This document shows, one piece after another, positions 1-64,000 of a stretch of 64,000 nt of DNA. How positions within the stretch are numbered: the stretch's first letter is position 1; every line of letters begins with the position of its first letter. The notes under the pieces are model-generated. The model did not search any database. It was not told the DNA's origin and worked only from the letters and a program-made list of their open reading frames with translations. The position numbers and the translations under genes are program-made. Source of the DNA: Tubiluchus corallicola (lineage: Eukaryota; Animalia; Priapulida); the NCBI GenBank assembly GCA_030141605.1, contig JAQGDQ010000773.1, forward strand, positions 1 to 64,000, written 5' to 3'.

Positions 1-192
1 TTGATCTTTGTAACTTTGAATCTTAAAATTGTAGCTTTGAACATTAAAGAGGTGCTTGCATCTTAGATGGCCCCTTATCCTTTGCGCAGGAAGTTACTTG
101 TGTCAGCTTAACAAAAAAACGTGTTCGATCAACCCAAGGTAGTATTTTCATTACAAAGAATGGGTTCCGATAGTAAGTCGTTTTTGTTGCAG

Positions 193-3100
193 TTGTGAAC
201 CTACCAAAAACTGGCTACAATCATTTGACTACACAAAGTACCAGAAAAGTGAATCTGAAGCCAGACGCCTGCGAAACATTGGCAATGATTACTTCAGGAA
301 AAGGGATCATGAACTTGCTAAGGAGTACTATACCCAGGTATAGGCGCTGTATAATATTACAGTTGAGTCAACAAAAGTCATACATGTGGCATTTAACTGG
401 AGCTCATTCGAGCAACTTCCTTGGCTTTTATAAGGCCATTATGAAGCTGGAATTATTTATTTGACTATAATCTTGTTCGGTCTAAGCAAATTTAAACATT
501 TAGAGGTTAAAATCTGTTATTCTATCTATTTCAGAGCATTCTGGCTGCACCGGATGACGGAGCAGAATTGGCTCTAGCATACGGAAACCGGTCTGCTGTT
601 TACTTTGAACTGGATTCGTACGAGGTGTGTTTATTTGAAAATCAGATTTTCGTTATGGCTTTGTAGACTGTATACAGCATTCGACATTAGCACTTATGAA
701 GCTGGTTGTGCTGGTATCAGTACTTATTTCTCTATCAGCACTGAAACTACAGTGGTACGTTGGCTATGTTCTGATGCATGCATTTTTCTTCTATGAGGAA
801 CAGTTTTCCTAATGGTCACCAACTCATTTCCTGACCAAGCTTGGTGCTGCCTTACTTCGGTTATAAAATACCAAATTTGTGATTTGAGATTTTAGTTTAT
901 TGAAAAAGTGTAAAAATCAGGACTAGTGGGAAACTTTTTAGGTTAGACAATTAACTATGACATTTTGATTGATGTGACTTACATCTTACTGTTATAAGAC
1001 TAAAAATGGAGCAAACAAAAACACCTCTAAAGATAAACATGTTTGAAAGGACAAAAAACTCGACAAACATTGTTTTAAAATCTACGAATAATCTCTGTTT
1101 ATGTAAAGCAGTGTTTTCCATACTACTAGGAATTCTTCTTTCTTCCCAGCTTTTCCCTATGCGGGGTCGCCGTTGTGAATGAGTTTTCTCCGCGCATTCC
1201 TGTTGTTGAACACCTCTTCATTTATGTTCTTCTCTCTAAGGTCTCCATTAATAACATTCAATCCATCTCCGCTTGGGTCGTCCTCTTCTTCTATTTCCCA
1301 ACACCTCCATTTCTATGACCTCCCTTCCCACATGATCTTCACCGACTCTTCTTTTCAGGTGTCCATACCATCGCAATCTTGCGAGGCTTCCACTACTTTT
1401 ACTGTTCCTCTAATATTATTATTTCTAATTGTTCCTCTTACTACTAGGAATGTTTGGAAGATATATGTAATGCTCTCTCATGCGGGTATCCGCGGAATTC
1501 GCAACACAGATTGTACCAAAGACAGGCCAAGTGCTACATGAAAAATGCTGTATCTTCGTTGGAAAAAGCTTTGGAGGCGGTGGAGTTGAGCAGTTCGTTA
1601 GAAAGCGGTAAAAAAGGTAAACCGTGTTTAATAAAGCATCAGCATAAATATTAGTAACTGCATATAAAGGCCAGTTAGGTCTGATGACTTAACAACTCTT
1701 GTTGCAATTAAACTTGAAGCTGTTTTTGAGTGCAGCTAAAGGATACCGTAAACTGCGCATAACTCAAATCCAACTGTACTGAAAAAAACTTTGAGTTTGA
1801 CATTATTGACTGCCTCCAGATGGCGAGCTAAATAGAAGGCACAAAATGGATGAATATACACAATCCTGGAGAAAATACTTGGGGGGAGGGGGGCACGACT
1901 TGTAAGACATTATCATCAAAATTTTTCCAGAAGACAATGCTGTTTTTTAGTTGTACGAAACTTTTTATTTTTCTAGAGTATAAATTGCATTTTTGAGTTA
2001 GGCGAAGGAAATTACATATATTTTGATTAAATGGACCATAATTTTTTATTTGAGTTAGGCGAAATTTTGAGTTAAGCGAAATTTTGAGTTAAGCGATGTT
2101 TTTTGTGGGAAAAACGAAGGATTTTATCCGTTCCGCTGAAATTCTTTGAGTTAGGTGAAAATTTGAGTTATGCGATTTTGAGTTGCACGGAGTTTTCTGT
2201 ATTTCATTTAACATTCTGCTGATACTCATTTTCAATAAGGAATACTTTTATGGGCATTACCTAGATGCCCTTTCGTCATGCTGTTGTGAAACTTTTTGAT
2301 TCATTATCACATGAATATTGAAATAAAAGAAACGTGTGTTTGTGTTGACGACAACATGTACATTTTTCAGTGAGTATCACCCGCCGGCGGCCCGGCAGTT
2401 GCGTCTTCGGGAGACTATTATCGTTTTGTTTTCTTTTGTGAATTCACAAAATGTGCGATGCTGATTTTCCAAAAAAAGTACAAATAAACATTAGCAAAAA
2501 ATCATTTGTTGTTTTTAATGCATATTTTCAGAGAGCGTTAAACTGGAATTGACTAACGTTTTGGAAAAATTAAAATCTGAAGTGAGAACTGGGTAAATGA
2601 CTTTTTATTATTAATTTCACTTTTAATTTAATTTCTTTCTCCAATTTTTCTTTGCCGAAGATGCACAAACATTCTTTAGCTTTTGTTTTTCTGTTACGTA
2701 TGTCTGGTATTGCAGTTTTAGCAACAGTTAGCAACAATTTAACAACAATGATAAAAGAAATAGATGATTTGTGCCAATTTTAGTACTTTTGTTATTTTAG
2801 CAGATTTAACCATTTTTCAAGATTACCTAACAGCCGAACAGGTTGATTTTCTGTTTTTGCCTTTGTAGCTATAGATTTGAAAGAAATATTGGGCAACAGC
2901 AGATGCGTTTAGAACCCCGTGATGGTTTCCATGGCAAAATTTCGGCTGCATCGAAGGCACTAGAAATTAAACAGAGCGAGGCACAGGGACGGTATATTGT
3001 GGTAAGAAAATGTACTTAATTATGGTCCTTTAATTTGCATCATTAGCAGAAGCAGAATTGTTCCTTACATATAAATATGTTACGATTAAATGGAGTGGAA

Positions 3101-6100
3101 GAGAGAGAGAAGAGAGAAAGAAAGGAGGTTGTAAAGAGAAAGACAGAAGAAGCAAAGAAAGAGAGAGAGGCCGAGCGGGGAGGGTGTGAGACAGAGCTAG
3201 AGATATGTAGAATGATGGATGGAGGGAAGAGAGAGAAGAGAGAAGGAGAGAAGGTTGTAAAGAGAAAGAGAAAGACAAAAGAAACAAAGAAAGAGAGAGA
3301 GACCGAGAGGGGAGGGTGTGAGACAGAGCTAGAGATATGTAGAATGATGGATGGAGGGAAGTGAGAGTAGAGAGAAGGAAAAAAGATTGTAAAGAGGACA
3401 GAAGAAACAAAGAGAGAGAGACCCGAGAGGGGAGAGAAAGACTGATTAGGTCACCTAATAAAACAACTGTATCTTTCCTACGATTGCGATGTACAGTATG
3501 TGCTGTCGCAAAAATTGAATAGAAATGCATTTGACTTTGCCATTAGAAATCCAAACTTTTTCAGACAAATCGCAGGATATCTGCTGGAGATGTGCTGTTT
3601 GTTGAGAAGCCATATGCATCAGTTTTACTGCCTCATCAGTATGCTAACCGTTGCCATAACTGTTACCGTGTCCTCAAACTTACGTATGGGTAAGTATGAT
3701 TAATTATGTCATTGTTTCTGGGAGTGAGAACTAAATTCAACCCCTGTGTTTGTATACTATAGCAGCTTGAGTACTATTCAACTACTAAATGTAATTAATA
3801 TACAATAATATTTGAGCATAAAATTTCATGTAGGGCGTTAACAGTCTCCTAAGTGATTAAGGTTCAATGACTGGATGACCACTGGGCAGTAATGTCCAGC
3901 AGACAGTCTCCGGGCATTTGTCACATGCCAAATCTAATTCTGTCGTCTGTGTGCTTGGCTGAATACGTCCACTGGGAGACAAAAGTCGACACAGGCGTGA
4001 AGCAGACATTCTATAGTTAATGCCATATTGGCTTTGTTTAAAAATCAGTGATAATTTTAAGTGAAATCAAGTTCTGTTTACATAACGTCATTATTTGTGC
4101 ACTATGTGAAACTTAGTCACACTGTGCATGTCACCATATGTTTAAGATGAAACTAAAGCATCAGTTTTTGAACAAGTCATCAAAAACGGAAAACACTGAC
4201 ACTTTTGTTCAATATAATACATAGGCGCCACTTAATAGACTCACTTTGGGACGGAATTGTTTTGACCCAATTGACCAACTGGGTCAATTAGCCGAACGGT
4301 TTAGCGTAGCACTACTATACAAGCACGAGTCATCATTCATCACCTTGGTATGCATTCCAAAGGCTTTAAGTGAATTTTAGAAACGAATTAACGTCAAAAA
4401 TGGTTATGTGGAATTATTTAAGAAACATAATAAGTGAATTAATAAAAAAAAAAGAAAAAATAGCAAAAATCTGATTATTATTTACCATTAAAAATTACAA
4501 AAATTCATGCAAGGTCGGTTGTTTCATTTCTTCACGAAGAAGTTGCTTTATGAAATCCTCATAGTGATAAAAACATTGAAAACCCGTTACTGTATACAGC
4601 ACACATTCATGCAGAACACCTAGTCACCTAGTGCTTGAACTGCAGTTGGTGATGGCCTTGTTTCCCCTGCGAAAAGCAGCGGGAACTTCAAAAGCGAACC
4701 GCTGGACAAGTGATTAAATGTTTAACTTCCGGAAACAACAAGGTTAACTGCAGTGGACAAGCGGGTGACAGATTCAAAGCAAAACTGCTAAGGTAGCATA
4801 TTAGCACATATGATAAACATGCTGTACCTGTTTACAAACAAAACTGTATTTAACATGATTGTTTCTACACATACTATTGTGAAAAAAATCGATGTAAAGA
4901 TGACATAAAAGCAGCAAAAGCTCTTTGGTTACACACTTGTATCTTATTTTAAGTGCGTGAAGTAAAAATATTGAGTCAATTATGCCGAGTTATTTGGGTC
5001 AATTACTGACAGTTTCACGTACATTTGAATAGGAGCGGCCCGTACTAGACATTTTTGAGTCAACTAAGCGACTAAGTCTTTTAACCGTGAGTCTAAGAAA
5101 TGGCACCTACTGTATTGTGTTTGTTATATTGTACATCAGACAAATGTGTAACTGTTCTGTAGCTTATGTCTATTTTGAAACAGTGTCTGACTGATATGCC
5201 ACTTGTGGCGTCTACTGTCAGAGGTTGGATGCTGAGCTAACGTTTTATATTTGTTTTAGTTGCAGGCATTGTACACAAGTGCGATATTGCAGCAAGTCTT
5301 GTAGAGACGCAGCGTGGGACGTCTATCACAAATATGAATGTATGAAATTAGATGTACTTGACCAGGTAAGAAGTCCCAATCTGGAGTAGTGCTTCGAGTT
5401 TGTAGTGAGTATTAACGGGTTGCGTTTTTACTTGAACTAGATCTGAAAATTGAGATCTAAACTTCGTCTACACCAGTTTTTGTTTAACATTAAAACTAAA
5501 AACTAAGTCACACATGAAGATGTATGTTTTAATCACAACAGGACACGATGCCTGGATTCTTTATGACTTTTTAGTTTCACCAGTAAATAGCACCCTCACC
5601 CCACATTCTGTTCTATCTCATTAATACTCCATGCAGTTCATTTCTACTTACCACCAAAGTCAAACGAAACAAAATTTAGCATGTTGAAATTTTGCTGTGT
5701 CTAAACAAATATGCATGATTTTAGAAGTCGCAGTAATTTTACACTTGTTAAAAGCCTTTGAAGAATTCATAAATTTCGTAAAGCAAACAAGTATTTTAAT
5801 TTTAGGTGGGAATTGCTCACTTAGCCTACAGAATAGTATTAAGAACCGGATTATCATGTTTGCTAGGTACGTATACAAATCATTATAATTATCAGAAACC
5901 GTCACTTGGTTAAGTAACCAGTTTTTACTAATTTATTCAGACTAGAAATCAAGAGGTAAAATTAAACGAAGAAAGGATGATTTTTCATGTACTACCCCAT
6001 TTTCAAGTCTGATAAAAAGTTTACATTTTAACCCAGTTAATACTGCAAAACAGTTTCTGATAATTAAATAAAAAGTTAAAAACTTAATTAACGGCGGGTA

Positions 6101-9100
6101 AGCCTAACTAGTGATAAACTAACATAATTTTCAACAGCAAAAATATTCCACGAGCGTATTGCACGCGTTTGCGAAAGCGAAAATTGAAGTACAGTGCTAG
6201 TAAAGCTAGGCAAGTTTTAAGATAAAAATTCAGATTTCAGATTTACTGCTGTGCTCATGCATAAGCTGTCAAACTTGTGTAGTTCATCACAAATTAATGC
6301 ATCTGAACTGAGAGGTACAGCACCTGTTTTTGTGACAACGCGTTTCCGAAATGCAGGCGCTAGTGCAGTCTAACTAGAGATTGGTGTAATGCATGTAACA
6401 GCGAAAAACTAGTGGCGCGAACGTAAAATTATGTTTGTGTGGTAGTAATTCTTTCACATTTTTGGAAAAATAGTGTTTCCTTTCATTATTTTACAGAGTA
6501 GATTGTTTTGACCTACAGTTTAAGATTGGGTCCAGTTTGGCTTCCTACAGTTTAAGATTGGGTCCAGTTTGGCTTCCTACAGTTTAAGATTGGGTCCAGT
6601 TTGGCTTCCTACAGTTTAAGATTGGGTCCACTTTGGCTTCCTACAGTTTAAGATTGGGTCCAATTTGGTTTCCTACAGTTTAAGATTGGGTCCAGTTTGG
6701 CTTCCTACAGTTTAAGATTGGGTCCACTTTGGCTTCCTACAGTTTAAGGTTGGGTCCAGTTTGGCTTCAACTATAATTATTGCTGCTGTGACATTTCAGA
6801 TTTTAAATCTACGGTGTTGGAAGATGAACGTCAACAAAAACAAAAACCTGACATGACTGGTTGTCGTAACGGTTTTTACAACAATGCTTACTACACCGTA
6901 TATCATTTAGTGACTCACGCAGAAGATATGAATTCTGCTGACCAGTTACTCTTCACGATTGTAAGTAATCACCGAGTTAATGTGCTTGGAATATAATTAT
7001 TAAAATTTTGAATTCCTGCCATTTTAATTGTCACAGTACTGGTTTCAACTGAGGCCTTTCTATTGTCACAGTACTGGTTTCAATTGAGGCCTTTCCATTG
7101 CCACAGTACTGGTTTCAATTAAGGCCTTTCTATTGTCACAGTACTGGTTTCAATTGAGGCCTTTCTATTGTCACAGTACTGGTTTCAATTAAGGCCTTTC
7201 TATTGTCACAGTACTGGTTTCAATTGAGGCCTTTCTATTGTCACAGTACTGGTTTCAATTGAGGCCTTTCTATTGTCACAGTACTGGTTTCAATTGAGGC
7301 CTTTCTATTGTCACAGTACTGGTTTCAATTGAGGCCTTTCTATTGTCACAGTACTGGTTTCAATTGAGGCCTTTATATTGTCACAGTACTGGTTTCAATT
7401 GAGGCCTTTATATTGTCACAGTACTGGTTTCAACTTAGGCCTTTCTATTGTCACAGCACTGGTTTCAATTGAGGCCTTTCTATTGTCACAGTACTGGTTT
7501 CAATTGAGGCCTTTCCATTGTCACAGTACTGGTTTCAATTGAGGCCTTTCTTTTGTCACAGTACTGGTTTCAATTGAGGCCTTTCTATTGTCACAGTACT
7601 GGTTTCAATTGAGGCCTTTCTATTGTCACAGTACTGGTTTCAATTGAGGCCTTTCTATTGACACAGTACTGGTTTCAATTGAGGCCTTTCTATTGTCACA
7701 GTACTGGTTTCAATTGAGGCTTTCTATTGTCACAGTACTGGTTTCAATTGAGGCCTTTCTATTGTCACAGTACTGGTTTCAATTGAGGCCTTTCTATTGT
7801 CACAGTACTGGTTTCAATTGAGGCCTTTCTTTTGTCACAGTACTGGTTTCAATTGAGGCCTTTCTATTGTCACAGTACTGGTTTCAATTGAGGCCTTTAT
7901 ATTGTCACAGTACTGGTTTCAATTGAGGCCTTTATATTGTCACAGTACTGGTTTCAACTGAGGCCTTTCTATTGTCACAGTACTGGTTTCAATTGAGGCC
8001 TTTCCATTGTCACAGTACTGGTTTCAATTGAGGCCTTTCCATTGTCACAGTACTGGTTTCAATTGAGGCCTTTCCATTGTCACAGTACTGGTTTCAATTG
8101 AGGCCTTTCCATTGTCACAGTACTGGTTTCAATTGAGGCCTTTCCATTGTCACAGTACTGGTTTCAATTGAGGCCTTTCTATTGTCACAGTACTGGTTTC
8201 AATTGAGGCCTTTCTATTGTCACAGTACTGGTTTCAATTGAGGCCTTTCTATTGTCACAGTACTGGTTTCAATTGAGGCCTTTCTATTGTCACAGTACTG
8301 GTTTCAATTGAGGCCTTTCTATTGTCACAGTACTGGTTTCAATTGAGGCCTTTCTGTGTTTTATGCTTTTTATTTCAGCAGGTTCACTAAATCCTCGCTT
8401 AACGACATCCCATTTTGTGACTAATCGTTTTAACAGACAATGAAATCTTCCCACCCATTTTCTCATGTATCAAGGAATGATTTTAACGACGATTTTCCTA
8501 TTCTACATGTTTAACATTCTGTCATTTTAACGGCAGGCTTGCCGAATTCCAAACAGCAGCTGGTAAGACAAATGTTATGTACAGAAATAAGTTTAAGTAA
8601 CGCAGTATAGCAAGTAAAACTGGTAAATTGTTGATATGTTACTATTATTATTTTATATCATTGCACCATAACAGATACAGCCATACACACATATGCACAA
8701 AATATAACAAGAAATATTTAGTATAAACACACACACGAAAAAGAAATAAACAATTTACAAAAATGAGGCAGTACATATCATTAATTTTTCTTGTTATTCA
8801 CTGATAATCTTGAAAACATGTTAAATACATTAATAAATAGCTTCTTAACGTTCACGTTACCAATTCTCATAGATACATCATACTTTCTTCTTAAGTGACA
8901 ATAACTATTGTTAGTTAAATACATCATTAATTGAACATTATCGATCCCGAGTTTTTAATTTCTTTTAAAAATTTAATTTTCTACAATCAATTAGAAAGTT
9001 TGCAGGCATAGTACCACTGAATTCATTAAGACATGGACACTCAGTATATCAGTAAAAACTTTCTTAGGAAATTATGTTTCCTAGAAATAGATATCAGTGA

Positions 9101-12100
9101 CGCAAGGCAACTGCACAGCTCTGTAAAGATTTATCACAGCAAAGCAACTGCACAGCACTGTAAAGATTCATCACAGCAAAGCAACTGCACAGCACTGTAA
9201 AGATTCATCACAGCAAAGCAACTGCACAGCACTGTAAAGATTCACACAGCAAAGCAACTGCACAGCACTGTAAAAATTCATCACAGCAAAGCAACTGCAC
9301 AGCACTGTAAAGATTCATTACAACAAAGAAATTGTACAGCACTGTGAAGATTCACCACAGCAAAGAAACTGCACAACACTGTGAAGATTCATCACAGCAA
9401 AGCAACTGCCCAGCACTGTAAAGATTCATCACAGCAAAGCAACTGCACAGCACTGTAAAGATTCATCACAGCAAAGCAACTGCACAACATTGTAAAGATT
9501 CATCACAGCAAAACAACTGCACAGCACTGTGAAGATTCATCACAGCAAAGAAACTGCACAGCACTGTGAAGATTCATCACTGCAAAGAAATTGCACAGCA
9601 TTGTAAAGATTCATCACTGCAAAGAAACTGCACAGCACTGTAAAGATTTATCACAGCAAAGCAACTGCACAGCACTGTAAAGATTCATCACTGCAAAGAA
9701 ACTACACAGCACTGTAAAGATTTATCACAGCAAAGCAACTGCACAGCACTGTAAAGATTTATCACAGCAAAGCAACTGCACAGCACTGTGAAGATTCATC
9801 ACAGCAAAGAAACTGCACAGCATTGTAAAGATTCATCACTGCAAAGAAACTGTACAGCACTGTAAAGATTCATCACTGCATAGAAATTGCACAGCATTGT
9901 AAAGATTCATCACTGCAAAGAAACTGCACTGCACTGTGAAGATTCATCACAGCAAAGAAACTGCACAGCATTGTAAAGATTCATCACTGCAAAGAAACTG
10001 CACAGCACTGTAAAGATTCATCACTGCATAGAAATTGCACAGCATTGTAAAGATTCATCACTGCAAAGAAACTGCACTGCACTGTGAAGATTCATCACAG
10101 CAAAGAAACTGCACAGCATTGTAAAGATTCATCACTGCAAAGAAACTGCACAGCACTGTAAAGATTCATCACTGCATAGAAATTGCACAGCATTGTAAAG
10201 ATTCATCACTGCAAAGAAACTGCACTGCACTGTGAAGATTCATCACAGCAAAGAAACTGCACAGCATTGTAAAGATTCATCACTGCAAAGAAACTGCACA
10301 GCACTGTAAAGATTCATCACTGCAAAGAAACTGCACAGCACTGTAAAGATTCATCACTGCAAAGAAACTGCACAACACTGTAAAGATTCATCACTGCAAA
10401 GAAACTGCACAACACTGTGAAGATTCATCACTGCAAAGAAATTGCACAGCACTGTAAAAATTCATTACATCAAAGAAATTGCACAGCACTTAAAAATTCA
10501 TTACAGCAAAGAAATTCTTCCATTGAGCAATGAAGCCAACTTTCGGGGTGCTATCTGAACCCATAAGTTTTATAGATTTTCTTGTTACTTTTGAATTACT
10601 GCATAGCTAAGAAAAGTTATTCTTGATAAAAAGAATTTCATGAGGGCCATGAGGCTTGTCAAAACTGCACCATTTTTGTGTGTCTTTTAGACAGCTGGGT
10701 TCTTGCTGAAACTTCTCGACGACTCCGGTTTCTTCAATGTTGATTCTCTGCAGTTAGAAGATAAATTGTACATAGGTAAGTTAGAAGATAAATTGTACAT
10801 AGGTGAGTTACAAGATAAATTGTACATAGGTGAGTTAGAAGATAAATTGTACATAGGTAAGTTAGTAAATAAATTGTGCATAGGTAAGTTAGTAGATAAA
10901 CTGTGCATAGATAGGTTAGTAGATAAATTGTACATAGGTAAGATAGAAGATAAATTGTACATAGGTAAGTTAGAAGATAAATTGTACTTAGGTGAGTTAC
11001 AAGATAAATTGTACATAGGTGAGTTAGAAGATAAATTGTACATAGGTGAGTTAGAAGATAAATTGTACATAGGTAAGTTAGTAAATAAATTGTGCATAGG
11101 TAAGTTAGTAGATAAACTGTGCATAGATAGGTTAGTAGATAAATTGTACATAGGTAAGATAGAAGATAAATTGTACATAGGTAAGTTAGTAGATAAATTG
11201 TACTTAGGTAAGTTAGTAGATAAATTGTACATAGGTAAGTTAGTAGATAAATTGTACTTAGGTAAGTTAGTAGATAAATTGTACATAGGTAAGTTAGTAG
11301 ATAAATTGTACATAGGTAAGTTAGAAGATAAATTGTACATAGGTAAGTTAGTAGATAAATTGTACATAGGTAAGTTAGAAGATAAATTGTACATAGGTGA
11401 GTTAGAAGATAAATTGTACTTAGGTAAGTTAGAAGATAAATTGTACATAGGTGAGTTAGTAGATAAATTGTACTTAGGTAAGTTAGTAGATAAATTGTAC
11501 ATAGGTAAGTTAGTAGATAAATTGTACATAGGTAAGTTAGTAGATAAATTGTACATAGGTAAGTTAGAAGATAAATTGTACATAGGTAAGTTAGAAGATA
11601 AATTGTACATAGGTAAGTTAGAAGATAAATTGTACATAGGTAAGTTACAAGATAAATTGTACATAGGTAAGTTAGAAGATAAATTGTACATAGGTAAGTT
11701 AGAAGATAAATTGTACATAGGTAAGTTAGAAGATAAATTGTACATAGGTGAGTTACAAGATAAATTGTACATAGGTAAGTTAGAAGATAAATTGTACATA
11801 GGTAAGTTAGTAGATAAATTGCACATAGGTAAGTTAACTTGCTCTCCTGTTATTATATCTCAAGGTGACATTGTAATTTGCATAGTTTTTAATCAGCTTA
11901 TTTTACATGCACAACAGTGGCAGCTCATGCATAGGCACTGTGGAGCTGCACCACTCCTACTTTCACTCGATATTATCAATAATATTCAATATAATCAAGC
12001 CGTTTTTCTTTAGTTCTTTTTTTATACTTGTACGGAAGCAGAGCACATGAGGGTAGTACTGTTTGCTTCACAGCCCAGCACAGTGCACTCCAGCACACAT

Positions 12101-15100
12101 GTGAGCATAGGTAGAGAAACACATTTAGCTCACACAGTTTGTTGTCAGTTGTCACATACTTACCATGAATGGATTTCACTTAAAGTGCGACAATTTAGCC
12201 TATTCGTAAGCAAAAAATTTTTTTGTTTAGGATTTTATCAAGTTTTTTTTTATCATGTATAAACTTTCGTATATTTACTTGTTTAAAATTACAATTACAA
12301 ATTACAACATTAAAATTATGTAATTATATTTGTCTCATTTTATACAGTATTAAAACAAGGGCTAAAAATTTTCTGAAGCAGCGCCCCAGTAATTTTAACT
12401 ACGAGCCGCCACGGAGACACACAGTGAAACAATAAGTGACATACTCCAAGAAAGAATTCTGATTTGATCTACGCTTCTTTCGTTCACATGTCTACTTCAG
12501 TTTTTTATCATATGTAAAACTACTGCTCTTTCTGCTATATTCAGGGTGCATAAGATTATGGATATGTATAAAATAAATAAAATAGCTTATTTTATGGATT
12601 TTTGAAATTTTATTTTATGGATATCAATAAAATAAGAAATAGACTATATTTGGAACGAGATGCCCAGGGGGAAATCAATTAAAAAGTAAAAACAGGAGTG
12701 CTTGAAACGTGTTTTTAAACACACAGGACTTAGTTTTAATTTTATCAGTTTCATATCACTTCAAATTTAATCAAATTTTACGAGACAATGCCTTGTAATT
12801 CATCACTTCAGTTCAAATAATTCATCTATTTGGGACGAATGTAGAAAATGCCCTCTAGGCTGAAGTTTCCGATCCAATGCCTGTATTCAGTTTTGATTGC
12901 CTTATTTTGTACAAAAAATCACAAAAAAAATATTTTTTATTTTATGCATTTCTTATTTTTGGATTTTTCAAATTTTATTTTATGGATTTTTGGTCTTATT
13001 TTATGGATATCAATAATCTTATGCAGCCTGGCTATATTCCTGCTTAGAAAATTTACATTTTTGTACTGTTCATGAAACATTACTTTTCATTACATTTTTT
13101 TATGAACGTAGGTTCCTTGTTGTATCGACATTGTCAACAACTTGTGTGCAATGCCCATGCGATCACTGCATTACAAGCTTCAGATGCACTGCCCCTTGGT
13201 GATGAAGCCATGTTTGAAGAAGAGGAGCAGATTCGGATAGCCACGGCAATCTACCCGTCTGCCAGCCTAATGAATCACGCTTGCGATCCAACTATTATAA
13301 ACAGGTAATCATTATTAGGAAAGATAAGAAACCATTTTTAAATAAATCTAAATAAAACTAAACAAACTAAAATTAATTGTCCTGTGGTTCGTAGTTAATT
13401 TTGCTTTTTCAAACTATTTACAGAGGCATGTGTATGTTAGCGAATGTGCAATTTTTTTTAGCTCAGCCTGTGACTCCGATTTAAAATTTTCAAGGCTTTT
13501 AAAAGAGATCTGTTTATCAATTAATGTTGCAGTTGCAAGTACAAGTCTTGTGATAATGTAATTTTTTTAAACTTTACTTGATCATTTTCACTTTAAATTT
13601 TGACACTGCAATGAATGTGTGCTTTTGTTACTATGAGAGAAAGACGTTTAACTTCAACTGGAAAATGTCAGTGTTTTTATTTTTTAGTTTTGATGGAAGC
13701 ACGTTAGTCGTAAAGGCTGTGAAAGATGTTGAAAAAGGCCAGGAGGTGTACAACTGCTATGGTAAACTTTGTAAATAAAATATTTGCTAATTTTTGGCAG
13801 AGTTAGTTCAACTGAAAACTTCAAAAAGATATAACGATTTTTGATTCGTTTAACGAAAAGAATGGCACATTTACAATTTAAACAGTTCAACTCTTTTCAA
13901 ATTATGGCTTAAGAAGGACATCACACTTACAACAATTAGTTTAACGGTTAATTAATTAAAGAAAGAGGCACTGAAAAATTGTGCACAAACCAGGATTCGA
14001 ACCCAGAACCTCCTGCTTACATGGCTGGCTGCTCTACCATTTCAGCTGCACATAGTACTGAATCTAGTTTACTTGGACGGTTGTGGTAGGGCCGGAATCT
14101 AGCTGATTATTAAGGCTATCAAGTGGACAAAGGTGTCTTAGGCACATTTGCAAGTACAATTATATTTAAGCCCTCCCTGAACAAGATTAACAGCTGCTTG
14201 GAGTATGGTAGACGAAGCATAGAACTACTTTTCTTGGCAGTCATCCATCTGGTTACTTACCAGATCCACTGCTTAATCTCATTACCAAGTTCACATTGTG
14301 TTTACTCAGGTATTTCCTCACCATTTGAAGAACTTTTACGAGTATGTATGTGGAATTGGGAAAAATGAGTGATAGGAAACTTTGTCTCCAAACAGTGACC
14401 TTCTGGTCTCCCACTCCTCAAACAATGACCTTCTGGTCTCCCACTCCTCAAACAATGACCTTCTGGTCTCCCACTCCTCAAACAATGACCTTCTGATCTC
14501 CCACTCCCCAAACAATGACCTTCTGGTCTCCCACTCCTCAAACAATGACCTTCTGGTCTTCCACTCCTCAAACAATGACCTTCTGGTCTCCCACTCCTCA
14601 AACAATGACCTTCTGGTCTCCCACTCCTCAAACAATGACCTTCTGGTCTCCCACTCCTCAAACAATGACCTTCTGGTCTTCCACTCCTCAAACAATGACC
14701 TTCTGCTCTCCCACTCCTCAAACAATGACCTTCTTGTCTCCCACTCCCCAAACAATGACCTTCTGGTTTCCCACTCCTCAAACAATGACCTTCTGGTCTC
14801 CCACTTCTCAAACAATGGCCTTCTGGTCTCCCACTCCCCAAACAATGACCTTCTGGTCTCCCACTCCTCAAACAATGACCTTCTGGTCTCCCGCTCCCCA
14901 AACAATGACCTTCTGGTCTCCCACTCCCCAAACAATGACCTTCTGGTCTCCCACTCCCACATGGTTTGCAATTCACAGAAATTTCTAAAGTGAAAATATG
15001 TAGTAGTACTTATCACTATTGAAACGTTTTAATTTCGGAAAGCAAGCTGAAAATTACTTAGTAACATTACCGTGTTTTATCACTTGCTTTGTTCTATATT

Positions 15101-18100
15101 GCATTTATTTTACTTGCATTTTTTTTCATCAGGACCTCATTTTCGCCGAATGCCTTTACAGGAGAGACGAGACTCCTTACAACAGCAATACAAGTTCTTT
15201 TGTCAATGCACAGCTTGCATACAAGGAGATGAAGACATGAAATTATATGAAGTAAAATGAAAAATATAATTTATAGTGTATTGGATTTTTAAAATACCAA
15301 GTATTTTTATTTGCACTGAAACACAGGAAATGTATCTTGCCATTTATTCAGTTAAAATTGGCCAGTTTGTTGAACTTGGTGAAGATTTATAGGTTTTAAT
15401 CTTGTGTTTTGGATAAGAGCAGTAGCATTGTCATTGGCGTAATTACACACCCCTGCAGTTGCAGTTGTCCTTGGTTGTAAAGAACTGCCAAGGACACAAA
15501 AATATTGCATAATTACATTTACTTGGTACTTTTGCTTACTTGAAATGAATAACAGGAAAAATTTAAAGACAATTTGAGACAGTTTTATAACTGATTTGTG
15601 CTGATTTGAAAAATGAGTAGGTTGCATAAATTTTACCAATGAATGCTGGGGGCTCACTGTATTATTTTACAGGAAACTTCCCAAGTGTGAAGCTATACTA
15701 CTAGGTGTGGTTTGCTTTGATAGCAGGAAACTCCATAGTTTGAAAATCTCAAAGTTGGATTTATTGTTTGTTTTTATCAGTTTTGTGTCAAGAAAGCAAT
15801 GATATGTGAGTTAAGTGCGATTCTTAGAGTAGTTTTAATCATAATTGTTTTTTATGGGAACCGCTAAAGTTTTCTGACTGATGTAATTCTAGTATAAATA
15901 CAAATTTAATCAAATTATTCATCATACAGTTGTCATAAGTAGTAGACAGGACCATAGATAATGCCGTTTTAGCTTTAATATTTGTTAAACTTATGATACG
16001 GATTAGTTCATTTTCTGTTAACAGGCTCAGCTGTGTAGTGCCTGCAGCGGCCCAGTTGTAAATTTGGTGTGTCGAGATTGCAAAAGCGAAATTGATGCTG
16101 AAAAGAACTTTCAGGTACGTTTATGATGTGTGACACGTTTTATTCAATAAATATTGATAATAAATAATACGAAAACTGATTAGATGCATAGTAAAGAAAC
16201 AAGATGTACCTATTTTCATAGAGAGCAAACTGTTTCATGTAAGAAACTGTACATAATGATGATTCAATATCTATCAATTTAGGCAGTGAATTTTGTAATT
16301 TGTTGAAGTCGTTCTACACTGATATAGGCAATTGTAGTTGTAGTTTGATTAAAACTACGTTTTCAATGCAACTATCTTTTAAGTGTAGTAATTTATCATT
16401 TTTATGTAGCTGGCTATATTTTTTCTATACCTTATCCATCGCGGTATTTTAGGAAATAAGTACTTTGAGCTCTATGAAGAATTTTTATAGTAGACCTGCA
16501 TATACATGTATATAACCAGACAGCATGCGTGATGAATAATACTTTCCAATTGGAAGGTTGTGGGTTCAATACTGTGGCTGTGGTATGTCATTTGACTGGT
16601 GCTGCTGTCATTGCTGTCTTTGGAAGGTTGTGGGTTCAATACTGTGGCTGTGGTACGTCATTTCACTGGTGCAGCTGTCATTGCTGTCTTTGGAAGGTTG
16701 TGGGTTCAATACTGTGGCTGTGGTACGTCATTTGACTGGTGCAGCTGTCATTGCTGTCTTTGTGGTTCTTTTGTAACAAAAATCTCTTTATGAAGAATTA
16801 TAATAAAATTTTGAATTTATCTATTATGAATTTCTGTTATAAAGTTGTAGTTTGATCTTTACTGTCGGTTTTAAACTTCTTCATACTCTGAAAGTTCGAA
16901 TTATTTGTCAGATTTAATGACGACTATAAATAAAAATATTTTTTATCATTATAATAATATTTTTCATGTGGCTTAAATTACTTAGCACATTTTTTAATTA
17001 GCAGGTGATCAAGCACGCTCATGAATTACGCCACGAAGGTGTAACCAAGCTTCAGAGTGGTGATAACAGAGATGCTTTAGAGATGTTTTTGAAAAGTGCT
17101 GCATTGTTGGAGAAAGTACTCTATAAACAAAACAAAGAGTTAGCTATTGCATGGGATGCTATTGCCAAGTGCTATGCACAATTAGGTATTTGCTATTCTG
17201 TGACTAAAATTATTAAACTTAGATGAGATGTCTTTAATCAAACTTTAAGGTTTCAGATTATAAACCAAGATTAAGAACAGAATATAGCTAAAGTAACTTC
17301 TGAAAAGAGGAGAAAACTTTGGGAAAGGTATTAGTGTGAACAAGCCTTAAATCACTTCAAGGGCAAGAAAAGGGGTACCTGAAGTAGATTTCAGAAAAAT
17401 TGCCTTTAAAAATTATATTACTTTATAGTAGTTTTATGCGTATATCTTACTCGAGTTGAAAGGATTTTCGGTTTTTCATTTTAAATTTCCCCGCTACTGC
17501 TTCGACCACGCAAGTACGTGATGTCACTACGCACACTGTAGATCAGAAAAAGAAAAGACAATGTTAAACTATGCCCCAAAAGACTTTCCATGCAAAGTTA
17601 TATTACTTAGCTTATCACTTACTTGCTTGAAAGAGTTATGTAACTGGAAAAGAAAATTATTAATTATTTAAAATGTTTTCACCAATTGGTAAAATGTCGC
17701 TGACTCACCTTCCAGGGTGCACCACTCACTAACCAAAAGCGTATTTTTAATCTTGTTGACAAGATACAGTAATTTAAAATTTGTACTTAGTGACGTGCAC
17801 ACTACGAAAGCTCTGATTATTTTATCAAACTTTACTCATTGTTATCTAAACTTGTTTCAAATGACTTATTGCCAAAATGGCTGCATGTAACGGTCATTGC
17901 GAGAGTTTAAATTTACATATTTTATACAGTGTTACTGCCCATGCAAGCCCTGTATGCAAAAGGGCAGTATGTAAGTGTTTCAAAACGAATTTTTAAGCTT
18001 CATGTAAGTGGTTGTGGTTTAAAGCAACACGTGAAAATCTATTGTAAATGTGACTAAAGTCTTTCTTATTTTTTTAGATGCCAGTCGTATCAAAACAACG

Positions 18101-19722
18101 ATTGTTGTCTTTTCAGTATCAGGGTTTTTTTATTGTTTCTACAACGTTTGAAATTTTCATTTTTTTTAACAGACGATTTTGAAAAGTCGGCAGATTATCT
18201 TTCAATGGCAGTGGACATTGTTGGTCAAGTCTACGGAAGCAGTTCCATTGAAGTGGGAAATGACTTACTGAAGTATAGCGACGTACTTTACTGTTTGCTT
18301 AAACAAATCATGCCTAAGTGGGACCATGTCAAAGATAGAAAATTCATGTAGGTCTGATAATTGCTGTAAAGTGTAAACTGCATGTGCTTTTTATACATTC
18401 TGGCACATTGAAACCCAACATTCAATGGCAGCTCTACTCCACGTGATGTTTGTGGTGAGAACTTTCTTTGTTCATTATCAGTAGTGTTCGTCTAAGATAA
18501 GATTGAACTGACAAAAGTTTCCTAGCCACGTTTTCCTAGTACGTTTGGCGGTACATACTTCTTCTAACCAGGTAAATGGCCAGAATCAGTATGGTGACTT
18601 GTGCGTGTTTGCCGTTGCCGCTGCCTTTGGCAAAAAATTGTAAGATATTTAAAGTTTGTTGTTGGCATTGTGAATCTCACCAAACTATTGTAAAATTGTC
18701 TGAACATGCACCAAACCTATGCAAATGTCTCAACAGTTATTCATACTATTCATCAACGATTTCAACATTTGCGAAAACTTGGAAAACGTTTTGAGATGCT
18801 TTTGAGAAGATTTCGATCGTTTTTCAACATTTTGGCAACATTAGGGAAAACCACTGTTTTCCCACTTGTCCTACGTTTCTTTCCACAAAAATACTCGCAC
18901 GAAATTAGTGCACCATTCGCTAGTTACAGAACGAATGGTTGTGTCATTGAACATGCTAAAAAGTCGCTAAACATGCACAAATACTCATGCTGATTTCGTG
19001 TGACAATCTCACGATTTTCGCTCGAGAAACGAGCCCGAAAATCTGCAAAAACAACTGGTGAATGTTTTGTGACCTGGGTGACAAAACAAAGCAGCGATAA
19101 TTTTTTGGCAGCTGTTGGACTTTTAAAATTTTTGATAGTCACAAAAAAGTCATGGCCCTTAGAAATCATGGCTTTGCCTTTGGTTGCCTAGCACACAATG
19201 AGACCATTTGTCTATTCACCTCCTCTCTAACCTATATCGTGCTTAAAAAAACTAAATTGCCTTTCCCTTTAAGTGTTTCTTATACTGTACTTTTGAAAGA
19301 CTATAATTATTTACCTAGCTGTATGTGACTATCGAATGGATATGGGCATTTAACTAAACAGACCTGTTTGTATGGATAAGACTAGTAAGAAAAACTATAT
19401 AATTGCACATTGTTTTTGTTGAAGTTCTCTTATTTCCGCACTCTTACTCATGTTCTCTTTACTGAAAAGTTCCGCACAACAGACTCGGTAAACGCGGAGC
19501 CTGCAACAAAATTTTTAATCTAGCAGTTTTCTGGAACTTTCATTAACTCAGTTTTTCTTGTACTTTAGTGATACACTAAAGAAGACTAAAGAAGTGATCC
19601 GTCGAGCACTGAAGATATTTCATCTGCATTTCACTGAATCACACGAATCTATAAAAGATCTGGAGGAAAAAGAACAAGCATTGAAATGTATCTCAGGAAT
19701 GTATGAAGAACTTATTTGGTAG
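193..19722 (+). CDS. SMYD4: SET and MYND domain protein 4-like lysine methyltransferase (5'-partial, 17 exons, ~706 aa visible)
   Basis: Phase-consistent GT-AG exons: 193-337, 535-624, 1448-1616, 2532-2592, 2869-3001, 3565-3689, 5260-5365, 5806-5866, 6800-6960, 10691-10775, 13112-13304, 13688-13761, 15133-15251, 16025-16114, 17005-17185, 18173-18347, 19569-19722 (TAG). N-terminal TPRs (RNIGNDYFRKRDHELAKEYYTQ; LALAYGNRSAVYF), split SET (GRYIVTNRRISAGDVLFVEKPYA), MYND finger (CHNC..CRHC..YCSKSC..HKYEC), SET motifs (IYPSASLMNHACDP; EVYNCYGP), post-SET FCQCTAC, extra CxxC..CxxC and C-terminal TPR-like helices. The start codon was not found in the window. Confidence 0.92.
795..865 (-). mobile_element. 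5S rRNA-like (SINE3-type) remnant; related remnants near 27260-27325 (+) and 39590-39640 (-)
   Basis: Reverse complement ccgaagtaaggcagcaccaagcttggtcagg...ggtgaccattaggaaaac resembles the 5S internal control region (aagctaagcag...cctggttagtacttggatgggagacc) but is highly diverged. Confidence 0.4.
1134..1438 (-). mobile_element. 5'-truncated RTE-clade LINE fragment with 13-bp TSD
   Basis: The minus strand encodes a degenerate RTE ORF2 C-terminus (RLRWYGHLKRR...GNRRRGRPKRRW...DL...GDPA*) followed by a GAA-rich tail. TSD tactactaggaat is at 1121-1133 and 1439-1451. Confidence 0.85.
1746..2199. mobile_element. MITE, TA-flanked (Tc1/pogo-like)
   Basis: Imperfect TIRs ccgtaaactgcgcataactcaaa / tttgagttgcacggagttttctg, TA on both sides, multiple subterminal ttttgagtta(g/a)gcga repeats. 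Confidence 0.6.
3090..3440. repeat. GA-rich low-complexity tandem repeat (~125 bp x ~3)
   Basis: Block ggagggtgtgagacagagctagagatatgtagaatgatggatggagggaag recurs at ~3180 and ~3311. Confidence 0.8.
4220..5112. mobile_element. TA-flanked non-autonomous DNA transposon; partial inverted copies at ~20590-20910 and ~63430-63510
   Basis: TIRs ca(g)taggcgcca..tagactcac / gtgagtcta..tggcacctactg with TA flanks. The internal sequence 4700-5045 matches the reverse complement of the other two loci. Confidence 0.7.
5962..6770 (+). mobile_element. TTAA-flanked non-autonomous element, family A (Kolobok-like)
   Basis: ~580-620 bp dispersed repeat that also occurs at 40701-41283 (+), 60378-60996 (-), 51178-51570 (+, partial) and 28380-28845 (-, partial). 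Best copies start ttaa-AGGAAGAC and end GTTTTGCT-ttaa. Confidence 0.75.
6513..6770. repeat. 32-bp minisatellite x ~8, amplified terminus of the family A element
   Basis: Unit ctacagtttaagattgggtccagtttggcttc; present once at the end of the other family A copies. Confidence 0.9.
7028..8356. repeat. 35-bp minisatellite x ~38
   Basis: Unit tattgtcacagtactggtttcaattgaggcctttc, near-identical copies. Confidence 0.97.
9105..10515. repeat. 37-bp minisatellite x ~38
   Basis: Unit cacagcactgtaaagattcatcac(a/t)gcaaag(c/a)aactg, with a higher-order periodicity in ~9780-10330. Confidence 0.97.
10754..11834 (+). repeat. 27-bp minisatellite x 40 made of SMYD4 exon end + 5' splice site
   Basis: Unit TTAGAAGATAAATTGTACATAG|gtaag. 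The first copy is the coding end of exon 10691-10775. First and last AG|GT junctions (10775, 11828) are 1053 nt = 39 x 27 apart. Confidence 0.97.
11915..12414 (+). mobile_element. CAGTGGCGG-terminated MITE, family B (hAT-like); copies at 37761-38333 (+) and 29686-30185 (-)
   Basis: TIR cagtggc(a/g)gctc(a/g)t / acgagccgccac. The internal sequence (tattatcaataatattcaatataat...gagggtagtactgtttgcttcacagccca) is shared among three loci. No TSD was recognised. Confidence 0.75.
12542..13030. mobile_element. hAT-superfamily MITE with intact 8-bp TSD
   Basis: TIRs cagggtgcataagattat / ataatcttatgcagcctg. Perfect TSD gctatatt at 12534-12541 and 13031-13038. Subterminal ttttatggat repeats. Confidence 0.92.
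13981..14051 (-). mobile_element. tRNA-derived SINE head or tRNA pseudogene (Thr-TGT-like)
   Basis: Reverse complement gtgcagctgaaatggtagagcagccagccatgtaagcaggaggttctgggttcgaatcctggtttgtgcac has A box TGGTAGAGC and B box GGTTCGAATCC. The stems are imperfect, so it is not called a functional tRNA. Confidence 0.65.
14391..14959. repeat. 30-bp minisatellite x 19
   Basis: Unit aacaatgaccttctggtctcccactcctca; explains four overlapping spurious ORFs. Confidence 0.97.
16551..16761. repeat. 70-bp tandem repeat x 3
   Basis: tggaaggttgtgggttcaatactgtggctgtggta...gctgtcattgctgtctt at 16551, 16621 and 16691. Confidence 0.92.
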
Positions 19723-20039
19723 CTGCTTATTTTGTGAAAACTGTGAAATGTTAAGGCAACTCGTGTCAGAAATAAAAATATTGCAAAACTGATTGTATGT
19801 TTGTATGTCACTGTCTTAATTCATTCAAGACATCCTGCTAATGTTATGCTTAATAAACACGTGAGAGTTATAATACTTACAGCAAACATCTTGTGATAAT
19901 TGACAAAAAAGTCACACAATCGAGACATTGAAAAACCAGGATCTTCCAGTTCCAGTCAACTGTTGTGTAGTCTTCCATGGTGAAAGGACCAAAAAAAGTA
20001 AAAAAGCCAAAAAACATGAAATGTTCATTTTTTGCAATA

Positions 20040-20513
20040 CAGTGGACTCTCGTTATAAGAATCACCTCGGGAGAAGGCAAAGTGATTCTTATAACGAACG
20101 ATTCTTATAACGAGCATGACCCAGAATTGCTTTAAAATTATTTATTTCCCGAAATTACGCTAGAAATGACATGAAACAGCATAATGTTTTTCTGGCCTAA
20201 AAAGGACCTAAAAATTACTAGACTAATGTTTTTATTTCATTGTTGGGTAAATATTTCATGATGCCAGAATTGCCTTAAAATTTTTTTAATGCACGTAATT
20301 TTTTTCCGCCACGCCCACTGCGCAGAACCATGTAAGCAGGGCGTGAGAGACAATGGAGTTGGCGCCAAAATTGATTCTACTATCGAAAGAAGGGTGATTC
20401 TTATACGAGCGGATTTGCACTAGGAAAATGCTGATTCAATTCGGGAAACGCGATTTTGATTCTTATATCGAGCTGATTCTTATACGTGTGATTCTTGTAA
20501 CGAGAGTCCACTG
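20040..20513. mobile_element. pogo/Tigger-like MITE
   Basis: TIR cagtggactctcgttataagaatcac / gtgattcttgtaacgagagtccactg, TA TSD, subterminal gattcttata repeats. Confidence 0.9.
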
Positions 20514-20910
20514 TATAATTTTATATGCAATAAAAGCCATTCATTAGACTCACAGTTAAAAGAATCAGTCACTTAACTGACTCAAAAATGTCTGGTACGT
20601 GTCGCTCCTATTCCTATTCGATAATTGACCCTAATAACCCCACTTAATTGAGTCAATATTTTTCCTTCGTGTTCTTAAAATAAGACACTTGGGTGTGATC
20701 AAAGAACTTTTACTGCTTTTATATCATCTTTACGTCGATTTTGTGCACTATGATGTACATAGAAACAGTCATATTAGGTAGTGCTTTGTTTGTGAGGCGG
20801 TACAGTACCATCAGATGTGCTTATATGTTAGCCTAGTGGTTTTGTTTTGAATCTCTCATCCACTTGTCCGCTGCAGTTAACCTCATTGTTTCTGTAAGCT
20901 AAACATTTAA

Positions 20911-23356
20911 GAACGCGTCTGCGAGAAGACCATGCAAAATCCAAAAATTCCGGCACAAGGTTAGGTAAACCGATTTAGACCAAAGTTCGGGTATGAGGTC
21001 CACTAGTCACTAGTATTCACTATGTGAATCCGCTTAGCCCAACTCCTCATAGTAGCAGAGGTACGGCATAGGCCGATTTTCATGAAAAAATACCTATTTT
21101 TCTCTATTTTTTACTTATATTTGAAGGATTAGCCATGCAGCAACCACTGAGTTTGAATAGATCTGGCTCTGCACAGTATTGGGTCTTGTTATCTTCTCCA
21201 AAATGACTTTTCTAGTTTTGTCCCAAACCCCCCTCTTTCAGCTCTACTGGGGGTCTTTACGCTCGCATTATGCACAAGATGCAAATACTCAGTCATTTCA
21301 AAGTCTTATATCTCACCCGCTGCGGGGGCGGGGATAAAAATATCGATATGTATGTGAATAGAGCATACCATCCCACTATGCTGTAGTGACAATTTTGATG
21401 GAGCAAATTTCCACCCTATTGTAAATGACCCCTGAAAGAGGCATATATCAGGGTGAAAATATAGGTAACAACGTTCATCAAAAAGCTTCGTGTAGGTAAA
21501 CATGAGTTGTCAAATCTTGTCAAAATACTTCAAAGCGTCATAAATATTCGTCTTTGGCAACTAGGGGCCTGGCCAGCACATTGGTTAAACTACCAACAGG
21601 ATTGGAGTCCAGCATTCAAGATGGCGGCCACTGCTGAACTAAAATGTTCGTTTTCTGGGCTGTTTTCCAGCGTTAAATGCGGTATTCTGACTAGTTATCC
21701 GCACGAAACGAATATTGTGAATCTATTAGCCCTAAATCTGAGCGAATGCCCAAAAAATATGGGACAGACTTCCCCTAAAATATCATTTGTCCGGTGATTT
21801 TTTGACTGTAAGACATCGAAAATTTTTGTGCCATTGGTGCAATCATTCAATCACACTATTAATATTTTTTGTCAGAAGTATCGATTTTGTGCCACAAATA
21901 AATTTTGGGCGAAGAAAAATTTTCTGAGCTAAATATCACCGCCATCCCCTAGAAGCGGCCCATACGCTTATATTGTCTCATGTTTAGACTGTAAGATTTT
22001 CGCCAAGACTGTAGATCACTTTCCCTATGACTACTCTTCAGTGATAGGATTATGATGCAACAATAGGAACAGTATTTTGGACTTGGAGAAATTAATTCTG
22101 ACTGAGTTTTGGAGTTTTTCATTTTTGTACTGATATTCATAATCTTCTATGTATAGCCATGAAGCTTATTCATATAAAAAGTATAAAAAATCATCGGATG
22201 TATAAAAATAAACGGATTTCTATTTTATATGTATATACCAAGTGTTGTCAGATTCTTTCGCTAGCAATGACAATCGGTACTTCTTTTCTATTAGAGGGCT
22301 TATTGTTTAGTCTTTCCTGGTATCCATTAGCGATTCAGTGTGTAGAGAATGCCCTGAATCAGGGTCGGACTCGGTACTAAGGGCATGCATGATGTCCTGT
22401 CCTGAAATCCATCAGAAGAGGCAATTATTCATATTTGTAGTCATATGAAAATTCCGACATAACTAAACCAATCTAAGATGAAATTCGCAAATTTCTAGCA
22501 ATTTCCATGGCAAAGGAATCTATTGCTACTAGGAAATTAGAGCACTAGTCATAGAAAATGCAGGTTAAACGTGGCTAAATGTCTACCGTCATATATGACC
22601 TGAGCCAAGTATGTCTACTTTTTACACATGGACGGAATTACTATGGAAAGTAAAAAAGTGTGTTGATATGGCAATTTTTTCTAACAGTGCCCTCTTTATA
22701 TAATGTCATTCATGATATTATCTCAGCTCGTGCGTTTTCATGAAATTTAGAATACAGATTTGTCACTTATAATCCAGCATATAGATAGAAAAAATATTGA
22801 AAAACTACAAAACAGGCGAATTTTGCTGATTTTTGTGAAATTTTAAAGTGCCAGTACTAAATACTGAAACAGGCTCCAGCGAATTTTCTTTTTTATATTA
22901 TTAGTGAGGATCATGGTTAACACATACATGGAAACCAGAAGTTCTGTAGCCACGCAGTAGGCGAGTTATGAACCTTACAACTTAACCTCTCCCTGGACTC
23001 CTAACAAAGAGCCGAATTTGAAAAATCCCGTTCTCTGATACCTATTAATAGTATGTCAGAAAAAATTAGGATATCAGAAGACAATGTCTGGGCCTATGTA
23101 CCAGCCAACTTACATCGACCCATCTATAATAGTTTATACAGGAGAAAAAGTTAAAATAACCCCCCAAAATAGCGATTTTTTGCCTCTTTTGAGGTTAATT
23201 TCTTGATGCGGTCATTTCTCTGCCAATAGTAGCTCGATCGATTTGATATCTTGGTTACATGGTTTTGGGGGTTCGCCCTTCATGTTAGAAAAAAATGATA
23301 TAAATTCGTCACCCCTCATGTGCCACCCTCTGCATGGTGCTCTCGCGGACTCGTTC
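20911..23356. mobile_element. ~2.45-kb non-autonomous DNA transposon with ~26-bp TIRs
   Basis: Left gaacgcgtctgcgagaagaccatgca, right tgcatggtgctctcgcggactcgttc, flanks ttaa / ttta. No transposase ORF is visible. Confidence 0.75.
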
Positions 23357-23389
23357 TTTAGTAAGTAAATAAATAAATAAGTAAGTAAA

Positions 23390-23709
23390 TAAGTAAGCAA
23401 GTAAATAAGTGAGTGAGTAAATAAGAAGGTAAGTAAGTAAATATGTAAGTAATTAAGTAAACAAGCAACTAAATAAGTAAGTAAGTAATTAAATAATTAA
23501 GTAAGCAAGTAACTAAATAAGTAAGTTATTTTGTTTCAAACACAAGGTTAAGAAAACATATGTACATCGAAACATTTAAATTTACAGAAATTATAAGATT
23601 AATAAAATAAATGTTCACAAGTTAGCGTCTTGTACAAAATACAGCAAATCACAAGCGATAAATTTACCTAATCTGACCTTATGAACTCAGCCTATATTGT
23701 CTGCAAATA
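23390..23709 (+). repeat. Direct repeat copy 1 (AAGT/AAAT microsatellite + ~185-bp unique core), upstream of the GPCR
   Basis: Core ttattttgtttcaaacacaag...cctatattgtctgcaaata is roughly 90% identical by eye to 26193-26377. Confidence 0.9.
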
Positions 23710-23741
23710 GAGTCACCCATCCTTGGTAACTGGGATAAAAA

Positions 23742-23895
23742 TTCGTACAAGCCTGCTTTTACAAAGGTGTAGAAATATTTATCCATCCTTTTAGTGCAGA
23801 TAACATTTGTACACGTCTGCTTTTACAAAGGTGTAGAAATATTTATCCATCCTTTTAGTGCAGATAGCATTTGTACAAGTCTGCTTTTATAAAGG
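23742..23895. repeat. 64-bp tandem repeat x ~2.3
   Basis: ctgcttttacaaaggtgtagaaatatttatccatccttttagtgcagata repeated. Confidence 0.85.
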
Positions 23896-24286
23896 CATAA
23901 AAGACAGAAACATTTCATACAAAAGGTTCTTTGTATCACTTTATTTATGTAACTTGGAAGGCACTCATATAATGGGGGAGTTATGAGAGCAACAGAGTGA
24001 CAAAAGTTAGATGGTGTTTAACAGAGACATTAACAAAGCAGCCATTCCTTCCATACATGTTCCTTTTATTTGCGCTGTAGACTTGTAATGGGTAAGCAAA
24101 CGTTTTACCTGCACTAGTAAAAGCTGTGCTCCTTTATCATTATCAGCAGAAACATTTGACTCGCAGATGAGAATGCAATAACTGTGACCTGCAGTACTAA
24201 TTATTTTGCTTAAATTTCAAGAAGTATGTAAATATAAACACTGTCTATCACAGAACTTTGCAGTTTATAGTAATCTGTTCAAGGCG

Positions 24287-25129
24287 ATGACTAATGTGAC
24301 AGAGAACATCACTTACAGCGGAAAACAAGACAGCAAAATCATTTTAGTGCTGACTCTACATTTAATCTTGGCCATTCCCATAATTGTTGGTAATCTTCTT
24401 GTTCTGGTTGCAGTTTGTAAATATGAACAGTTGCGGACAAAAATGAATGCAATGGTCGTGTCACTAGCTGTTACAGATTTGTTAATCGGTGTAATCGGTC
24501 TTCCAATAAAAACTGTGAACATACTGACAAAAAAGGATAGTACAGTAATATATCTAGTATTTCTGACTTTAACTTATACGAGTATTCTGCACCTGGTTGT
24601 CATAGCTGCTGAAAGATACATGGCTGTTTTACATCCGTACAAGTACAATATATATGTCACTAAGAAAACGATAATTTGTGCACTTGCCATTACATGGCTG
24701 CTTGCGACTATTACAGCCTGCATTTTCATCTCATTTTCTTGGGATAAACAGGAAATGTTGTTCATTTTCTTAATTTTCAAACGCATTTTATTTTTCTACA
24801 TACCAATGGTTATAATTTCTGTCTTGTATGTGTTAATATGGAGGGCAGCACGGAGGCAAGTGTTGAGAATTCATCAAGAAAATCCGGAAAGCAGTATAAA
24901 AGTATCAGAAATGAAGGCAACAAAAATGTTGACTGCAGTCACGCTGGCATTCATGATTTGCTGGGGTCCTAGATTCATCATGCCTGAGGGCATTATGTCC
25001 ATTGAAATGCGAGGGTTCATCTTCTGGTTGGGGCATTGTAACAGTTTCGTAAATCCATTCATCTATGCAGTTCTGAACAGCAAATTCAGAGAAGCTTTCA
25101 AGAAGATTTGCCTGTGTAAAAATGATTAA
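24287..25129 (+). CDS. Intronless orphan rhodopsin-family (class A) GPCR, 280 aa
   Basis: Single ORF from ATG 24287 (MTNVTENITYS, two N-glycosylation sequons). Seven hydrophobic segments with TM1 GN, TM2 SLAVTD, TM3 ERY, TM4 W, TM5 P..Y, TM6 CWGP, TM7 NSFVNPFIY and helix 8 FREAF followed by Cys residues. The ORF track's start at 24206 is a TTG extension. Confidence 0.93.
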   Translation: MTNVTENITYSGKQDSKIILVLTLHLILAIPIIVGNLLVLVAVCKYEQLRTKMNAMVVSLAVTDLLIGVIGLPIKTVNILTKKDSTVIYLVFLTLTYTSILHLVVIAAERYMAVLHPYKYNIYVTKKTIICALAITWLLATITACIFISFSWDKQEMLFIFLIFKRILFFYIPMVIISVLYVLIWRAARRQVLRIHQENPESSIKVSEMKATKMLTAVTLAFMICWGPRFIMPEGIMSIEMRGFIFWLGHCNSFVNPFIYAVLNSKFREAFKKICLCKND

Positions 25130-25164
25130 GTTCAGCTGTGTTAAATTGCATCTGTTGGGAACAA

Positions 25165-25270
25165 TGTTTTTCTGGCTTGACACAGTAACAGTTTCGTAAA
25201 CCAGCCGTCTATGCAACTGTTATCCTTGAGTTCAAAACAGCCTTTAAGAAGATCAGCTTGTGCAAAAAAC
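25165..25270 (+). pseudogene. Degenerate second copy of the GPCR TM7/helix-8 coding segment
   Basis: ttctggcttgacacagtaacagtttcgtaaaccagccgtctatgca...gcctttaagaagatcagcttgtgcaaaaa aligns by eye to 25021-25123 (ttctggttggggcattgtaacagtttcgtaaatccattcatctatgca...gctttcaagaagatttgcctgtgtaaaaa) and has indels. Confidence 0.75.
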
Positions 25271-26115
25271 CAACTGTTTGACGGTGATGTCTGTTTGTTC
25301 CTTATGGGCCAGTGTCATGCAATCGAAGTGCAACCACTGATGCAAAAATAATGACGTCAAATATAGTCTTCTTCAGCAACTGCTGTTGGTACATGAAATC
25401 TACATAACCTACTTATAGGCAAATTGTTATTGTACTGTAACTGTAATTGTAAGTGAATAGCATTGCATAATCTGTATTGCACCATTGTCGCAAATGGAAG
25501 ATTTTTTTCATTTCTCATTAGCTACTAGTTGTAATAAGAAATTTCATTTGTGGATGGTAAACTGGACATGAAACTCCTTCATATTGCAAAGTCATCAATT
25601 TTACCAGCTGGTCAAAATTGAATGACATGACAATTTAAAATACAACAAAACTGCATGTTTCCGTTAACTATAATTCGTTCGTCTTTAAGTTTACCTATTC
25701 ACTTGTTCACCTTTATTCGAATCTTTTGTTTATCAACAAGTCACCTACTCAAGTTTAAATTGTTTGCTTGTTTGCCCAACGTTACTTGTTTATTCCAGCC
25801 CTATGCTGTCCCACATTTAACTTAATGACATTGTGTGAAATAAGACTTAACTGCATCTTATAATCACCTTCAAAATCTTTGCAAATCAATGCAAGCATGT
25901 TTAACTGCCTGTTGTTTGAAACATAGTAAGGCTAGGCATCTTTTATTAGTTTTACTGAGCAAAGATACAAGCAGGAAGATTAATGTATACAACTCGCTAA
26001 TCTAAAAGCAAGGAAGGTGGAAAAACTGACGTGTAGTCTATTAATGGCTTTATTGGCGTGACAATAATAAAATTTCCTCCTGACAGTTCACCTTTAAACT
26101 CACTTGAGATGTTCA

Positions 26116-26377
26116 AGTGAGTAAGCAAGTAAATAAGCGAGTGAGTGAATAGGTGAATAAGTAAATAAGAAAGTAAGTAAGTAAATAAGTAAGTTATTTT
26201 GTTTCAAACACAAGCTTAAGAAAACATGTTTACAGCGAAACACTTAAATTTACAGAAATTATAAGATTAATAAAATTAATGTTCACAAGTTAGCATCTTG
26301 TACAAAATACAGCAAATCACAAGCCATAAATTTAGCTAATCTGAAATTATGAACTCGGCCTATATTGTCTGCAAATA
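26116..26377 (+). repeat. Direct repeat copy 2, downstream of the GPCR and ~125 bp upstream of the TRAIP-like ATG
   Basis: Same microsatellite + core as 23390-23709. Confidence 0.9.
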
Positions 26378-26500
26378 CACTATAACATACTAAAACACAC
26401 ACAAGTCTATAACACACACAGTTTATAACACAAGTTTATATCAGCACATGTAAGCTGTGCGTTGCTTATAGTTGCTTGCCCTTGTACGGTGTTGGTAATT

Positions 26501-29500
26501 ATGCGAGGAGTTTGTGTGATTTGTACAGTGGTTTTCGAAGAGACCGGACATCGGGACATCGCGGCTTGTCCTTGTATCCTTTTCTGTTGTTAGAGCTTGA
26601 ACTTTCTTATTTGTGTTGCATGTTGAAATGTGCTTATCATTGCTTATTACACACAGACAATACAACATATAAATTTGTCTACAGTTACTAAGTAATTTTT
26701 GAGCTGAGCGTAATTTCAGAATCTTCAGACAAAGAAGTTTGTGATTAACTAGGAATTGTTTTTGCTTCTCACTTAACTCATTCAGAAGATCAAAAGATTT
26801 TTCTTTGATGAAATAAAATTTTCTGCATTTTAAGGTAATGAAAGTAAGTAGCTCAATAAGTGACGTTGCTTTTAATGTACAAAGTCTAGTCTTTGTTTTT
26901 AAGCAGATGGAAATAATACTTTTGCAAAAACAGCAGCGACTACTGTACCTGAGTGTTCATAAGTGCATCTTGGCTTTCTGCAAGCTTACTCTGCTTAAAC
27001 TAATTCAAACTTCTGCAGCTTACCTTTATGTTAAGGTTAAAATATCATTATATTAATTATCTAATTTTTTGTGTAAACTTATTGTGCTTTAGATGAAAAT
27101 TGAAAGTGCATTGCTTCCCTTTAGTTGATGAACGACGTCATTGACGGAAAAATGAGCATTTAAAATGAGAGCTCCAAAGTACGAAGTGATCGCAACTTTA
27201 AAAAATTGTTTATTACTTTTTAACGAAGACATTATTATGTATTACGTGTGTGCTTGATTGTCATAGTTAGGCAGTACCAAGCCTAGTTATTATATGTAGG
27301 GATGACCACCTGGAAACTGGTTTTGGGCACTTACACTGCAATAATGCTTCTGGTTATTACTTATTGGCCTTGCTGAATGAGGACGTCTGTGAATTCCAGT
27401 GTGGCCAGAACACTTCTGTCAATGTTAAAATTTTTATCTAAGATGGTTATCCTCAATGATGAGCTAGGTTCCAGTCCCTCTACAGTCCTCAACGGTGTAC
27501 ATAACAAGCAAGACCTGCCAGTGTGTGTTGTTTAATGGTGGTGAGCCAAATTGTGACACACTTTTGTATATAATTAAAAGAAAATGTATGCAATTCAAGC
27601 TTTCATAGTCACAAAATTTTTTTCAATTTCCTTAACTGTAACGTTCAGGTGGCCATACCTATCACTATGACTGGTACGTATTAATACAAGCATTCATAAT
27701 TGTTTTAGTATTTTTTGATACGGCGTAATACTTACTTATTAATGAACACATGATTATATAGCGTGTGTTGTCATAAATGTGAACTTTCTTATTTTTTAAC
27801 TGTTACATTGTAGCATACTGTTCCGCACATGAGTACTGTCAAAGCTGATCCTGAAAGAAAACTAATATTTGGTACATTATTTAGCAATTGTATACATGAT
27901 ACAATCCTCGTTCTAGTTTTTAATGAGTGATTTTATGTGAAATAGCAATACTTCAGTATCGCAAAGTGAATAAAATAATCTAGCTGGTTATCGCTCTGAG
28001 CTGTTTCATTCACGATACTGATTCTGGTGGTTGTTCTCATAAAGCCAGATGTACATGCATCAAGAACGTGGCTACAGTGTCTCTTCTGGTTTAGTGGCTC
28101 AGCTTAGAATGATGTCCTTGATAATGAACCACGTTCCAGTGACTCCGCAAGTGTAGCGTTGAAAAGGTTTAGTCACTGCGTGCGAGATTTTTGGCTTACA
28201 GTGTGCCAAAGTGCACAAAAAATAGAAATCGATAAAGTAAAATGGTTGATCACCAGTAATGAAGAAAATTTCAAAAATGTTCTTAGTTACATATGGCATG
28301 TTATGACAGGCTCTCTGTTATATAGATGTATCTAAAATGATATCTTTAAGGCTACTAGACTAATAATAATTTCAAGCAAAGCTAGACGCAATCTGAAACT
28401 GTACGTCTTCACTGTTACGCGCATTTCGCCAGTCACCAGCTAGACGGGCACTAGCGCCTGCATTTTGGAAATGCATTGTACAAAAAAAAGTGCTCTACCT
28501 CTCAGTTCAGATGTGTTAATTTTTGTCGAACTACACACCTTTGACAGCTCAGCGGTAAATTTGAAATTTGAATTTTTATCTTAAAACTTGCCTAGTTTTA
28601 GTACAACACGCTGAATATCTCACAGTAGCATTGCACTTTAATTTTTGCTTTAATTACGCATAATTTAAAAATTACTTAATAATAACAATAATTTAATAAT
28701 TACTTTAATTAATACAATACGCTCGTGGAATATTTTTGCTGTTGAAAATTATATTAGTTTGTGATGTCATCAGTAGTTGGGCTCGCCCGACTTTAATTAA
28801 GATTTAACTATTATTTAATTATCAGAAACGCTTTTGCAGTATTCACCCTGTATTCGTTTAAAACATAGATGTCCTACCTGTTTACTGCAGGCATTCTGAA
28901 TGGTGGATAATTATCTTTCTGCATGAACTAATAGATGATGTGTCACTTTTATTTTTCTGTTCAACAGTTTATTTACCTGGTTGAATAATTCAGAGACTTG
29001 CCCATCATGCAGATATCCATGTTTAAAGAGTAGTGTTGTGAAGAAGCTGTACTTTCACTGTCCCGATGGTTATGAGAAAGTTGATGATCATCTTGACAAG
29101 TTAACTAAAAAACTTGAGAGAACCAGAGAACAAAAAGGTACTACTTTTCATTTTTGGTGTGTATTCATCCACCAAATAAATACACTATTTACTGTAAATG
29201 GTATTTTTTATGATTTATAATATTTTTTTAATGTTGGAATTAACATTTTTAATATATTTTTATACATTTTGTGATTTTTTATGATGCAAAATTCATCAAA
29301 TTTATACATTACTATACAATAAGTACTATGAATATGCAAAAATGCTTTAGACGGAGTACCGCAATGACCCGCGAAACAGCGAAAATACCGCGATAATTAT
29401 TTTGCATTAATATTCTTGAAAACCGCGAAACAGCGAGTCCACGATAAATGAACCGCGAAGTAGCGAGGGAATACCGTGCACGTGTATTTATGCTCTTAAT

Positions 29501-32278
29501 TTTAAATTGGTGCAACCTCTAATCGGATCCTTGCTGTAAACGAGGTTTTTGCTCAATCAAGTTTATCCTAGATAAATATTTTTTCCTATCTTATCTTTAT
29601 ACAAAGTTCTTGCATATAGACTAGTTGCTAATGTCAACATGTTTGCATTAGTCAAAATTTGCAGCCTGGTGTTTGTGTTTTGTACAGTGGCGGGTCGCAG
29701 CTAAAATTAATGATGCTTCGGAAATTTTTTAGCCATTGTTTTAATATCGTGTAAAACGAAACCAACATATAAAAAGAAACTTTATACATAAATTTGTTAA
29801 AATCATAGTTTTTACTTACTAATAGACTAAATTGTTACAGTTCATTAATTGAATTAATAAATTTAAGTTTGAATTGATTCATTCATTTAAAAACAAAATC
29901 CATTCTTCTTGGCTTAACTTTGTGCGAAAAGATTAATAGTTTTCTCTTTCGTTGACACTGCGTGAGTGACAGTACTTTCTCTGCCTTGAGTGTAGCGTGT
30001 TGTCTCACAACAGCCAACCAGGGTGTCACTGAAACTGTAAAGCGCACAGTTCTGCCATGTGCGCTCTAGTACCGTAAAAGTATTTACAAGTACGTACAAG
30101 TATAAAAAAAGAATCAAAGAAAAAAGCCTTAAATTATATTGAATATTAGCAATAATATCGAGTAAAAAATAAGTCGTTAAAGGGGGTGAAGCTTCTTGCT
30201 TGCATACATTTTAAAGCAAAACAGTTGGTAAGCCTACAAATAATATCTTTTTTTCAAGAGAATATTGAAGCTCAATTTGAACTCTTCAACCTGGATCTGC
30301 AAAAGAATGTTCGGGAACTAAAGAAGTTGATTGATTCGCAACAAAATCAACTCATCTTCTTGCAAAGGAAAGCGCAAGATGGAGACAATGCTAAACAAGA
30401 GGCAAAGGCTCTACGGGATAAACTGAGGTACTTAGAGAATTCTGTTAAAGAATTGTTGACCGGCCGAGAAGAATATGTGGAAAACTTGATCCGTGCAAGC
30501 TCAGGTGGACCGGAGCCATTAAAAAACATCGCGGTCACTGCTCTTTTGCAAAGGTATTTGGTTGCTGGTGGTTGTGATACTGTATTTAATTATTTATGGT
30601 AATCGTCGGTAAGATTATTTGTTAATGGATCAAAGAAACCCACAATTTTCGTTTTCATTTTAGGTAACACATCATGACGAAAAACGAAATGTTTGAAAAA
30701 ATAAGCACTTAGGGTAGCTTTGAACCTGGGACCGTTGGAGTTTCGAATTAGATTAGTAGTTTTGACTTGTGGTTCAAAGTTCTTTGATTGAATTTGGTTC
30801 AAATCCAATCAATCCAGGCAAATCTCGAGATCCCGGGTTCAAATTGAGCTCAATCCCGAGTTTTTCACATTTAGCAACAAAAAAATGCTTGGGTCAAGAA
30901 TTTGTCATTTATTGCTTGGTAACAAAATTATTTGTAATAATAAGTAATTACAGTAAATCCTCGCTTAACGACGCTAGTACGTTCCAGCAAAATGCCACAT
31001 TAAGCGAAACGTCGTTAAACGAACCAAACTTTCAATAGTAAGTAATGTAAAAGAATCGAGATACGTTCCAGAACTGTGAATTAATGCACCAATGCTGCTT
31101 AAATCATATAAATTAAATATTTTATGAGTTTTATTCATATTTCTACTGATTCATTTCTTTCTGTTTGCTTGAAACTACCTATCTTTCTTGCCAGTATCTA
31201 GCTAGACTGGCTAATGATTTCTACACGCTAACTGGGTGTTAAACACTACGTGGCGAAAGCCGTACAATGCATACATTGGGACAATTTCATGTAATACTAA
31301 TATGGTTGTTAGAGCAACAGGTTACTAACAAAATTCTTTGGCATAAAGTTTAAACTCGGGTGTTGCTTGGTACAAGCAGCTAGAATTTAGTACATAGTCA
31401 GTTAAGAAGCAAAAACATTGTAATAATTGTTCTAGTTACTAATGCATTTTTAGAACAGAGTAACGCAATAAGTACAGTTTTAGTGCTTCAAATTAGGTAA
31501 AAAAGTTTTTGATAAAATAAAATGTGGCTGTGCTCAAGGTAAAAAAATCATTGTTAAAACATAACGGTGCATCGTTAAGTAAGAAAACGCTGTCAAAAGT
31601 TCGGTGTCGTTAAAACGAAACGTCAGTAAATGGCGAGTCGTTAAGCGGGGACTTACTGTATAAGCCGTTATATTAAATTTGTAATAAAGACATTTTAAGG
31701 CATTTTAAGGTTATTTTCACATTTACTTTGTTTTCCTTATTGTCGGTGACATTAATCATTGATACTTGAAATAAATGTGCAGTGAAAGACTTTTGATTGT
31801 GCAATCTCATGTCTGTTGTAAGAATTATTGTTAGTACAATAGAAATGTGTTAGGACATTTTCAATTGTTCAAATCTTTCCCTTGAGTAATGTAGTAGTTC
31901 TCTAAAATTTCACAGGTTTCCCGAAATTTACATCTCTTTTAAATTTAAATGGATTAATGTTTACAGTTATGATATTTACCTGGTAGGAGCAAAACTAGAA
32001 ATAACTCTCCTTTTTCCGCCTTACGACAACTTTCTTATTATTGTTAGTGTATTACTGTATCATTGCATTTGTTGTTGTAAAATAATTCTATTCTGTTCTA
32101 TTATAACATCAACTTCAAAAATGGATGCATCCTAATATTGTATTTCCGACAATCTCATTCTTTGTTTAATTTTTTCAGCGAGCTGCAAAATGAAACGGCA
32201 TCAAAGAAGAAGCTGAAGGCTGTCGTTCGCCAGTTAAATGTCGCATTAAGAAAATCAGTTAAGAAAGTGGGAGACTGA
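26501..32278 (+). CDS. TRAIP: TRAIP-like RING-H2 E3 ubiquitin ligase, short form (5 exons, 220 aa)
   Basis: Exons 26501-26573, 27649-27673, 28968-29137, 30259-30553, 32179-32278 total 663 nt and keep frame. MRGVCVICTVVFEETGHRDIAACPCGHTYHYDCLFTWLNNSETCPSCR...KKLYF matches the TRAIP/NOPO N-terminal RING pattern. The coiled coil (AKQEAKALRDKLRYLE...LLTGREEYVENLIR) resembles TRAIP's EEARRLRSKMKTME...LLQSQRPEVEEMIR as recalled. Orthologue versus paralogue is unresolved. Confidence 0.85.
26574..27648 (+). other. U12-type (minor spliceosome) GT-AG intron, intron 1 of the TRAIP-like gene
   Basis: The 5' splice site GTATCCTTT at 26574 and branch site TTTCCTTAAC at 27627-27636 both match U12 consensus. 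The branch site is about 10 nt from the AG with no polypyrimidine tract between. Splicing rebuilds the Cys codon of the RING CGH motif. Confidence 0.92.
28380..28845 (-). mobile_element. Family A element, partial inverted copy
   Basis: Shares ctagacgggcactagcgcctgcatt...acgctcgtggaatatttttgctgttgaaaatt with 60560-60830. Confidence 0.7.
29686..30185 (-). mobile_element. MITE family B inverted copy
   Basis: cagtggcgggtcgcagctaaaatta ... attatattgaatattagcaataatatcgagt is the reverse complement of family B. Confidence 0.65.
30951..31658. mobile_element. pogo/Tigger-like MITE; related left end at ~8385-8410
   Basis: TIR cagtaaatcctcgcttaacgac / gtcgttaagcggggacttactg with TA TSD. Confidence 0.85.
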
Positions 32279-33279
32279 AATCATTTTAATGCATTTGAAA
32301 ATCATTTCAGTGCGTTTGAAAATGTTTTCTTCGAAATGAACTTGAAGCATGGAATCCTGGATTTGTAATCCAGACAGAACAGTTTAAGACGAAAATTCGA
32401 TTTCTCTAAAGCATTATACGAAAAGACAAGAACATAGTCATTCTTCATGTATTTCCTGGCGATAACTGCTGCAGTACAAACGTTGAATTTTTCTAATAAA
32501 AATACACTAAAATTTAATATACATCATAGTGGCTTGTTTGTGAAATGGATCTTGTTCTTGTTATAAAGTTTAAAAACTTTTGTATCTTGAATAAACCAAC
32601 TGGGGTGCGGTGGAATCCGACATTTCTTAAAACCGTAATGGCAAACCACACGATATTTTAATTTTCATTGGCAAAAACGTGACCAAAAAATGTTAGTCAT
32701 TCCCAAAAAATATTGTTACCAAAAAAACATTTTTTGGCAATAAATATTTTTAAGTATGTGGTTAATTATGTCATGAAATGGGTTGGTTGTGAGAAATGTT
32801 GAACTGAATAGTGACAATAATACTGTAAAAACAAACACAAAATACCATAATGACTGTTGATAATACTTACTATAATTTATATGTATATTTACAAGGTAAA
32901 ACATGAAAGTAGTATAATACTAACAACATTTGGTCATCTACATTTTTATAGGAAAGATAAATAACATGAAACTATACATTTAAATTATATTTGCAATGAC
33001 TTGTTTAGAGGTGTATTTACATAATCGAAAGTTACGTCAAAATTATAAAGAAATAAATCATTGTACAAGTATAAATAGGTTGATTTGTAAACATATTTAA
33101 ATGCATCTCTTAATTAAACACGTAATTATAATACAGAGTAAGCACTGATGGGAAGTCTAGCATTGGATACAATTATTTAATATGTAAATACAGTACACCA
33201 TGACATAGAAGAATATTAAATCATTAAGATTACTATCAGTTTAATTTAGTCACCATTTTAGAACAATCTGTGATTATGA

Positions 33280-33562
33280 TAAAGCCTAAGTTTACGTAGT
33301 CTGCGCTAACGATAAGGCCTAAGTTTACGTAGTGTGTGCTAACAATAAGGCCTAAGTTTACGTAGTCTGTGCTGACAATAAGGCCTAAGTTTACGTAATC
33401 TGCACTAACAATAAGGCCTAAGTTTACGTAGTCTGCGCTAACAATAAGGGCTAAGTTTACGTATTCTGCACTAACAATAAGGTCTAAGTTTAAGTAATCC
33501 GCGCTAACAATAAGGCCTAAGTTTACGTAATCTGTGCTAACAGTAAGGCCTAAGTTTAAGTA
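33280..33562. repeat. 33-bp minisatellite x ~8.5
   Basis: Unit ggcctaagtttacgtagtctgcgctaacaataa, between the convergent TRAIP-like and RIMBP 3' ends. Confidence 0.93.
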
Positions 33563-35260
33563 CTTAAGTGAATTATTAAATGCACCAAATACTCAACTAA
33601 TGTAAACTTAACTGTATCTCACAATATGTATGATTATATCACACATATGCCACTCCGTTTTTCTAATAAAATATAAACTAATCGTGAAAAATGGGAATGC
33701 TAACAATTTCTACACATAATTAAGAATAGAATGGGCTGAAATTACTATATATTTAGTGACCACATTCACATGTTCCGCTGTATGGTAGGTCTACTTGGGT
33801 GCTTAACAGCAATCGTACTGGGTTAAGCATTTGTAAAATTATTGCTGTCAGTTTGGCATGATTGCTAAGACTAGGCTGAACTGGCTAGAGGGCGCATTGT
33901 CACTGATGACGCACTTATTAGATTTAACAATTTAGTATAATAGCAGATACGTCGTATGATAAATAAACACACAAATTCGTGGTAAAATAAAATTTCACTA
34001 TCTCGGCCAATCATCATAAATAATTTACATAGATAATTACAATTTAAAAATAATATAAAGTAATAAACTCACTAATAAATAATAACGTAATTAATTTATA
34101 CTCACACAAATTTATTGTAAAAGTGAAAAGTTGACTAATTTCCACAAATGCACGTAAACAAAAAATAACTAAATTATATATTATATAATAATAAATAAAC
34201 AATGCCTACAAAAGCCATTATTACAAACACGTACAGCGAGCAAGAAAGAAAAAATAAATTTCGCCTGGAAACTACCCCGTTTTTTATTTGCCAAATACAC
34301 TGCTGTATATCAAAACAAACATGTCATGTGCCAGACTGTTCAATTTTATACAAGACAAGGAAAAATGAATGAAGCCTAAATTAAAAATTAAAGTAACATG
34401 CAATAAAAAATGCGTGTCAGTTTCAAAAATGGCCAACAAAAAAATTGTGCTGATCATGTGTTAAATGCACTAATCACAATCGGGTTAAGCTAACTTAGGA
34501 CAGAAATGAAACAGTTCCACCGAGACTTCACATTCAGTCAACAAACCTATGATCCCACTGTGCGGCAATAATGCTCAAGCAAATCACTGACATTTTGCAC
34601 TATTTATGAATACTAGAACATTAGCCAACAATAGGCATAGCACGGCATAGGCAGCAATGACTATGACTCTAATACTACAACACTTTCTTAATAATAGCTT
34701 TAAACTCTCAAATTAGTTGCCCCTATGCAAATTGGTTCAGATCATTTATTACCCTACTTTCCTACTATTTTGCCAAAAACACACCAACTTGCAAATGACT
34801 TGCTACACGAAAAGATTCAGGAAAATTTTATGGAATGAACCTTTTTCTTGAACGTCTGAAATTTAAACTTTCAGCAAAATTGTTTGTCCACCGAGAAGTT
34901 GCCGCCTCCGAGACTTGCTATCACATCAGCATCAGAGCCGTTTGCTTCCGAAAAAGGAACTCCTATGTCAGAAGGACCACGGGAGAACGTTCGAAGGCAT
35001 TTATACATGTGTATGGTTTCCACGGATGATCATTGCAGGTGGTTTCCGGCAGTTGCTAGCTCTTGGATAACGCTGGAAGCTTTGATTATTAGGCACAGTG
35101 ACGAAATAACTGACACAATCCATTGAACGGAAGTGCCTACATAGCCAAGCTAAAGTAGTGGGATGTTAGACGTAAATTGCAGGTAGGAATGAAACCATGC
35201 ACAAAACTTTCATGGTTAATGGTAAAAGTTATCACAACGCCGCTTCAAGTACAAACGCTG

Positions 35261-38200
35261 CTATTTACGCCTAAACAAGGAGAATAGTCCTTTCTTACGG
35301 CTGTCACCGGAAACGGGAGAGGACGTACCACGACTTGTCGGACTGTTAGGGGAATCAACGAAAATTACTTCTTTAGGAGGAGGCGAGACGTTCCTCTCTG
35401 GTCGAAAATTAGTGCTATCTGGCTGTTTCAATATCTGTAAAGTAGATAAGAAGTTTATGAATGAAACATATCAGATTATTCAGTTTTCATATCACTATTC
35501 CTAGCCACAAGCTCAAGCTCACTTGCTGCTACGTCGAAATTCATTTTCCGTCATTCGCCATCAGATATTGCCATATGAGAAGTAAATGTGTTTAGTATAA
35601 ATGAAACATTGAATTCACTAAATTGTCAACATTTGCTACTTGACACTAATTTCACAAACGGCTTTGAAAACCAAAAACCAAAATTAAATTACAAAAACAA
35701 AAAATATTAAAAAGTTTGTATATGTAACTAACACTGATCATTTCACATAATTATGATTCTCTGTATTAAAGCAACTTGACAGTAGCAAATAACAACCTGT
35801 AAGAATCTCCATGGCATCTTTGTCAAATCACCATAAGAAAACCCCCTGCATGGCCAATTTAAATAGATTTTCCCATTAAGGCATTGTTAGACAATCTAAT
35901 TCTGACAATGCTTTGAACAGTGACCACTGGCATTGAGGCATTGTTAAACAATCTAATTCTGACAATGCTTTGAACAGTGACTACTCGCATTAAGGCATTG
36001 TTAGACAATCTAATTCTGACAATGCTTTGAACAATGACCACTCCCTGTGGAAATTACGAATCTAAAATTGTAAATATGGCTACAAGTTTAAAACAAATCT
36101 GATTTAAAAGTTTGCAGCAGAATTATAAGATTTCAAGTTAGTTCACTACAAATTAGCCTAAACTACGTTATAAGTTTTAATGTTGCTGCGAAAAATAAAA
36201 CTAGTGAAAAGGCAAGGCAAAAAACAACAGAAACCAAGTTTCCCAGGCATAAGAATGCTAATATGAAATGAAACACGTGTCCAAGTGATGCAAAATAATG
36301 ACTAATCATCATGAAACTCACGTGCAACTCTGAATTAATGGCTCACTCTACCGTGCATCAAACAAAACAAACCTAACCGTGCCTAGGAAACCGATTGCGC
36401 CATTGCTTATTGCCCTGACCTTGCAGGCGGAGCCACCAGTCTACTGACGTCTGCCCTGACTCACTTTCGGTGCCGCAGATCTTTGCGGTGGCTTTGGCGG
36501 CGTCGCATTCGGCTGTCGCGTGTTGGGAACGGTGCCGTCTCGCCCAGCAGTTCTTACTACCTCGGCATCGGGTGGCAATTCTTGGAGAAAATTGGAAGGT
36601 ACAAGGCCACGAATACCATTGCTTTCACCCATAAAGAAGCCATCGTCATCCATGTCTCCATAGACGTACAGTATGTCTCCTGTTCTAAATGATAACTCGA
36701 CCTGTAACGAAAAACAAACAACAAATAAATTGTAGAACATAAAATTACAATGCACCAGGAACAGAGATAATTCTTAACCAGTGTTTTCAATTACATGAGT
36801 GGATCAGTTGCCTATAGACTGCTAAACTCACTTGAACCCTTGCTTGCGAGGATTTTAAATTTCGAAAGATGCCCTGCTTAGTGCAGCATGGTTCTACTTT
36901 ACTTAAGACTTTGTATAACATTACTTGTAATTGTAATTTTATTTTTTCCTAGATAATCTTGTACTTTTTTTATAATTTTAATGTGAACTATACGTTCCAA
37001 ATAAATGATATAATATATATATTACTTGAAAATATTATCTGTAATAATCACAAACTGTTCAGTAATTTGTAAAAAAGGTGTAACACTCGTTTGTAAACTA
37101 TAGATTCATTATGATTATGATTTTGGATTTTGCATAAACATACAAATCATGTCCCAAGTCTAATTATCGCTTTTATAAACTCATTTTATAAAAAAAAACT
37201 TTATTTCAACTAGTAAACACATCTAAATTCAGATTAACGCAGTTCTGATCACTAAATCTTTGCATGATGACCGTGACCAGCAAAAGTAGAACACAGTGAG
37301 GCACAAATATATATAATGCATTTCCTTATGGAGAAAATTATCAAAGTTTCCAATGACAAGAAAGATAAGTTGTTTTCAAAAAACTTTCATTTGTCCACAT
37401 TTCATAAATTAAAAAAAAGCAAAAATAAATATGCAATGGAAGTTGACAACAACCTGTATGCGGGATGTTTCATAAAAATCACAATTTACCTGGTCTTGCT
37501 GAGTTAATTACATACCTCGGCATCAACATTCGGTGACAGCTCGTTGGGATCGTAATCATACAGTGCCACCATGCGGCGTATTTTTACATTACCCTGACTC
37601 CGACTATCCTTTAAACCAGTGCCTTCAAATAACAAATAGTATCTCATTTCTTTTTCTTCTTCGCACAACACTTGGTAATTCTCAGCTGCAAAGTTTGCAC
37701 AACTAATACAGCATATGTAAACACAATTTAAGTTAATAACCTTAAGCGCTCACACTATGGCAGTGGCGGCTCGTGTATAGGTCCCCTATTAGACCTCTTT
37801 ATAGGAACTGTGGAACGGCAGCACCCCCTATTTTTCCTCAATATTATCAATAATGTTCAATATAATAAGTCTTTTTTCTTTAGTTCTTTCTTTGTACTTG
37901 TACGGAACCAGAGCGCGTGAGGGTAGTACTGTTTGCTTCACAGCCCAACACAGTGGTGTTCAGCTGTTGTGCACATGCGGCCATGCTCACATGTATGAGA
38001 TAACACGTTGTATGCTGCACTGCTAGCATCTGCTGCTAGGTAGATTAAGAACTGTCGCTCACACAGTTTGTTATCAGTTGTCACGTGCTTAAAAACTGTG
38101 TACCAGCATATTCTTGAACTGCGGCAATATAAGTTATTCGTAAACAAAAACTTTTTGTTTAGAATGTTATGTACAAATTGTTGTATGTTTGTTAGTTTAA

Positions 38201-41200
38201 AATTACAATTACAAATTGCAACATGAAAATTACATATGTTTGTTTCGTTTTACACAGTATTAAAACAATGGCTAAACATTTGGGGGTTTGTCTGAAGCAG
38301 AACCCCACTAATTTTAACTATGGCCTGCCACTACACAGAGTTACTATTGCACATGCATATGTTGTTTTACAATTGGGCAAATGACAAATGACTGTTAGTC
38401 AGAATATGTATTTATTAAACTTTTCATTGTTCACGTTTTGCACAGGAAGATTCTGTCTCTGTCACTCAAATGGGAAATTTCTCTTCATTGAAATTTCCAG
38501 GTTTTCTTATGCTTGGAAAAACGTAAAATTAATAAAATGCCAAATCTGTTACATACCATCGAAACTGTTTTCGAGTATTTTAATAAAGAATTAACAAATA
38601 GGTGTAAAGCATAAGAAAACACTCTTCATAAATAAAGCTTAAAAAATTCATCTGGAAATTTTATATCAGTTACAAGCTGTTTTACTGTATCCAGATTGCA
38701 GAACTTGAGTTAGCAGCATAACGCTGTATAAAACTTGTAAATTTAAACTGCCGTGATGACAGTTAGGCGGAGCCATTTTGACAATCAGTAACTCATTTGA
38801 AATAAGTTTAGCGAACACTGAATGAAGTCTAAAAAATAATCAGAACATTTATAACACACATTTCCCTAACTAAGCAAACGTTTAAATTACTTCATATTGT
38901 CAGTAACGCCAATTGTGGTGAATCGGTGATGCACTCTGGGATGGCAACGCAGTACCGCAGCACGAATAATTCAATTTATTAAAAATTTTCTTTTCTAATT
39001 ACATAAGTCTTTCAAACAGGTGAGCTTAATATTAAGTAATATAACTTTGTGCGGAAACTCTTTTGGGACACACTTTAAATTTGCATTTCTTCTCCTTTAA
39101 TGTACGAGTAATTCATATTTAACAAGCATGTAAACAACTAGAACAAGCAAACTATTCAGTGTATTAAAACACCTTCCCTCCCTACATTTACATTATATAT
39201 GTATACAAACTACTTACCCTTTCCTCTTCGTGTTGGTTTCATTTCTGCCTCACTAGATGGAGCAGCATCTGCGCCTGATGGCTTGCTGCTTTCGCTTAAC
39301 AGTTCGGCGGCTACATCAGCATCGTCTACCTGCACTTCGGACACCATGTTACACGGTATTAATCCAACTTGTCCACCTGTCTCGCCACGATAAAATCCGT
39401 CCTCATCTTTATCGCCGAGTACCTATTCAAAATCAAATACTGAATCCAACACTCTGCCACAATCCAACATCAGCAGTGGAGGGCTAATTTTCAATAGTTG
39501 TGGCAAGACTGGAAATAACATAATTGCCAAGAATAGTCTTTTAAGATGAGACACTAGACTGGCACACCATGCTGAAAAGTTAACATAACAGTCACCTATC
39601 CGCTTACTAACCAAGCCCCATGTTGTTCAATGTCATGCTCTGACCACTCAACTATTTCATTTGCCTAATATATACCTGCTTAGAATAAATTGGGATTTAC
39701 GTCACATAATGGGTGACTATTTTGCACCTTTACCAATTGTCCAGCTTTAAACATCTTGAAATGCATTTTGTACCTTTATCAATTGTCCATCTTTAAACAC
39801 ATTGAAATGCATTTTGTACCTTTATCAATTGTCTAGCTTATTGAAATGCATTTTGCACCTTTATCAATTGTTCAGCTTTAAACATACTGAAATGCATTTT
39901 GTACCTTTATCAATTGTTCAGCTTTAAACATATTGAAATGCATTTTGTACCTTTATCAATTGTCCAGCTTTAAACACGTTGAAATGCATTTTGCACCTTT
40001 ATCAATTGTCCAGCTTTAAACATATTGAAATGCATTTTGTACCTTTATCAATTGTCCATCTTTAAACATATTGAAATGCATTTTGTACCTTTATCAATTG
40101 TCCAGCTTTAAACATATTGAAATTCATTTTGTACCTTTATCAATTGTCCAGCTTTAAACATCTTGAAATGCATTTTGTACCTTTATCAATTGTCCAGCTT
40201 TAAACATATTGAAATGCATTTTGCACCTTTATCAATTGTCCAGCTTTAAACATATTGAAATTGATTTTGTACCTTTATCAATTGTCCAGCTTTAAACGTA
40301 TTGAAATGCATTTTGTACCTTTATCAATTGTCCAGCTTTAAACATTAACTCCTCGCTGCACGCATCTGGATTTGGTGACATGACTTTTGGATCATAATCA
40401 AAAAGCGCAACAAACATCCTGACGCTACTCATCGAATCTTTGCGCTGCGGTTGTGTTTGGTCAACCGAACTTCGATGACCGGGCGTCTTCGGCATTTCAC
40501 GTCTTCCTTCGGTTTGTCTGCCAATTCGTGAACACTTTTTATATTCCACTTGTACGTTTGAAATGAGTGAACCACAAAGAACAAGACAATTATGTAACAT
40601 TTTATTTTAAAACTGCCTGATTAAAGTCAATTATGGTTATGATATACTTGTTCATAGCACAACTCAACATACGGTAGAATCCCAAATGCAACAGGCTTAT
40701 TTAAAGGAAGACAAGATGATTTTTCATATACTACCCTATTTTCAACGATAAAAAGTATACATTTTAGCACAATTAATACTGCAAAAGCATTTCTAATAAT
40801 TAAACAATAGATTAAAATCTTAGTTAACGGTGGGCGAGCCCAACTATTGGTGACATCACAAATAAACATAATTTAAAACAGTAAAAGTATTCCATGAGCA
40901 TGTTTCACAAAAGTGTTGTACAAAAACTAGGCAAGTTTTAAAATAAAAATTCAAATTTCAAATTTACCGCTGTGCTCACGCATGAGCTGTCGAACGTGCA
41001 TAGTTCGTCACAAACTAACACATCTGAATTGAAAGGTACAGCACCTGTTTTTGTGCAACACTTTCCGAAATGCAGGCGCTAGTGCCCGTCTAGCTAGCGA
41101 ATGGCAGAATGCATGTAACAGCTAAGAACTAGTGGCGTGAATGCGAAATTGTGTTTGTGTGGTAATAATTCTTTTACGTAAGTCGTTTTTGAAAAAAAAA

Positions 41201-44200
41201 TAGTATGTTTCGTTTCAATATTTTAAAGAGTGGATAGTATTGAGCTACAGTTTATTTAACATTGAGTCCAGTTTTGCTTTAACATTGAAGTGTGTTGTAA
41301 CACTTCATACATAAATTTAGCACCAACAAAACAAATGATGTAATCTTTTACAGTTATGCAAGAAATTCTCGTAGTAATTGGCAATAGCCTTTATTCTGAC
41401 GAAACATGAGACTCCAAGTTGCCTTATGTTTTGAAGTACGAAACAGTAGGTGAAGTCATGCAGGACCTTACTAGATTCTCTTTTTAAATTCAACTTTGCT
41501 ATTTTCGTTTCAGACATGACTAGTGTAGTCAACGTTTGAACAATAACAGGTCACTCTTACATAAATCTCACGAAAGCTGGGGTCAAGTCATCGAAAAAAT
41601 GACTGAAAGTATCACTCCGTATTTTCCACTGACATCTCACCTGTTCCCCTCCTTTGGTCTTTCACGTTCTGCATCCCGCTCCTTTTCACCTTCTCTCCGG
41701 CGCTCCTTATCTGGTCTACCGTACTGATCTGCTGCTCTTCGACTTCTGTCCTGTTCTCTGTCTCCCTCTCGATACTGCTGTCTGTAACATGAAACATAAA
41801 CTAGCATTCTAAAACACTGTACCTTTGGACCTGCATTGATTTTGATTCTATGAAAACAACAAAAATGTTTTGCTGATCAAACGTTGCTAACTTGAAAAAA
41901 TCAAACACTACTGACTTAAAGTAGGTCTAATTATTAGCTGTTGCCTTTTCACACCATAAATGTTGGCATAATAAAAATGCTACCAAGTTCTGCTCACAGA
42001 TGAAAGGCTAACTCCTTCAGGACCATACGTTTTTACTGCATTTTGCATGGGTTCATGAAAAACTGCTCTCACTAACATTATATTTGATCATTTTTGCGGG
42101 TTTCTACGCCTCGCACTAAGCACTTTGCAAAATTATATATAAAATGCATTTGCTTACCTTAGACAAATTAAAAATCGATTACTGACGAATAAATAGAAAA
42201 AAGCTTCAGTAACTATAGTGCTTGCACTGTAACAATGTACAGTATCACTTGTGCAAAATCAGCTAATGTAGAAAATTTCAATTGTCCACACACAACACAC
42301 TAATAGACTTTAGTCTCACGTCTGCTCTGTTTTTAATGAGAAATTGCTGCTAAAAGAAAAAACGACATCAGTTTGTCCTGGGCTGATCAGTTGGTTTTTC
42401 CTAGAATAGCAGCAAAACACTGCACAGCTTGGCTGTAGGAAGCAGTCGATCAATAAAATAGTGTGTACGATCACGCAAGTGTACACCAGACTAAGCTACT
42501 CAATTGGCTAAGTTGGAATGCCTGAAGAGGACGTGTTTTTCTTAATTTTATTAAATTAAATCACTTATAAATGTTTAAACAAATAGCATGATTAGACAGC
42601 CTAGACTCCTCTGAATAGAAGAGTACCTAATTTGTTATCATTTAGTTATGTCTGTACTCATACAGTAGCAGGAAAGTCATAGGTCTTATAAGACCTATGT
42701 GAATCGAATGGTACAGTCCTGAAGAAGTTAGTGACTGAATCTCAATAGAAAAGAACACACGTCAATAAAACTGCCAAGAATGAGTTGGTTTCCTCACCTC
42801 CCATCTTCGTGATCACGTTCTCTTCTGCCTCGTCCACGCTCTTCATGTCTTCTCTCGTCTCCATTTCTAGATCTGCCTGCAGACTGCGGTCGGTCATCTG
42901 TAATTCTCTCTCTCCTTCGTCCACCAGATTGGGGACGCTCGTCTAAATCTCTTTCCCTCCGCCTGCTGCCAGATGCTGGCATCTCTTCTCCATCTCTTCT
43001 CCTTCCAGAAGAGTGAGGTCTCTCTTCTAATTCTCTTTCCATTCTTCTTCCGGTAGAGTGAGGTCTGTCCTGTAGGTCTCTTTCCCTTCGTGCAGCTGAG
43101 GGCAATCGATCATCAGCTTCTCTTTGTCGTCCAGTGGAATGTGGTCTCTCTTCACCACCGCGCTCTCTTCGTCTTCCTCCAGGTTTCGACTGATCTTCTC
43201 CATTCTTAACTTTGTTGGGCAGCTGCTGTCTGTCTTTTTCCACTAGCTCCTCGTTTTCTCGCTCTCTCCTATCTGATATTCCCCTGGTTCGTCTTTCGTA
43301 CTGTTCTCTGTCACCGTACCTTTCCCTTTCGCGTCGTTCTTGTCCGCCCCTGACTTTATCGGATCGTTCCCTTGTCCGTGACTTCATAGCTTCCTCTTCC
43401 AGAACTCTTTCCCTCACTGTTGAATCTTGACCTCCTCTGCCTTCCTTGCTGCGTTCTTCTCGTCTTTCGCCTCTTCTATGCGGAGCCGATCCTTGCTGAG
43501 CTTTTCCTCGAGGTTGCCTAGCGGGAGACACGCTACTTGCTGGACTTTCCTCTTCATCTGAAAAATCGCCCGAATCACGAGTAACTGCTATCATTGGAAT
43601 GGGAACACTACCGGGATAGACTTCTTTATCACTCAAATCCTCATCTTCATCTACCATTATCTGGTCTTGATGAAGAGGAAGCTCGCCGCTCAAGGGCATT
43701 GTTTGAATTCGCTCACCATCAGGTATACCTCTGCCACTGTCTTTCACCTATAAAAACATGCCAAATAGCAAAAGTTAATAGTTATGGCAAAACTAAAAAC
43801 GTATAGCAAGAATTCTACACTAGAAAGGTGCTAACTTGAAATATGCTTATATTTTTAGAACCAAACACAATGAAACACAAGCTTACCAATCTCCTAGTGC
43901 CATCAGTTTCTCTTTGCGGCACGTGCCGTTCGTGTCTGCTACTTCGGTCGATTCCGGTCTCCATCTGCGTTCTTTTAAGCTGATCTGCATTTGGTCCAGC
44001 GCTCCCTTGTGGTGACATCGGTGATCTTCCGCTCTGCATTGTTTGGTCGCCCTGTTTACGCAACTGAGGAACTGAGACGGCGTGACTTTTACCATCCATG
44101 GATGTCCGCTGGCCTGCCATGTCTGTGTTAGAATACGAAAGTTCAAAAGTATGAAGAAAACAATTTGAATCATCATAATTGTTTTACAGGCAGTCCTCGA

Positions 44201-47200
44201 CTTATGATCAGAATTGGTCTGACTGTACGCCCCTACAACGTAAGACAAGCATGTACATGCACTAAGTATGGTGATACCCATGGATGACTTTATAGTAAGC
44301 GATAGTGACTCAAAGTTAATTTGTTTAATTAATACAAATTCTGGTTAGTTTTGTAAAGTTAATTAAGTACGTTGTGCTCGGGTCGTAAAGTCACACAGTC
44401 GTAAGTTGATGACTACCTGTACTGGTCTGCTAGTAACATCAGAAATTTCGAATTAAAACATTAAATGCATTATTACTTTCTAGCTTTTTGCGTAAAAAAG
44501 TATTACAAGTGTGACAATATGTGTATAATGTTTGACATTATGGCGATGAAGGAATGATGGTCACTAAAAAATGGCACCTCGTTAAAAAAACTATAACATG
44601 AGATATTTGATATTATTTTTTAAAAGGAACAAACTTTACTCCCTTCTCCTAAGGACTTGACAATTCACTTTGGATATAATTATTAAAGAATAACTCTCGG
44701 TAAGCGAGGACGTCAAAAGAATGTCACCTCATCAGGTAACTAGTTTTACTATGTTAATCACTCACCTGCGGGTGCTTCTTCGGAAACGAGCTTCCCCGGA
44801 GAACCCTGTCGCACGCCGTGTTGCTTTCCGTTTCCGGGAGCTTTTCCATTTTGAATTGGTGATATGCGAGTATCCTACACATAGAAAACAACAAAGAACA
44901 GTATTTACGGGACACTGATAAACACGTATAGTAGATCAAAAGAATAATTGTCACCAAATACGGATAGATGGAGGCAAGAAATTGAACCCCCTGGCGCAAA
45001 AGAAACAAAAACAAGTCACAAAATGGCAAATCATAAAAAAGGCCATTGAACTTTGAATAAAGAACACTTATTTTAACATGAGATGCAACTAAAATTCGAA
45101 GTAATCATGGCCATTAAATGACGAGGAACTTTCTCAGAAAAACTTGTCACAACGCATTTTTCCACAATTTGGTTGACCTTTGAACTTAAGAGATAAAAAG
45201 TTGAAGAAATTAAAAAAAAAACAGATCAAGCAAGGAACAATAGTTTGTTATTCTAAAATAATTAAAAAACACATTGATATAAATCTACTGGTGAAAATTT
45301 TGGAGTTTAACAGATTTATTATTTCTTGACACGTTGCTGTCTAGTTAGATGTACAGGTGGTTAATGTACTTTATGAAATTAGTTTCACAGACTAGTAATA
45401 AACGCAATATGTACTGTAGAAGATGTAATTAATCACGATGCAAGGATAACATTAAAAGTTGTAATATTAATTACAACAAATCATAAAGGATAATGAAGCT
45501 CTATAAAGTAATAACGTCACATTACCTATCATGGCTCTAGACCTGCTAGTATTAACTATTAAGAATTATCACTTTTACAACTTTGAAAGAAATCGGCAGC
45601 TTTAATTGCTGATAGGAAAGTGTTCTTTCAAGTAACCCAAATTCTACGCAATTTTATTCAAATATTCAAGAAAAACAATTTGCTATATATGCTGTATATT
45701 TGGACGATGACCTGAGAACAAAGTCATAAAACAATTGCGCCATCTGTTGGAAAAAAAATCACATTATGAAAATTTGAGGAATATTTACACTTAAAACCTG
45801 AAGCTCGTTAAACATACCTGCGACTGTGGTAATTGCCGAGGGGGTGGAAGCTTTTTAGATTCAAGAATTGTTCTGGGGGAGACGTTTCCACCCTCCGGAC
45901 CGCCACTAGCTGCTTTTCGCTGGCCGAGCGACTGCAAAGTCATGCCCTCTTTTCGGGATACCTTGGGATATGTAAACAACAGTCATGCGGGAGAAGCAAA
46001 CGGGACAAAATAATAACAACAGAATGATTATAATTTGGTTAACTAATAGGGAAATTCTAAAATAACAAGCTGTTTTAGCTACGACTGAACAATGTTAAAA
46101 AACAAACGTACAAGCTGTTAGTACAGATAAATTAAAAACAGTTACAGATTACAAGAAAGCACTATTACTTTCTTAATTAATACAATATATGTTTAGTCTA
46201 GTGATTGGCGATTTTGAAATTTTGTAATTCCATTATTATGATCTTGTTCTTGTAATTCGAAATCAAGATTAATCTTTTGTGGTAATTTTTTAGTGTTTTA
46301 ACCCCATTTTTCGAACATTGCAACTGAAATACAGTCGACCCTCGTTAAACCGGACCCCGTTAGCCCGGATATCGGATAAGATGGACGTCATCCGTGGTAA
46401 AAGAAACCGACCGATTTCCGTCCGAGCCCGAACGCTAAACACAACACGGCCTACTAACTGTACAATAATTTCTTTATCCTCACAGGTTAACTATTTTAAT
46501 GTAACATACAGTATAGTATATAGTTCACAGTATATAGTGCAATGTATATAGGTCTTATTAAGGTGATTATATCTGTATAATATAGACCATATATAGGCAT
46601 ATCGGATAAATCGGACAATCGGCTAAACCGGACCAACAGTTCGGTTTAACGAGGGTTGACTGTATAGCCTATAAACTTCTTTATGGCTTTCGTCGTTGTC
46701 TGCCATTTTCATACTCGCGAACTATTTTTACAGAGCACGTACATTCATTAACTATTCTATCACGATGTCAACTACACACGTCACGTGAAAGCGAATAAGA
46801 AGCCCCAGTTTGCAACACTGTGGTTTGCAATTGTGTGCATTATGTAAGCTGAGAAAAACGAAGAAAAAAATGCAAGAATTGTGCTAAAACACTGCCTTTT
46901 AGTCAGTGTGTAACACGTATATTTTGCCCTTGATTAACCTTCATTAACTGAATTACTGTTCAATTGACGATTACATTGATTTATACATGGTTATAATCTG
47001 GATTAATTCAATTAGTCTATTAATCGCCCATCACTAATGTTTACATGCTCTGCACTATACATTACTTAAAAAGATGATAATGCAGCAAAAGTGCAATAAT
47101 AAGAACAGGGATAAGAATTGTAGATAAAAATGACATATGTATGATAAGTATGAATAGTATAAAGCTACTATATAGCTCATCTCAAACTAATAAGTATAGT

Positions 47201-50200
47201 TTCAAAAACAGACAAAGTTAGTGCAGAAATATCAGAAGAGTTGAAGTTGTACTAACACACAACAAGAAACACAACAGGAATCGGGTAACACCAGTTATGT
47301 CCATTGTCCATTTTTCCGCAAGGGCAAAACAATGGAAATTTAATGGCCAGACAACCTAGCCGACTGAGCAACTATTTTCACAAACGTCTGACTATCATGT
47401 CACCACTAACTGTTAGGTGAGCTCTGTACTCTTTGGCGCTGTTTCAGACCTTGGCGGGTCTTAACAGAGTTCTGGATAGTTTAGTCAAAAAACTATCTGT
47501 AAACTATGCTATTAAAACGCTGTTTGGCACTGCGGTTTACAAAACTGTAGGAAACCAAGAAGAAATTACAGCAGCTAGCAAAGTCTCAGCTTATGGTAAA
47601 GTAAAAAAGAATCAGAAATTACAATAGTACAGTTACAAGTTTCATTGTTGTGCCTGATTAACTTGCTGGCCATACAGAAATTTCACTTTTTTACACAATA
47701 TTTGTTAATTTTGTTACAATGAGTATTTGCAGGTAAAAACAGCCAGCAGATCTATTAAGAAGGGTTCTTAAGTTTTGTAATGATCATATTTTTGTGTCAG
47801 GATCATTTTTGGGTTTCGTGCGTTTTCGGAAAATTTATTAAGTGTTTTATGCTGTTTTGTTTAGTAAATGAAGCCTTTTTCACGGGACCCCAGCAGATTT
47901 TTCTCAAAAGTTAAATTATTTGCTTACTTAAACAAAAACAGCCAACATCTTCAAATAGCTAATAAAAAATCCAAACGAAACATGTTATTTATGCAAATGA
48001 TGGATGTAAACTTATTGTGCGCTAATGATATTTGTAAATAAATTGTGTAAAATTCCACGCAGCAGCAAGTCATAGCACAGCTGGAACAATAGGTTGCCAT
48101 GGTGTTTGTAACACGCAGCTGCTATGTTCATTGTCCTGCTGTATCTTCTAATATCACACTGCCAGAATGGGCATTGCTAAAGTTGGCGTTGCTATGGTGA
48201 CTGAGCAATTTTTTGTCTGCCATCTAGGGTCGAGTTAAAGAAACAATGCAAAGTGTGTAATTGCACTATTTGCAGTCGTATGAATTCTTAAAAGGCTTAC
48301 TGACAGGTGAACAGCAAAATTTGACAACAACAAAATTCTATAGTATAGAAGCCTAATAGTTGTATTACGTGAAAACAGTTGTGTTGCACAAAAACAGTTG
48401 AGCAAGAAATAAATAAAAATAGCGTATAGTGTATACTATCGGGAAACTGAATACTCTGCAAAAATTACAGCAATAATGAGCTTACAAGACTGTGGAATGA
48501 GATGTATCAAACTAGCTAGGTGTACTGACCAAATTCTTTCAACAAGCTTTCCAATATCAACATCATAGACCGTGCATTTATGTAAACATACCTGCAAAAT
48601 ACTCTGCGCAGAGATCCGTGCTCGGTGATCATGACTGTACTCGGGCATTTCTTCCTCTTGTTCCTCGGCAATGTCCGACAGTTCGGAACGGTCACTGCTG
48701 TCCGTGTTATAATCGTCCGGTCGGAATGGCCGTATTTTGGCCTCTGCTGAAGTAGCATCATCAGAAGTGTCGTCACTACTGGTGGAAAACATGCCTGGAA
48801 TTGTCTAAAAGCAACAGCACAAATCACAATTACCATTTAGACAGTTAAACATGCCTGACACAAAGCTTTTTATGACAAAGTCGCTCAATTAAAGTGAAAA
48901 ACAGCAAAGAAAAAGCCTAAATCGCTCTATAAAAAAATTGAGACTTTTTGCTTAGCTTACCGGAACAGGTCCTGGCTTGATTGGACTGTTGATACAAGTT
49001 TCAGGCAATGTTGTACCAAGTGGAAGCACTGATTGCGCATGAGGTAAAGGTGCAGCTTTTGAATCTGAAGACTGAGTTTCGTATGACAAGGTCCGTACGG
49101 TTAATGTGTGAGGGGCCATTCCACGAAACTGAGCTTTGTCAATAAGAACGTGATCAGCTAAAAAACAAATAGTATTAGCAAACAAAAAACAAAACAAAAC
49201 AAAACAAAAAACAAACAAAACAAACAAAAAACAAAAAAACAAAAAAAAAAACAAAACAAAACAAAACAAAAAACAACAAAACAAAAAACAAAACAAACAA
49301 AACAAAAAACAATTAATCAATAACAATTAGTATCATAGAAAACTTGATTAATCAAAAAAAACAAACAAAACAAACAAAAAACAAACAAAACAAAAACAAA
49401 AAACAAAACAAAACAAAACAAAAAACAAAAAAACAAACAAAAAACAAAACATAACAATTAGTATCATAGAAAACTTGATTAATCAATAACAATTAGTATC
49501 ATAGAAAACTTGATTAATCAGTAACAATTAGTATCATAGAAAACTTATTAATCAATAACAATTAGTATCATAGAAAACTTATCATAGAAAACTTAATTAA
49601 TCAATAGCAATTAGTATCACAGAAAACTTAATTAATCAATAACAATTAGTATCATAGAAAACTTGATTAATCAATAACAATTAGTGTCATAGAAAACTTG
49701 ATTAATTAATAACAATTAATATAATAGAAAACTTAATTAATCAATAACAATTAGTATCATAGAAAACTTAATTATTTAATAACAATTAGTATCATAGAAA
49801 ACTTAATTAATCAGTAACAATTAGTATCATAGAAAACTTAATTAATCAGTAACAATTAGTATCATAGAAAACTTAATTAATCAATAACAATTAGTATCAT
49901 AGAAAACTTGATTAATCAATAACAATTAGTATCATAGAAAACTTGATTAATCAATAACAATTAGTATCATAGAAAACTTGATTAATCAATAACAATTAAT
50001 ATCATAGAAAACTTAATTAATCAATAACAATTACTATCATAGAAAACTTAATTATTTAATAACAATTGGTATCATAGAAAACTTAATTAATCAGTAACAA
50101 TTAGTATCATAGAAAACTTGATTAATCAATAACAATTAGTATCATAGAAAACTTGATTAATCAGTAACAATTAGTATCATAGAAAACTTGATTAATCAAT

Positions 50201-53200
50201 AACAATTAGTATCATAGAAAACTTGATTAATCAGTAACAATTAGTATCATAGAAAACTTGATTAATCAATAACAATTAGTATCATAGAAAACTTGATTAA
50301 TCAATAACAATTAGTATCATAGAAAACTTAATTAATCAATAACACTTAGTATCATAGAAAACTTGATTAATCAATAACAATTGGTATCATAGAAAACTTG
50401 ATTAATCAATAACAATTAATATCATAGAAAACTTAATTAATCAATAACAATTAGTATCATAGAAAACTTAATTATTTAATAACAATTGGTATCATAGAAA
50501 ACTTAATTAATCAGTAACAATTAGTATCATAGAAAACTTGATTAATCAATAACAATTAGTATCATAGAAAACTTGATTAATCAATAACAATTAGTATCAT
50601 AGAAAACTTAATTAATCAATAACACTTAGTATCATAGAAAACTTGATTAATCAATAACAATTAGTATCATAGAAAACTTGATTAATCAATAACAATTAGT
50701 ATCATAGATAACTTGATTAATCAATAACGATTAGTATCATAGAAAACTTGATTAATCAATAACAATTAATATCACAGAAAACTTAATTAATCAATAACAA
50801 ATAGTATCATAGAAAACTTAATTATTTAATAACAATTAGTATCATAGAAAACTTAATTAATCAGTAACAATTAGTATCATAGAAAACTTGATTAATCAAT
50901 AACAATTAGTATCATAGAAAACTTGATTAATCAATAACAATTAGTATCATAGAAAACTTAATTAATCAATAACAATTAGTATCATAGAAAACTTAATTAT
51001 TTAATAACTCAACAGTTATTTATAAAACTAGGTTACAGACTTACAATTAGATGTTGCCTTATTAATTGTAGCTATCGTTAATTAGATTTTATGATTTTTA
51101 CCGAAAGCTTTAAACACATTAAAAAAAAACTTTCTTTACTGTTTGTTATCTAAAATGGCCTAACATTTAAAAATGACTTAAAGGAAGACATGATTTTTCA
51201 CATACCACCTCATTTTCAAGTCCGATAAAAAGTGTACATTTTAGCACAATTAATACTGGAAAAACGTTTCTGATGAATAAATAATAGATAAAAATTTAAT
51301 TAATGGCAGACGTGCCAAACTATCGATTACTTCACAAATTAACAATAGCAAAAATATTCCACAAGCATGATGTAATTGCAAAAGTGAAAATTGAAATACA
51401 GTGCTACTGTAAGATATTCAGTGTATAAAACTAGGTAGGTTTTAAGATAAAAATTCTAATTTCAAATTTACTGCTGTGCTCACGCACGAGCTGTCAAACG
51501 TGTGCAGTACGTCACATTTGAACACATCTGAAATGAGAGATACAGCACCTGTGCAACACGTTTCCGAAATTGTGTCCTGTTTTGCTGTAAAGCTTTATTG
51601 CACTAGAAACCAGATTTCATCTGTTTTTCTTGTTACACATTCGTCATATTTAACGAGAGGGACAACGGTGACTGTTTCTCAGAGAAAAGTCCTGCACTGA
51701 AGACTTGTACTCAACTACATTATCGCTAGCTGTGTCCTAGAGCCATTAATGAAGTTCCTTTGCAATATATAATTACCAGAAACATTTTTGGTCATTATCA
51801 TAGCTAATAAAGGGCGTATTTTAGACTACAGGTCAAGATTAGGTATGATCAAAAAATCGTTTTAGTTTAATGTTTAGGCTACTACTACAAGATGACCATC
51901 GATCATTGTTTATTTCACAGTGTGACTTACTAGACGGGCTTTCAATTGCGGTCACTTTGCGTCCGTCTGCAAAAATTGCGTAACCCGTAACAACAGCACC
52001 ATTAGAAATGCCAGAATTGCTGGCAACCGGCATCCACGTGACAAGCAACGTGCCGTCTTGAGGACCTGCTTCAACTTGCACATCTGCTGGAGGGTCTGGA
52101 ACTCCTATTGCAAATAAGAAAACAACACAGTGGTAAATGAAATACCAAACTTTCATTAAATTATTGCTATACGTATTCAACACGATTTATAAGAATGAGA
52201 AACGGCCCTTCGGGGGAGAGACATAGTCGCTCTTTCTGGCTGTTAAACATTACTTAACTTATCAAAAGTGGGTGACTTGTTTTAATAATTATGGCTATAC
52301 TTGGAAAAAGGTTTCTTACATAGTTTCCTATAAAGTATCCTACATATATTATGAGGTATTTCAGGTAATTTTCAAATTAAATTTAGCTGAAAACTTAAAT
52401 TTTGAATTTCACCTCAGAATACCACACAAGTTAAACTGTGATATCATCAGGGCAAAGTCCACCAATGCAAATAATGCAAAAATTGAATCCATCTTTGCAA
52501 TACTTTTACATTGCAGGACACTAAAAATTTTAAGCAAGAAATTCCACCTTCCTAAGCTTCGGGCATTCGAAGTAAAGACACAGTGTTTATAGTACGCACT
52601 CTTAAACTAGACCGATTACATAAATTACCCCTTCCGGGAATATTAACACTAATAATGTTGATTTATAAATCTCCAGGTACCTCCGGAAAGTGTCTGAAAG
52701 TCAATGTGGGCAACCGTGGGTTTACTGTTTTCACTTTGGCTCTGTTTGCTTTTGGCTCTGACTGATACTGTGTACCAAGTATTGGGGGCTAAACCTGAAA
52801 ACAAATATGCATAAAATTACAATTTGAAAATGACAGCAGCAGAAAACAATTGATACTTCTCACCGGCTCCAGGTAAACAACTTCTAGTATATGTATATTA
52901 TCAGGATGGGTGTTTCCGTAAACATAAACCACTTTTCTACTTCCGTAAACAGGAACCACTTTTCCACTTCCGTAAACACAAACCACTTTTCCACTTCCGT
53001 AAACATAAACCACTTTTCGACTTCCGTAAACATAAACCACTTTTCTACTTCCGTAAACATAAACCACTTTTCTACTTCTGTAAACACAAACCACTTTTCC
53101 ACTTCCGTAAACACAAACCACTTTTCCACTTCTGTAAATACAAACCACTTTTCCATATCCGTAAACACAAACACTTTTCCACTTCCGTAAACACAAACCA

Positions 53201-56200
53201 CTTTTGCACTTCCGTAAACATAAACCACTTTTCGACTTCCGTAAACATAAACCACTTTTCCACTTCCGTAAACACAAACCACTTTTCCACTTCCGTAAAC
53301 ATAAACCACTTTTCTACTTCCGTAAACACAAACCACTTTTCCACTTCTGTAAATACAAACCACTTTTCCATATCCGTAAACACAAACACTTTTCCACTTC
53401 CGTAAACACAAACCACTTTTCCACTTCCGTAAACATAAACCACTTTTCGACTTCCGTAAACATAAACCACTTTTCCACTTCCGTAAACACAAACCACTTT
53501 TCCACTTCCGTAAACATAAACCACTTTTCGACTTCCGTAAACATAAACCACTTTTCTACTTCCGTAAACATAAACCACTTTTCCACTTCCGTAAACATAA
53601 ACCACTTTTCGACTTCCGTAAACATAAACCACTTTTCTACTTCCGTAAACATAAACCACTTTTCTACTTCCGTAAACACAAACCACTTTTCCACTTCCGT
53701 AAACACAAACCACTTTTCCACTTCCGTAAACACAAACCACTTTTCCACTTCCGTAAACATAAACCACTTTTCGACTTCCATAAACATAAACCACTTTTCT
53801 ACTTCCGTAAACATAAACCACTTTTCTACTTCCGTAAACACAAACCACTTTTCCACTTCCGTAAACACAAACCACTTTTCCACTTCTGTAAATACAAACC
53901 ACTTTTCCACTTCCGTAAACACAAACACTTTTCCACTTCCGTAAACACAAACCACTTTTCCACTTCCGTAAACATAAACCACTTTTCGACTTCCGTAAAC
54001 ATAAACCACTTTTCCACTTCCGTAAACACAAACCACTTTTCCACTTCCGTAAACATAAACCACTTTTCCACTTCCGTAAACATAAACCACTTTTCCACTT
54101 CCGTAAACACAAACCACTTTTCCACTTCCTTAAACACAAACCACTTTTCCAGTTCCGTAAACACAAACCAGTTTCCCACCCAACACGCTCCTCAAGAGAG
54201 TGAAAACAACTTCGCCACTCACCCGTTACCGTGTACTTGTAGACGCCTGCTTTTACCAATCCCACTTGTACGTTGTTCACTGACATGGCATGATCATAAC
54301 TACTGTTGCTTGGAAGCCACATAACCGTACAGGAAGTGGCCATGAGATTAAACACTTTGATCTCACTCGGTGCTAACGACAAATCTATAAAGAAAATCAC
54401 TGCTAACTGCATGACTAATACTTCAGTTGCTGGAAAATAAACGAATATGTTAATAAGACACAAAAGCTTTTCCACAAAGCAGCTAACGCAGCAATTACTA
54501 CTGAAAATGAACTACGTTTTCATACAATTTATAAGCCGGAAAGAAAATGATTATACTAAATAAACACGGGACTCAGCTGATACTAAAGTGAAGTACTTCT
54601 GTGCCATTTGCAACCAGGTGAAATAACAACAGAACTGCATAAATATAGTACAGTATAGGTTACCTTTTCCTATAATAATGGTACATGCTGGGTCTTTCGA
54701 CTGTCCCTTCTTTGTTACAGTCCTAACAGATATGCGATGATTCTAAAAAATTATACTTTGAAAAGTGAAGTAGAAGAGAAAAAACATGTTAGCGATAAAC
54801 TAAGACACAACTGAAATGATACACTGACTCAAATTCAAATCACGGAACTAAAGTTATAAGAACTTTAGAACTACAAAATTTAATACTATTAAGTAATGAG
54901 CGCTCTTTTCTAAGTATATTACATATAGATATCCATGCGGAAAGTAATTCAGTGAAACACTTGGTTATTTATGCACATCTGATTTATTTTCAATATTTTG
55001 TTTGTTCATTTTTTTAATTCTCTTAATTCAGATGCTTAAAGCACAAGAAAACCCCTTACATAAAGCTTAAAAAATTCGTCTTGAAATTTTATACCACTTA
55101 CGTGCTGCTGCCTTTTAGCATACACGGTTTGCGTCGTCCGTAACGCTGTATAAAACTTGTAAATTTAAACTCCCGCAATGATCTTGAGGCCATTTTGATG
55201 GTAGGTCGATTGAAACAAATTTAGATAACACTGAGTAAAATTTGAAAAAATAATCAGAGCATGCACATGTTGCTAACTAAGTAAAATTTTAAATTACTGT
55301 ATCTTGTCAATAAGATTAAAAATACTTTTTGGTTAGTGAGTGTGGAGGGTGAGTCCAAATTTTACCAAATTGGCACGAACATTTTAAATTATTATTTCTA
55401 GTTACACAAGTCTTTTAAGCAGGTAAGTGAATTACAGATTTGCATGGAAAGTTGTTTGGGACATAATTTAACATTGTTTTTTCTTCCCCTGATTTACGTT
55501 TGCGTTTGTGAGGTCATGTAATGGCGACTTCGGAACAGTATTGCAGGAGATTATAATGAAAACAAATAAAAATTCCTTTCAAAGCGAATATGATATACGC
55601 ATAAAATTGCTGCAAAGTAATATAATTTTTTAAAGCGATTTTTCTGAAACCACTTCTGGTGCCCCTTTCTTGTCCTTCAAGAACATGTTTTTCACGAAAG
55701 CAACGTACCACATTCGAATCGATGTCTTCAAGCAATGCTTTAGTGTTCTCCCGGCCACCAACAACTGCTCGTAACTGCGCGTCAACGTAGACGTGATATG
55801 CTTCGATACCTCCAGATGGCAGCACATCGGGTGGAAGCCAACTTATAATCATGCTACGACTCAGCTGCCGCTCAAGTTGCAGGTGCGTAGGGGGAGGCAC
55901 TAAAAATTGTACACAGCTTTAAGTGTGAAATTTCCGAATCTTTTAAAAAAAATTCACTACACGTAACATACGAATATAATGATAAATTCTCATTTCTAGT
56001 TGTAGTGCCAACTCTTGACCATACTTGACCATTTGTATAAGTGCTAAATAAACCATCATTTGAAATTAACAATTGCTCTTTATGGGTTTAGGAACAAGAC
56101 TGCTCTCTCTCTCTCTGTGTTTGAAAAAGTAGTTAAATATGCAAATAGTTTTGACCACAGGAATCTCGACGGTTAAATACTGACGACAAGGCAATTGTGG

Positions 56201-59200
56201 TCAGCTTTGGTCAGCTTAAGCTTATTTTCAAATGTGTACCTTTAGGGCCCTGGTCATTTACATCATCTTCAGCTAATCGACCAAGCGCACTCATCTCTGT
56301 CATTTTCCGAATTCCCTCCAGGTGCTCCGATACCGGTTCTCTGGTCGTTTCGCCAACAGGTGACAGCTCTGTTCCCGGCGATGGCCTCTGCTGCTTTGTG
56401 GTTTCTAGACAGAATAAGGGCCAGTTCACACTTTCACGCATTAGATCAAGAAGTCAACATGAAGTCAAGCTACTCGGGGGTGGGTGGGTAAATTTTTACT
56501 AATATAAGCACTTTCGGCTGCACATACAAAATATACATTATAACGTTAGCAAGTTCAACCTAACGTTTAGAGCCCAGAGCCATGCCATTTCAGCTGTGCT
56601 CCAGCCGGTTTATTTCTACAACTGACTTAGCTTTAGTCGCACCAGTCGTAGAGTGACGAGAGTCGAGCTAGCCGACATTTTTGCTAGCTGAGAAGATTTT
56701 CGCTCTTGCGATAATCACGTGACACTGCAAAACACTGCTTGAAATATGGCTAATGCATTGCGGATTCGCAGTCAGATTGTGTTGTCAGAGATACTAAACT
56801 TTAGAAATTTTTGAACGATAAAGCTGGTAAATTTAAAATTAAATATGCAAACAGGTAACGTTAGTCACACGTACAGGATCATTTTGGGGTTTCAGTATCG
56901 ATACGTCGGTAAGCAAGATGAGCCTCGTCAAGAGTTGGATTTAAATCATATTTGCATTAAATCCATTGCTTTTTTATAATGATAAAACATTAATCTCTAA
57001 TGCTTTATTTCAATTTGTACATCAGCTTATGTTCTGTGTATAAACTGCACTAATTATTTAAAAAAATTGTCTCCATAATTTAACAATTAATTAACTATTT
57101 ATCATTTATTTAGTTAACAAAAATTTCTAGTTTTAGTTGACTTAGCTGATTTTTTTCTTTAAGACAACTCAGCTGAAAAGTCAGTCAACTTCAGCCGAGC
57201 TAGCTGGGTTACTGTGTGAGCCAGATGATGCAGTAGCAAGTGACTCATCTTCAGCCCAGCTAGCTGATTTACTGTGTGAGTCACCTGATGTAGTAGCAAC
57301 TGACTCATCTTCAGCCGAGCTAGCTGATGTACTGTGTGAGTCAGCTGATGTAGTAGCAACTGACTCATCTTCAGCCTAGCTAGCTGATTTACTGTGTGAG
57401 TCAGCTGATGTAGTAGCAACTGACTCATCTTCAGCCCAGCTAGCTGATTTACTGTGTGAGTCAGCTGATGTAGTAGCAACTGACTCAGCTTCAGCTGAGC
57501 TAGCTGATTTACTGTGTGAGTCAGATGATGCAGTAGCAACTCACTCATCTTCAGCCGAGCTAGCTGATTTACTGTGTGAGTCAGCTGATGTAGTAGCAAC
57601 TGACTCATCTTCAGCCTAGCTAGCTGATTTACTGTGTGAATCAGCTAATGTAGCAGCAACTGACTCATCTTCAGCTGAGCTAGCTGATTTACTGTGTGAG
57701 TCAGCTGATGTAGTAGCAACTGACTCATCTTCAGCCTAGCTAGCTGATTTACTGTGTGAGTCAGCTGATGTAGTAGCAACTGACTCATCTTCAGCCGAGC
57801 TAGCTGATTTACTGTGTGAGTCAGCTGATGTAGTAGCAACTGACTCATCTTCAGCCGAGCTAGCTGATTTACTGTGTGAGTCAACTGATGTAGTAGCAAC
57901 TGACTCATCTTCAGCCGAGCTAGCTGATTTACTGTGTGAGTCAGCTGATGTAGTAGCAACTGACTCATCTTCAGCCGAGCTAGCTGATTTACTGTCGTGA
58001 GTCAGCGGATGTAGTAGCAACTGACTCACCTTCAGCTTAGCTAGCTGATTTACTGTGTGAGTCAGCTGATGTAGTAGCAACTGAGTGATTTACTGTGTGA
58101 GTCAGCTGATGTAGTAGCAACTGACTCATCTTCAGCCTAGCTAGCTGATTTACTGTGTGAGTCAGCTGATGTAGTAGCAACTGACTCAGCTTCAGTCTCT
58201 ACTAATGCTGCACCTGCTGGCCTTCCAGTCGTCAGCTCAAAACACACACACAATCAAAACTGCCCATTTCAAAGAAATAATGATTATCCTACTGTACTAT
58301 ATACAGCACACTCACCTTCCTCCTTGACTTGATCCGACGTCAGAAATCCAAAACCACCGCATATCCAATTGCTACATTGAGGCGAAGCTTTGCTCTCCGA
58401 TGATATTATTTGACTAGGTGCTGTAGTAACTACATTCGATATACAGCTACTGGGAATTGGCGAAGTTTTCGGACTTTCTTTCTTTGTGCAAACTGAAAAA
58501 AATGTTAATCATTAAACAAAATCACCGAATCTTTGAGGAATAAACATAAGGTATTTTCTTATAATACAAAATTCCTCATACAGTAATGAAAAAGCTGTTC
58601 TGTTGTTTATAGTTAGTAGGAAGCCATACACTTGACATTATTCTTGCTTAGCACCGGCTATGTTTAATACAATGAATTCTGAAAAAGCTAAAGTAAATGG
58701 CATTCTATAGTCAGCTTAACTACACATTACACAACGCAGACATTCAGATGCAGTAGTAGATGAAAAATTCTATGCAGGTAATTTTGACAAGCTTCTTGAC
58801 TGGTAGAATGACAATTATCCAAAATTCCAGTTATTTCAAATAAAACATGTGATCTTTTTACTTGCATAATTAACTTAATATTAACTTACACCATTATAAA
58901 CATGCTTGAAGACCACTCAAGTGTAGCTTCTAAATGAACAATGATGGCTACTAACAACTATGTAGCTTTCACACGATCTTTAAAAGGACATTACTCACTG
59001 CCCAACATAATAACTTCCGTTTAATCGTCAATTTGAACTCTATGGACACAAGTTTTGCAGCAAAAGACCATGAGTTTGATACTCAAATGGGCCCTGCTCT
59101 GACGTGGTGCTGGATATGACGTTGGACCTTGAATAAGACACTTCAGTAACTGCCATGACGCCTCTAACAAGAAAAATTAACCAGAGATCAGCAGCAAAAA

Positions 59201-62200
59201 ATACTGCAGTGTATTAATCCCCAAATACCACTACTACCTCTCCTGTCAGGCTTATGTGCTTACATAGGTAACTAAAAACATTACCTGCTGACTCTCCATC
59301 TCCAGACTGCAGACGTAAGTGCTCATAAAATTCTGGCATATCTTCCACGGCCACTTGTTCTACAAAGTTCGAAGGCACCAGACCCTTTTGTCCATCCAGA
59401 AGCTCACCCTCGAAGAATCCATCCTAAAAATAGTACGTAGATTGTAGCCTGTTTAGTTGACGAATGACTCTTTAAGCAGCCTTTTTATAATTTTAACCTT
59501 TACCGAACTAACATTTTTCACTGGTAAGAAACTTTCTGGAAAAGGTTTCTTTCAAAGACAGTGTTAAGAAGCAAAACAAATGTATTTTAAGTTATAAAAC
59601 AAACAGGAATAAACATAAACAAACAGCTATTAACACGAAATACTAGTGCTCGAGACATGTTTAGTATACCTCATCCATCTCCCCATGTATGTACACATAA
59701 TCTCCAGCCTTGAGTGAAAGTTCTGCCTCTGGATGCTCATTGGGAGACTGCTCCATAGGATTGTAGCTATACCTCGCAATGTACACCAAATAGTCAACAG
59801 GCACGGCACTGATTCCTTCCTGTTTCCGTAGCAACCGTGGAGCTATCGTCACACCTTTTTTATCTACCAATGTGTTGATAGCTATTAATCCTGATAATGA
59901 TTTTCGTATTTCATCACATTAAATCACGCAATTTTTTAAATAAAATGAACAAACTTGCAAAGGTTACGGTAAAAGGAACTACAGTTAAGTGTTAGAAAAC
60001 ATAATTTCCATGGACAATTTGCCTTTTATTACGAATGTACTGCAGCTTGCTAAAATTTATCTTCAAGTTGCTATATAAATCAAATTAACTCTCCAAAACT
60101 GGCAACACTGTAGAATGCTAAATCAAGTTCCAACATTTTACTGACAAAACGAAGTTGCTTCATTGCTTAAAGTGTTAAAAAATCTTATCCCCACATAAAT
60201 TTTTCACATTAAAACTGCAAAACTTAAAATAACAAATCTACACATTTTAGCTGCTATTGTTATTTATAAATTTTGATACACATTTTGTCTGACAGATGAA
60301 GCAGGATGGAAATTGAAAGGTGATGATCTCACTCCAGGCTAGAATCAGGTAAGAGCTCCTTAAGAAAACAATCTAATTTAAAGCAAAACCGAACCCAATC
60401 TTAAACTGTAGATCAAAACAACCTGCTCTTTAAAATATTGAAAGAAAACATACTATTTTTTCAAAAATGACTTACGAGAAAGAATTATTACCACACAAAC
60501 ATAATTTTGTGTTCGCGCCACTAGTTCTTCGCTGTTACATGTATTTTGCCATTCGTTAATTAGACGGGCACTAATGCGTGCATTTCGGAAACGTATTGCA
60601 CAAAAAAGGTGCTGTACCTCTCAATTCAGACGTGTTAGTTTGTGACGAACTACATACGTTCGACAGCTCATGCGTGAGCACAGCGGTAAGTTTGAAATTT
60701 GAATTTTATAACTTGCCTAGTTCTAGCACAACACACTGAATATCTTACAGTAGCACTGTACTTCAATTTTCGCTTTTGCAAACACGTGCAACACGCTCAT
60801 GGAATATTTTTGCTGTTGAAAATTATGTTAGCTTGTGATGTCACCAATAATTGGACTCGCCCGCCATTTATTAAGTTTTTAATCTATTATTTAATTATTA
60901 GAAAAGCTTTTGCAGTATTAATTGTGTTAAAATGTATACTTTTTATCGAACTTGAAAATGCGGTAGTATATGAAAAATTATCCTGTCTTCCTTTAAGTTC
61001 AAGTTGTTAACCCGCACATTGTCTCTTAAAATGAACAACGAATATTCTTCAAATCTTCCGAAGGACTTTAACATTTCAACGAAGCAATGACAAACCTATC
61101 AAATTCTGTATTTCATCGTCCTCGTCCGATGTCGAAAGAGCTCGAATTCGTTTGGCAAGTTCACCGATCTGCTGCAGCCCGTTAGCCGTATCTGTGACAC
61201 CAATAAATGTATCATCATCTGCTAATGCTGGCGGCACAACTGCGTAGAAACAATAAAATAAACATAATTACATGCCAAATGAACAGCTGAGAGCTAATAA
61301 AGCAGCAAATTTTCATAGCAACTGCAATTTGGCTGATCAAAACTGGTTTAATTAATGTCAGTTAGTAATTTTTTTATTAAATGAATAATTTTGTGCAAAA
61401 AACTACATTACGAATTCAGGGGCGTATGAAGACTTTAGGACGCCCTAGGCTGATAGTTCTGTCCCGCCCATCTCTGTTTTGAATTCATGGTTGCTTAGGT
61501 GATAAACAGATTAAACAATTACTTGTGGTGTATTAGAAGCACTGTTAACCTAGTCTCTATGTGATCAGTATTAATTATGTGTATTTGCATAACGTTTATA
61601 TTCAAACAGGCTGCGTTACTGCTTGTTGTGTAATACCTTACACCTGCTCGTTATGTGGCATTTATATAAAAGCTGCACTCAGTAACTGTCTGTGGTGTGC
61701 TATAAAATGTGTGCTTTGCATGAATATGAAAGTACACATATTTTCCAAGGAGAATAAGAATTTTTCTCTGAAATGTGACGCCCCTCAAACTTTGGCGCCC
61801 GTGCTATAGCCTAGTTAGCCTATTGGATAATACAATTACAATACATTTTGTTTGAGACAATAAGTTTAAAAAAGTACAAGTTTGATAATGACTTCAACTT
61901 TTTAATTTTTTTTTTAAATCTACCGACTTTAATCTCGTTTTGATTTGCCAAATCACATAATTTATAAGCTAATAACGTTAAACTAAGCTGCACTACGTTA
62001 CGTAATGTTATCAGTAGATCAAGAAATTACACGCATTTGTTCAAACTAAATATAACGCAAAATAGAAAATACTTCTACAGCAGAAACAGACAAAGGAATC
62101 ATCACAGGCTAGTAATGGGTCAGTAAGTTTTTAGAAATCTTTCATTTACTTAGTAGTGCTGCAAATACAGATTGAGCATAACTTACCAGAATAAAAAAAA

Positions 62201-64000
62201 ATGTTTACTGTTTCAAACGAGCACCGAATTTTTACGAAGCCAACAAAATGTTTAGTTCACGGTTACTTCCATTTACTTTTCTTGTAGGGGACGTCGGGTG
62301 TGGAGAGGAGATTCAAATTCAAGCACTTCCTGAGTGATTGCTTGTGATTTAATAGAACATATTGATGGACCAATCGGCCGGCGCTAAATATTCACTGATC
62401 ACCAATCAAGACTAAGTTTACCGACTGGTTCGGCTTATCGCTGTTATGAGGCATAATGCAATCAAAAGTCAAATTTTATAAATTACATAAAAGCAGTTCT
62501 AGATATCAAACTAGAATATAGAAAACAACCTATAAAAACAGCCTAAGAGAATTTTGGTTATTCAGTACACATTGTTAAAAATACTAGCCAGCTTGGGCTG
62601 TCCTTATCATTCATTCATTTTCTACATCTGCATGATATTTTGAACTATATTACTCAAACTATAAACTGCATGCCATTCAAGATTTTAGAAGCAAAATAAC
62701 GTGGCCACATTGACATCCCATAATTCACAAGCTGCTATTCATAAGTTCATTACCACAAAATGGAGACTTGAGCAGCATTTTATAATTGTCCTGATGGCGT
62801 TTACGTTAATCTAACATTCAGTTGGAAAATAAACAGACGTGTAAAAATGAGTGAAGCACAAACTGGGCAGGAAAAGTACAACTGTAACGTTCAGTATTAG
62901 ACCAACAGCTATGCTATCAATTGTTGTGAAAGCAGCTCTGAATCTACAACTTCAAAAGTTCAAGCAAAATGAACTTGAAGCACCTATTAACTCTTTTTGA
63001 CAAACAGTACTTAAAAATTGAAATGCATTAAGAAGCAGTAAAGCAAACATGCAAGCAAGCAACGTCAGTCAATGGTCTCTACTATTTCATCTTCTTGCAT
63101 AAAAATGCTTCATGGCCTCCCCACAAAATCTACAATATGACACGATACTTACTAGGTTCAGGCACACTTATTTCAGCACTAAACTTTTTCTTTGAGCCTA
63201 CAATAAATAATGTTACATACATTATCAGGGACGAGAATAACAAATTGCAAAACTCTGAAACAGGCCGGGGGTTTTTGGGCCACGTAGGACCCTAATGGGG
63301 TTGAAATTGCAATTTTGTAACCATCGAGTAAGCCTCTAAGTAGACTTAAAATATCAACTACCTTGTTTCATGCATAATTTAAAATACCCAACTATCAAGG
63401 ATACATGATACCTAATTGTGTCAAAAACGCGTAAGTACTGGCCGCTCCTATGCAAAAGTATATAAAAACCGTCTGCAATTGACTCAAATAACTCCGCACA
63501 ATTGATTCTATATTTTTATACATAGAGATATACACGTGGTTACACTGATGTACGTGATGTAAACAAAGTGACGGCCTGCCAACTAGCGGTCAGCTAGTGA
63601 AATAATGTATTGGGTCCGTAAACATTTTCTCAACCAACTTACGCGATTTACAAAAATGGCACTACTGGTCTTCCAAAAACTCGGAATTCCGCGTATCTGC
63701 GGAAAATTCTCATCCCTGCATTATGATTAAAATAGACAAGACTATTATTAGATGATGAAATAACGCTCTACTTTATTTTCTCGTTTGCTACTGCTACTGT
63801 TTGTAGTTTTAACTTCTAATTATGCCTTCTTAATCAAACTTTATTGCAGTTTATTCTACGGAAACAATTAAATGAGACTCAGAATGTTTTCAGCATATTA
63901 CGAAATCCGACAGACAATCGCACCAACGAGATTTATTAACCAATATCTCAGTAGACTTACTTTGGGGACTTTCTCTGCCATGATATGCTGCCGTTGTTGC
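35261..64000 (-). CDS. RIMBP2: RIMS-binding protein (RIM-BP2-like), 5'-partial, 23 exons
   Basis: Phase-consistent exons 5'->3': 64000-63961 (partial), 61239-61096, 59890-59670, 59423-59285, 58492-58316, 56404-56240, 55899-55709, 54742-54664, 54384-54223, 52794-52681, 52104-51931, 49157-48961, 48804-48592, 45961-45818, 44874-44766, 44122-43887, 43747-42798, 41781-41641, 40517-40319, 39422-39218, 37622-37516, 36701-36465, 35434-35261 (TAG). SH3-1 ([40 protein letters not shown]), three FN3 ([16 protein letters not shown]; APSEIKV; [22 protein letters not shown]), acidic [11 protein letters not shown]3-2 ([32 protein letters not shown]), SH3-3 ([30 protein letters not shown]) and a [11 protein letters not shown] tail. 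Linker exons are less certain than domain exons. Confidence 0.93.
35873..36043. repeat. 57-bp tandem repeat x 3
   Basis: cattaaggcattgttagacaatctaattctgacaatgctttgaacagtgac repeated. Confidence 0.9.
37761..38333 (+). mobile_element. MITE family B copy
   Basis: cagtggcggctcgtg ... aattttaactatggcctgccacta, colinear with 11915-12414. Confidence 0.75.
39720..40345 (-). repeat. 46-bp minisatellite x ~13 made of RIMBP exon end + 5' splice site
   Basis: Sense unit ATGTTTAAAGCTGGACAATTGATAAAG|gtacaaaatgcatttcaat. The first copy is the coding end (MFKAGQLIK) of exon 40517-40319. Confidence 0.96.
40701..41283 (+). mobile_element. Family A TTAA element, full-length copy
   Basis: ttaaaggaagacaagatgatttttcat ... 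gtccagttttgctttaa; colinear with 5962-6540. Confidence 0.8.
44187..44419. mobile_element. Small pogo/Tigger-like MITE
   Basis: TIR caggcagtcctcgacttatga / tcgtaagttgatgactacctg, TA TSD. Confidence 0.8.
46332..46662. mobile_element. pogo/Tigger-like MITE
   Basis: TIR cagtcgaccctcgttaaaccg / cggtttaacgagggttgactg, TA TSD. Confidence 0.9.
49180..49450. repeat. (CAAAA)n-type simple repeat, a U/G-rich tract on the RIMBP sense strand just upstream of a 3' splice site
   Basis: Direct reading; it is interrupted by one 35-bp minisatellite unit at ~49310-49355. Confidence 0.95.
49451..51007. repeat. 35-bp minisatellite x ~44
   Basis: Unit aacaattagtatcatagaaaactt(g/a)attaatcaat. Confidence 0.97.
51178..51570 (+). 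mobile_element. Family A element, 3'-truncated copy
   Basis: Begins ttaaaggaagacatgatttttca and stays colinear to acgtttccgaaat. Confidence 0.7.
52912..54172. repeat. 27-bp minisatellite x ~47
   Basis: Unit cacttttccacttccgtaaaca(c/t)aaac, with occasional 25-bp variants that shift the spurious ORFs. Confidence 0.97.
55037..55680. mobile_element. TTAA-type element, family C; related segments at ~17355-17760 (inverted) and ~38605-39080
   Basis: ttaa-AGCACAAGAAAA ... TTTCTTGTCCT-tcaa short TIR. 17358ff matches the reverse complement of 55400-55680, and 38610-38900 matches 55040-55310. Confidence 0.65.
57180..58197. repeat. 60-bp minisatellite x ~17
   Basis: Unit tgactcatcttcagccgagctagctgatttactgtgtgagtcagctgatgtagtagcaac. 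Confidence 0.97.
60378..60996 (-). mobile_element. Family A TTAA element, full-length inverted copy
   Basis: ttaaagcaaaaccgaacccaatcttaaactgtag ... atcctgtcttcctttaa; reverse complement of the 40701 copy. Confidence 0.8.

Follow-up and report, generated by a model that had tools for sequence, protein, structure and literature searches.

The 13 tandem arrays in the window (the whole stretch of 64,000 nt that was analysed) are probably locus-specific minisatellites, two of them of the 'mirage' type, that arose through local duplications at near-random places, grew stepwise and, where they span a 5' splice site, persisted by way of the first donor. Their net effect is longer introns.

Genes and tandem arrays in the window

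Two genes were modelled, together containing 37 GT-AG introns with open frames:

193..19722, + strand, SMYD4-like gene: 17 modelled exons, 706 aa, 5' end incomplete, one open frame, 16 GT-AG introns
35261..61239, - strand, RIMBP2-like gene: 22 modelled exons, 1491 aa, 5' end incomplete, 21 GT-AG introns

The SMYD4-like protein shares ∼39% identity with its best homologues. The RIMBP2-like protein carries Ig_RIMBP2 and SH3 domains, and its linker exons were placed by frame continuity only.

TRF returned 52 rows, from which 13 arrays with units of 27–70 bp were chosen (unit at least 25 bp, at least 2.4 copies). Microsatellites, units below 25 bp, sub-period rows and two-copy rows (132, 45, 28, 131 and 166 bp) were left out. 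The chosen arrays make up 15.5% of the window, and all array statistics given here refer to these 13 arrays in one 64,000-nt window:

6512..6768, + strand, 32-bp unit, 8 copies: ends 31 nt before acceptor 6800; repeats the right end of a dispersed element
7027..8355, + strand, 35-bp unit, 38 copies: SMYD4 intron 9, 66 nt past the donor
9102..10514, + strand, 37-bp unit, 38 copies: SMYD4 intron 9; a 4-unit block is present 3 times
10752..11836, + strand, 27-bp unit, 40.2 copies: straddles donor 10775/10776 of SMYD4 exon 10691-10775
14389..14957, + strand, 30-bp unit, 19 copies: SMYD4 intron 12
16550..16762, + strand, 70-bp unit, 3 copies: SMYD4 intron 14; donor-like motif inside
23741..23895, unstranded, 64-bp unit, 2.4 copies: intergenic
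33279..33562, unstranded, 33-bp unit, 8.6 copies: outside modelled coding exons
35874..36043, - strand, 57-bp unit, 3 copies: middle of RIMBP2 intron 21
39719..40345, - strand, 46-bp unit, 13.6 copies: straddles donor 40319/40318 of RIMBP2 exon 40517-40319
49186..51008, - strand, compound array, (AAAAC)n and a 35-bp unit in 44 copies: near acceptor 49157
52914..54179, - strand, 27-bp unit, 47 copies: 43 nt past the donor
57185..58197, - strand, 60-bp unit, 17 copies: RIMBP2 intron 4, 118 nt from the donor

The first-pass annotation had described about a dozen unrelated arrays, each present once. This description stands, as all 13 are mutually unrelated and their units occupy single loci in the window, with the exception of the 32-bp unit and a detached 35-bp piece at 49312, which is part of the same compound array (49186..51008). 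The distances that it quoted were also correct: the arrays at 7027 and 54179 begin 66 and 43 nt after a donor, and the one at 6768 ends 31 nt before an acceptor. The intron with the 52914..54179 array is only 189 nt long once collapsed, so this array necessarily lies near an intron end. An exon at 8382-8562, which would have placed the 35-bp array against an acceptor, was ruled out, since homologues join 6960 straight to 10691. At the 14389..14957 array, the left flank has single-copy depth (run X1). Short-read contigs were compared over the last two copies of one array; depth at that array end is high in X1 and X4, and depth there does not equal copy number. The contigs of X5 and X6 matched repeat portions only and no exon, which speaks neither for nor against expression.

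Arrays account for 9309 of the 38909 intron nt in the two modelled genes, and four of the five longest introns contain them. The proposed role in intron expansion is thus upheld, and the figure of 24% shows how far minisatellites lengthen introns here. No new introns or repeat-containing exons made by these arrays were found.

Arrays that straddle donor sites

Two arrays straddle 5' splice sites, at 10775 and 40319. At both junctions the joined frame is open, homologue alignments run across and the position is exact, and both arrays lengthen introns that keep their own unique 3' part. The SMYD4 unit consists of the final 24 nt of the exon and 3 nt of intron, and AG/GT is kept in 40 of its 40 copies, giving 40 donor-like sites, 38 of which score 9.4–11.3 against a real-donor median of 8.1. 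This unit is a multiple of three (3n), and all 40 copies are open in frame with no indel. The RIMBP2 unit consists of the final 27 nt of an exon inside the second SH3 and 19 nt of intron. AG/GT occurs in 14 of 14 copies (14 donor-like sites), and read-through meets a stop after 8 codons.

The regularity of the SMYD4 array would also suit a working in-frame donor ladder, adding (KLEDKLYIG)n to the loop just before the conserved SET segment. The array does occupy a length-variable loop, at which homologues differ by up to ∼60 aa, and two extra sites are used in human 6-16 and CBS (PMC1557585). However, read-through of the array contains 11 distinct substitutions with a no-stop chance of 0.32, so that the open frame is expected by chance and coding constraint shows no sign there; nor are 3n units enriched among the arrays (6/13, P 0.24). 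Furthermore, the RIMBP2 array has been kept although its decoys are out of frame and lie inside an SH3 domain, and F7 uses its first donor only. We consider a working ladder very unlikely. The donor-straddling arrays are likely harmless, with the first donor likely the one used; leaving the exon and first donor intact, they would behave as intron filler. With its 40 strong in-frame donors, the SMYD4 array provides a natural experiment on whether the first-donor rule extends beyond mammals.

The 60-bp array (57185..58197) had been put forward as a possible third donor-straddling case, but it did not withstand closer analysis as either a junction or a coding repeat. It lies inside RIMBP2 intron 4, and the exons on either side stay in frame when joined directly. 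The donor-like site that recurs in the array has a score of 1.9, whereas none of the 37 real donors scores less than 2.6, and stops in the RIMBP2 frame appear in 5 of the 16 copies scored. The 70-bp array (16550..16762) was likewise rejected as a third donor capture: none of 8 homologues has a matching exon, and its candidate 63-nt in-frame exon has an acceptor that is not among the four best-scoring upstream sites.

Origin and growth of the arrays

Local birth had been claimed for three arrays and is confirmed (3/13): the two at donor junctions, and the 32-bp array at the end of a dispersed element.

5959..6543, + strand, dispersed element of ∼600 bp, with TTAA at the ends in the best copies
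40701-41279, 60381-60999, 51178-51570 and 28408-28846, other copies of the ∼600-bp element

Beyond its array, the 32-bp unit is found in the element ends at 41255 and 60393, and one further match is 17 bp long (E 0.04). The element's two other full-length copies each have the unit only once, so it was amplified in place. The first-pass annotation had allowed that the units might be internal repeats of dispersed transposons; in the window, one array of the 13 adjoins an element, and its unit is single in other copies. That dispersed transposons of Helitron or MITE type brought in most of the arrays is very unlikely on in-window evidence: tandem repeats of transposon origin are a well-established phenomenon (PMC9659126) and the 32-bp array does derive from such an element, yet it is the only array to touch an in-window dispersed repeat, and both junction units encode conserved protein motifs, which argues that they are not transposon cargo.

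Local duplication, the reading that we favour, would begin with a short event at a near-random place that seeds the unit. The SMYD4 27-bp array has an identical 5 nt at both ends, which is the trace expected of a microhomology-seeded duplication and suggests this mechanism; the match is supplied by the donor motif itself. Simple microhomology leaves the 36-nt overhang of the RIMBP2 46-bp array unexplained.

Subsequent growth would be stepwise, by slippage or unequal exchange. Among nine arrays tested, blocks of variant units recur in three: 5 units in the SMYD4 27-bp array (reached by 1 of 500 shuffles), 4 units in the 37-bp array (0 of 500) and 4 units in the array at 49580 (7 of 500). The other six had no significant blocks. 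These recurrences point to repeated multi-unit duplication and disfavour a single rolling-circle event, one of the processes originally suggested. Six of the 13 arrays end within 3 nt of a complete unit, against 2.4 expected (P 0.018), a post hoc comparison with ends read by hand. Six arrays do measure 1013–1558 bp, as had been noted, but the 1.0–1.6 kb band is not supported as a signature, with 5.4 arrays expected from a uniform 150–1600 bp spread (P 0.47) and P 0.03 under a log-uniform length spread. Finally, selection would remove arrays that break coding exons, as the human F7 and amphioxus data suggest.

Bias toward splice junctions

The tests gave no clear sign of the proposed bias of amplification to splice junctions. 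Across all arrays, 2/13 straddle a donor against 0.41–0.48 expected (P 0.06–0.08), and within the two genes 2/11 do so against 0.45–0.65 expected (P 0.07–0.13). The point estimate exceeds expectation 3- to 5-fold, and the upper 95% limit on 2/13 is ∼45%, which leaves room for a real bias. Straddling of any junction gave P 0.20–0.28. Tests of junction proximity ranged from P 0.012 to 0.29 depending on the null chosen. The 35-bp part of the compound array stops 293 nt, and the whole array 28 nt, before acceptor 49157; counted at 28 nt, it brings the number of arrays within 70 nt of a junction to six (P 0.012–0.12; threshold-free P 0.022–0.067), and without this count P was 0.067–0.16.

It is unlikely that array birth is biased to junctions, whether by transcription- or spliceosome-linked breaks or by the donor consensus giving microhomology. 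Two donor-straddling arrays against ∼0.5 expected, proximity values down to P 0.012–0.022 under the most favourable nulls and the 5-nt match supplied by the donor motif all speak for such a bias. Nevertheless, no donor-straddling test reached P < 0.05, none of the 13 arrays straddles an acceptor, and masking of dispersed repeats weakens every bias test. Both the window and the 70-nt cut-off were picked after the data had been seen, and unmodelled alternative exons would lift the expectation. Near-random duplication is preferred here; the collapsed sequence measures 55 kb and holds ∼41 donors, so that an occasional donor capture is expected.

The combined proposition, that minisatellites in this genome arise preferentially at splice junctions (∼4-fold above chance) and that the 3n SMYD4 array is a heritable 40-donor ladder tuning the loop length of a lysine methyltransferase, is quite unlikely. 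A junction bias, if true genome-wide, would tie splicing signals to the sites where duplications arise. By our power calculation, a 4-fold excess would be detected at P < 0.001 with 97% power in a set of ∼150 arrays. A literature search found single-gene cases only, and no genome-wide test of junction bias in minisatellites.

Comparison with known systems

The first-pass annotation recognised no named system, but such systems have been described. In amphioxus, a marine invertebrate chordate, tandem repeats spanning exon-intron boundaries are termed 'mirages', and a model of intron gain was already proposed for them (PMC3087553). They occur in Adh3 (units of 10–72 bp) and the globins BflGb6 and BflGb9, with AG/GT signals repeated; RT-PCR gave normal splicing, and length varies between haplotypes and somatically (PMC3087553). 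Five human VNTRs span exon-intron boundaries, namely F7 IVS7 (37-bp), 6-16, CBS IVS13, LMNB2 and PDGF, and in F7, CBS and 6-16 mostly the first donor is used (PMC1557585).

The present pair resembles the mirages in that units span boundaries and repeat AG/GT signals, and resembles the human F7 repeat in that the authentic donor lies in the first unit and later units repeat it; human copy numbers of 5–25 are similar to the 14 in RIMBP2 (PMC3087553; PMC1557585). Known from sequence alone, the pair differs from the mirages, which include acceptor-side arrays, in being donor-side only, and from F7, for which donor choice was tested, in that the SMYD4 array combines 40 strong donors with a 3n unit and an open frame (PMC3087553; PMC1557585). 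Intron gain by tandem duplication of the Rogers type calls for a unit whose AG/GT can serve as donor and acceptor alike. Both junction units carry AG/GT, and their top acceptor scores are 3.2 and 3.9, real acceptors having a median of 6.3 and a 10th percentile of 2.4.

Microhomology-mediated tandem duplication occurs between short matches, is mostly neutral and is depleted from coding regions (PMC13167724). The 5-nt match of the SMYD4 array fits it, and the 46-bp array does not simply do so; that source describes seed duplication, not growth to 40 copies, and its text does not contain the words 'intron' and 'splice' (PMC13167724). Element termini are a common source of units in transposon-derived minisatellites, as in the 32-bp array, and on in-window evidence this type applies to 1/13 arrays (PMC9659126). 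In human segmental duplications, exons and introns alike have been lengthened by minisatellite units of ∼30 bp, some of which lie at exon-intron boundaries; those cases rest on paralogue comparisons and RNA, and ours on genomic DNA only (PMC2812944). The donor-straddling arrays belong to a known type of repeat, found in lancelets and humans, of which the pair described here are new examples.

Gene models and array census

Two minisatellite arrays straddle true splice donors, one in a SMYD4-like and one in a RIMBP2-like gene, as set by gene models and homologue alignment. Since claims about splicing require real exons, the models were built from homologue hits. The main features other than arrays are as follows.

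193-19722, + strand: SMYD4-like gene, homologue-based model, 17 exons, 706 aa
61239-35261, − strand: RIMBP2-like gene, homologue-based model, 22 exons, 1491 aa
24188-25129, + strand: rhodopsin-type GPCR frame, single exon (Pfam 7tm_1, E 5e-37)
27649-32278, + strand: small spliced gene, tentative model; CxxC motif and coiled-coil-like stretch
12542-13030: MITE in SMYD4 intron 10; target duplication of 8 bp, inverted ends of ~18 bp

The SMYD4 and RIMBP2 models are open end to end, their introns are GT-AG in 37 of 37 cases and their domain exons align to homologues, the RIMBP2 linker exons being placed by frame continuity only. A further SMYD4 exon at 8382-8562 was rejected as unneeded; homologues connect 6960 straight to 10691. 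The interval 8379-8562 in intron 9, 23 nt past a 35-bp array, holds acceptor-like and donor-like sites that are both strong (acceptor score 11.1), and may be a poison pseudo-exon whose inclusion would bring an early stop. The large RIMBP2 exon at 42798-43747 (− strand) contains an old, degenerate, Arg/Glu-rich coding repeat of ~15 aa, for which no link to splice signals was seen. The largest exon of the small gene had no Pfam match. Two similar ~180-bp elements (23527-23709 and 26195-26377) flank the GPCR frame, each adjoining an (AGTA/AAGT)n tract. The MITE, which we take to be hAT-like, appears to be a polymorphic insertion, because one short-read contig of sequencing run X4 (depth 5.8) connects 12533 to 13031, i.e., carries the empty site.

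Of 52 rows returned by Tandem Repeats Finder, those kept had a unit length of 25 bp or more and a copy number of 2.4 or more; rows for microsatellites, for units below that length, for sub-periods and for two-copy repeats were left out. The resulting 13 arrays, all from this one window and the basis of every array statistic here, make up 15.5% of it. Copies diverge from their majority unit by 2-6%, and one array adjoins a dispersed repeat, as judged within the window. Units that are multiples of three were not enriched among the 13 (6/13, P 0.24). The 1.0-1.6 kb size band highlighted in the first-pass annotation is not supported as a signature: it contains six arrays where a uniform 150-1600 bp spread expects 5.4 (P 0.47), though a log-uniform spread expects 2.6 (P 0.03).

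Arrays at splice donors and elsewhere

10752-11836, + strand: SMYD4 27-bp array, 40.2 copies; unit comprises the final 24 nt of exon 10691-10775 and 3 intron nt
39719-40345, − strand: RIMBP2 46-bp array, 13.6 copies; unit comprises the last 27 exon nt and 19 intron nt

At the SMYD4 junction, KLYIG-SLLYRH matches homologue YIG-GLLLRH in alignment, and homologue length differs by up to about 60 aa directly before it. AG/GT is retained in all 40 copies of the 27-bp array, 38 of which have donor-like sites scoring 9.4-11.3 against a real-donor median of 8.1; the unit is a multiple of three and the frame is open throughout. The exon giving rise to the 46-bp unit ends within the second SH3 domain of RIMBP2. 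AAG/GT is retained in 14/14 copies, and read-through would meet a stop after 8 codons. Because the units encode conserved protein motifs, both arrays are, as judged from their sequence, born at their own loci. Together with the 32-bp array, whose unit is the right terminus of a dispersed element of ~600 bp, they bear out the earlier proposal that at least three arrays came from local sequence. Four further copies of this element lie in the window, and the 32-bp unit is single in both other full-length copies.

The 60-bp array, put forward as a possible third junction case, was rejected: it sits 118 nt inside an intron, and the exons on either side of that intron are joined in frame; the donor-like site that recurs in the array has a score of 1.9, below the real-donor minimum of 2.6, and the gene's frame meets a stop in 5 of 16 scored copies. 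Two single copies have strong donor-like variants, scoring 10.4 and 8.4.

A three-copy 70-bp array (16550-16762) shows in every copy a donor-like motif that is strong, scoring about 9; homologues gave no exon support for it. In a RIMBP2 intron (− strand), a compound array of (AAAAC)n and 35-bp units occupies 49186-51008. Within 49186-49450 the two are interleaved as 131-166-bp higher-order repeats, which extend into the polypyrimidine side of the acceptor at 49157.

Test of a possible junction bias against chance

For the null, each array was collapsed to one unit (leaving 54,614 nt, with 41 donors and 43 acceptors, counts that include the tentative small gene) and placed randomly under three rules. 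The two donor-straddlers compare with 0.41-0.56 expected (P 0.06-0.10), or 0.64 with dispersed repeats masked (P 0.13). For straddlers of any junction P was 0.20-0.28, and none of the 13 arrays straddles an acceptor. Five arrays lie within 70 nt of a junction against 2.1-3.7 expected (P 0.05-0.29), rising to six (P 0.012-0.12) if the compound array is taken as ending 28 nt before its acceptor. For the 11 arrays inside genes, a rank test that needs no distance threshold gave P 0.067 unmasked and 0.16 masked, or 0.022 and 0.067, respectively, with the compound-array definition. Both the window and the 70-nt cut-off were picked post hoc, and therefore the data neither establish nor exclude a junction bias. 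The first-pass annotation was right in part: the arrays are real and the data tilt to junctions, with donor-straddling short of significance, but the bias that it considered possible remains unproven on 13 arrays. A literature search, with most subscription papers outside its coverage, found no genome-wide test of array enrichment at junctions.

Proposed origin and growth

The arrays may have been born as short duplications with little or no microhomology, which would fit the 5 identical nt shared by both ends of the 27-bp array and the array ends, which lie at most 3 nt from whole units in 6 of 13 arrays against 2.4 expected (P 0.018, post hoc, with ends read by hand). The 36-nt overhang of the 46-bp array is not simply explained in this way. 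Short-microhomology duplication has been described as a mostly neutral process (PMC13167724). Blocks of variant units recur in three of nine tested arrays (reached by 1, 0 and 7 of 500 shuffles), therefore growth by repeated multi-unit slippage or unequal exchange is favoured over a single rolling-circle event.

A donor-spanning array would probably survive by leaving the exon and its first donor intact. Human F7 splices from its most upstream donor only, and in human 6-16 and CBS two further sites are used too (PMC1557585). The net result would be longer introns, in line with the expansion route first proposed: arrays contribute 9309 of 38,909 intron nt (24%) and occupy 10 of 37 introns, including four of the five longest.

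Comparison with known systems

The first pass had not recognised the pattern as a named system. Tandem repeats across exon-intron boundaries are, however, described in amphioxus as "mirages" (PMC3087553); by RT-PCR, splicing there seemed normal, and a model of intron gain was put forward. The three sequence features of mirages are found in both the 27-bp and the 46-bp array; on these features, the two belong to the already described mirage-type repeats.

Follow-up and report, generated by a model that had tools for sequence, protein, structure and literature searches.

A 27-bp minisatellite straddles the end of an 85-nt exon in the SMYD4 gene of the priapulid Tubiluchus corallicola and carries the 5' splice site of that exon, head to tail, into the following intron. 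The array is probably removed with this intron, most transcripts using the first donor and minor forms being longer by 9 or 18 residues. It is a further example of the boundary-spanning minisatellites already known, larger than most and in frame. The window, i.e. the whole stretch of DNA analysed, covers 64,000 nucleotides (contig JAQGDQ010000773.1, assembly GCA_030141605.1, positions 1 to 64,000 of the forward strand), and all coordinates refer to it.

Homology identifies the host gene as SMYD4. Of 87 candidate proteins, 61 matched the conserved exon downstream of the array, and those with a name are mostly SMYD4 with 52-65% identity; the best SMYD4 matches came from molluscs, arthropods and a nemertean, all at 65% identity or less. 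In tblastn, SMYD4 homologues matched in order along 179-19683, over the TPR, MYND and split SET regions. The 13 mapped internal exons measure 61-193 nt, and the intron which follows the repeat-bearing exon is 2336 nt long (Table 1). A run search with 10520-19900 brought up no RNA run containing this region, and a single RNA run chosen by species label is nearly devoid of this gene's sequence, with five short intronic pieces, less than 90% alike, on 11840-14380, none on exons and none on 10520-10790, and it says nothing on expression or donor use. At the last SMYD4 junction (18344-18352 and 19575-19720, forward strand), an apparent in-exon AT/GTAGGT donor (the slash marks the splice boundary) overlaps an in-frame TAG, so that read-through would end the protein there.

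Table 1. Features of the two donor-spanning arrays and of the surrounding SMYD4 exons (positions in the window)
Feature	Positions	Strand	Basis or remark
SMYD4 exon upstream	6800..6960	+	phase 1 in, phase 0 out; AG/GT ends, frame, tblastn of homologues
85-nt SMYD4 exon, last 22 nt = array unit 1	10691..10775	+	sequence; weak tblastn support from 4 homologues; ends in phase 1; donor at 10776 presumed authentic
27-bp x 40.2 minisatellite	10752..11836	+	unit = exon end + 5' splice site; 12 unit types
5-base microhomology AGTTA, left copy	10752..10756	+	sequence; absent from the sequence-only reading
Higher-order duplication	10835..11185	+	units 4-8 exactly repeated as units 12-16, 216 bp apart
Dead donor, unit 6 (ATAGG)	10911..10915	+	sequence
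Dead donor, unit 14 (ATAGG)	11127..11131	+	copied along with unit 6 in the block duplication
40th and last donor	11829..11834	+	if used: 1138-nt exon, +351 aa
5-base microhomology AGTTA, right copy	11832..11836	+	sequence; absent from the sequence-only reading
First in-frame stop on read-through, past the array	12011..12013	+	translation
Next SMYD4 exon, 193 nt, conserved SET-region motifs	13112..13304	+	phase 1 in; homology, tblastn
46-bp x 14 donor-spanning minisatellite, SH3 exon of RIMBP2-like gene	39719..40345	-	unit = last 27 exon bases + 19 intron bases; stop at 40294

TRF describes the SMYD4 array with a period of 27, 40.2 copies, 93% matches and 0% indels. Read in register from 10754, it resolves into 40 units, each made of 22 exon-end bases and 5 intron-start bases; unit 1, which consists of the last 22 nt of the exon plus GTAAG, is also the array consensus. 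GTAAG or GTGAG occurs in 38 of the 40 units, ATAGG in units 6 and 14. As 9-mers, the donors read TAG/GTAAGT in 28 units, identical to donor 1, TAG/GTGAGT in eight, TAG/GTAAGA in two and TAG/ATAGGT in two, with AG/GTRAGT present in 36 of 40, and they are near-perfect matches to U1. Three marks of a boundary minisatellite are found: a first unit spanning the exon-intron boundary, a donor reiterated head-to-tail in the intron (38/40), and tandem-repeat turnover inside the array, seen in its 12 unit types and its exact block duplication. Ten of the 11 array variants are present in at least two units. Allowing up to 7 mismatches in 27, the unit has no other copy in the 64-kb window. The occurrence of AGTTA at both array ends is what is expected of a local duplication at microhomology; a microhomology-bounded duplication of the exon-end and donor piece, by slippage or repair, may have started the array, and unequal exchange may have enlarged it.

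The frame of the repeat-bearing exon is open for 440 codons, up to the stop at 12011. An earlier reading made from the sequence alone (hereafter the sequence-only reading) had described forty copies of a 27-bp unit of exon end and 5' splice site, about 38 strong donors with two reading AG/ATAGG, phase-1 donors compatible with the exon at 13112, and a frame open through the whole array. These descriptions hold: the copies in TRF and in the unit-by-unit reading, the donors at exactly 38 of 40 with units 6 and 14 dead, the junction in its frame and phases, and the open frame in that the stop lies past the last donor at 11829. The openness itself is no more than chance would give and is almost automatic. 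With a phase-1 donor and 5 intronic bases per unit, the codons read through the splice site are NGT and RAG, which are never stops, so that reading through a phase-1 GTRAG necessarily keeps the frame open. Three of the six frames of the array are open, two of them antisense, and three stop-free frames also occur in the 30-bp array at 14389, which is wholly intronic. Only the unit length, a multiple of three, is a coincidence, and five of the ten long arrays in the window have such units.

Compared with unit 1, the array contains 11 distinct substitutions, ten non-synonymous and one synonymous (2.9 expected, P 0.17); none of them is a stop (P 0.32-0.53 by chance) and four lie inside the donor 9-mer (3.7 expected). 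From these 11 substitutions, neither the peptide nor the donors show signs of selection, in a test whose power is low with so few changes, and with one of 11 synonymous, neither the synonymous excess nor the protected frame of a coding repeat under selection was found. The variants fit drift, and neither the protein nor the donors look preserved.

A second donor-spanning array, 30 kb from the first, was found at an SH3 exon of a RIMBP2-like gene. It holds 14 near-identical donors, one of its units being 7 bases short, and is out of frame. Its stop precedes donor 2, so that only the first donor can yield an SH3 domain there; the six-residue spacing which donor 1 produces with the next exon at 39422 is exact in 20 of 21 homologues. 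If the RIMBP2-like gene works, then, as read from its sequence, the spliceosome of this animal picks the first donor out of many that are nearly identical. Taking the gene to be functional, donor 1 would have to be used, a conclusion which leaves the use of the other donors aside. The RIMBP2-like donors are weak (AAG/GTACAA in ten and AAG/GTGCAA in four of 14), whereas those of the SMYD4 array are near-perfect. The two arrays form a natural test, one being in frame with strong donors and no penalty on leakage, the other out of frame with weak donors and leakage fatal to the domain, and the pair could set first-donor scanning against intron-proximal choice in an invertebrate.

Minisatellites of this kind have been described in other animals. 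The 37-bp VNTR of human F7 intron 7 has the same layout, unit 1 spanning the exon-intron boundary and identical donors being repeated in the intron; in the accessible text of PMC1557585, the most upstream of these donors is the only one used, and in constructs where the first usable donor is placed further downstream, efficiency drops and the exon is skipped. The number of units in F7 is 5-9, with 4 exonic bases, and its donor use is measured, whereas the SMYD4 array has 40 units with 22 exonic bases, is in frame, carries near-consensus donors and is known from sequence. Many repeated donors are also found in human 6-16 (IFI6), with 25 extra donors, and in human CBS, with 15-20 units; there splicing uses the authentic donor and also the next two, and LMNB2 and PDGF use the first donor only, according to the same portion of PMC1557585. 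The SMYD4 array exceeds 6-16 and CBS both in copy number and in the coding share of each unit. The unit of 6-16 measures 12 nt and is in frame. The 'mirage' minisatellites of amphioxus (Adh3, troponin C, globins, PGBD5) are, like the SMYD4 array, tandem duplications across exon-intron boundaries in an invertebrate, with several in one genome, and the available text of PMC3087553 and PMC3902484 describes splicing as undisturbed by them; the SMYD4 array occurs in another animal and at a higher copy number. In the 25-bp VNTR of human ABCA7 intron 18 each unit likewise contains a donor, at the unit start, and one unit is retained in about 2% according to the text consulted (PMC5954066). Unlike the SMYD4 array, the ABCA7 VNTR is not in frame and contains no exonic bases; it is known to affect expression and the skipping of the next exon. 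The literature search, with most subscription papers and supplements outside its reach, found no many-rung in-frame donor ladder.

The junction falls in a part of the protein which varies in length. Between two anchors flanking it, the span is 54-199 residues in the 34 of 42 full-length homologues that have both anchors, the largest values possibly including gene-model errors; in this SMYD4 it would be 55 residues with donor 1 and 406 with the last donor. An AlphaFold2 model of the homologue P0035 (mean pLDDT 89.9, 42 sequences) places a low-confidence loop at 366-385 before a helix at 386-405, the start of which matches the repeated exon end. Since the loop is of variable length, a few extra 9-residue units are likely tolerated according to this model, which favours harmless leakage and keeps a ladder of isoforms in consideration; and since the donor 1 span stands at the short end of the range, several extra units are compatible with homology. 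An insert of the whole array would lie, as the homologous sequences suggest, far beyond the natural range. Pfam gave two matches on the read-through peptide, both below their cut-offs. The tyrosine of unit 1 against the histidine of unit 40 was considered as a mark of the coding copy and set aside as weak, the matching column being variable (Y 5, F 6, W 1 and H 0 of 37).

In the preferred reading, exon definition across the 85-nt exon would select donor 1, and a small leak to donors 2 and 3 would escape decay and be tolerated; the resulting +9 and +18 aa forms are plausible because the units keep the frame and the loop into which they fall varies in length. Published cases and the RIMBP2-like array make the dominance of donor 1 in SMYD4 likely. 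The fallback offered by the sequence-only reading, one donor picked among near-identical competitors, was right. Its proposal of a length dial with about 38 isoforms is without support, given that no selection appears on peptide or donors, that the RIMBP2-like array needs donor 1, and that published cases use one to three donors. A many-rung ladder, in which a good share of transcripts would use donors well inside the array and SMYD4 would carry a variable 9-residue repeat in its SET insert, regulated or tolerated, is unlikely. In its favour are the 38 of 40 intact donors, 28 with the 9-mer of donor 1, all in frame and so free of decay, and the position of the repeat in the variable loop before the helix; moreover, the distance between neighbouring donors, 27 nt, is shorter than the 30-45 nt needed, in the accessible text of PMC3413131, for the downstream site to take over. 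Yet peptide and donors are not conserved, published cases end at two extra donors, the literature search gave no many-rung in-frame case, and the out-of-frame RIMBP2-like array indicates first-donor choice in this very animal. It is likewise improbable that forty donors, too close together for U1 particles to sit comfortably, produce a true SMYD4 ladder of 0 to tens of 9-residue units whose extent is set by allele length. If the ladder were true, donor choice would be making a coding repeat out of a non-coding minisatellite, and a long ladder would exceed the two extra donors of reported cases and show an intronic-to-coding route for repeats.

When two strong donors are separated by more than about 45 nt, human cells and extracts prefer the downstream one, as reported in the part of PMC3413131 consulted. 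This preference underlies the ladder and also the reading in which splicing takes the intron-proximal donor, every unit being exonic and SMYD4 having a fixed insert of about 351 residues. The frame open past the last donor and a beta-rich AlphaFold2 model of the read-through repeat (mean pLDDT 70) agree with this outcome, which is nonetheless very unlikely: the span would be roughly twice the homologue maximum, ten of 11 changes are non-synonymous, the F7 constructs falter when their first usable donor is shifted in that direction, and a proximal rule would break the RIMBP2-like SH3 domain. The model itself was rejected as belonging to a known class of artefact, confident beta-solenoid models of repeats being documented as such for AlphaFold2 (PMC11795689, as far as its accessible text goes). 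The array might otherwise act mainly on efficiency, its length lowering SMYD4 output or promoting the skipping of a neighbouring exon, in the manner of the ABCA7 VNTR, which correlates with lower expression and next-exon skipping in the text consulted (PMC5954066); the frame shift that would follow from skipping the 85-nt or the 193-nt exon speaks against this, and such a role appears only faintly probable. The array and its copy number are read from the assembly, which gives one haplotype, and it might be absent from the DNA or much shorter there. That possibility is slight: recurring variants, an exactly duplicated five-unit block and the lack of indels form a pattern of real turnover rather than read error, and by this sequence evidence an assembly artefact is unlikely. 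Hardly credible, finally, is recursive (ratchet) splicing through the internal AG/GT sites, the configuration of which the sequence-only reading had remarked upon. AG/GT is present in each unit, but the pyrimidine share is 0.33-0.44 before the 40 internal AGs against 0.50-0.83 at the 13 mapped SMYD4 acceptors (one of them placed 1-2 nt off), so that no pyrimidine tract precedes the internal sites. Recursive splice sites typically lie in very long introns, whereas this one is short, and the mature mRNA would be unchanged. The suggested fit to intron gain by tandem duplication also fails, the duplication straddling an existing boundary. In the Rogers model, as given in the accessible text of PMC3087553, a duplicated exonic AG/GT piece supplies both donor and acceptor of the new intron; here the acceptor at 13111 lies 1.28 kb past the array, beyond sequence repeated elsewhere in the window. 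By eye, the acceptor end (13103-13111) shares 7 of 9 bases with the unit end; as a trace of intron birth this likeness was discarded, since it consists mostly of the obligatory YAG.

As it stands, the SMYD4 array is one more boundary-spanning minisatellite in a minisatellite-rich genome. Ten long arrays with units of 27-60 bp, chosen from 52 TRF rows (8 or more copies and a unit of 27 bp or longer, leaving aside the 49451 lead-in and rows that overlap), cover 9159 of 64,000 bases, or 14% of the window, and three of them lie in SMYD4 introns just upstream of the 27-bp array. An enrichment of arrays at donors was considered and set aside: two of ten span a donor against 0.15-0.26 expected with 30-50 donors assumed, yet one of the two was ascertained, and a second would arise by chance with P 0.13-0.21. 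Five mutually unrelated arrays (7027-8355, 9102-10514, 10752-11836, 49580-51008 and 52914-54179) have 38, 38, 40, 41 and 47 copies and lengths of 1.1-1.4 kb, a similarity which may be set by mechanism or by assembly. The arrays at 6512-6768, 7027-8355 and 52914-54179 lie no further than about 30-70 bases from an exon end, which they do not span; a bias of arrays towards exon flanks is possible. In the first two of these, both in SMYD4 introns on the forward strand, the units contain a pyrimidine-rich run ending in CAG and thus form rows of acceptor-like sites, which the spliceosome would also have to ignore. A 60-bp x 15 array at 57185-58184 (reverse strand) lies shortly past a probable RIMBP2-like exon and has AAG/GTGAGT in one unit, some of its frames being long and open and others containing stops.

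Further elements were observed in the window. An interspersed repeat of about 500 bases, its copies 69% alike, is present at 11931-12412, in the SMYD4 intron just past the array, and at 37801-38331, in a RIMBP2-like intron. An open stretch of 950 nt at 42794-43747 suggests that long exons occur in this animal, a point that tells against the preferred reading of the SMYD4 array. A small multi-exon gene at 28970-32280 (forward strand) has coiled-coil-like exons and an open stretch at 30156-30602, with no Pfam family above cut-off, and an intronless frame of 313 codons at 24188-25129 (forward strand) encodes a rhodopsin-family GPCR (Pfam 7tm_1, E 5e-37).

Follow-up and report, generated by a model that had tools for sequence, protein, structure and literature searches.

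Minisatellites whose first unit extends across an exon-intron boundary have been described in the human genes F7, 6-16, CBS, LMNB2 and PDGF (Borensztajn et al., 2006, PMC1557585). The 37-bp VNTR in intron 7 (IVS7) of F7 presents five to nine identical donor sites of which only the most upstream is used, although the copies can function (PMC1557585). Likewise, only the first site is used in LMNB2 and in PDGF, where the array is located in intron 4; two downstream copies are used as well in 6-16 (intron 2) and CBS (intron 13) (PMC1557585). Arrays termed mirage minisatellites are known from the amphioxus globin genes BflGb6 and BflGb9 and, as cited in the same work, from Adh3 (PMC3087553). Mirages are unstable in length and reportedly leave normal splicing undisturbed, and the gain of introns from mirages was put forward as a hypothesis (PMC3087553). 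In addition, latent 5′ splice sites that are located behind in-frame stop codons are abundant in mammals, are normally unused and can be activated under stress, as described for human introns (Nevo et al., 2012, PMC3510495). Here an array on an exon-intron boundary of a RIM-binding protein gene is compared with these systems. The window is the whole stretch of DNA that was analyzed, with a length of 64,000 nt.

Results

The exon that ends at 40319 on the minus strand of the window matched RIMBP2/TSPOAP1-type proteins (18 hits among 23 candidates), and 12 of the 18 carried a RIMBP2 or benzodiazepine-receptor-associated name. In tblastn comparisons, RIMBP2/TSPOAP1 proteins aligned on the minus strand as an SH3 stretch, an FN3 region and two SH3 stretches, in that order, and Pfam detected Ig_RIMBP2 (E 1.5e-24) together with SH3_2 in the host gene. 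As judged from this order, which corresponds to the SH3 domain, three FN3 domains and two C-terminal SH3 domains of the family, the host gene is a RIM-binding protein gene of the RIMBP2/TSPOAP1 family, and is denoted RIMBP. The exon adjoining the array (40319–40517) is likely 199 nt in length, is in phase 0 and ends partway through the second SH3 domain (SH3-2), within its first half, as indicated by Pfam SH3_2, tblastn, the reading frame and a contig of sequencing run X2. The part of the Pfam SH3_2 profile that precedes the intron (positions 2–25) is weak alone (E 0.099). The exon start at 40517 was set from the reading frame and the spliced X2 contig, and the exon-intron boundary at the array was placed by homology and frame. 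The authentic 5′ splice site, AAG|GTACAA (40313–40321, minus strand; GT starts at 40318), opens an 896-nt intron, the distal, non-repeat part of which spans 39423–39718 and includes the acceptor AG at 39424–39423. When 40319 is joined to 39422, the reading frame is kept without a stop and SH3-2 is completed, its second half being in the next exon (39218–39422; Pfam SH3_2 positions 26–55, E 3.6e-7; tblastn). Downstream exons on the same strand within 36440–37610 (~37516–37610 and 36701 onward, with approximate outer ends) correspond to the third SH3 domain (SH3-3), as identified by tblastn and, for the second piece, by Pfam SH3_2 (E 4.2e-11).

One protein, P0018, which derives from a 1243-nt contig, matched in tblastn to the same place, followed by unrelated residues and then the end of the protein. 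P0018 can be read as a gene call from another animal that ran on into an intron located at this position, and the array-bearing intron therefore likely predates the array. The likely acceptor before the 40319–40517 exon (40517–40540, minus strand) is atypical, with a pyrimidine share of 0.41. As this acceptor and the donor both are weak, the exon before the array might be partly skipped. Elsewhere in RIMBP intronic sequence, 37800–38300 and 38600–39080 are occupied by high-copy interspersed repeats for which the summed contig depth in run X1 was in the thousands compared to <10 in unique flanks.

TRF identified a tandem array at 39719–40345 with a period of 46 bp, 13.8 copies, 91% matches and a score of 1065. 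Read on the minus strand, the unit comprises the final 27 exon nt up to the AAG|GT donor and 19 nt that are read as intron, namely the 9-nt intron start and 10 more nt that are absent after the last copy. These 10 nt may be either filler that arose at the initial duplication or sequence that was lost from the distal end of the array. The coding copy (unit 1) is the consensus of the units. The minus strand of the array harbors 14 AAG|GT(A/G)CAA sites, in which GT starts at 40318, 40272, 40226, 40180, 40134, 40088, 40042, 39996, 39950, 39904, 39858, 39819, 39773 and 39727; the spacing is 46 nt in 12 of 13 intervals and 39 nt in the other. GTACAA is present at ten of the 14 sites and GTGCAA at four. 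The TRF array and these sites agree with the original prediction of repeated exon-end and donor copies in RIMBP, with the correction that 13 extra donors, not ~12, follow the first (39722–40275; nine GTACAA and four GTGCAA). All 13 copies retain AG|GT. Donor 1 and the copies have 27 nt in common, and GTAC opens both the intron and the next exon, so that a junction is ambiguous over 31 nt and 31-mer contigs do not discriminate between the donors. The units differ from unit 1 at 0–3 positions (mean 3.5%). The array also had been described as degrading distally, but the trend is weak: divergence versus distance for units 2–14 was not significant (Spearman rho 0.44, p = 0.14), and units 2 and 13 are equally divergent. 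No other match to the unit was found by blastn in the window, as anticipated from the claim that it is unrelated to the array in SMYD4. A transposon origin was rejected on the same lack of a second match within the 64 kb.

Sequencing runs X1 and X2 were compared with the two flanks of the array, each taken with 1–1.6 units. Among the runs listed for 42790–44130 there was no RNA run, which is no evidence on expression. Run X1 covers introns and behaves as low-depth DNA. Its unit-to-unit contigs were at depths of 14 and 41 and its flank contigs at 4–4.65, where contig depth is not a copy number. As unit-to-unit contigs are present in X1, which is possibly but not necessarily independent of the source of the window, the array is not peculiar to this assembly. 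X1 differed from the window at 15 positions in a 555-nt contig nearby and at several flank positions. The unit divergence of 3.5% is near to this difference, which fits an array that is young or homogenized. In run X2, the contig at 40388–40520 showed 14 differences and a loose end that matched the upstream exon end (24 of 30 letters by eye). X2 is spliced RNA of a relative and supports the upstream junction into 40517; the contig stops at 40388, short of the donor at 40318. It is scarcely credible that the array is a false expansion produced during assembly. The copy number derives from one assembly and no contig was seen that spans the array, but the units bear both distinct and shared variants, and the unit-to-unit contigs are present in X1 despite its different flanks.

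Donors were scored with a matrix derived from 30 other donors of the window and compared with the leave-one-out scores of the latter. The authentic AAG|GTACAA site matches the consensus at five of nine positions and its score of 4.4 exceeds that of only one of the 30. Nine of the 13 copies are identical to this site over positions −3 to +6, whereas the A+3 to G change, which is the most widespread variant (4/13 copies), scores 3.3. Three unrelated GT sites in the same intron (39675, 39595 and 39567) score 7.1–8.5, well above the array donors, and thus stronger latent donors already exist in the intron. The weak donor may rely on an exon context that the copies do not possess, yet nine copies are its equal in sequence. 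Among 12 distinct unit variants, one is located inside the donor 9-mer compared to 2.3 expected (p = 0.29, low power). Retention of AG|GT in the copies is expected, as there are only these 12 variants over 46 positions, and their distribution over the unit showed no sign of selection for working donors at this low power. Folding of four stretches yielded z values of −0.52, 0.15, −1.87 and 0.33, of which the stretch of three internal units (z −1.87) had a marginally better fold than its shuffled versions (13 of 200). Masking of the copies by RNA structure found no clear support in any of the four stretches.

Read-through past donor 1 reaches a stop, as the original prediction had stated, and this stop is TAA at intron nt 25–27 (40294–40292). 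This in-frame codon in unit 2 (40292–40294, minus strand) is common to all products that read past donor 1, and is included by all 13 later donors, even those that add a multiple of three. Any later-donor mRNA, in which the 199-nt exon would extend to 245–790 nt, is predicted to encode one identical protein that ends eight residues past donor 1 and lacks half of SH3-2 and all of SH3-3. Intron retention is predicted to yield the same peptide as every copy, and thus the copies add no protein variety. Under the junction rule, a stop codon well upstream of a later junction directs the transcript to NMD. As a later junction (39218/37610 region) is >200 nt downstream of the TAA, later-donor mRNAs are predicted to be sent to NMD. 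Neither AATAAA nor ATTAAA is present in the intron, and intronic polyadenylation was rejected accordingly. Three related expectations, namely that donor 1 is the sole productive site, that use of later sites would truncate SH3-2/SH3-3, and that the products would undergo NMD, all hold at the level of prediction: donor 1 joins in frame to 39422 and every later site is behind the TAA.

The frequency of arrays on donors was considered with a set of 13 non-overlapping arrays of period at least 27 that was drawn from 52 TRF rows, with ~two-copy and short-period rows excluded. The 13 minisatellites cover 9697 of 64,000 nt (15% of the window). Arrays here seem to grow from arbitrary local sequence, because 11 of the 13 units were without a blastn match in the window outside their own array. 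With a base rate taken from this window and 35–55 donors assumed, of which 30 were hand-checked besides the focal one, 0.29–0.75 arrays are expected on a donor, and the probabilities of at least one and at least two are 0.25–0.54 and 0.03–0.17, respectively, depending on the assumptions. Two of the 13 were observed on donors, in RIMBP and in SMYD4 (10752–11836), which is a mild excess in a small sample. The stop codon likewise needs no selection, because, when 5000 arrays were constructed from random intronic 46-mers, 4869 of them (97%) reached a stop within three units; plain 45-nt intron windows contained a stop in 6448 of 10,180 instances.

The SMYD4 array (plus strand) consists of 40.2 copies of a 27-bp unit that comprises the last 22 nt of the exon and GTAAG. 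The best matches of SMYD4 exons were 52–65% identical. In this array 38 copies match a strong (A/T)TAG|GT(A/G)AG donor, no stop interrupts the read-through frame within the array, and the 5-nt sequence AGTTA is found at both ends by eye, as slippage would leave. Use of a later copy would add nine residues per unit, which makes this array the better splicing test case. The RIMBP and SMYD4 arrays had been contrasted as out-of-frame and in-frame cases, respectively. This contrast reduces to unit length and is uninformative in itself, because unit length is divisible by three in six of the 13 arrays.

Other features of the window were noted. The 32-bp array at 6512–6768 is an amplified piece of a sequence that is found once more at 60381–60411 (28/31 identical), at the end of an apparent dispersed repeat, and an interspersed element seems to have given rise to the array. 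By eye, the arrays at 7027–8355, 52914–54179 and 6512–6768 start or end ~25–70 nt from an exon edge without covering it; this proximity may reflect only short ancestral introns. An intronless rhodopsin-family GPCR open reading frame (24188–25129, plus strand; 313 aa between stops; Pfam 7tm_1 at E 5e-37) lies between SMYD4 and a small RING-finger-like gene (28939–32300; zf-RING_2 at only E 0.069).

Discussion

The RIMBP array is best explained as a real, likely young and neutral minisatellite that spans the exon-intron boundary and probably arose, without function, by the local tandem amplification that is frequent in this genome, with the first donor likely used and the 13 copies silent or nearly so, a reading to which we assign a probability of about 0.75. 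Duplication of a donor-spanning piece would have been followed by its expansion through slippage or unequal crossing-over, and the duplication would have been tolerated since the first copy kept the exon and donor intact. The donor nearest to the exon would prevail through exon definition or 5′-to-3′ scanning, as in F7, and rare leaks would be cleared by NMD. By this analogy, copies 2–14 are likely silent. The neutral reading is favored by the architecture shared with F7 and mirages, the frequency of unrelated arrays nearby and the premature stop as a default outcome, as well as by the lack of excess donor conservation, the lower score of the commonest variant and the presence of stronger GT sites. 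Weighing against it, the weak donor and nine identical copies among 13 could favor leakage, two downstream copies are used in 6-16 and CBS, arrays on donors are somewhat above expectation, and the three-unit fold has a z of −1.87.

Leakage without selection would entail that a measurable part of splicing starts from copy 2 or 3 and that array length slightly alters the amount of good RIMBP mRNA in the manner of a splicing QTL, with no evolved switch. A donor that is weak and faces identical competitors at 46-nt intervals is consistent with such leakage, as are the recruitment of the closest two copies in 6-16 and CBS (PMC1557585) and the activation of human latent donors behind stops by stress (PMC3510495). 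Nevertheless, this outcome is unlikely, as the published accounts describe use of only the first site in F7, LMNB2 and PDGF (PMC1557585) and no disturbance of splicing by mirages (PMC3087553). It is very doubtful that array length serves as a heritable dial, with more units sending more RIMBP transcripts to NMD, so that individuals or cells would differ in their dose of a presynaptic calcium-channel scaffold, a proposal that stems from the unusual weakness of the true donor and its nine identical competitors. Were the dose of RIMBP indeed determined by copy number via NMD, a synaptic protein would be under a control that mutates fast.

Conserved poison or decoy elements are recognized by regulated use of an unproductive site that is revealed when NMD is blocked, and by selective conservation of the unproductive signal. 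The original prediction viewed the copies as decoys, that is, as donors through which RIMBP transcripts would be routed in a regulated manner to NMD or to a protein without SH3-2 and SH3-3. AG|GT is kept in all 13 copies, and all alternative products stop at the same codon and lose the C-terminal SH3 domains. However, both the retention and the stop are expected from the variant counts and random arrays described above, the donor 9-mer shows no special conservation at the low power of the comparison, and the peptide is that of intron retention. Moreover, the intron has no AATAAA or ATTAAA by which a short form might be stabilized, the array seems young and has 12 unrelated arrays around it, and the downstream copies in F7 are silent (PMC1557585). 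A literature search found nothing on RIMBP arrays, and for RIM-binding protein alternative splicing, SH3 domains and NMD returned RIMS2 only. Functional decoys consequently are not supported and are very improbable. Still less plausible, to an extreme degree, is recursive splicing or a step toward a new intron in which the AG|GT of each unit acts as acceptor and donor at once. Each unit does carry AAG|GT, and intron gain from mirages has been hypothesized already (PMC3087553), but the pyrimidine share before the unit AG is 0.35 compared to 0.41–0.76 at eight likely acceptors (three of which are offset by 1–2 bases), the final mRNA would be unchanged, and a normal acceptor is present at 39422.

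On present evidence the RIMBP array is of little importance, as published instances of this architecture exist for humans and amphioxus. It is of value as a further natural test of how the spliceosome of an invertebrate chooses among donors that are identical, here with a weak donor, for which the in-frame SMYD4 array 29 kb away provides a comparison case.

The RIMBP array is, by structure alone, a boundary-spanning minisatellite of the F7 or mirage type. As in the F7 class, the first unit spans the boundary and near-identical pseudo-donors follow the authentic donor, with similar unit size and copy number. It differs from F7 in that 27 of 46 nt in the unit are exon-derived compared to four of 37, and in the weak donor and invertebrate host. 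As in the amphioxus mirages (Ebner et al., 2010, PMC3087553), exon-intron boundary copies with splice signals are repeated in tandem in a repeat-rich invertebrate genome that has several unrelated cases. The amphioxus Adh3 mirage units are given as 10–72 bp (PMC3087553), a range that includes the 46 bp of the RIMBP unit. The RIMBP copies resemble human latent sites as intronic donor-like sites whose use adds a premature stop, but are tandem copies of the true donor, whereas the latent sites are single and scattered in human introns. Thus, the array probably is a further example of an architecture already known in humans and amphioxus.
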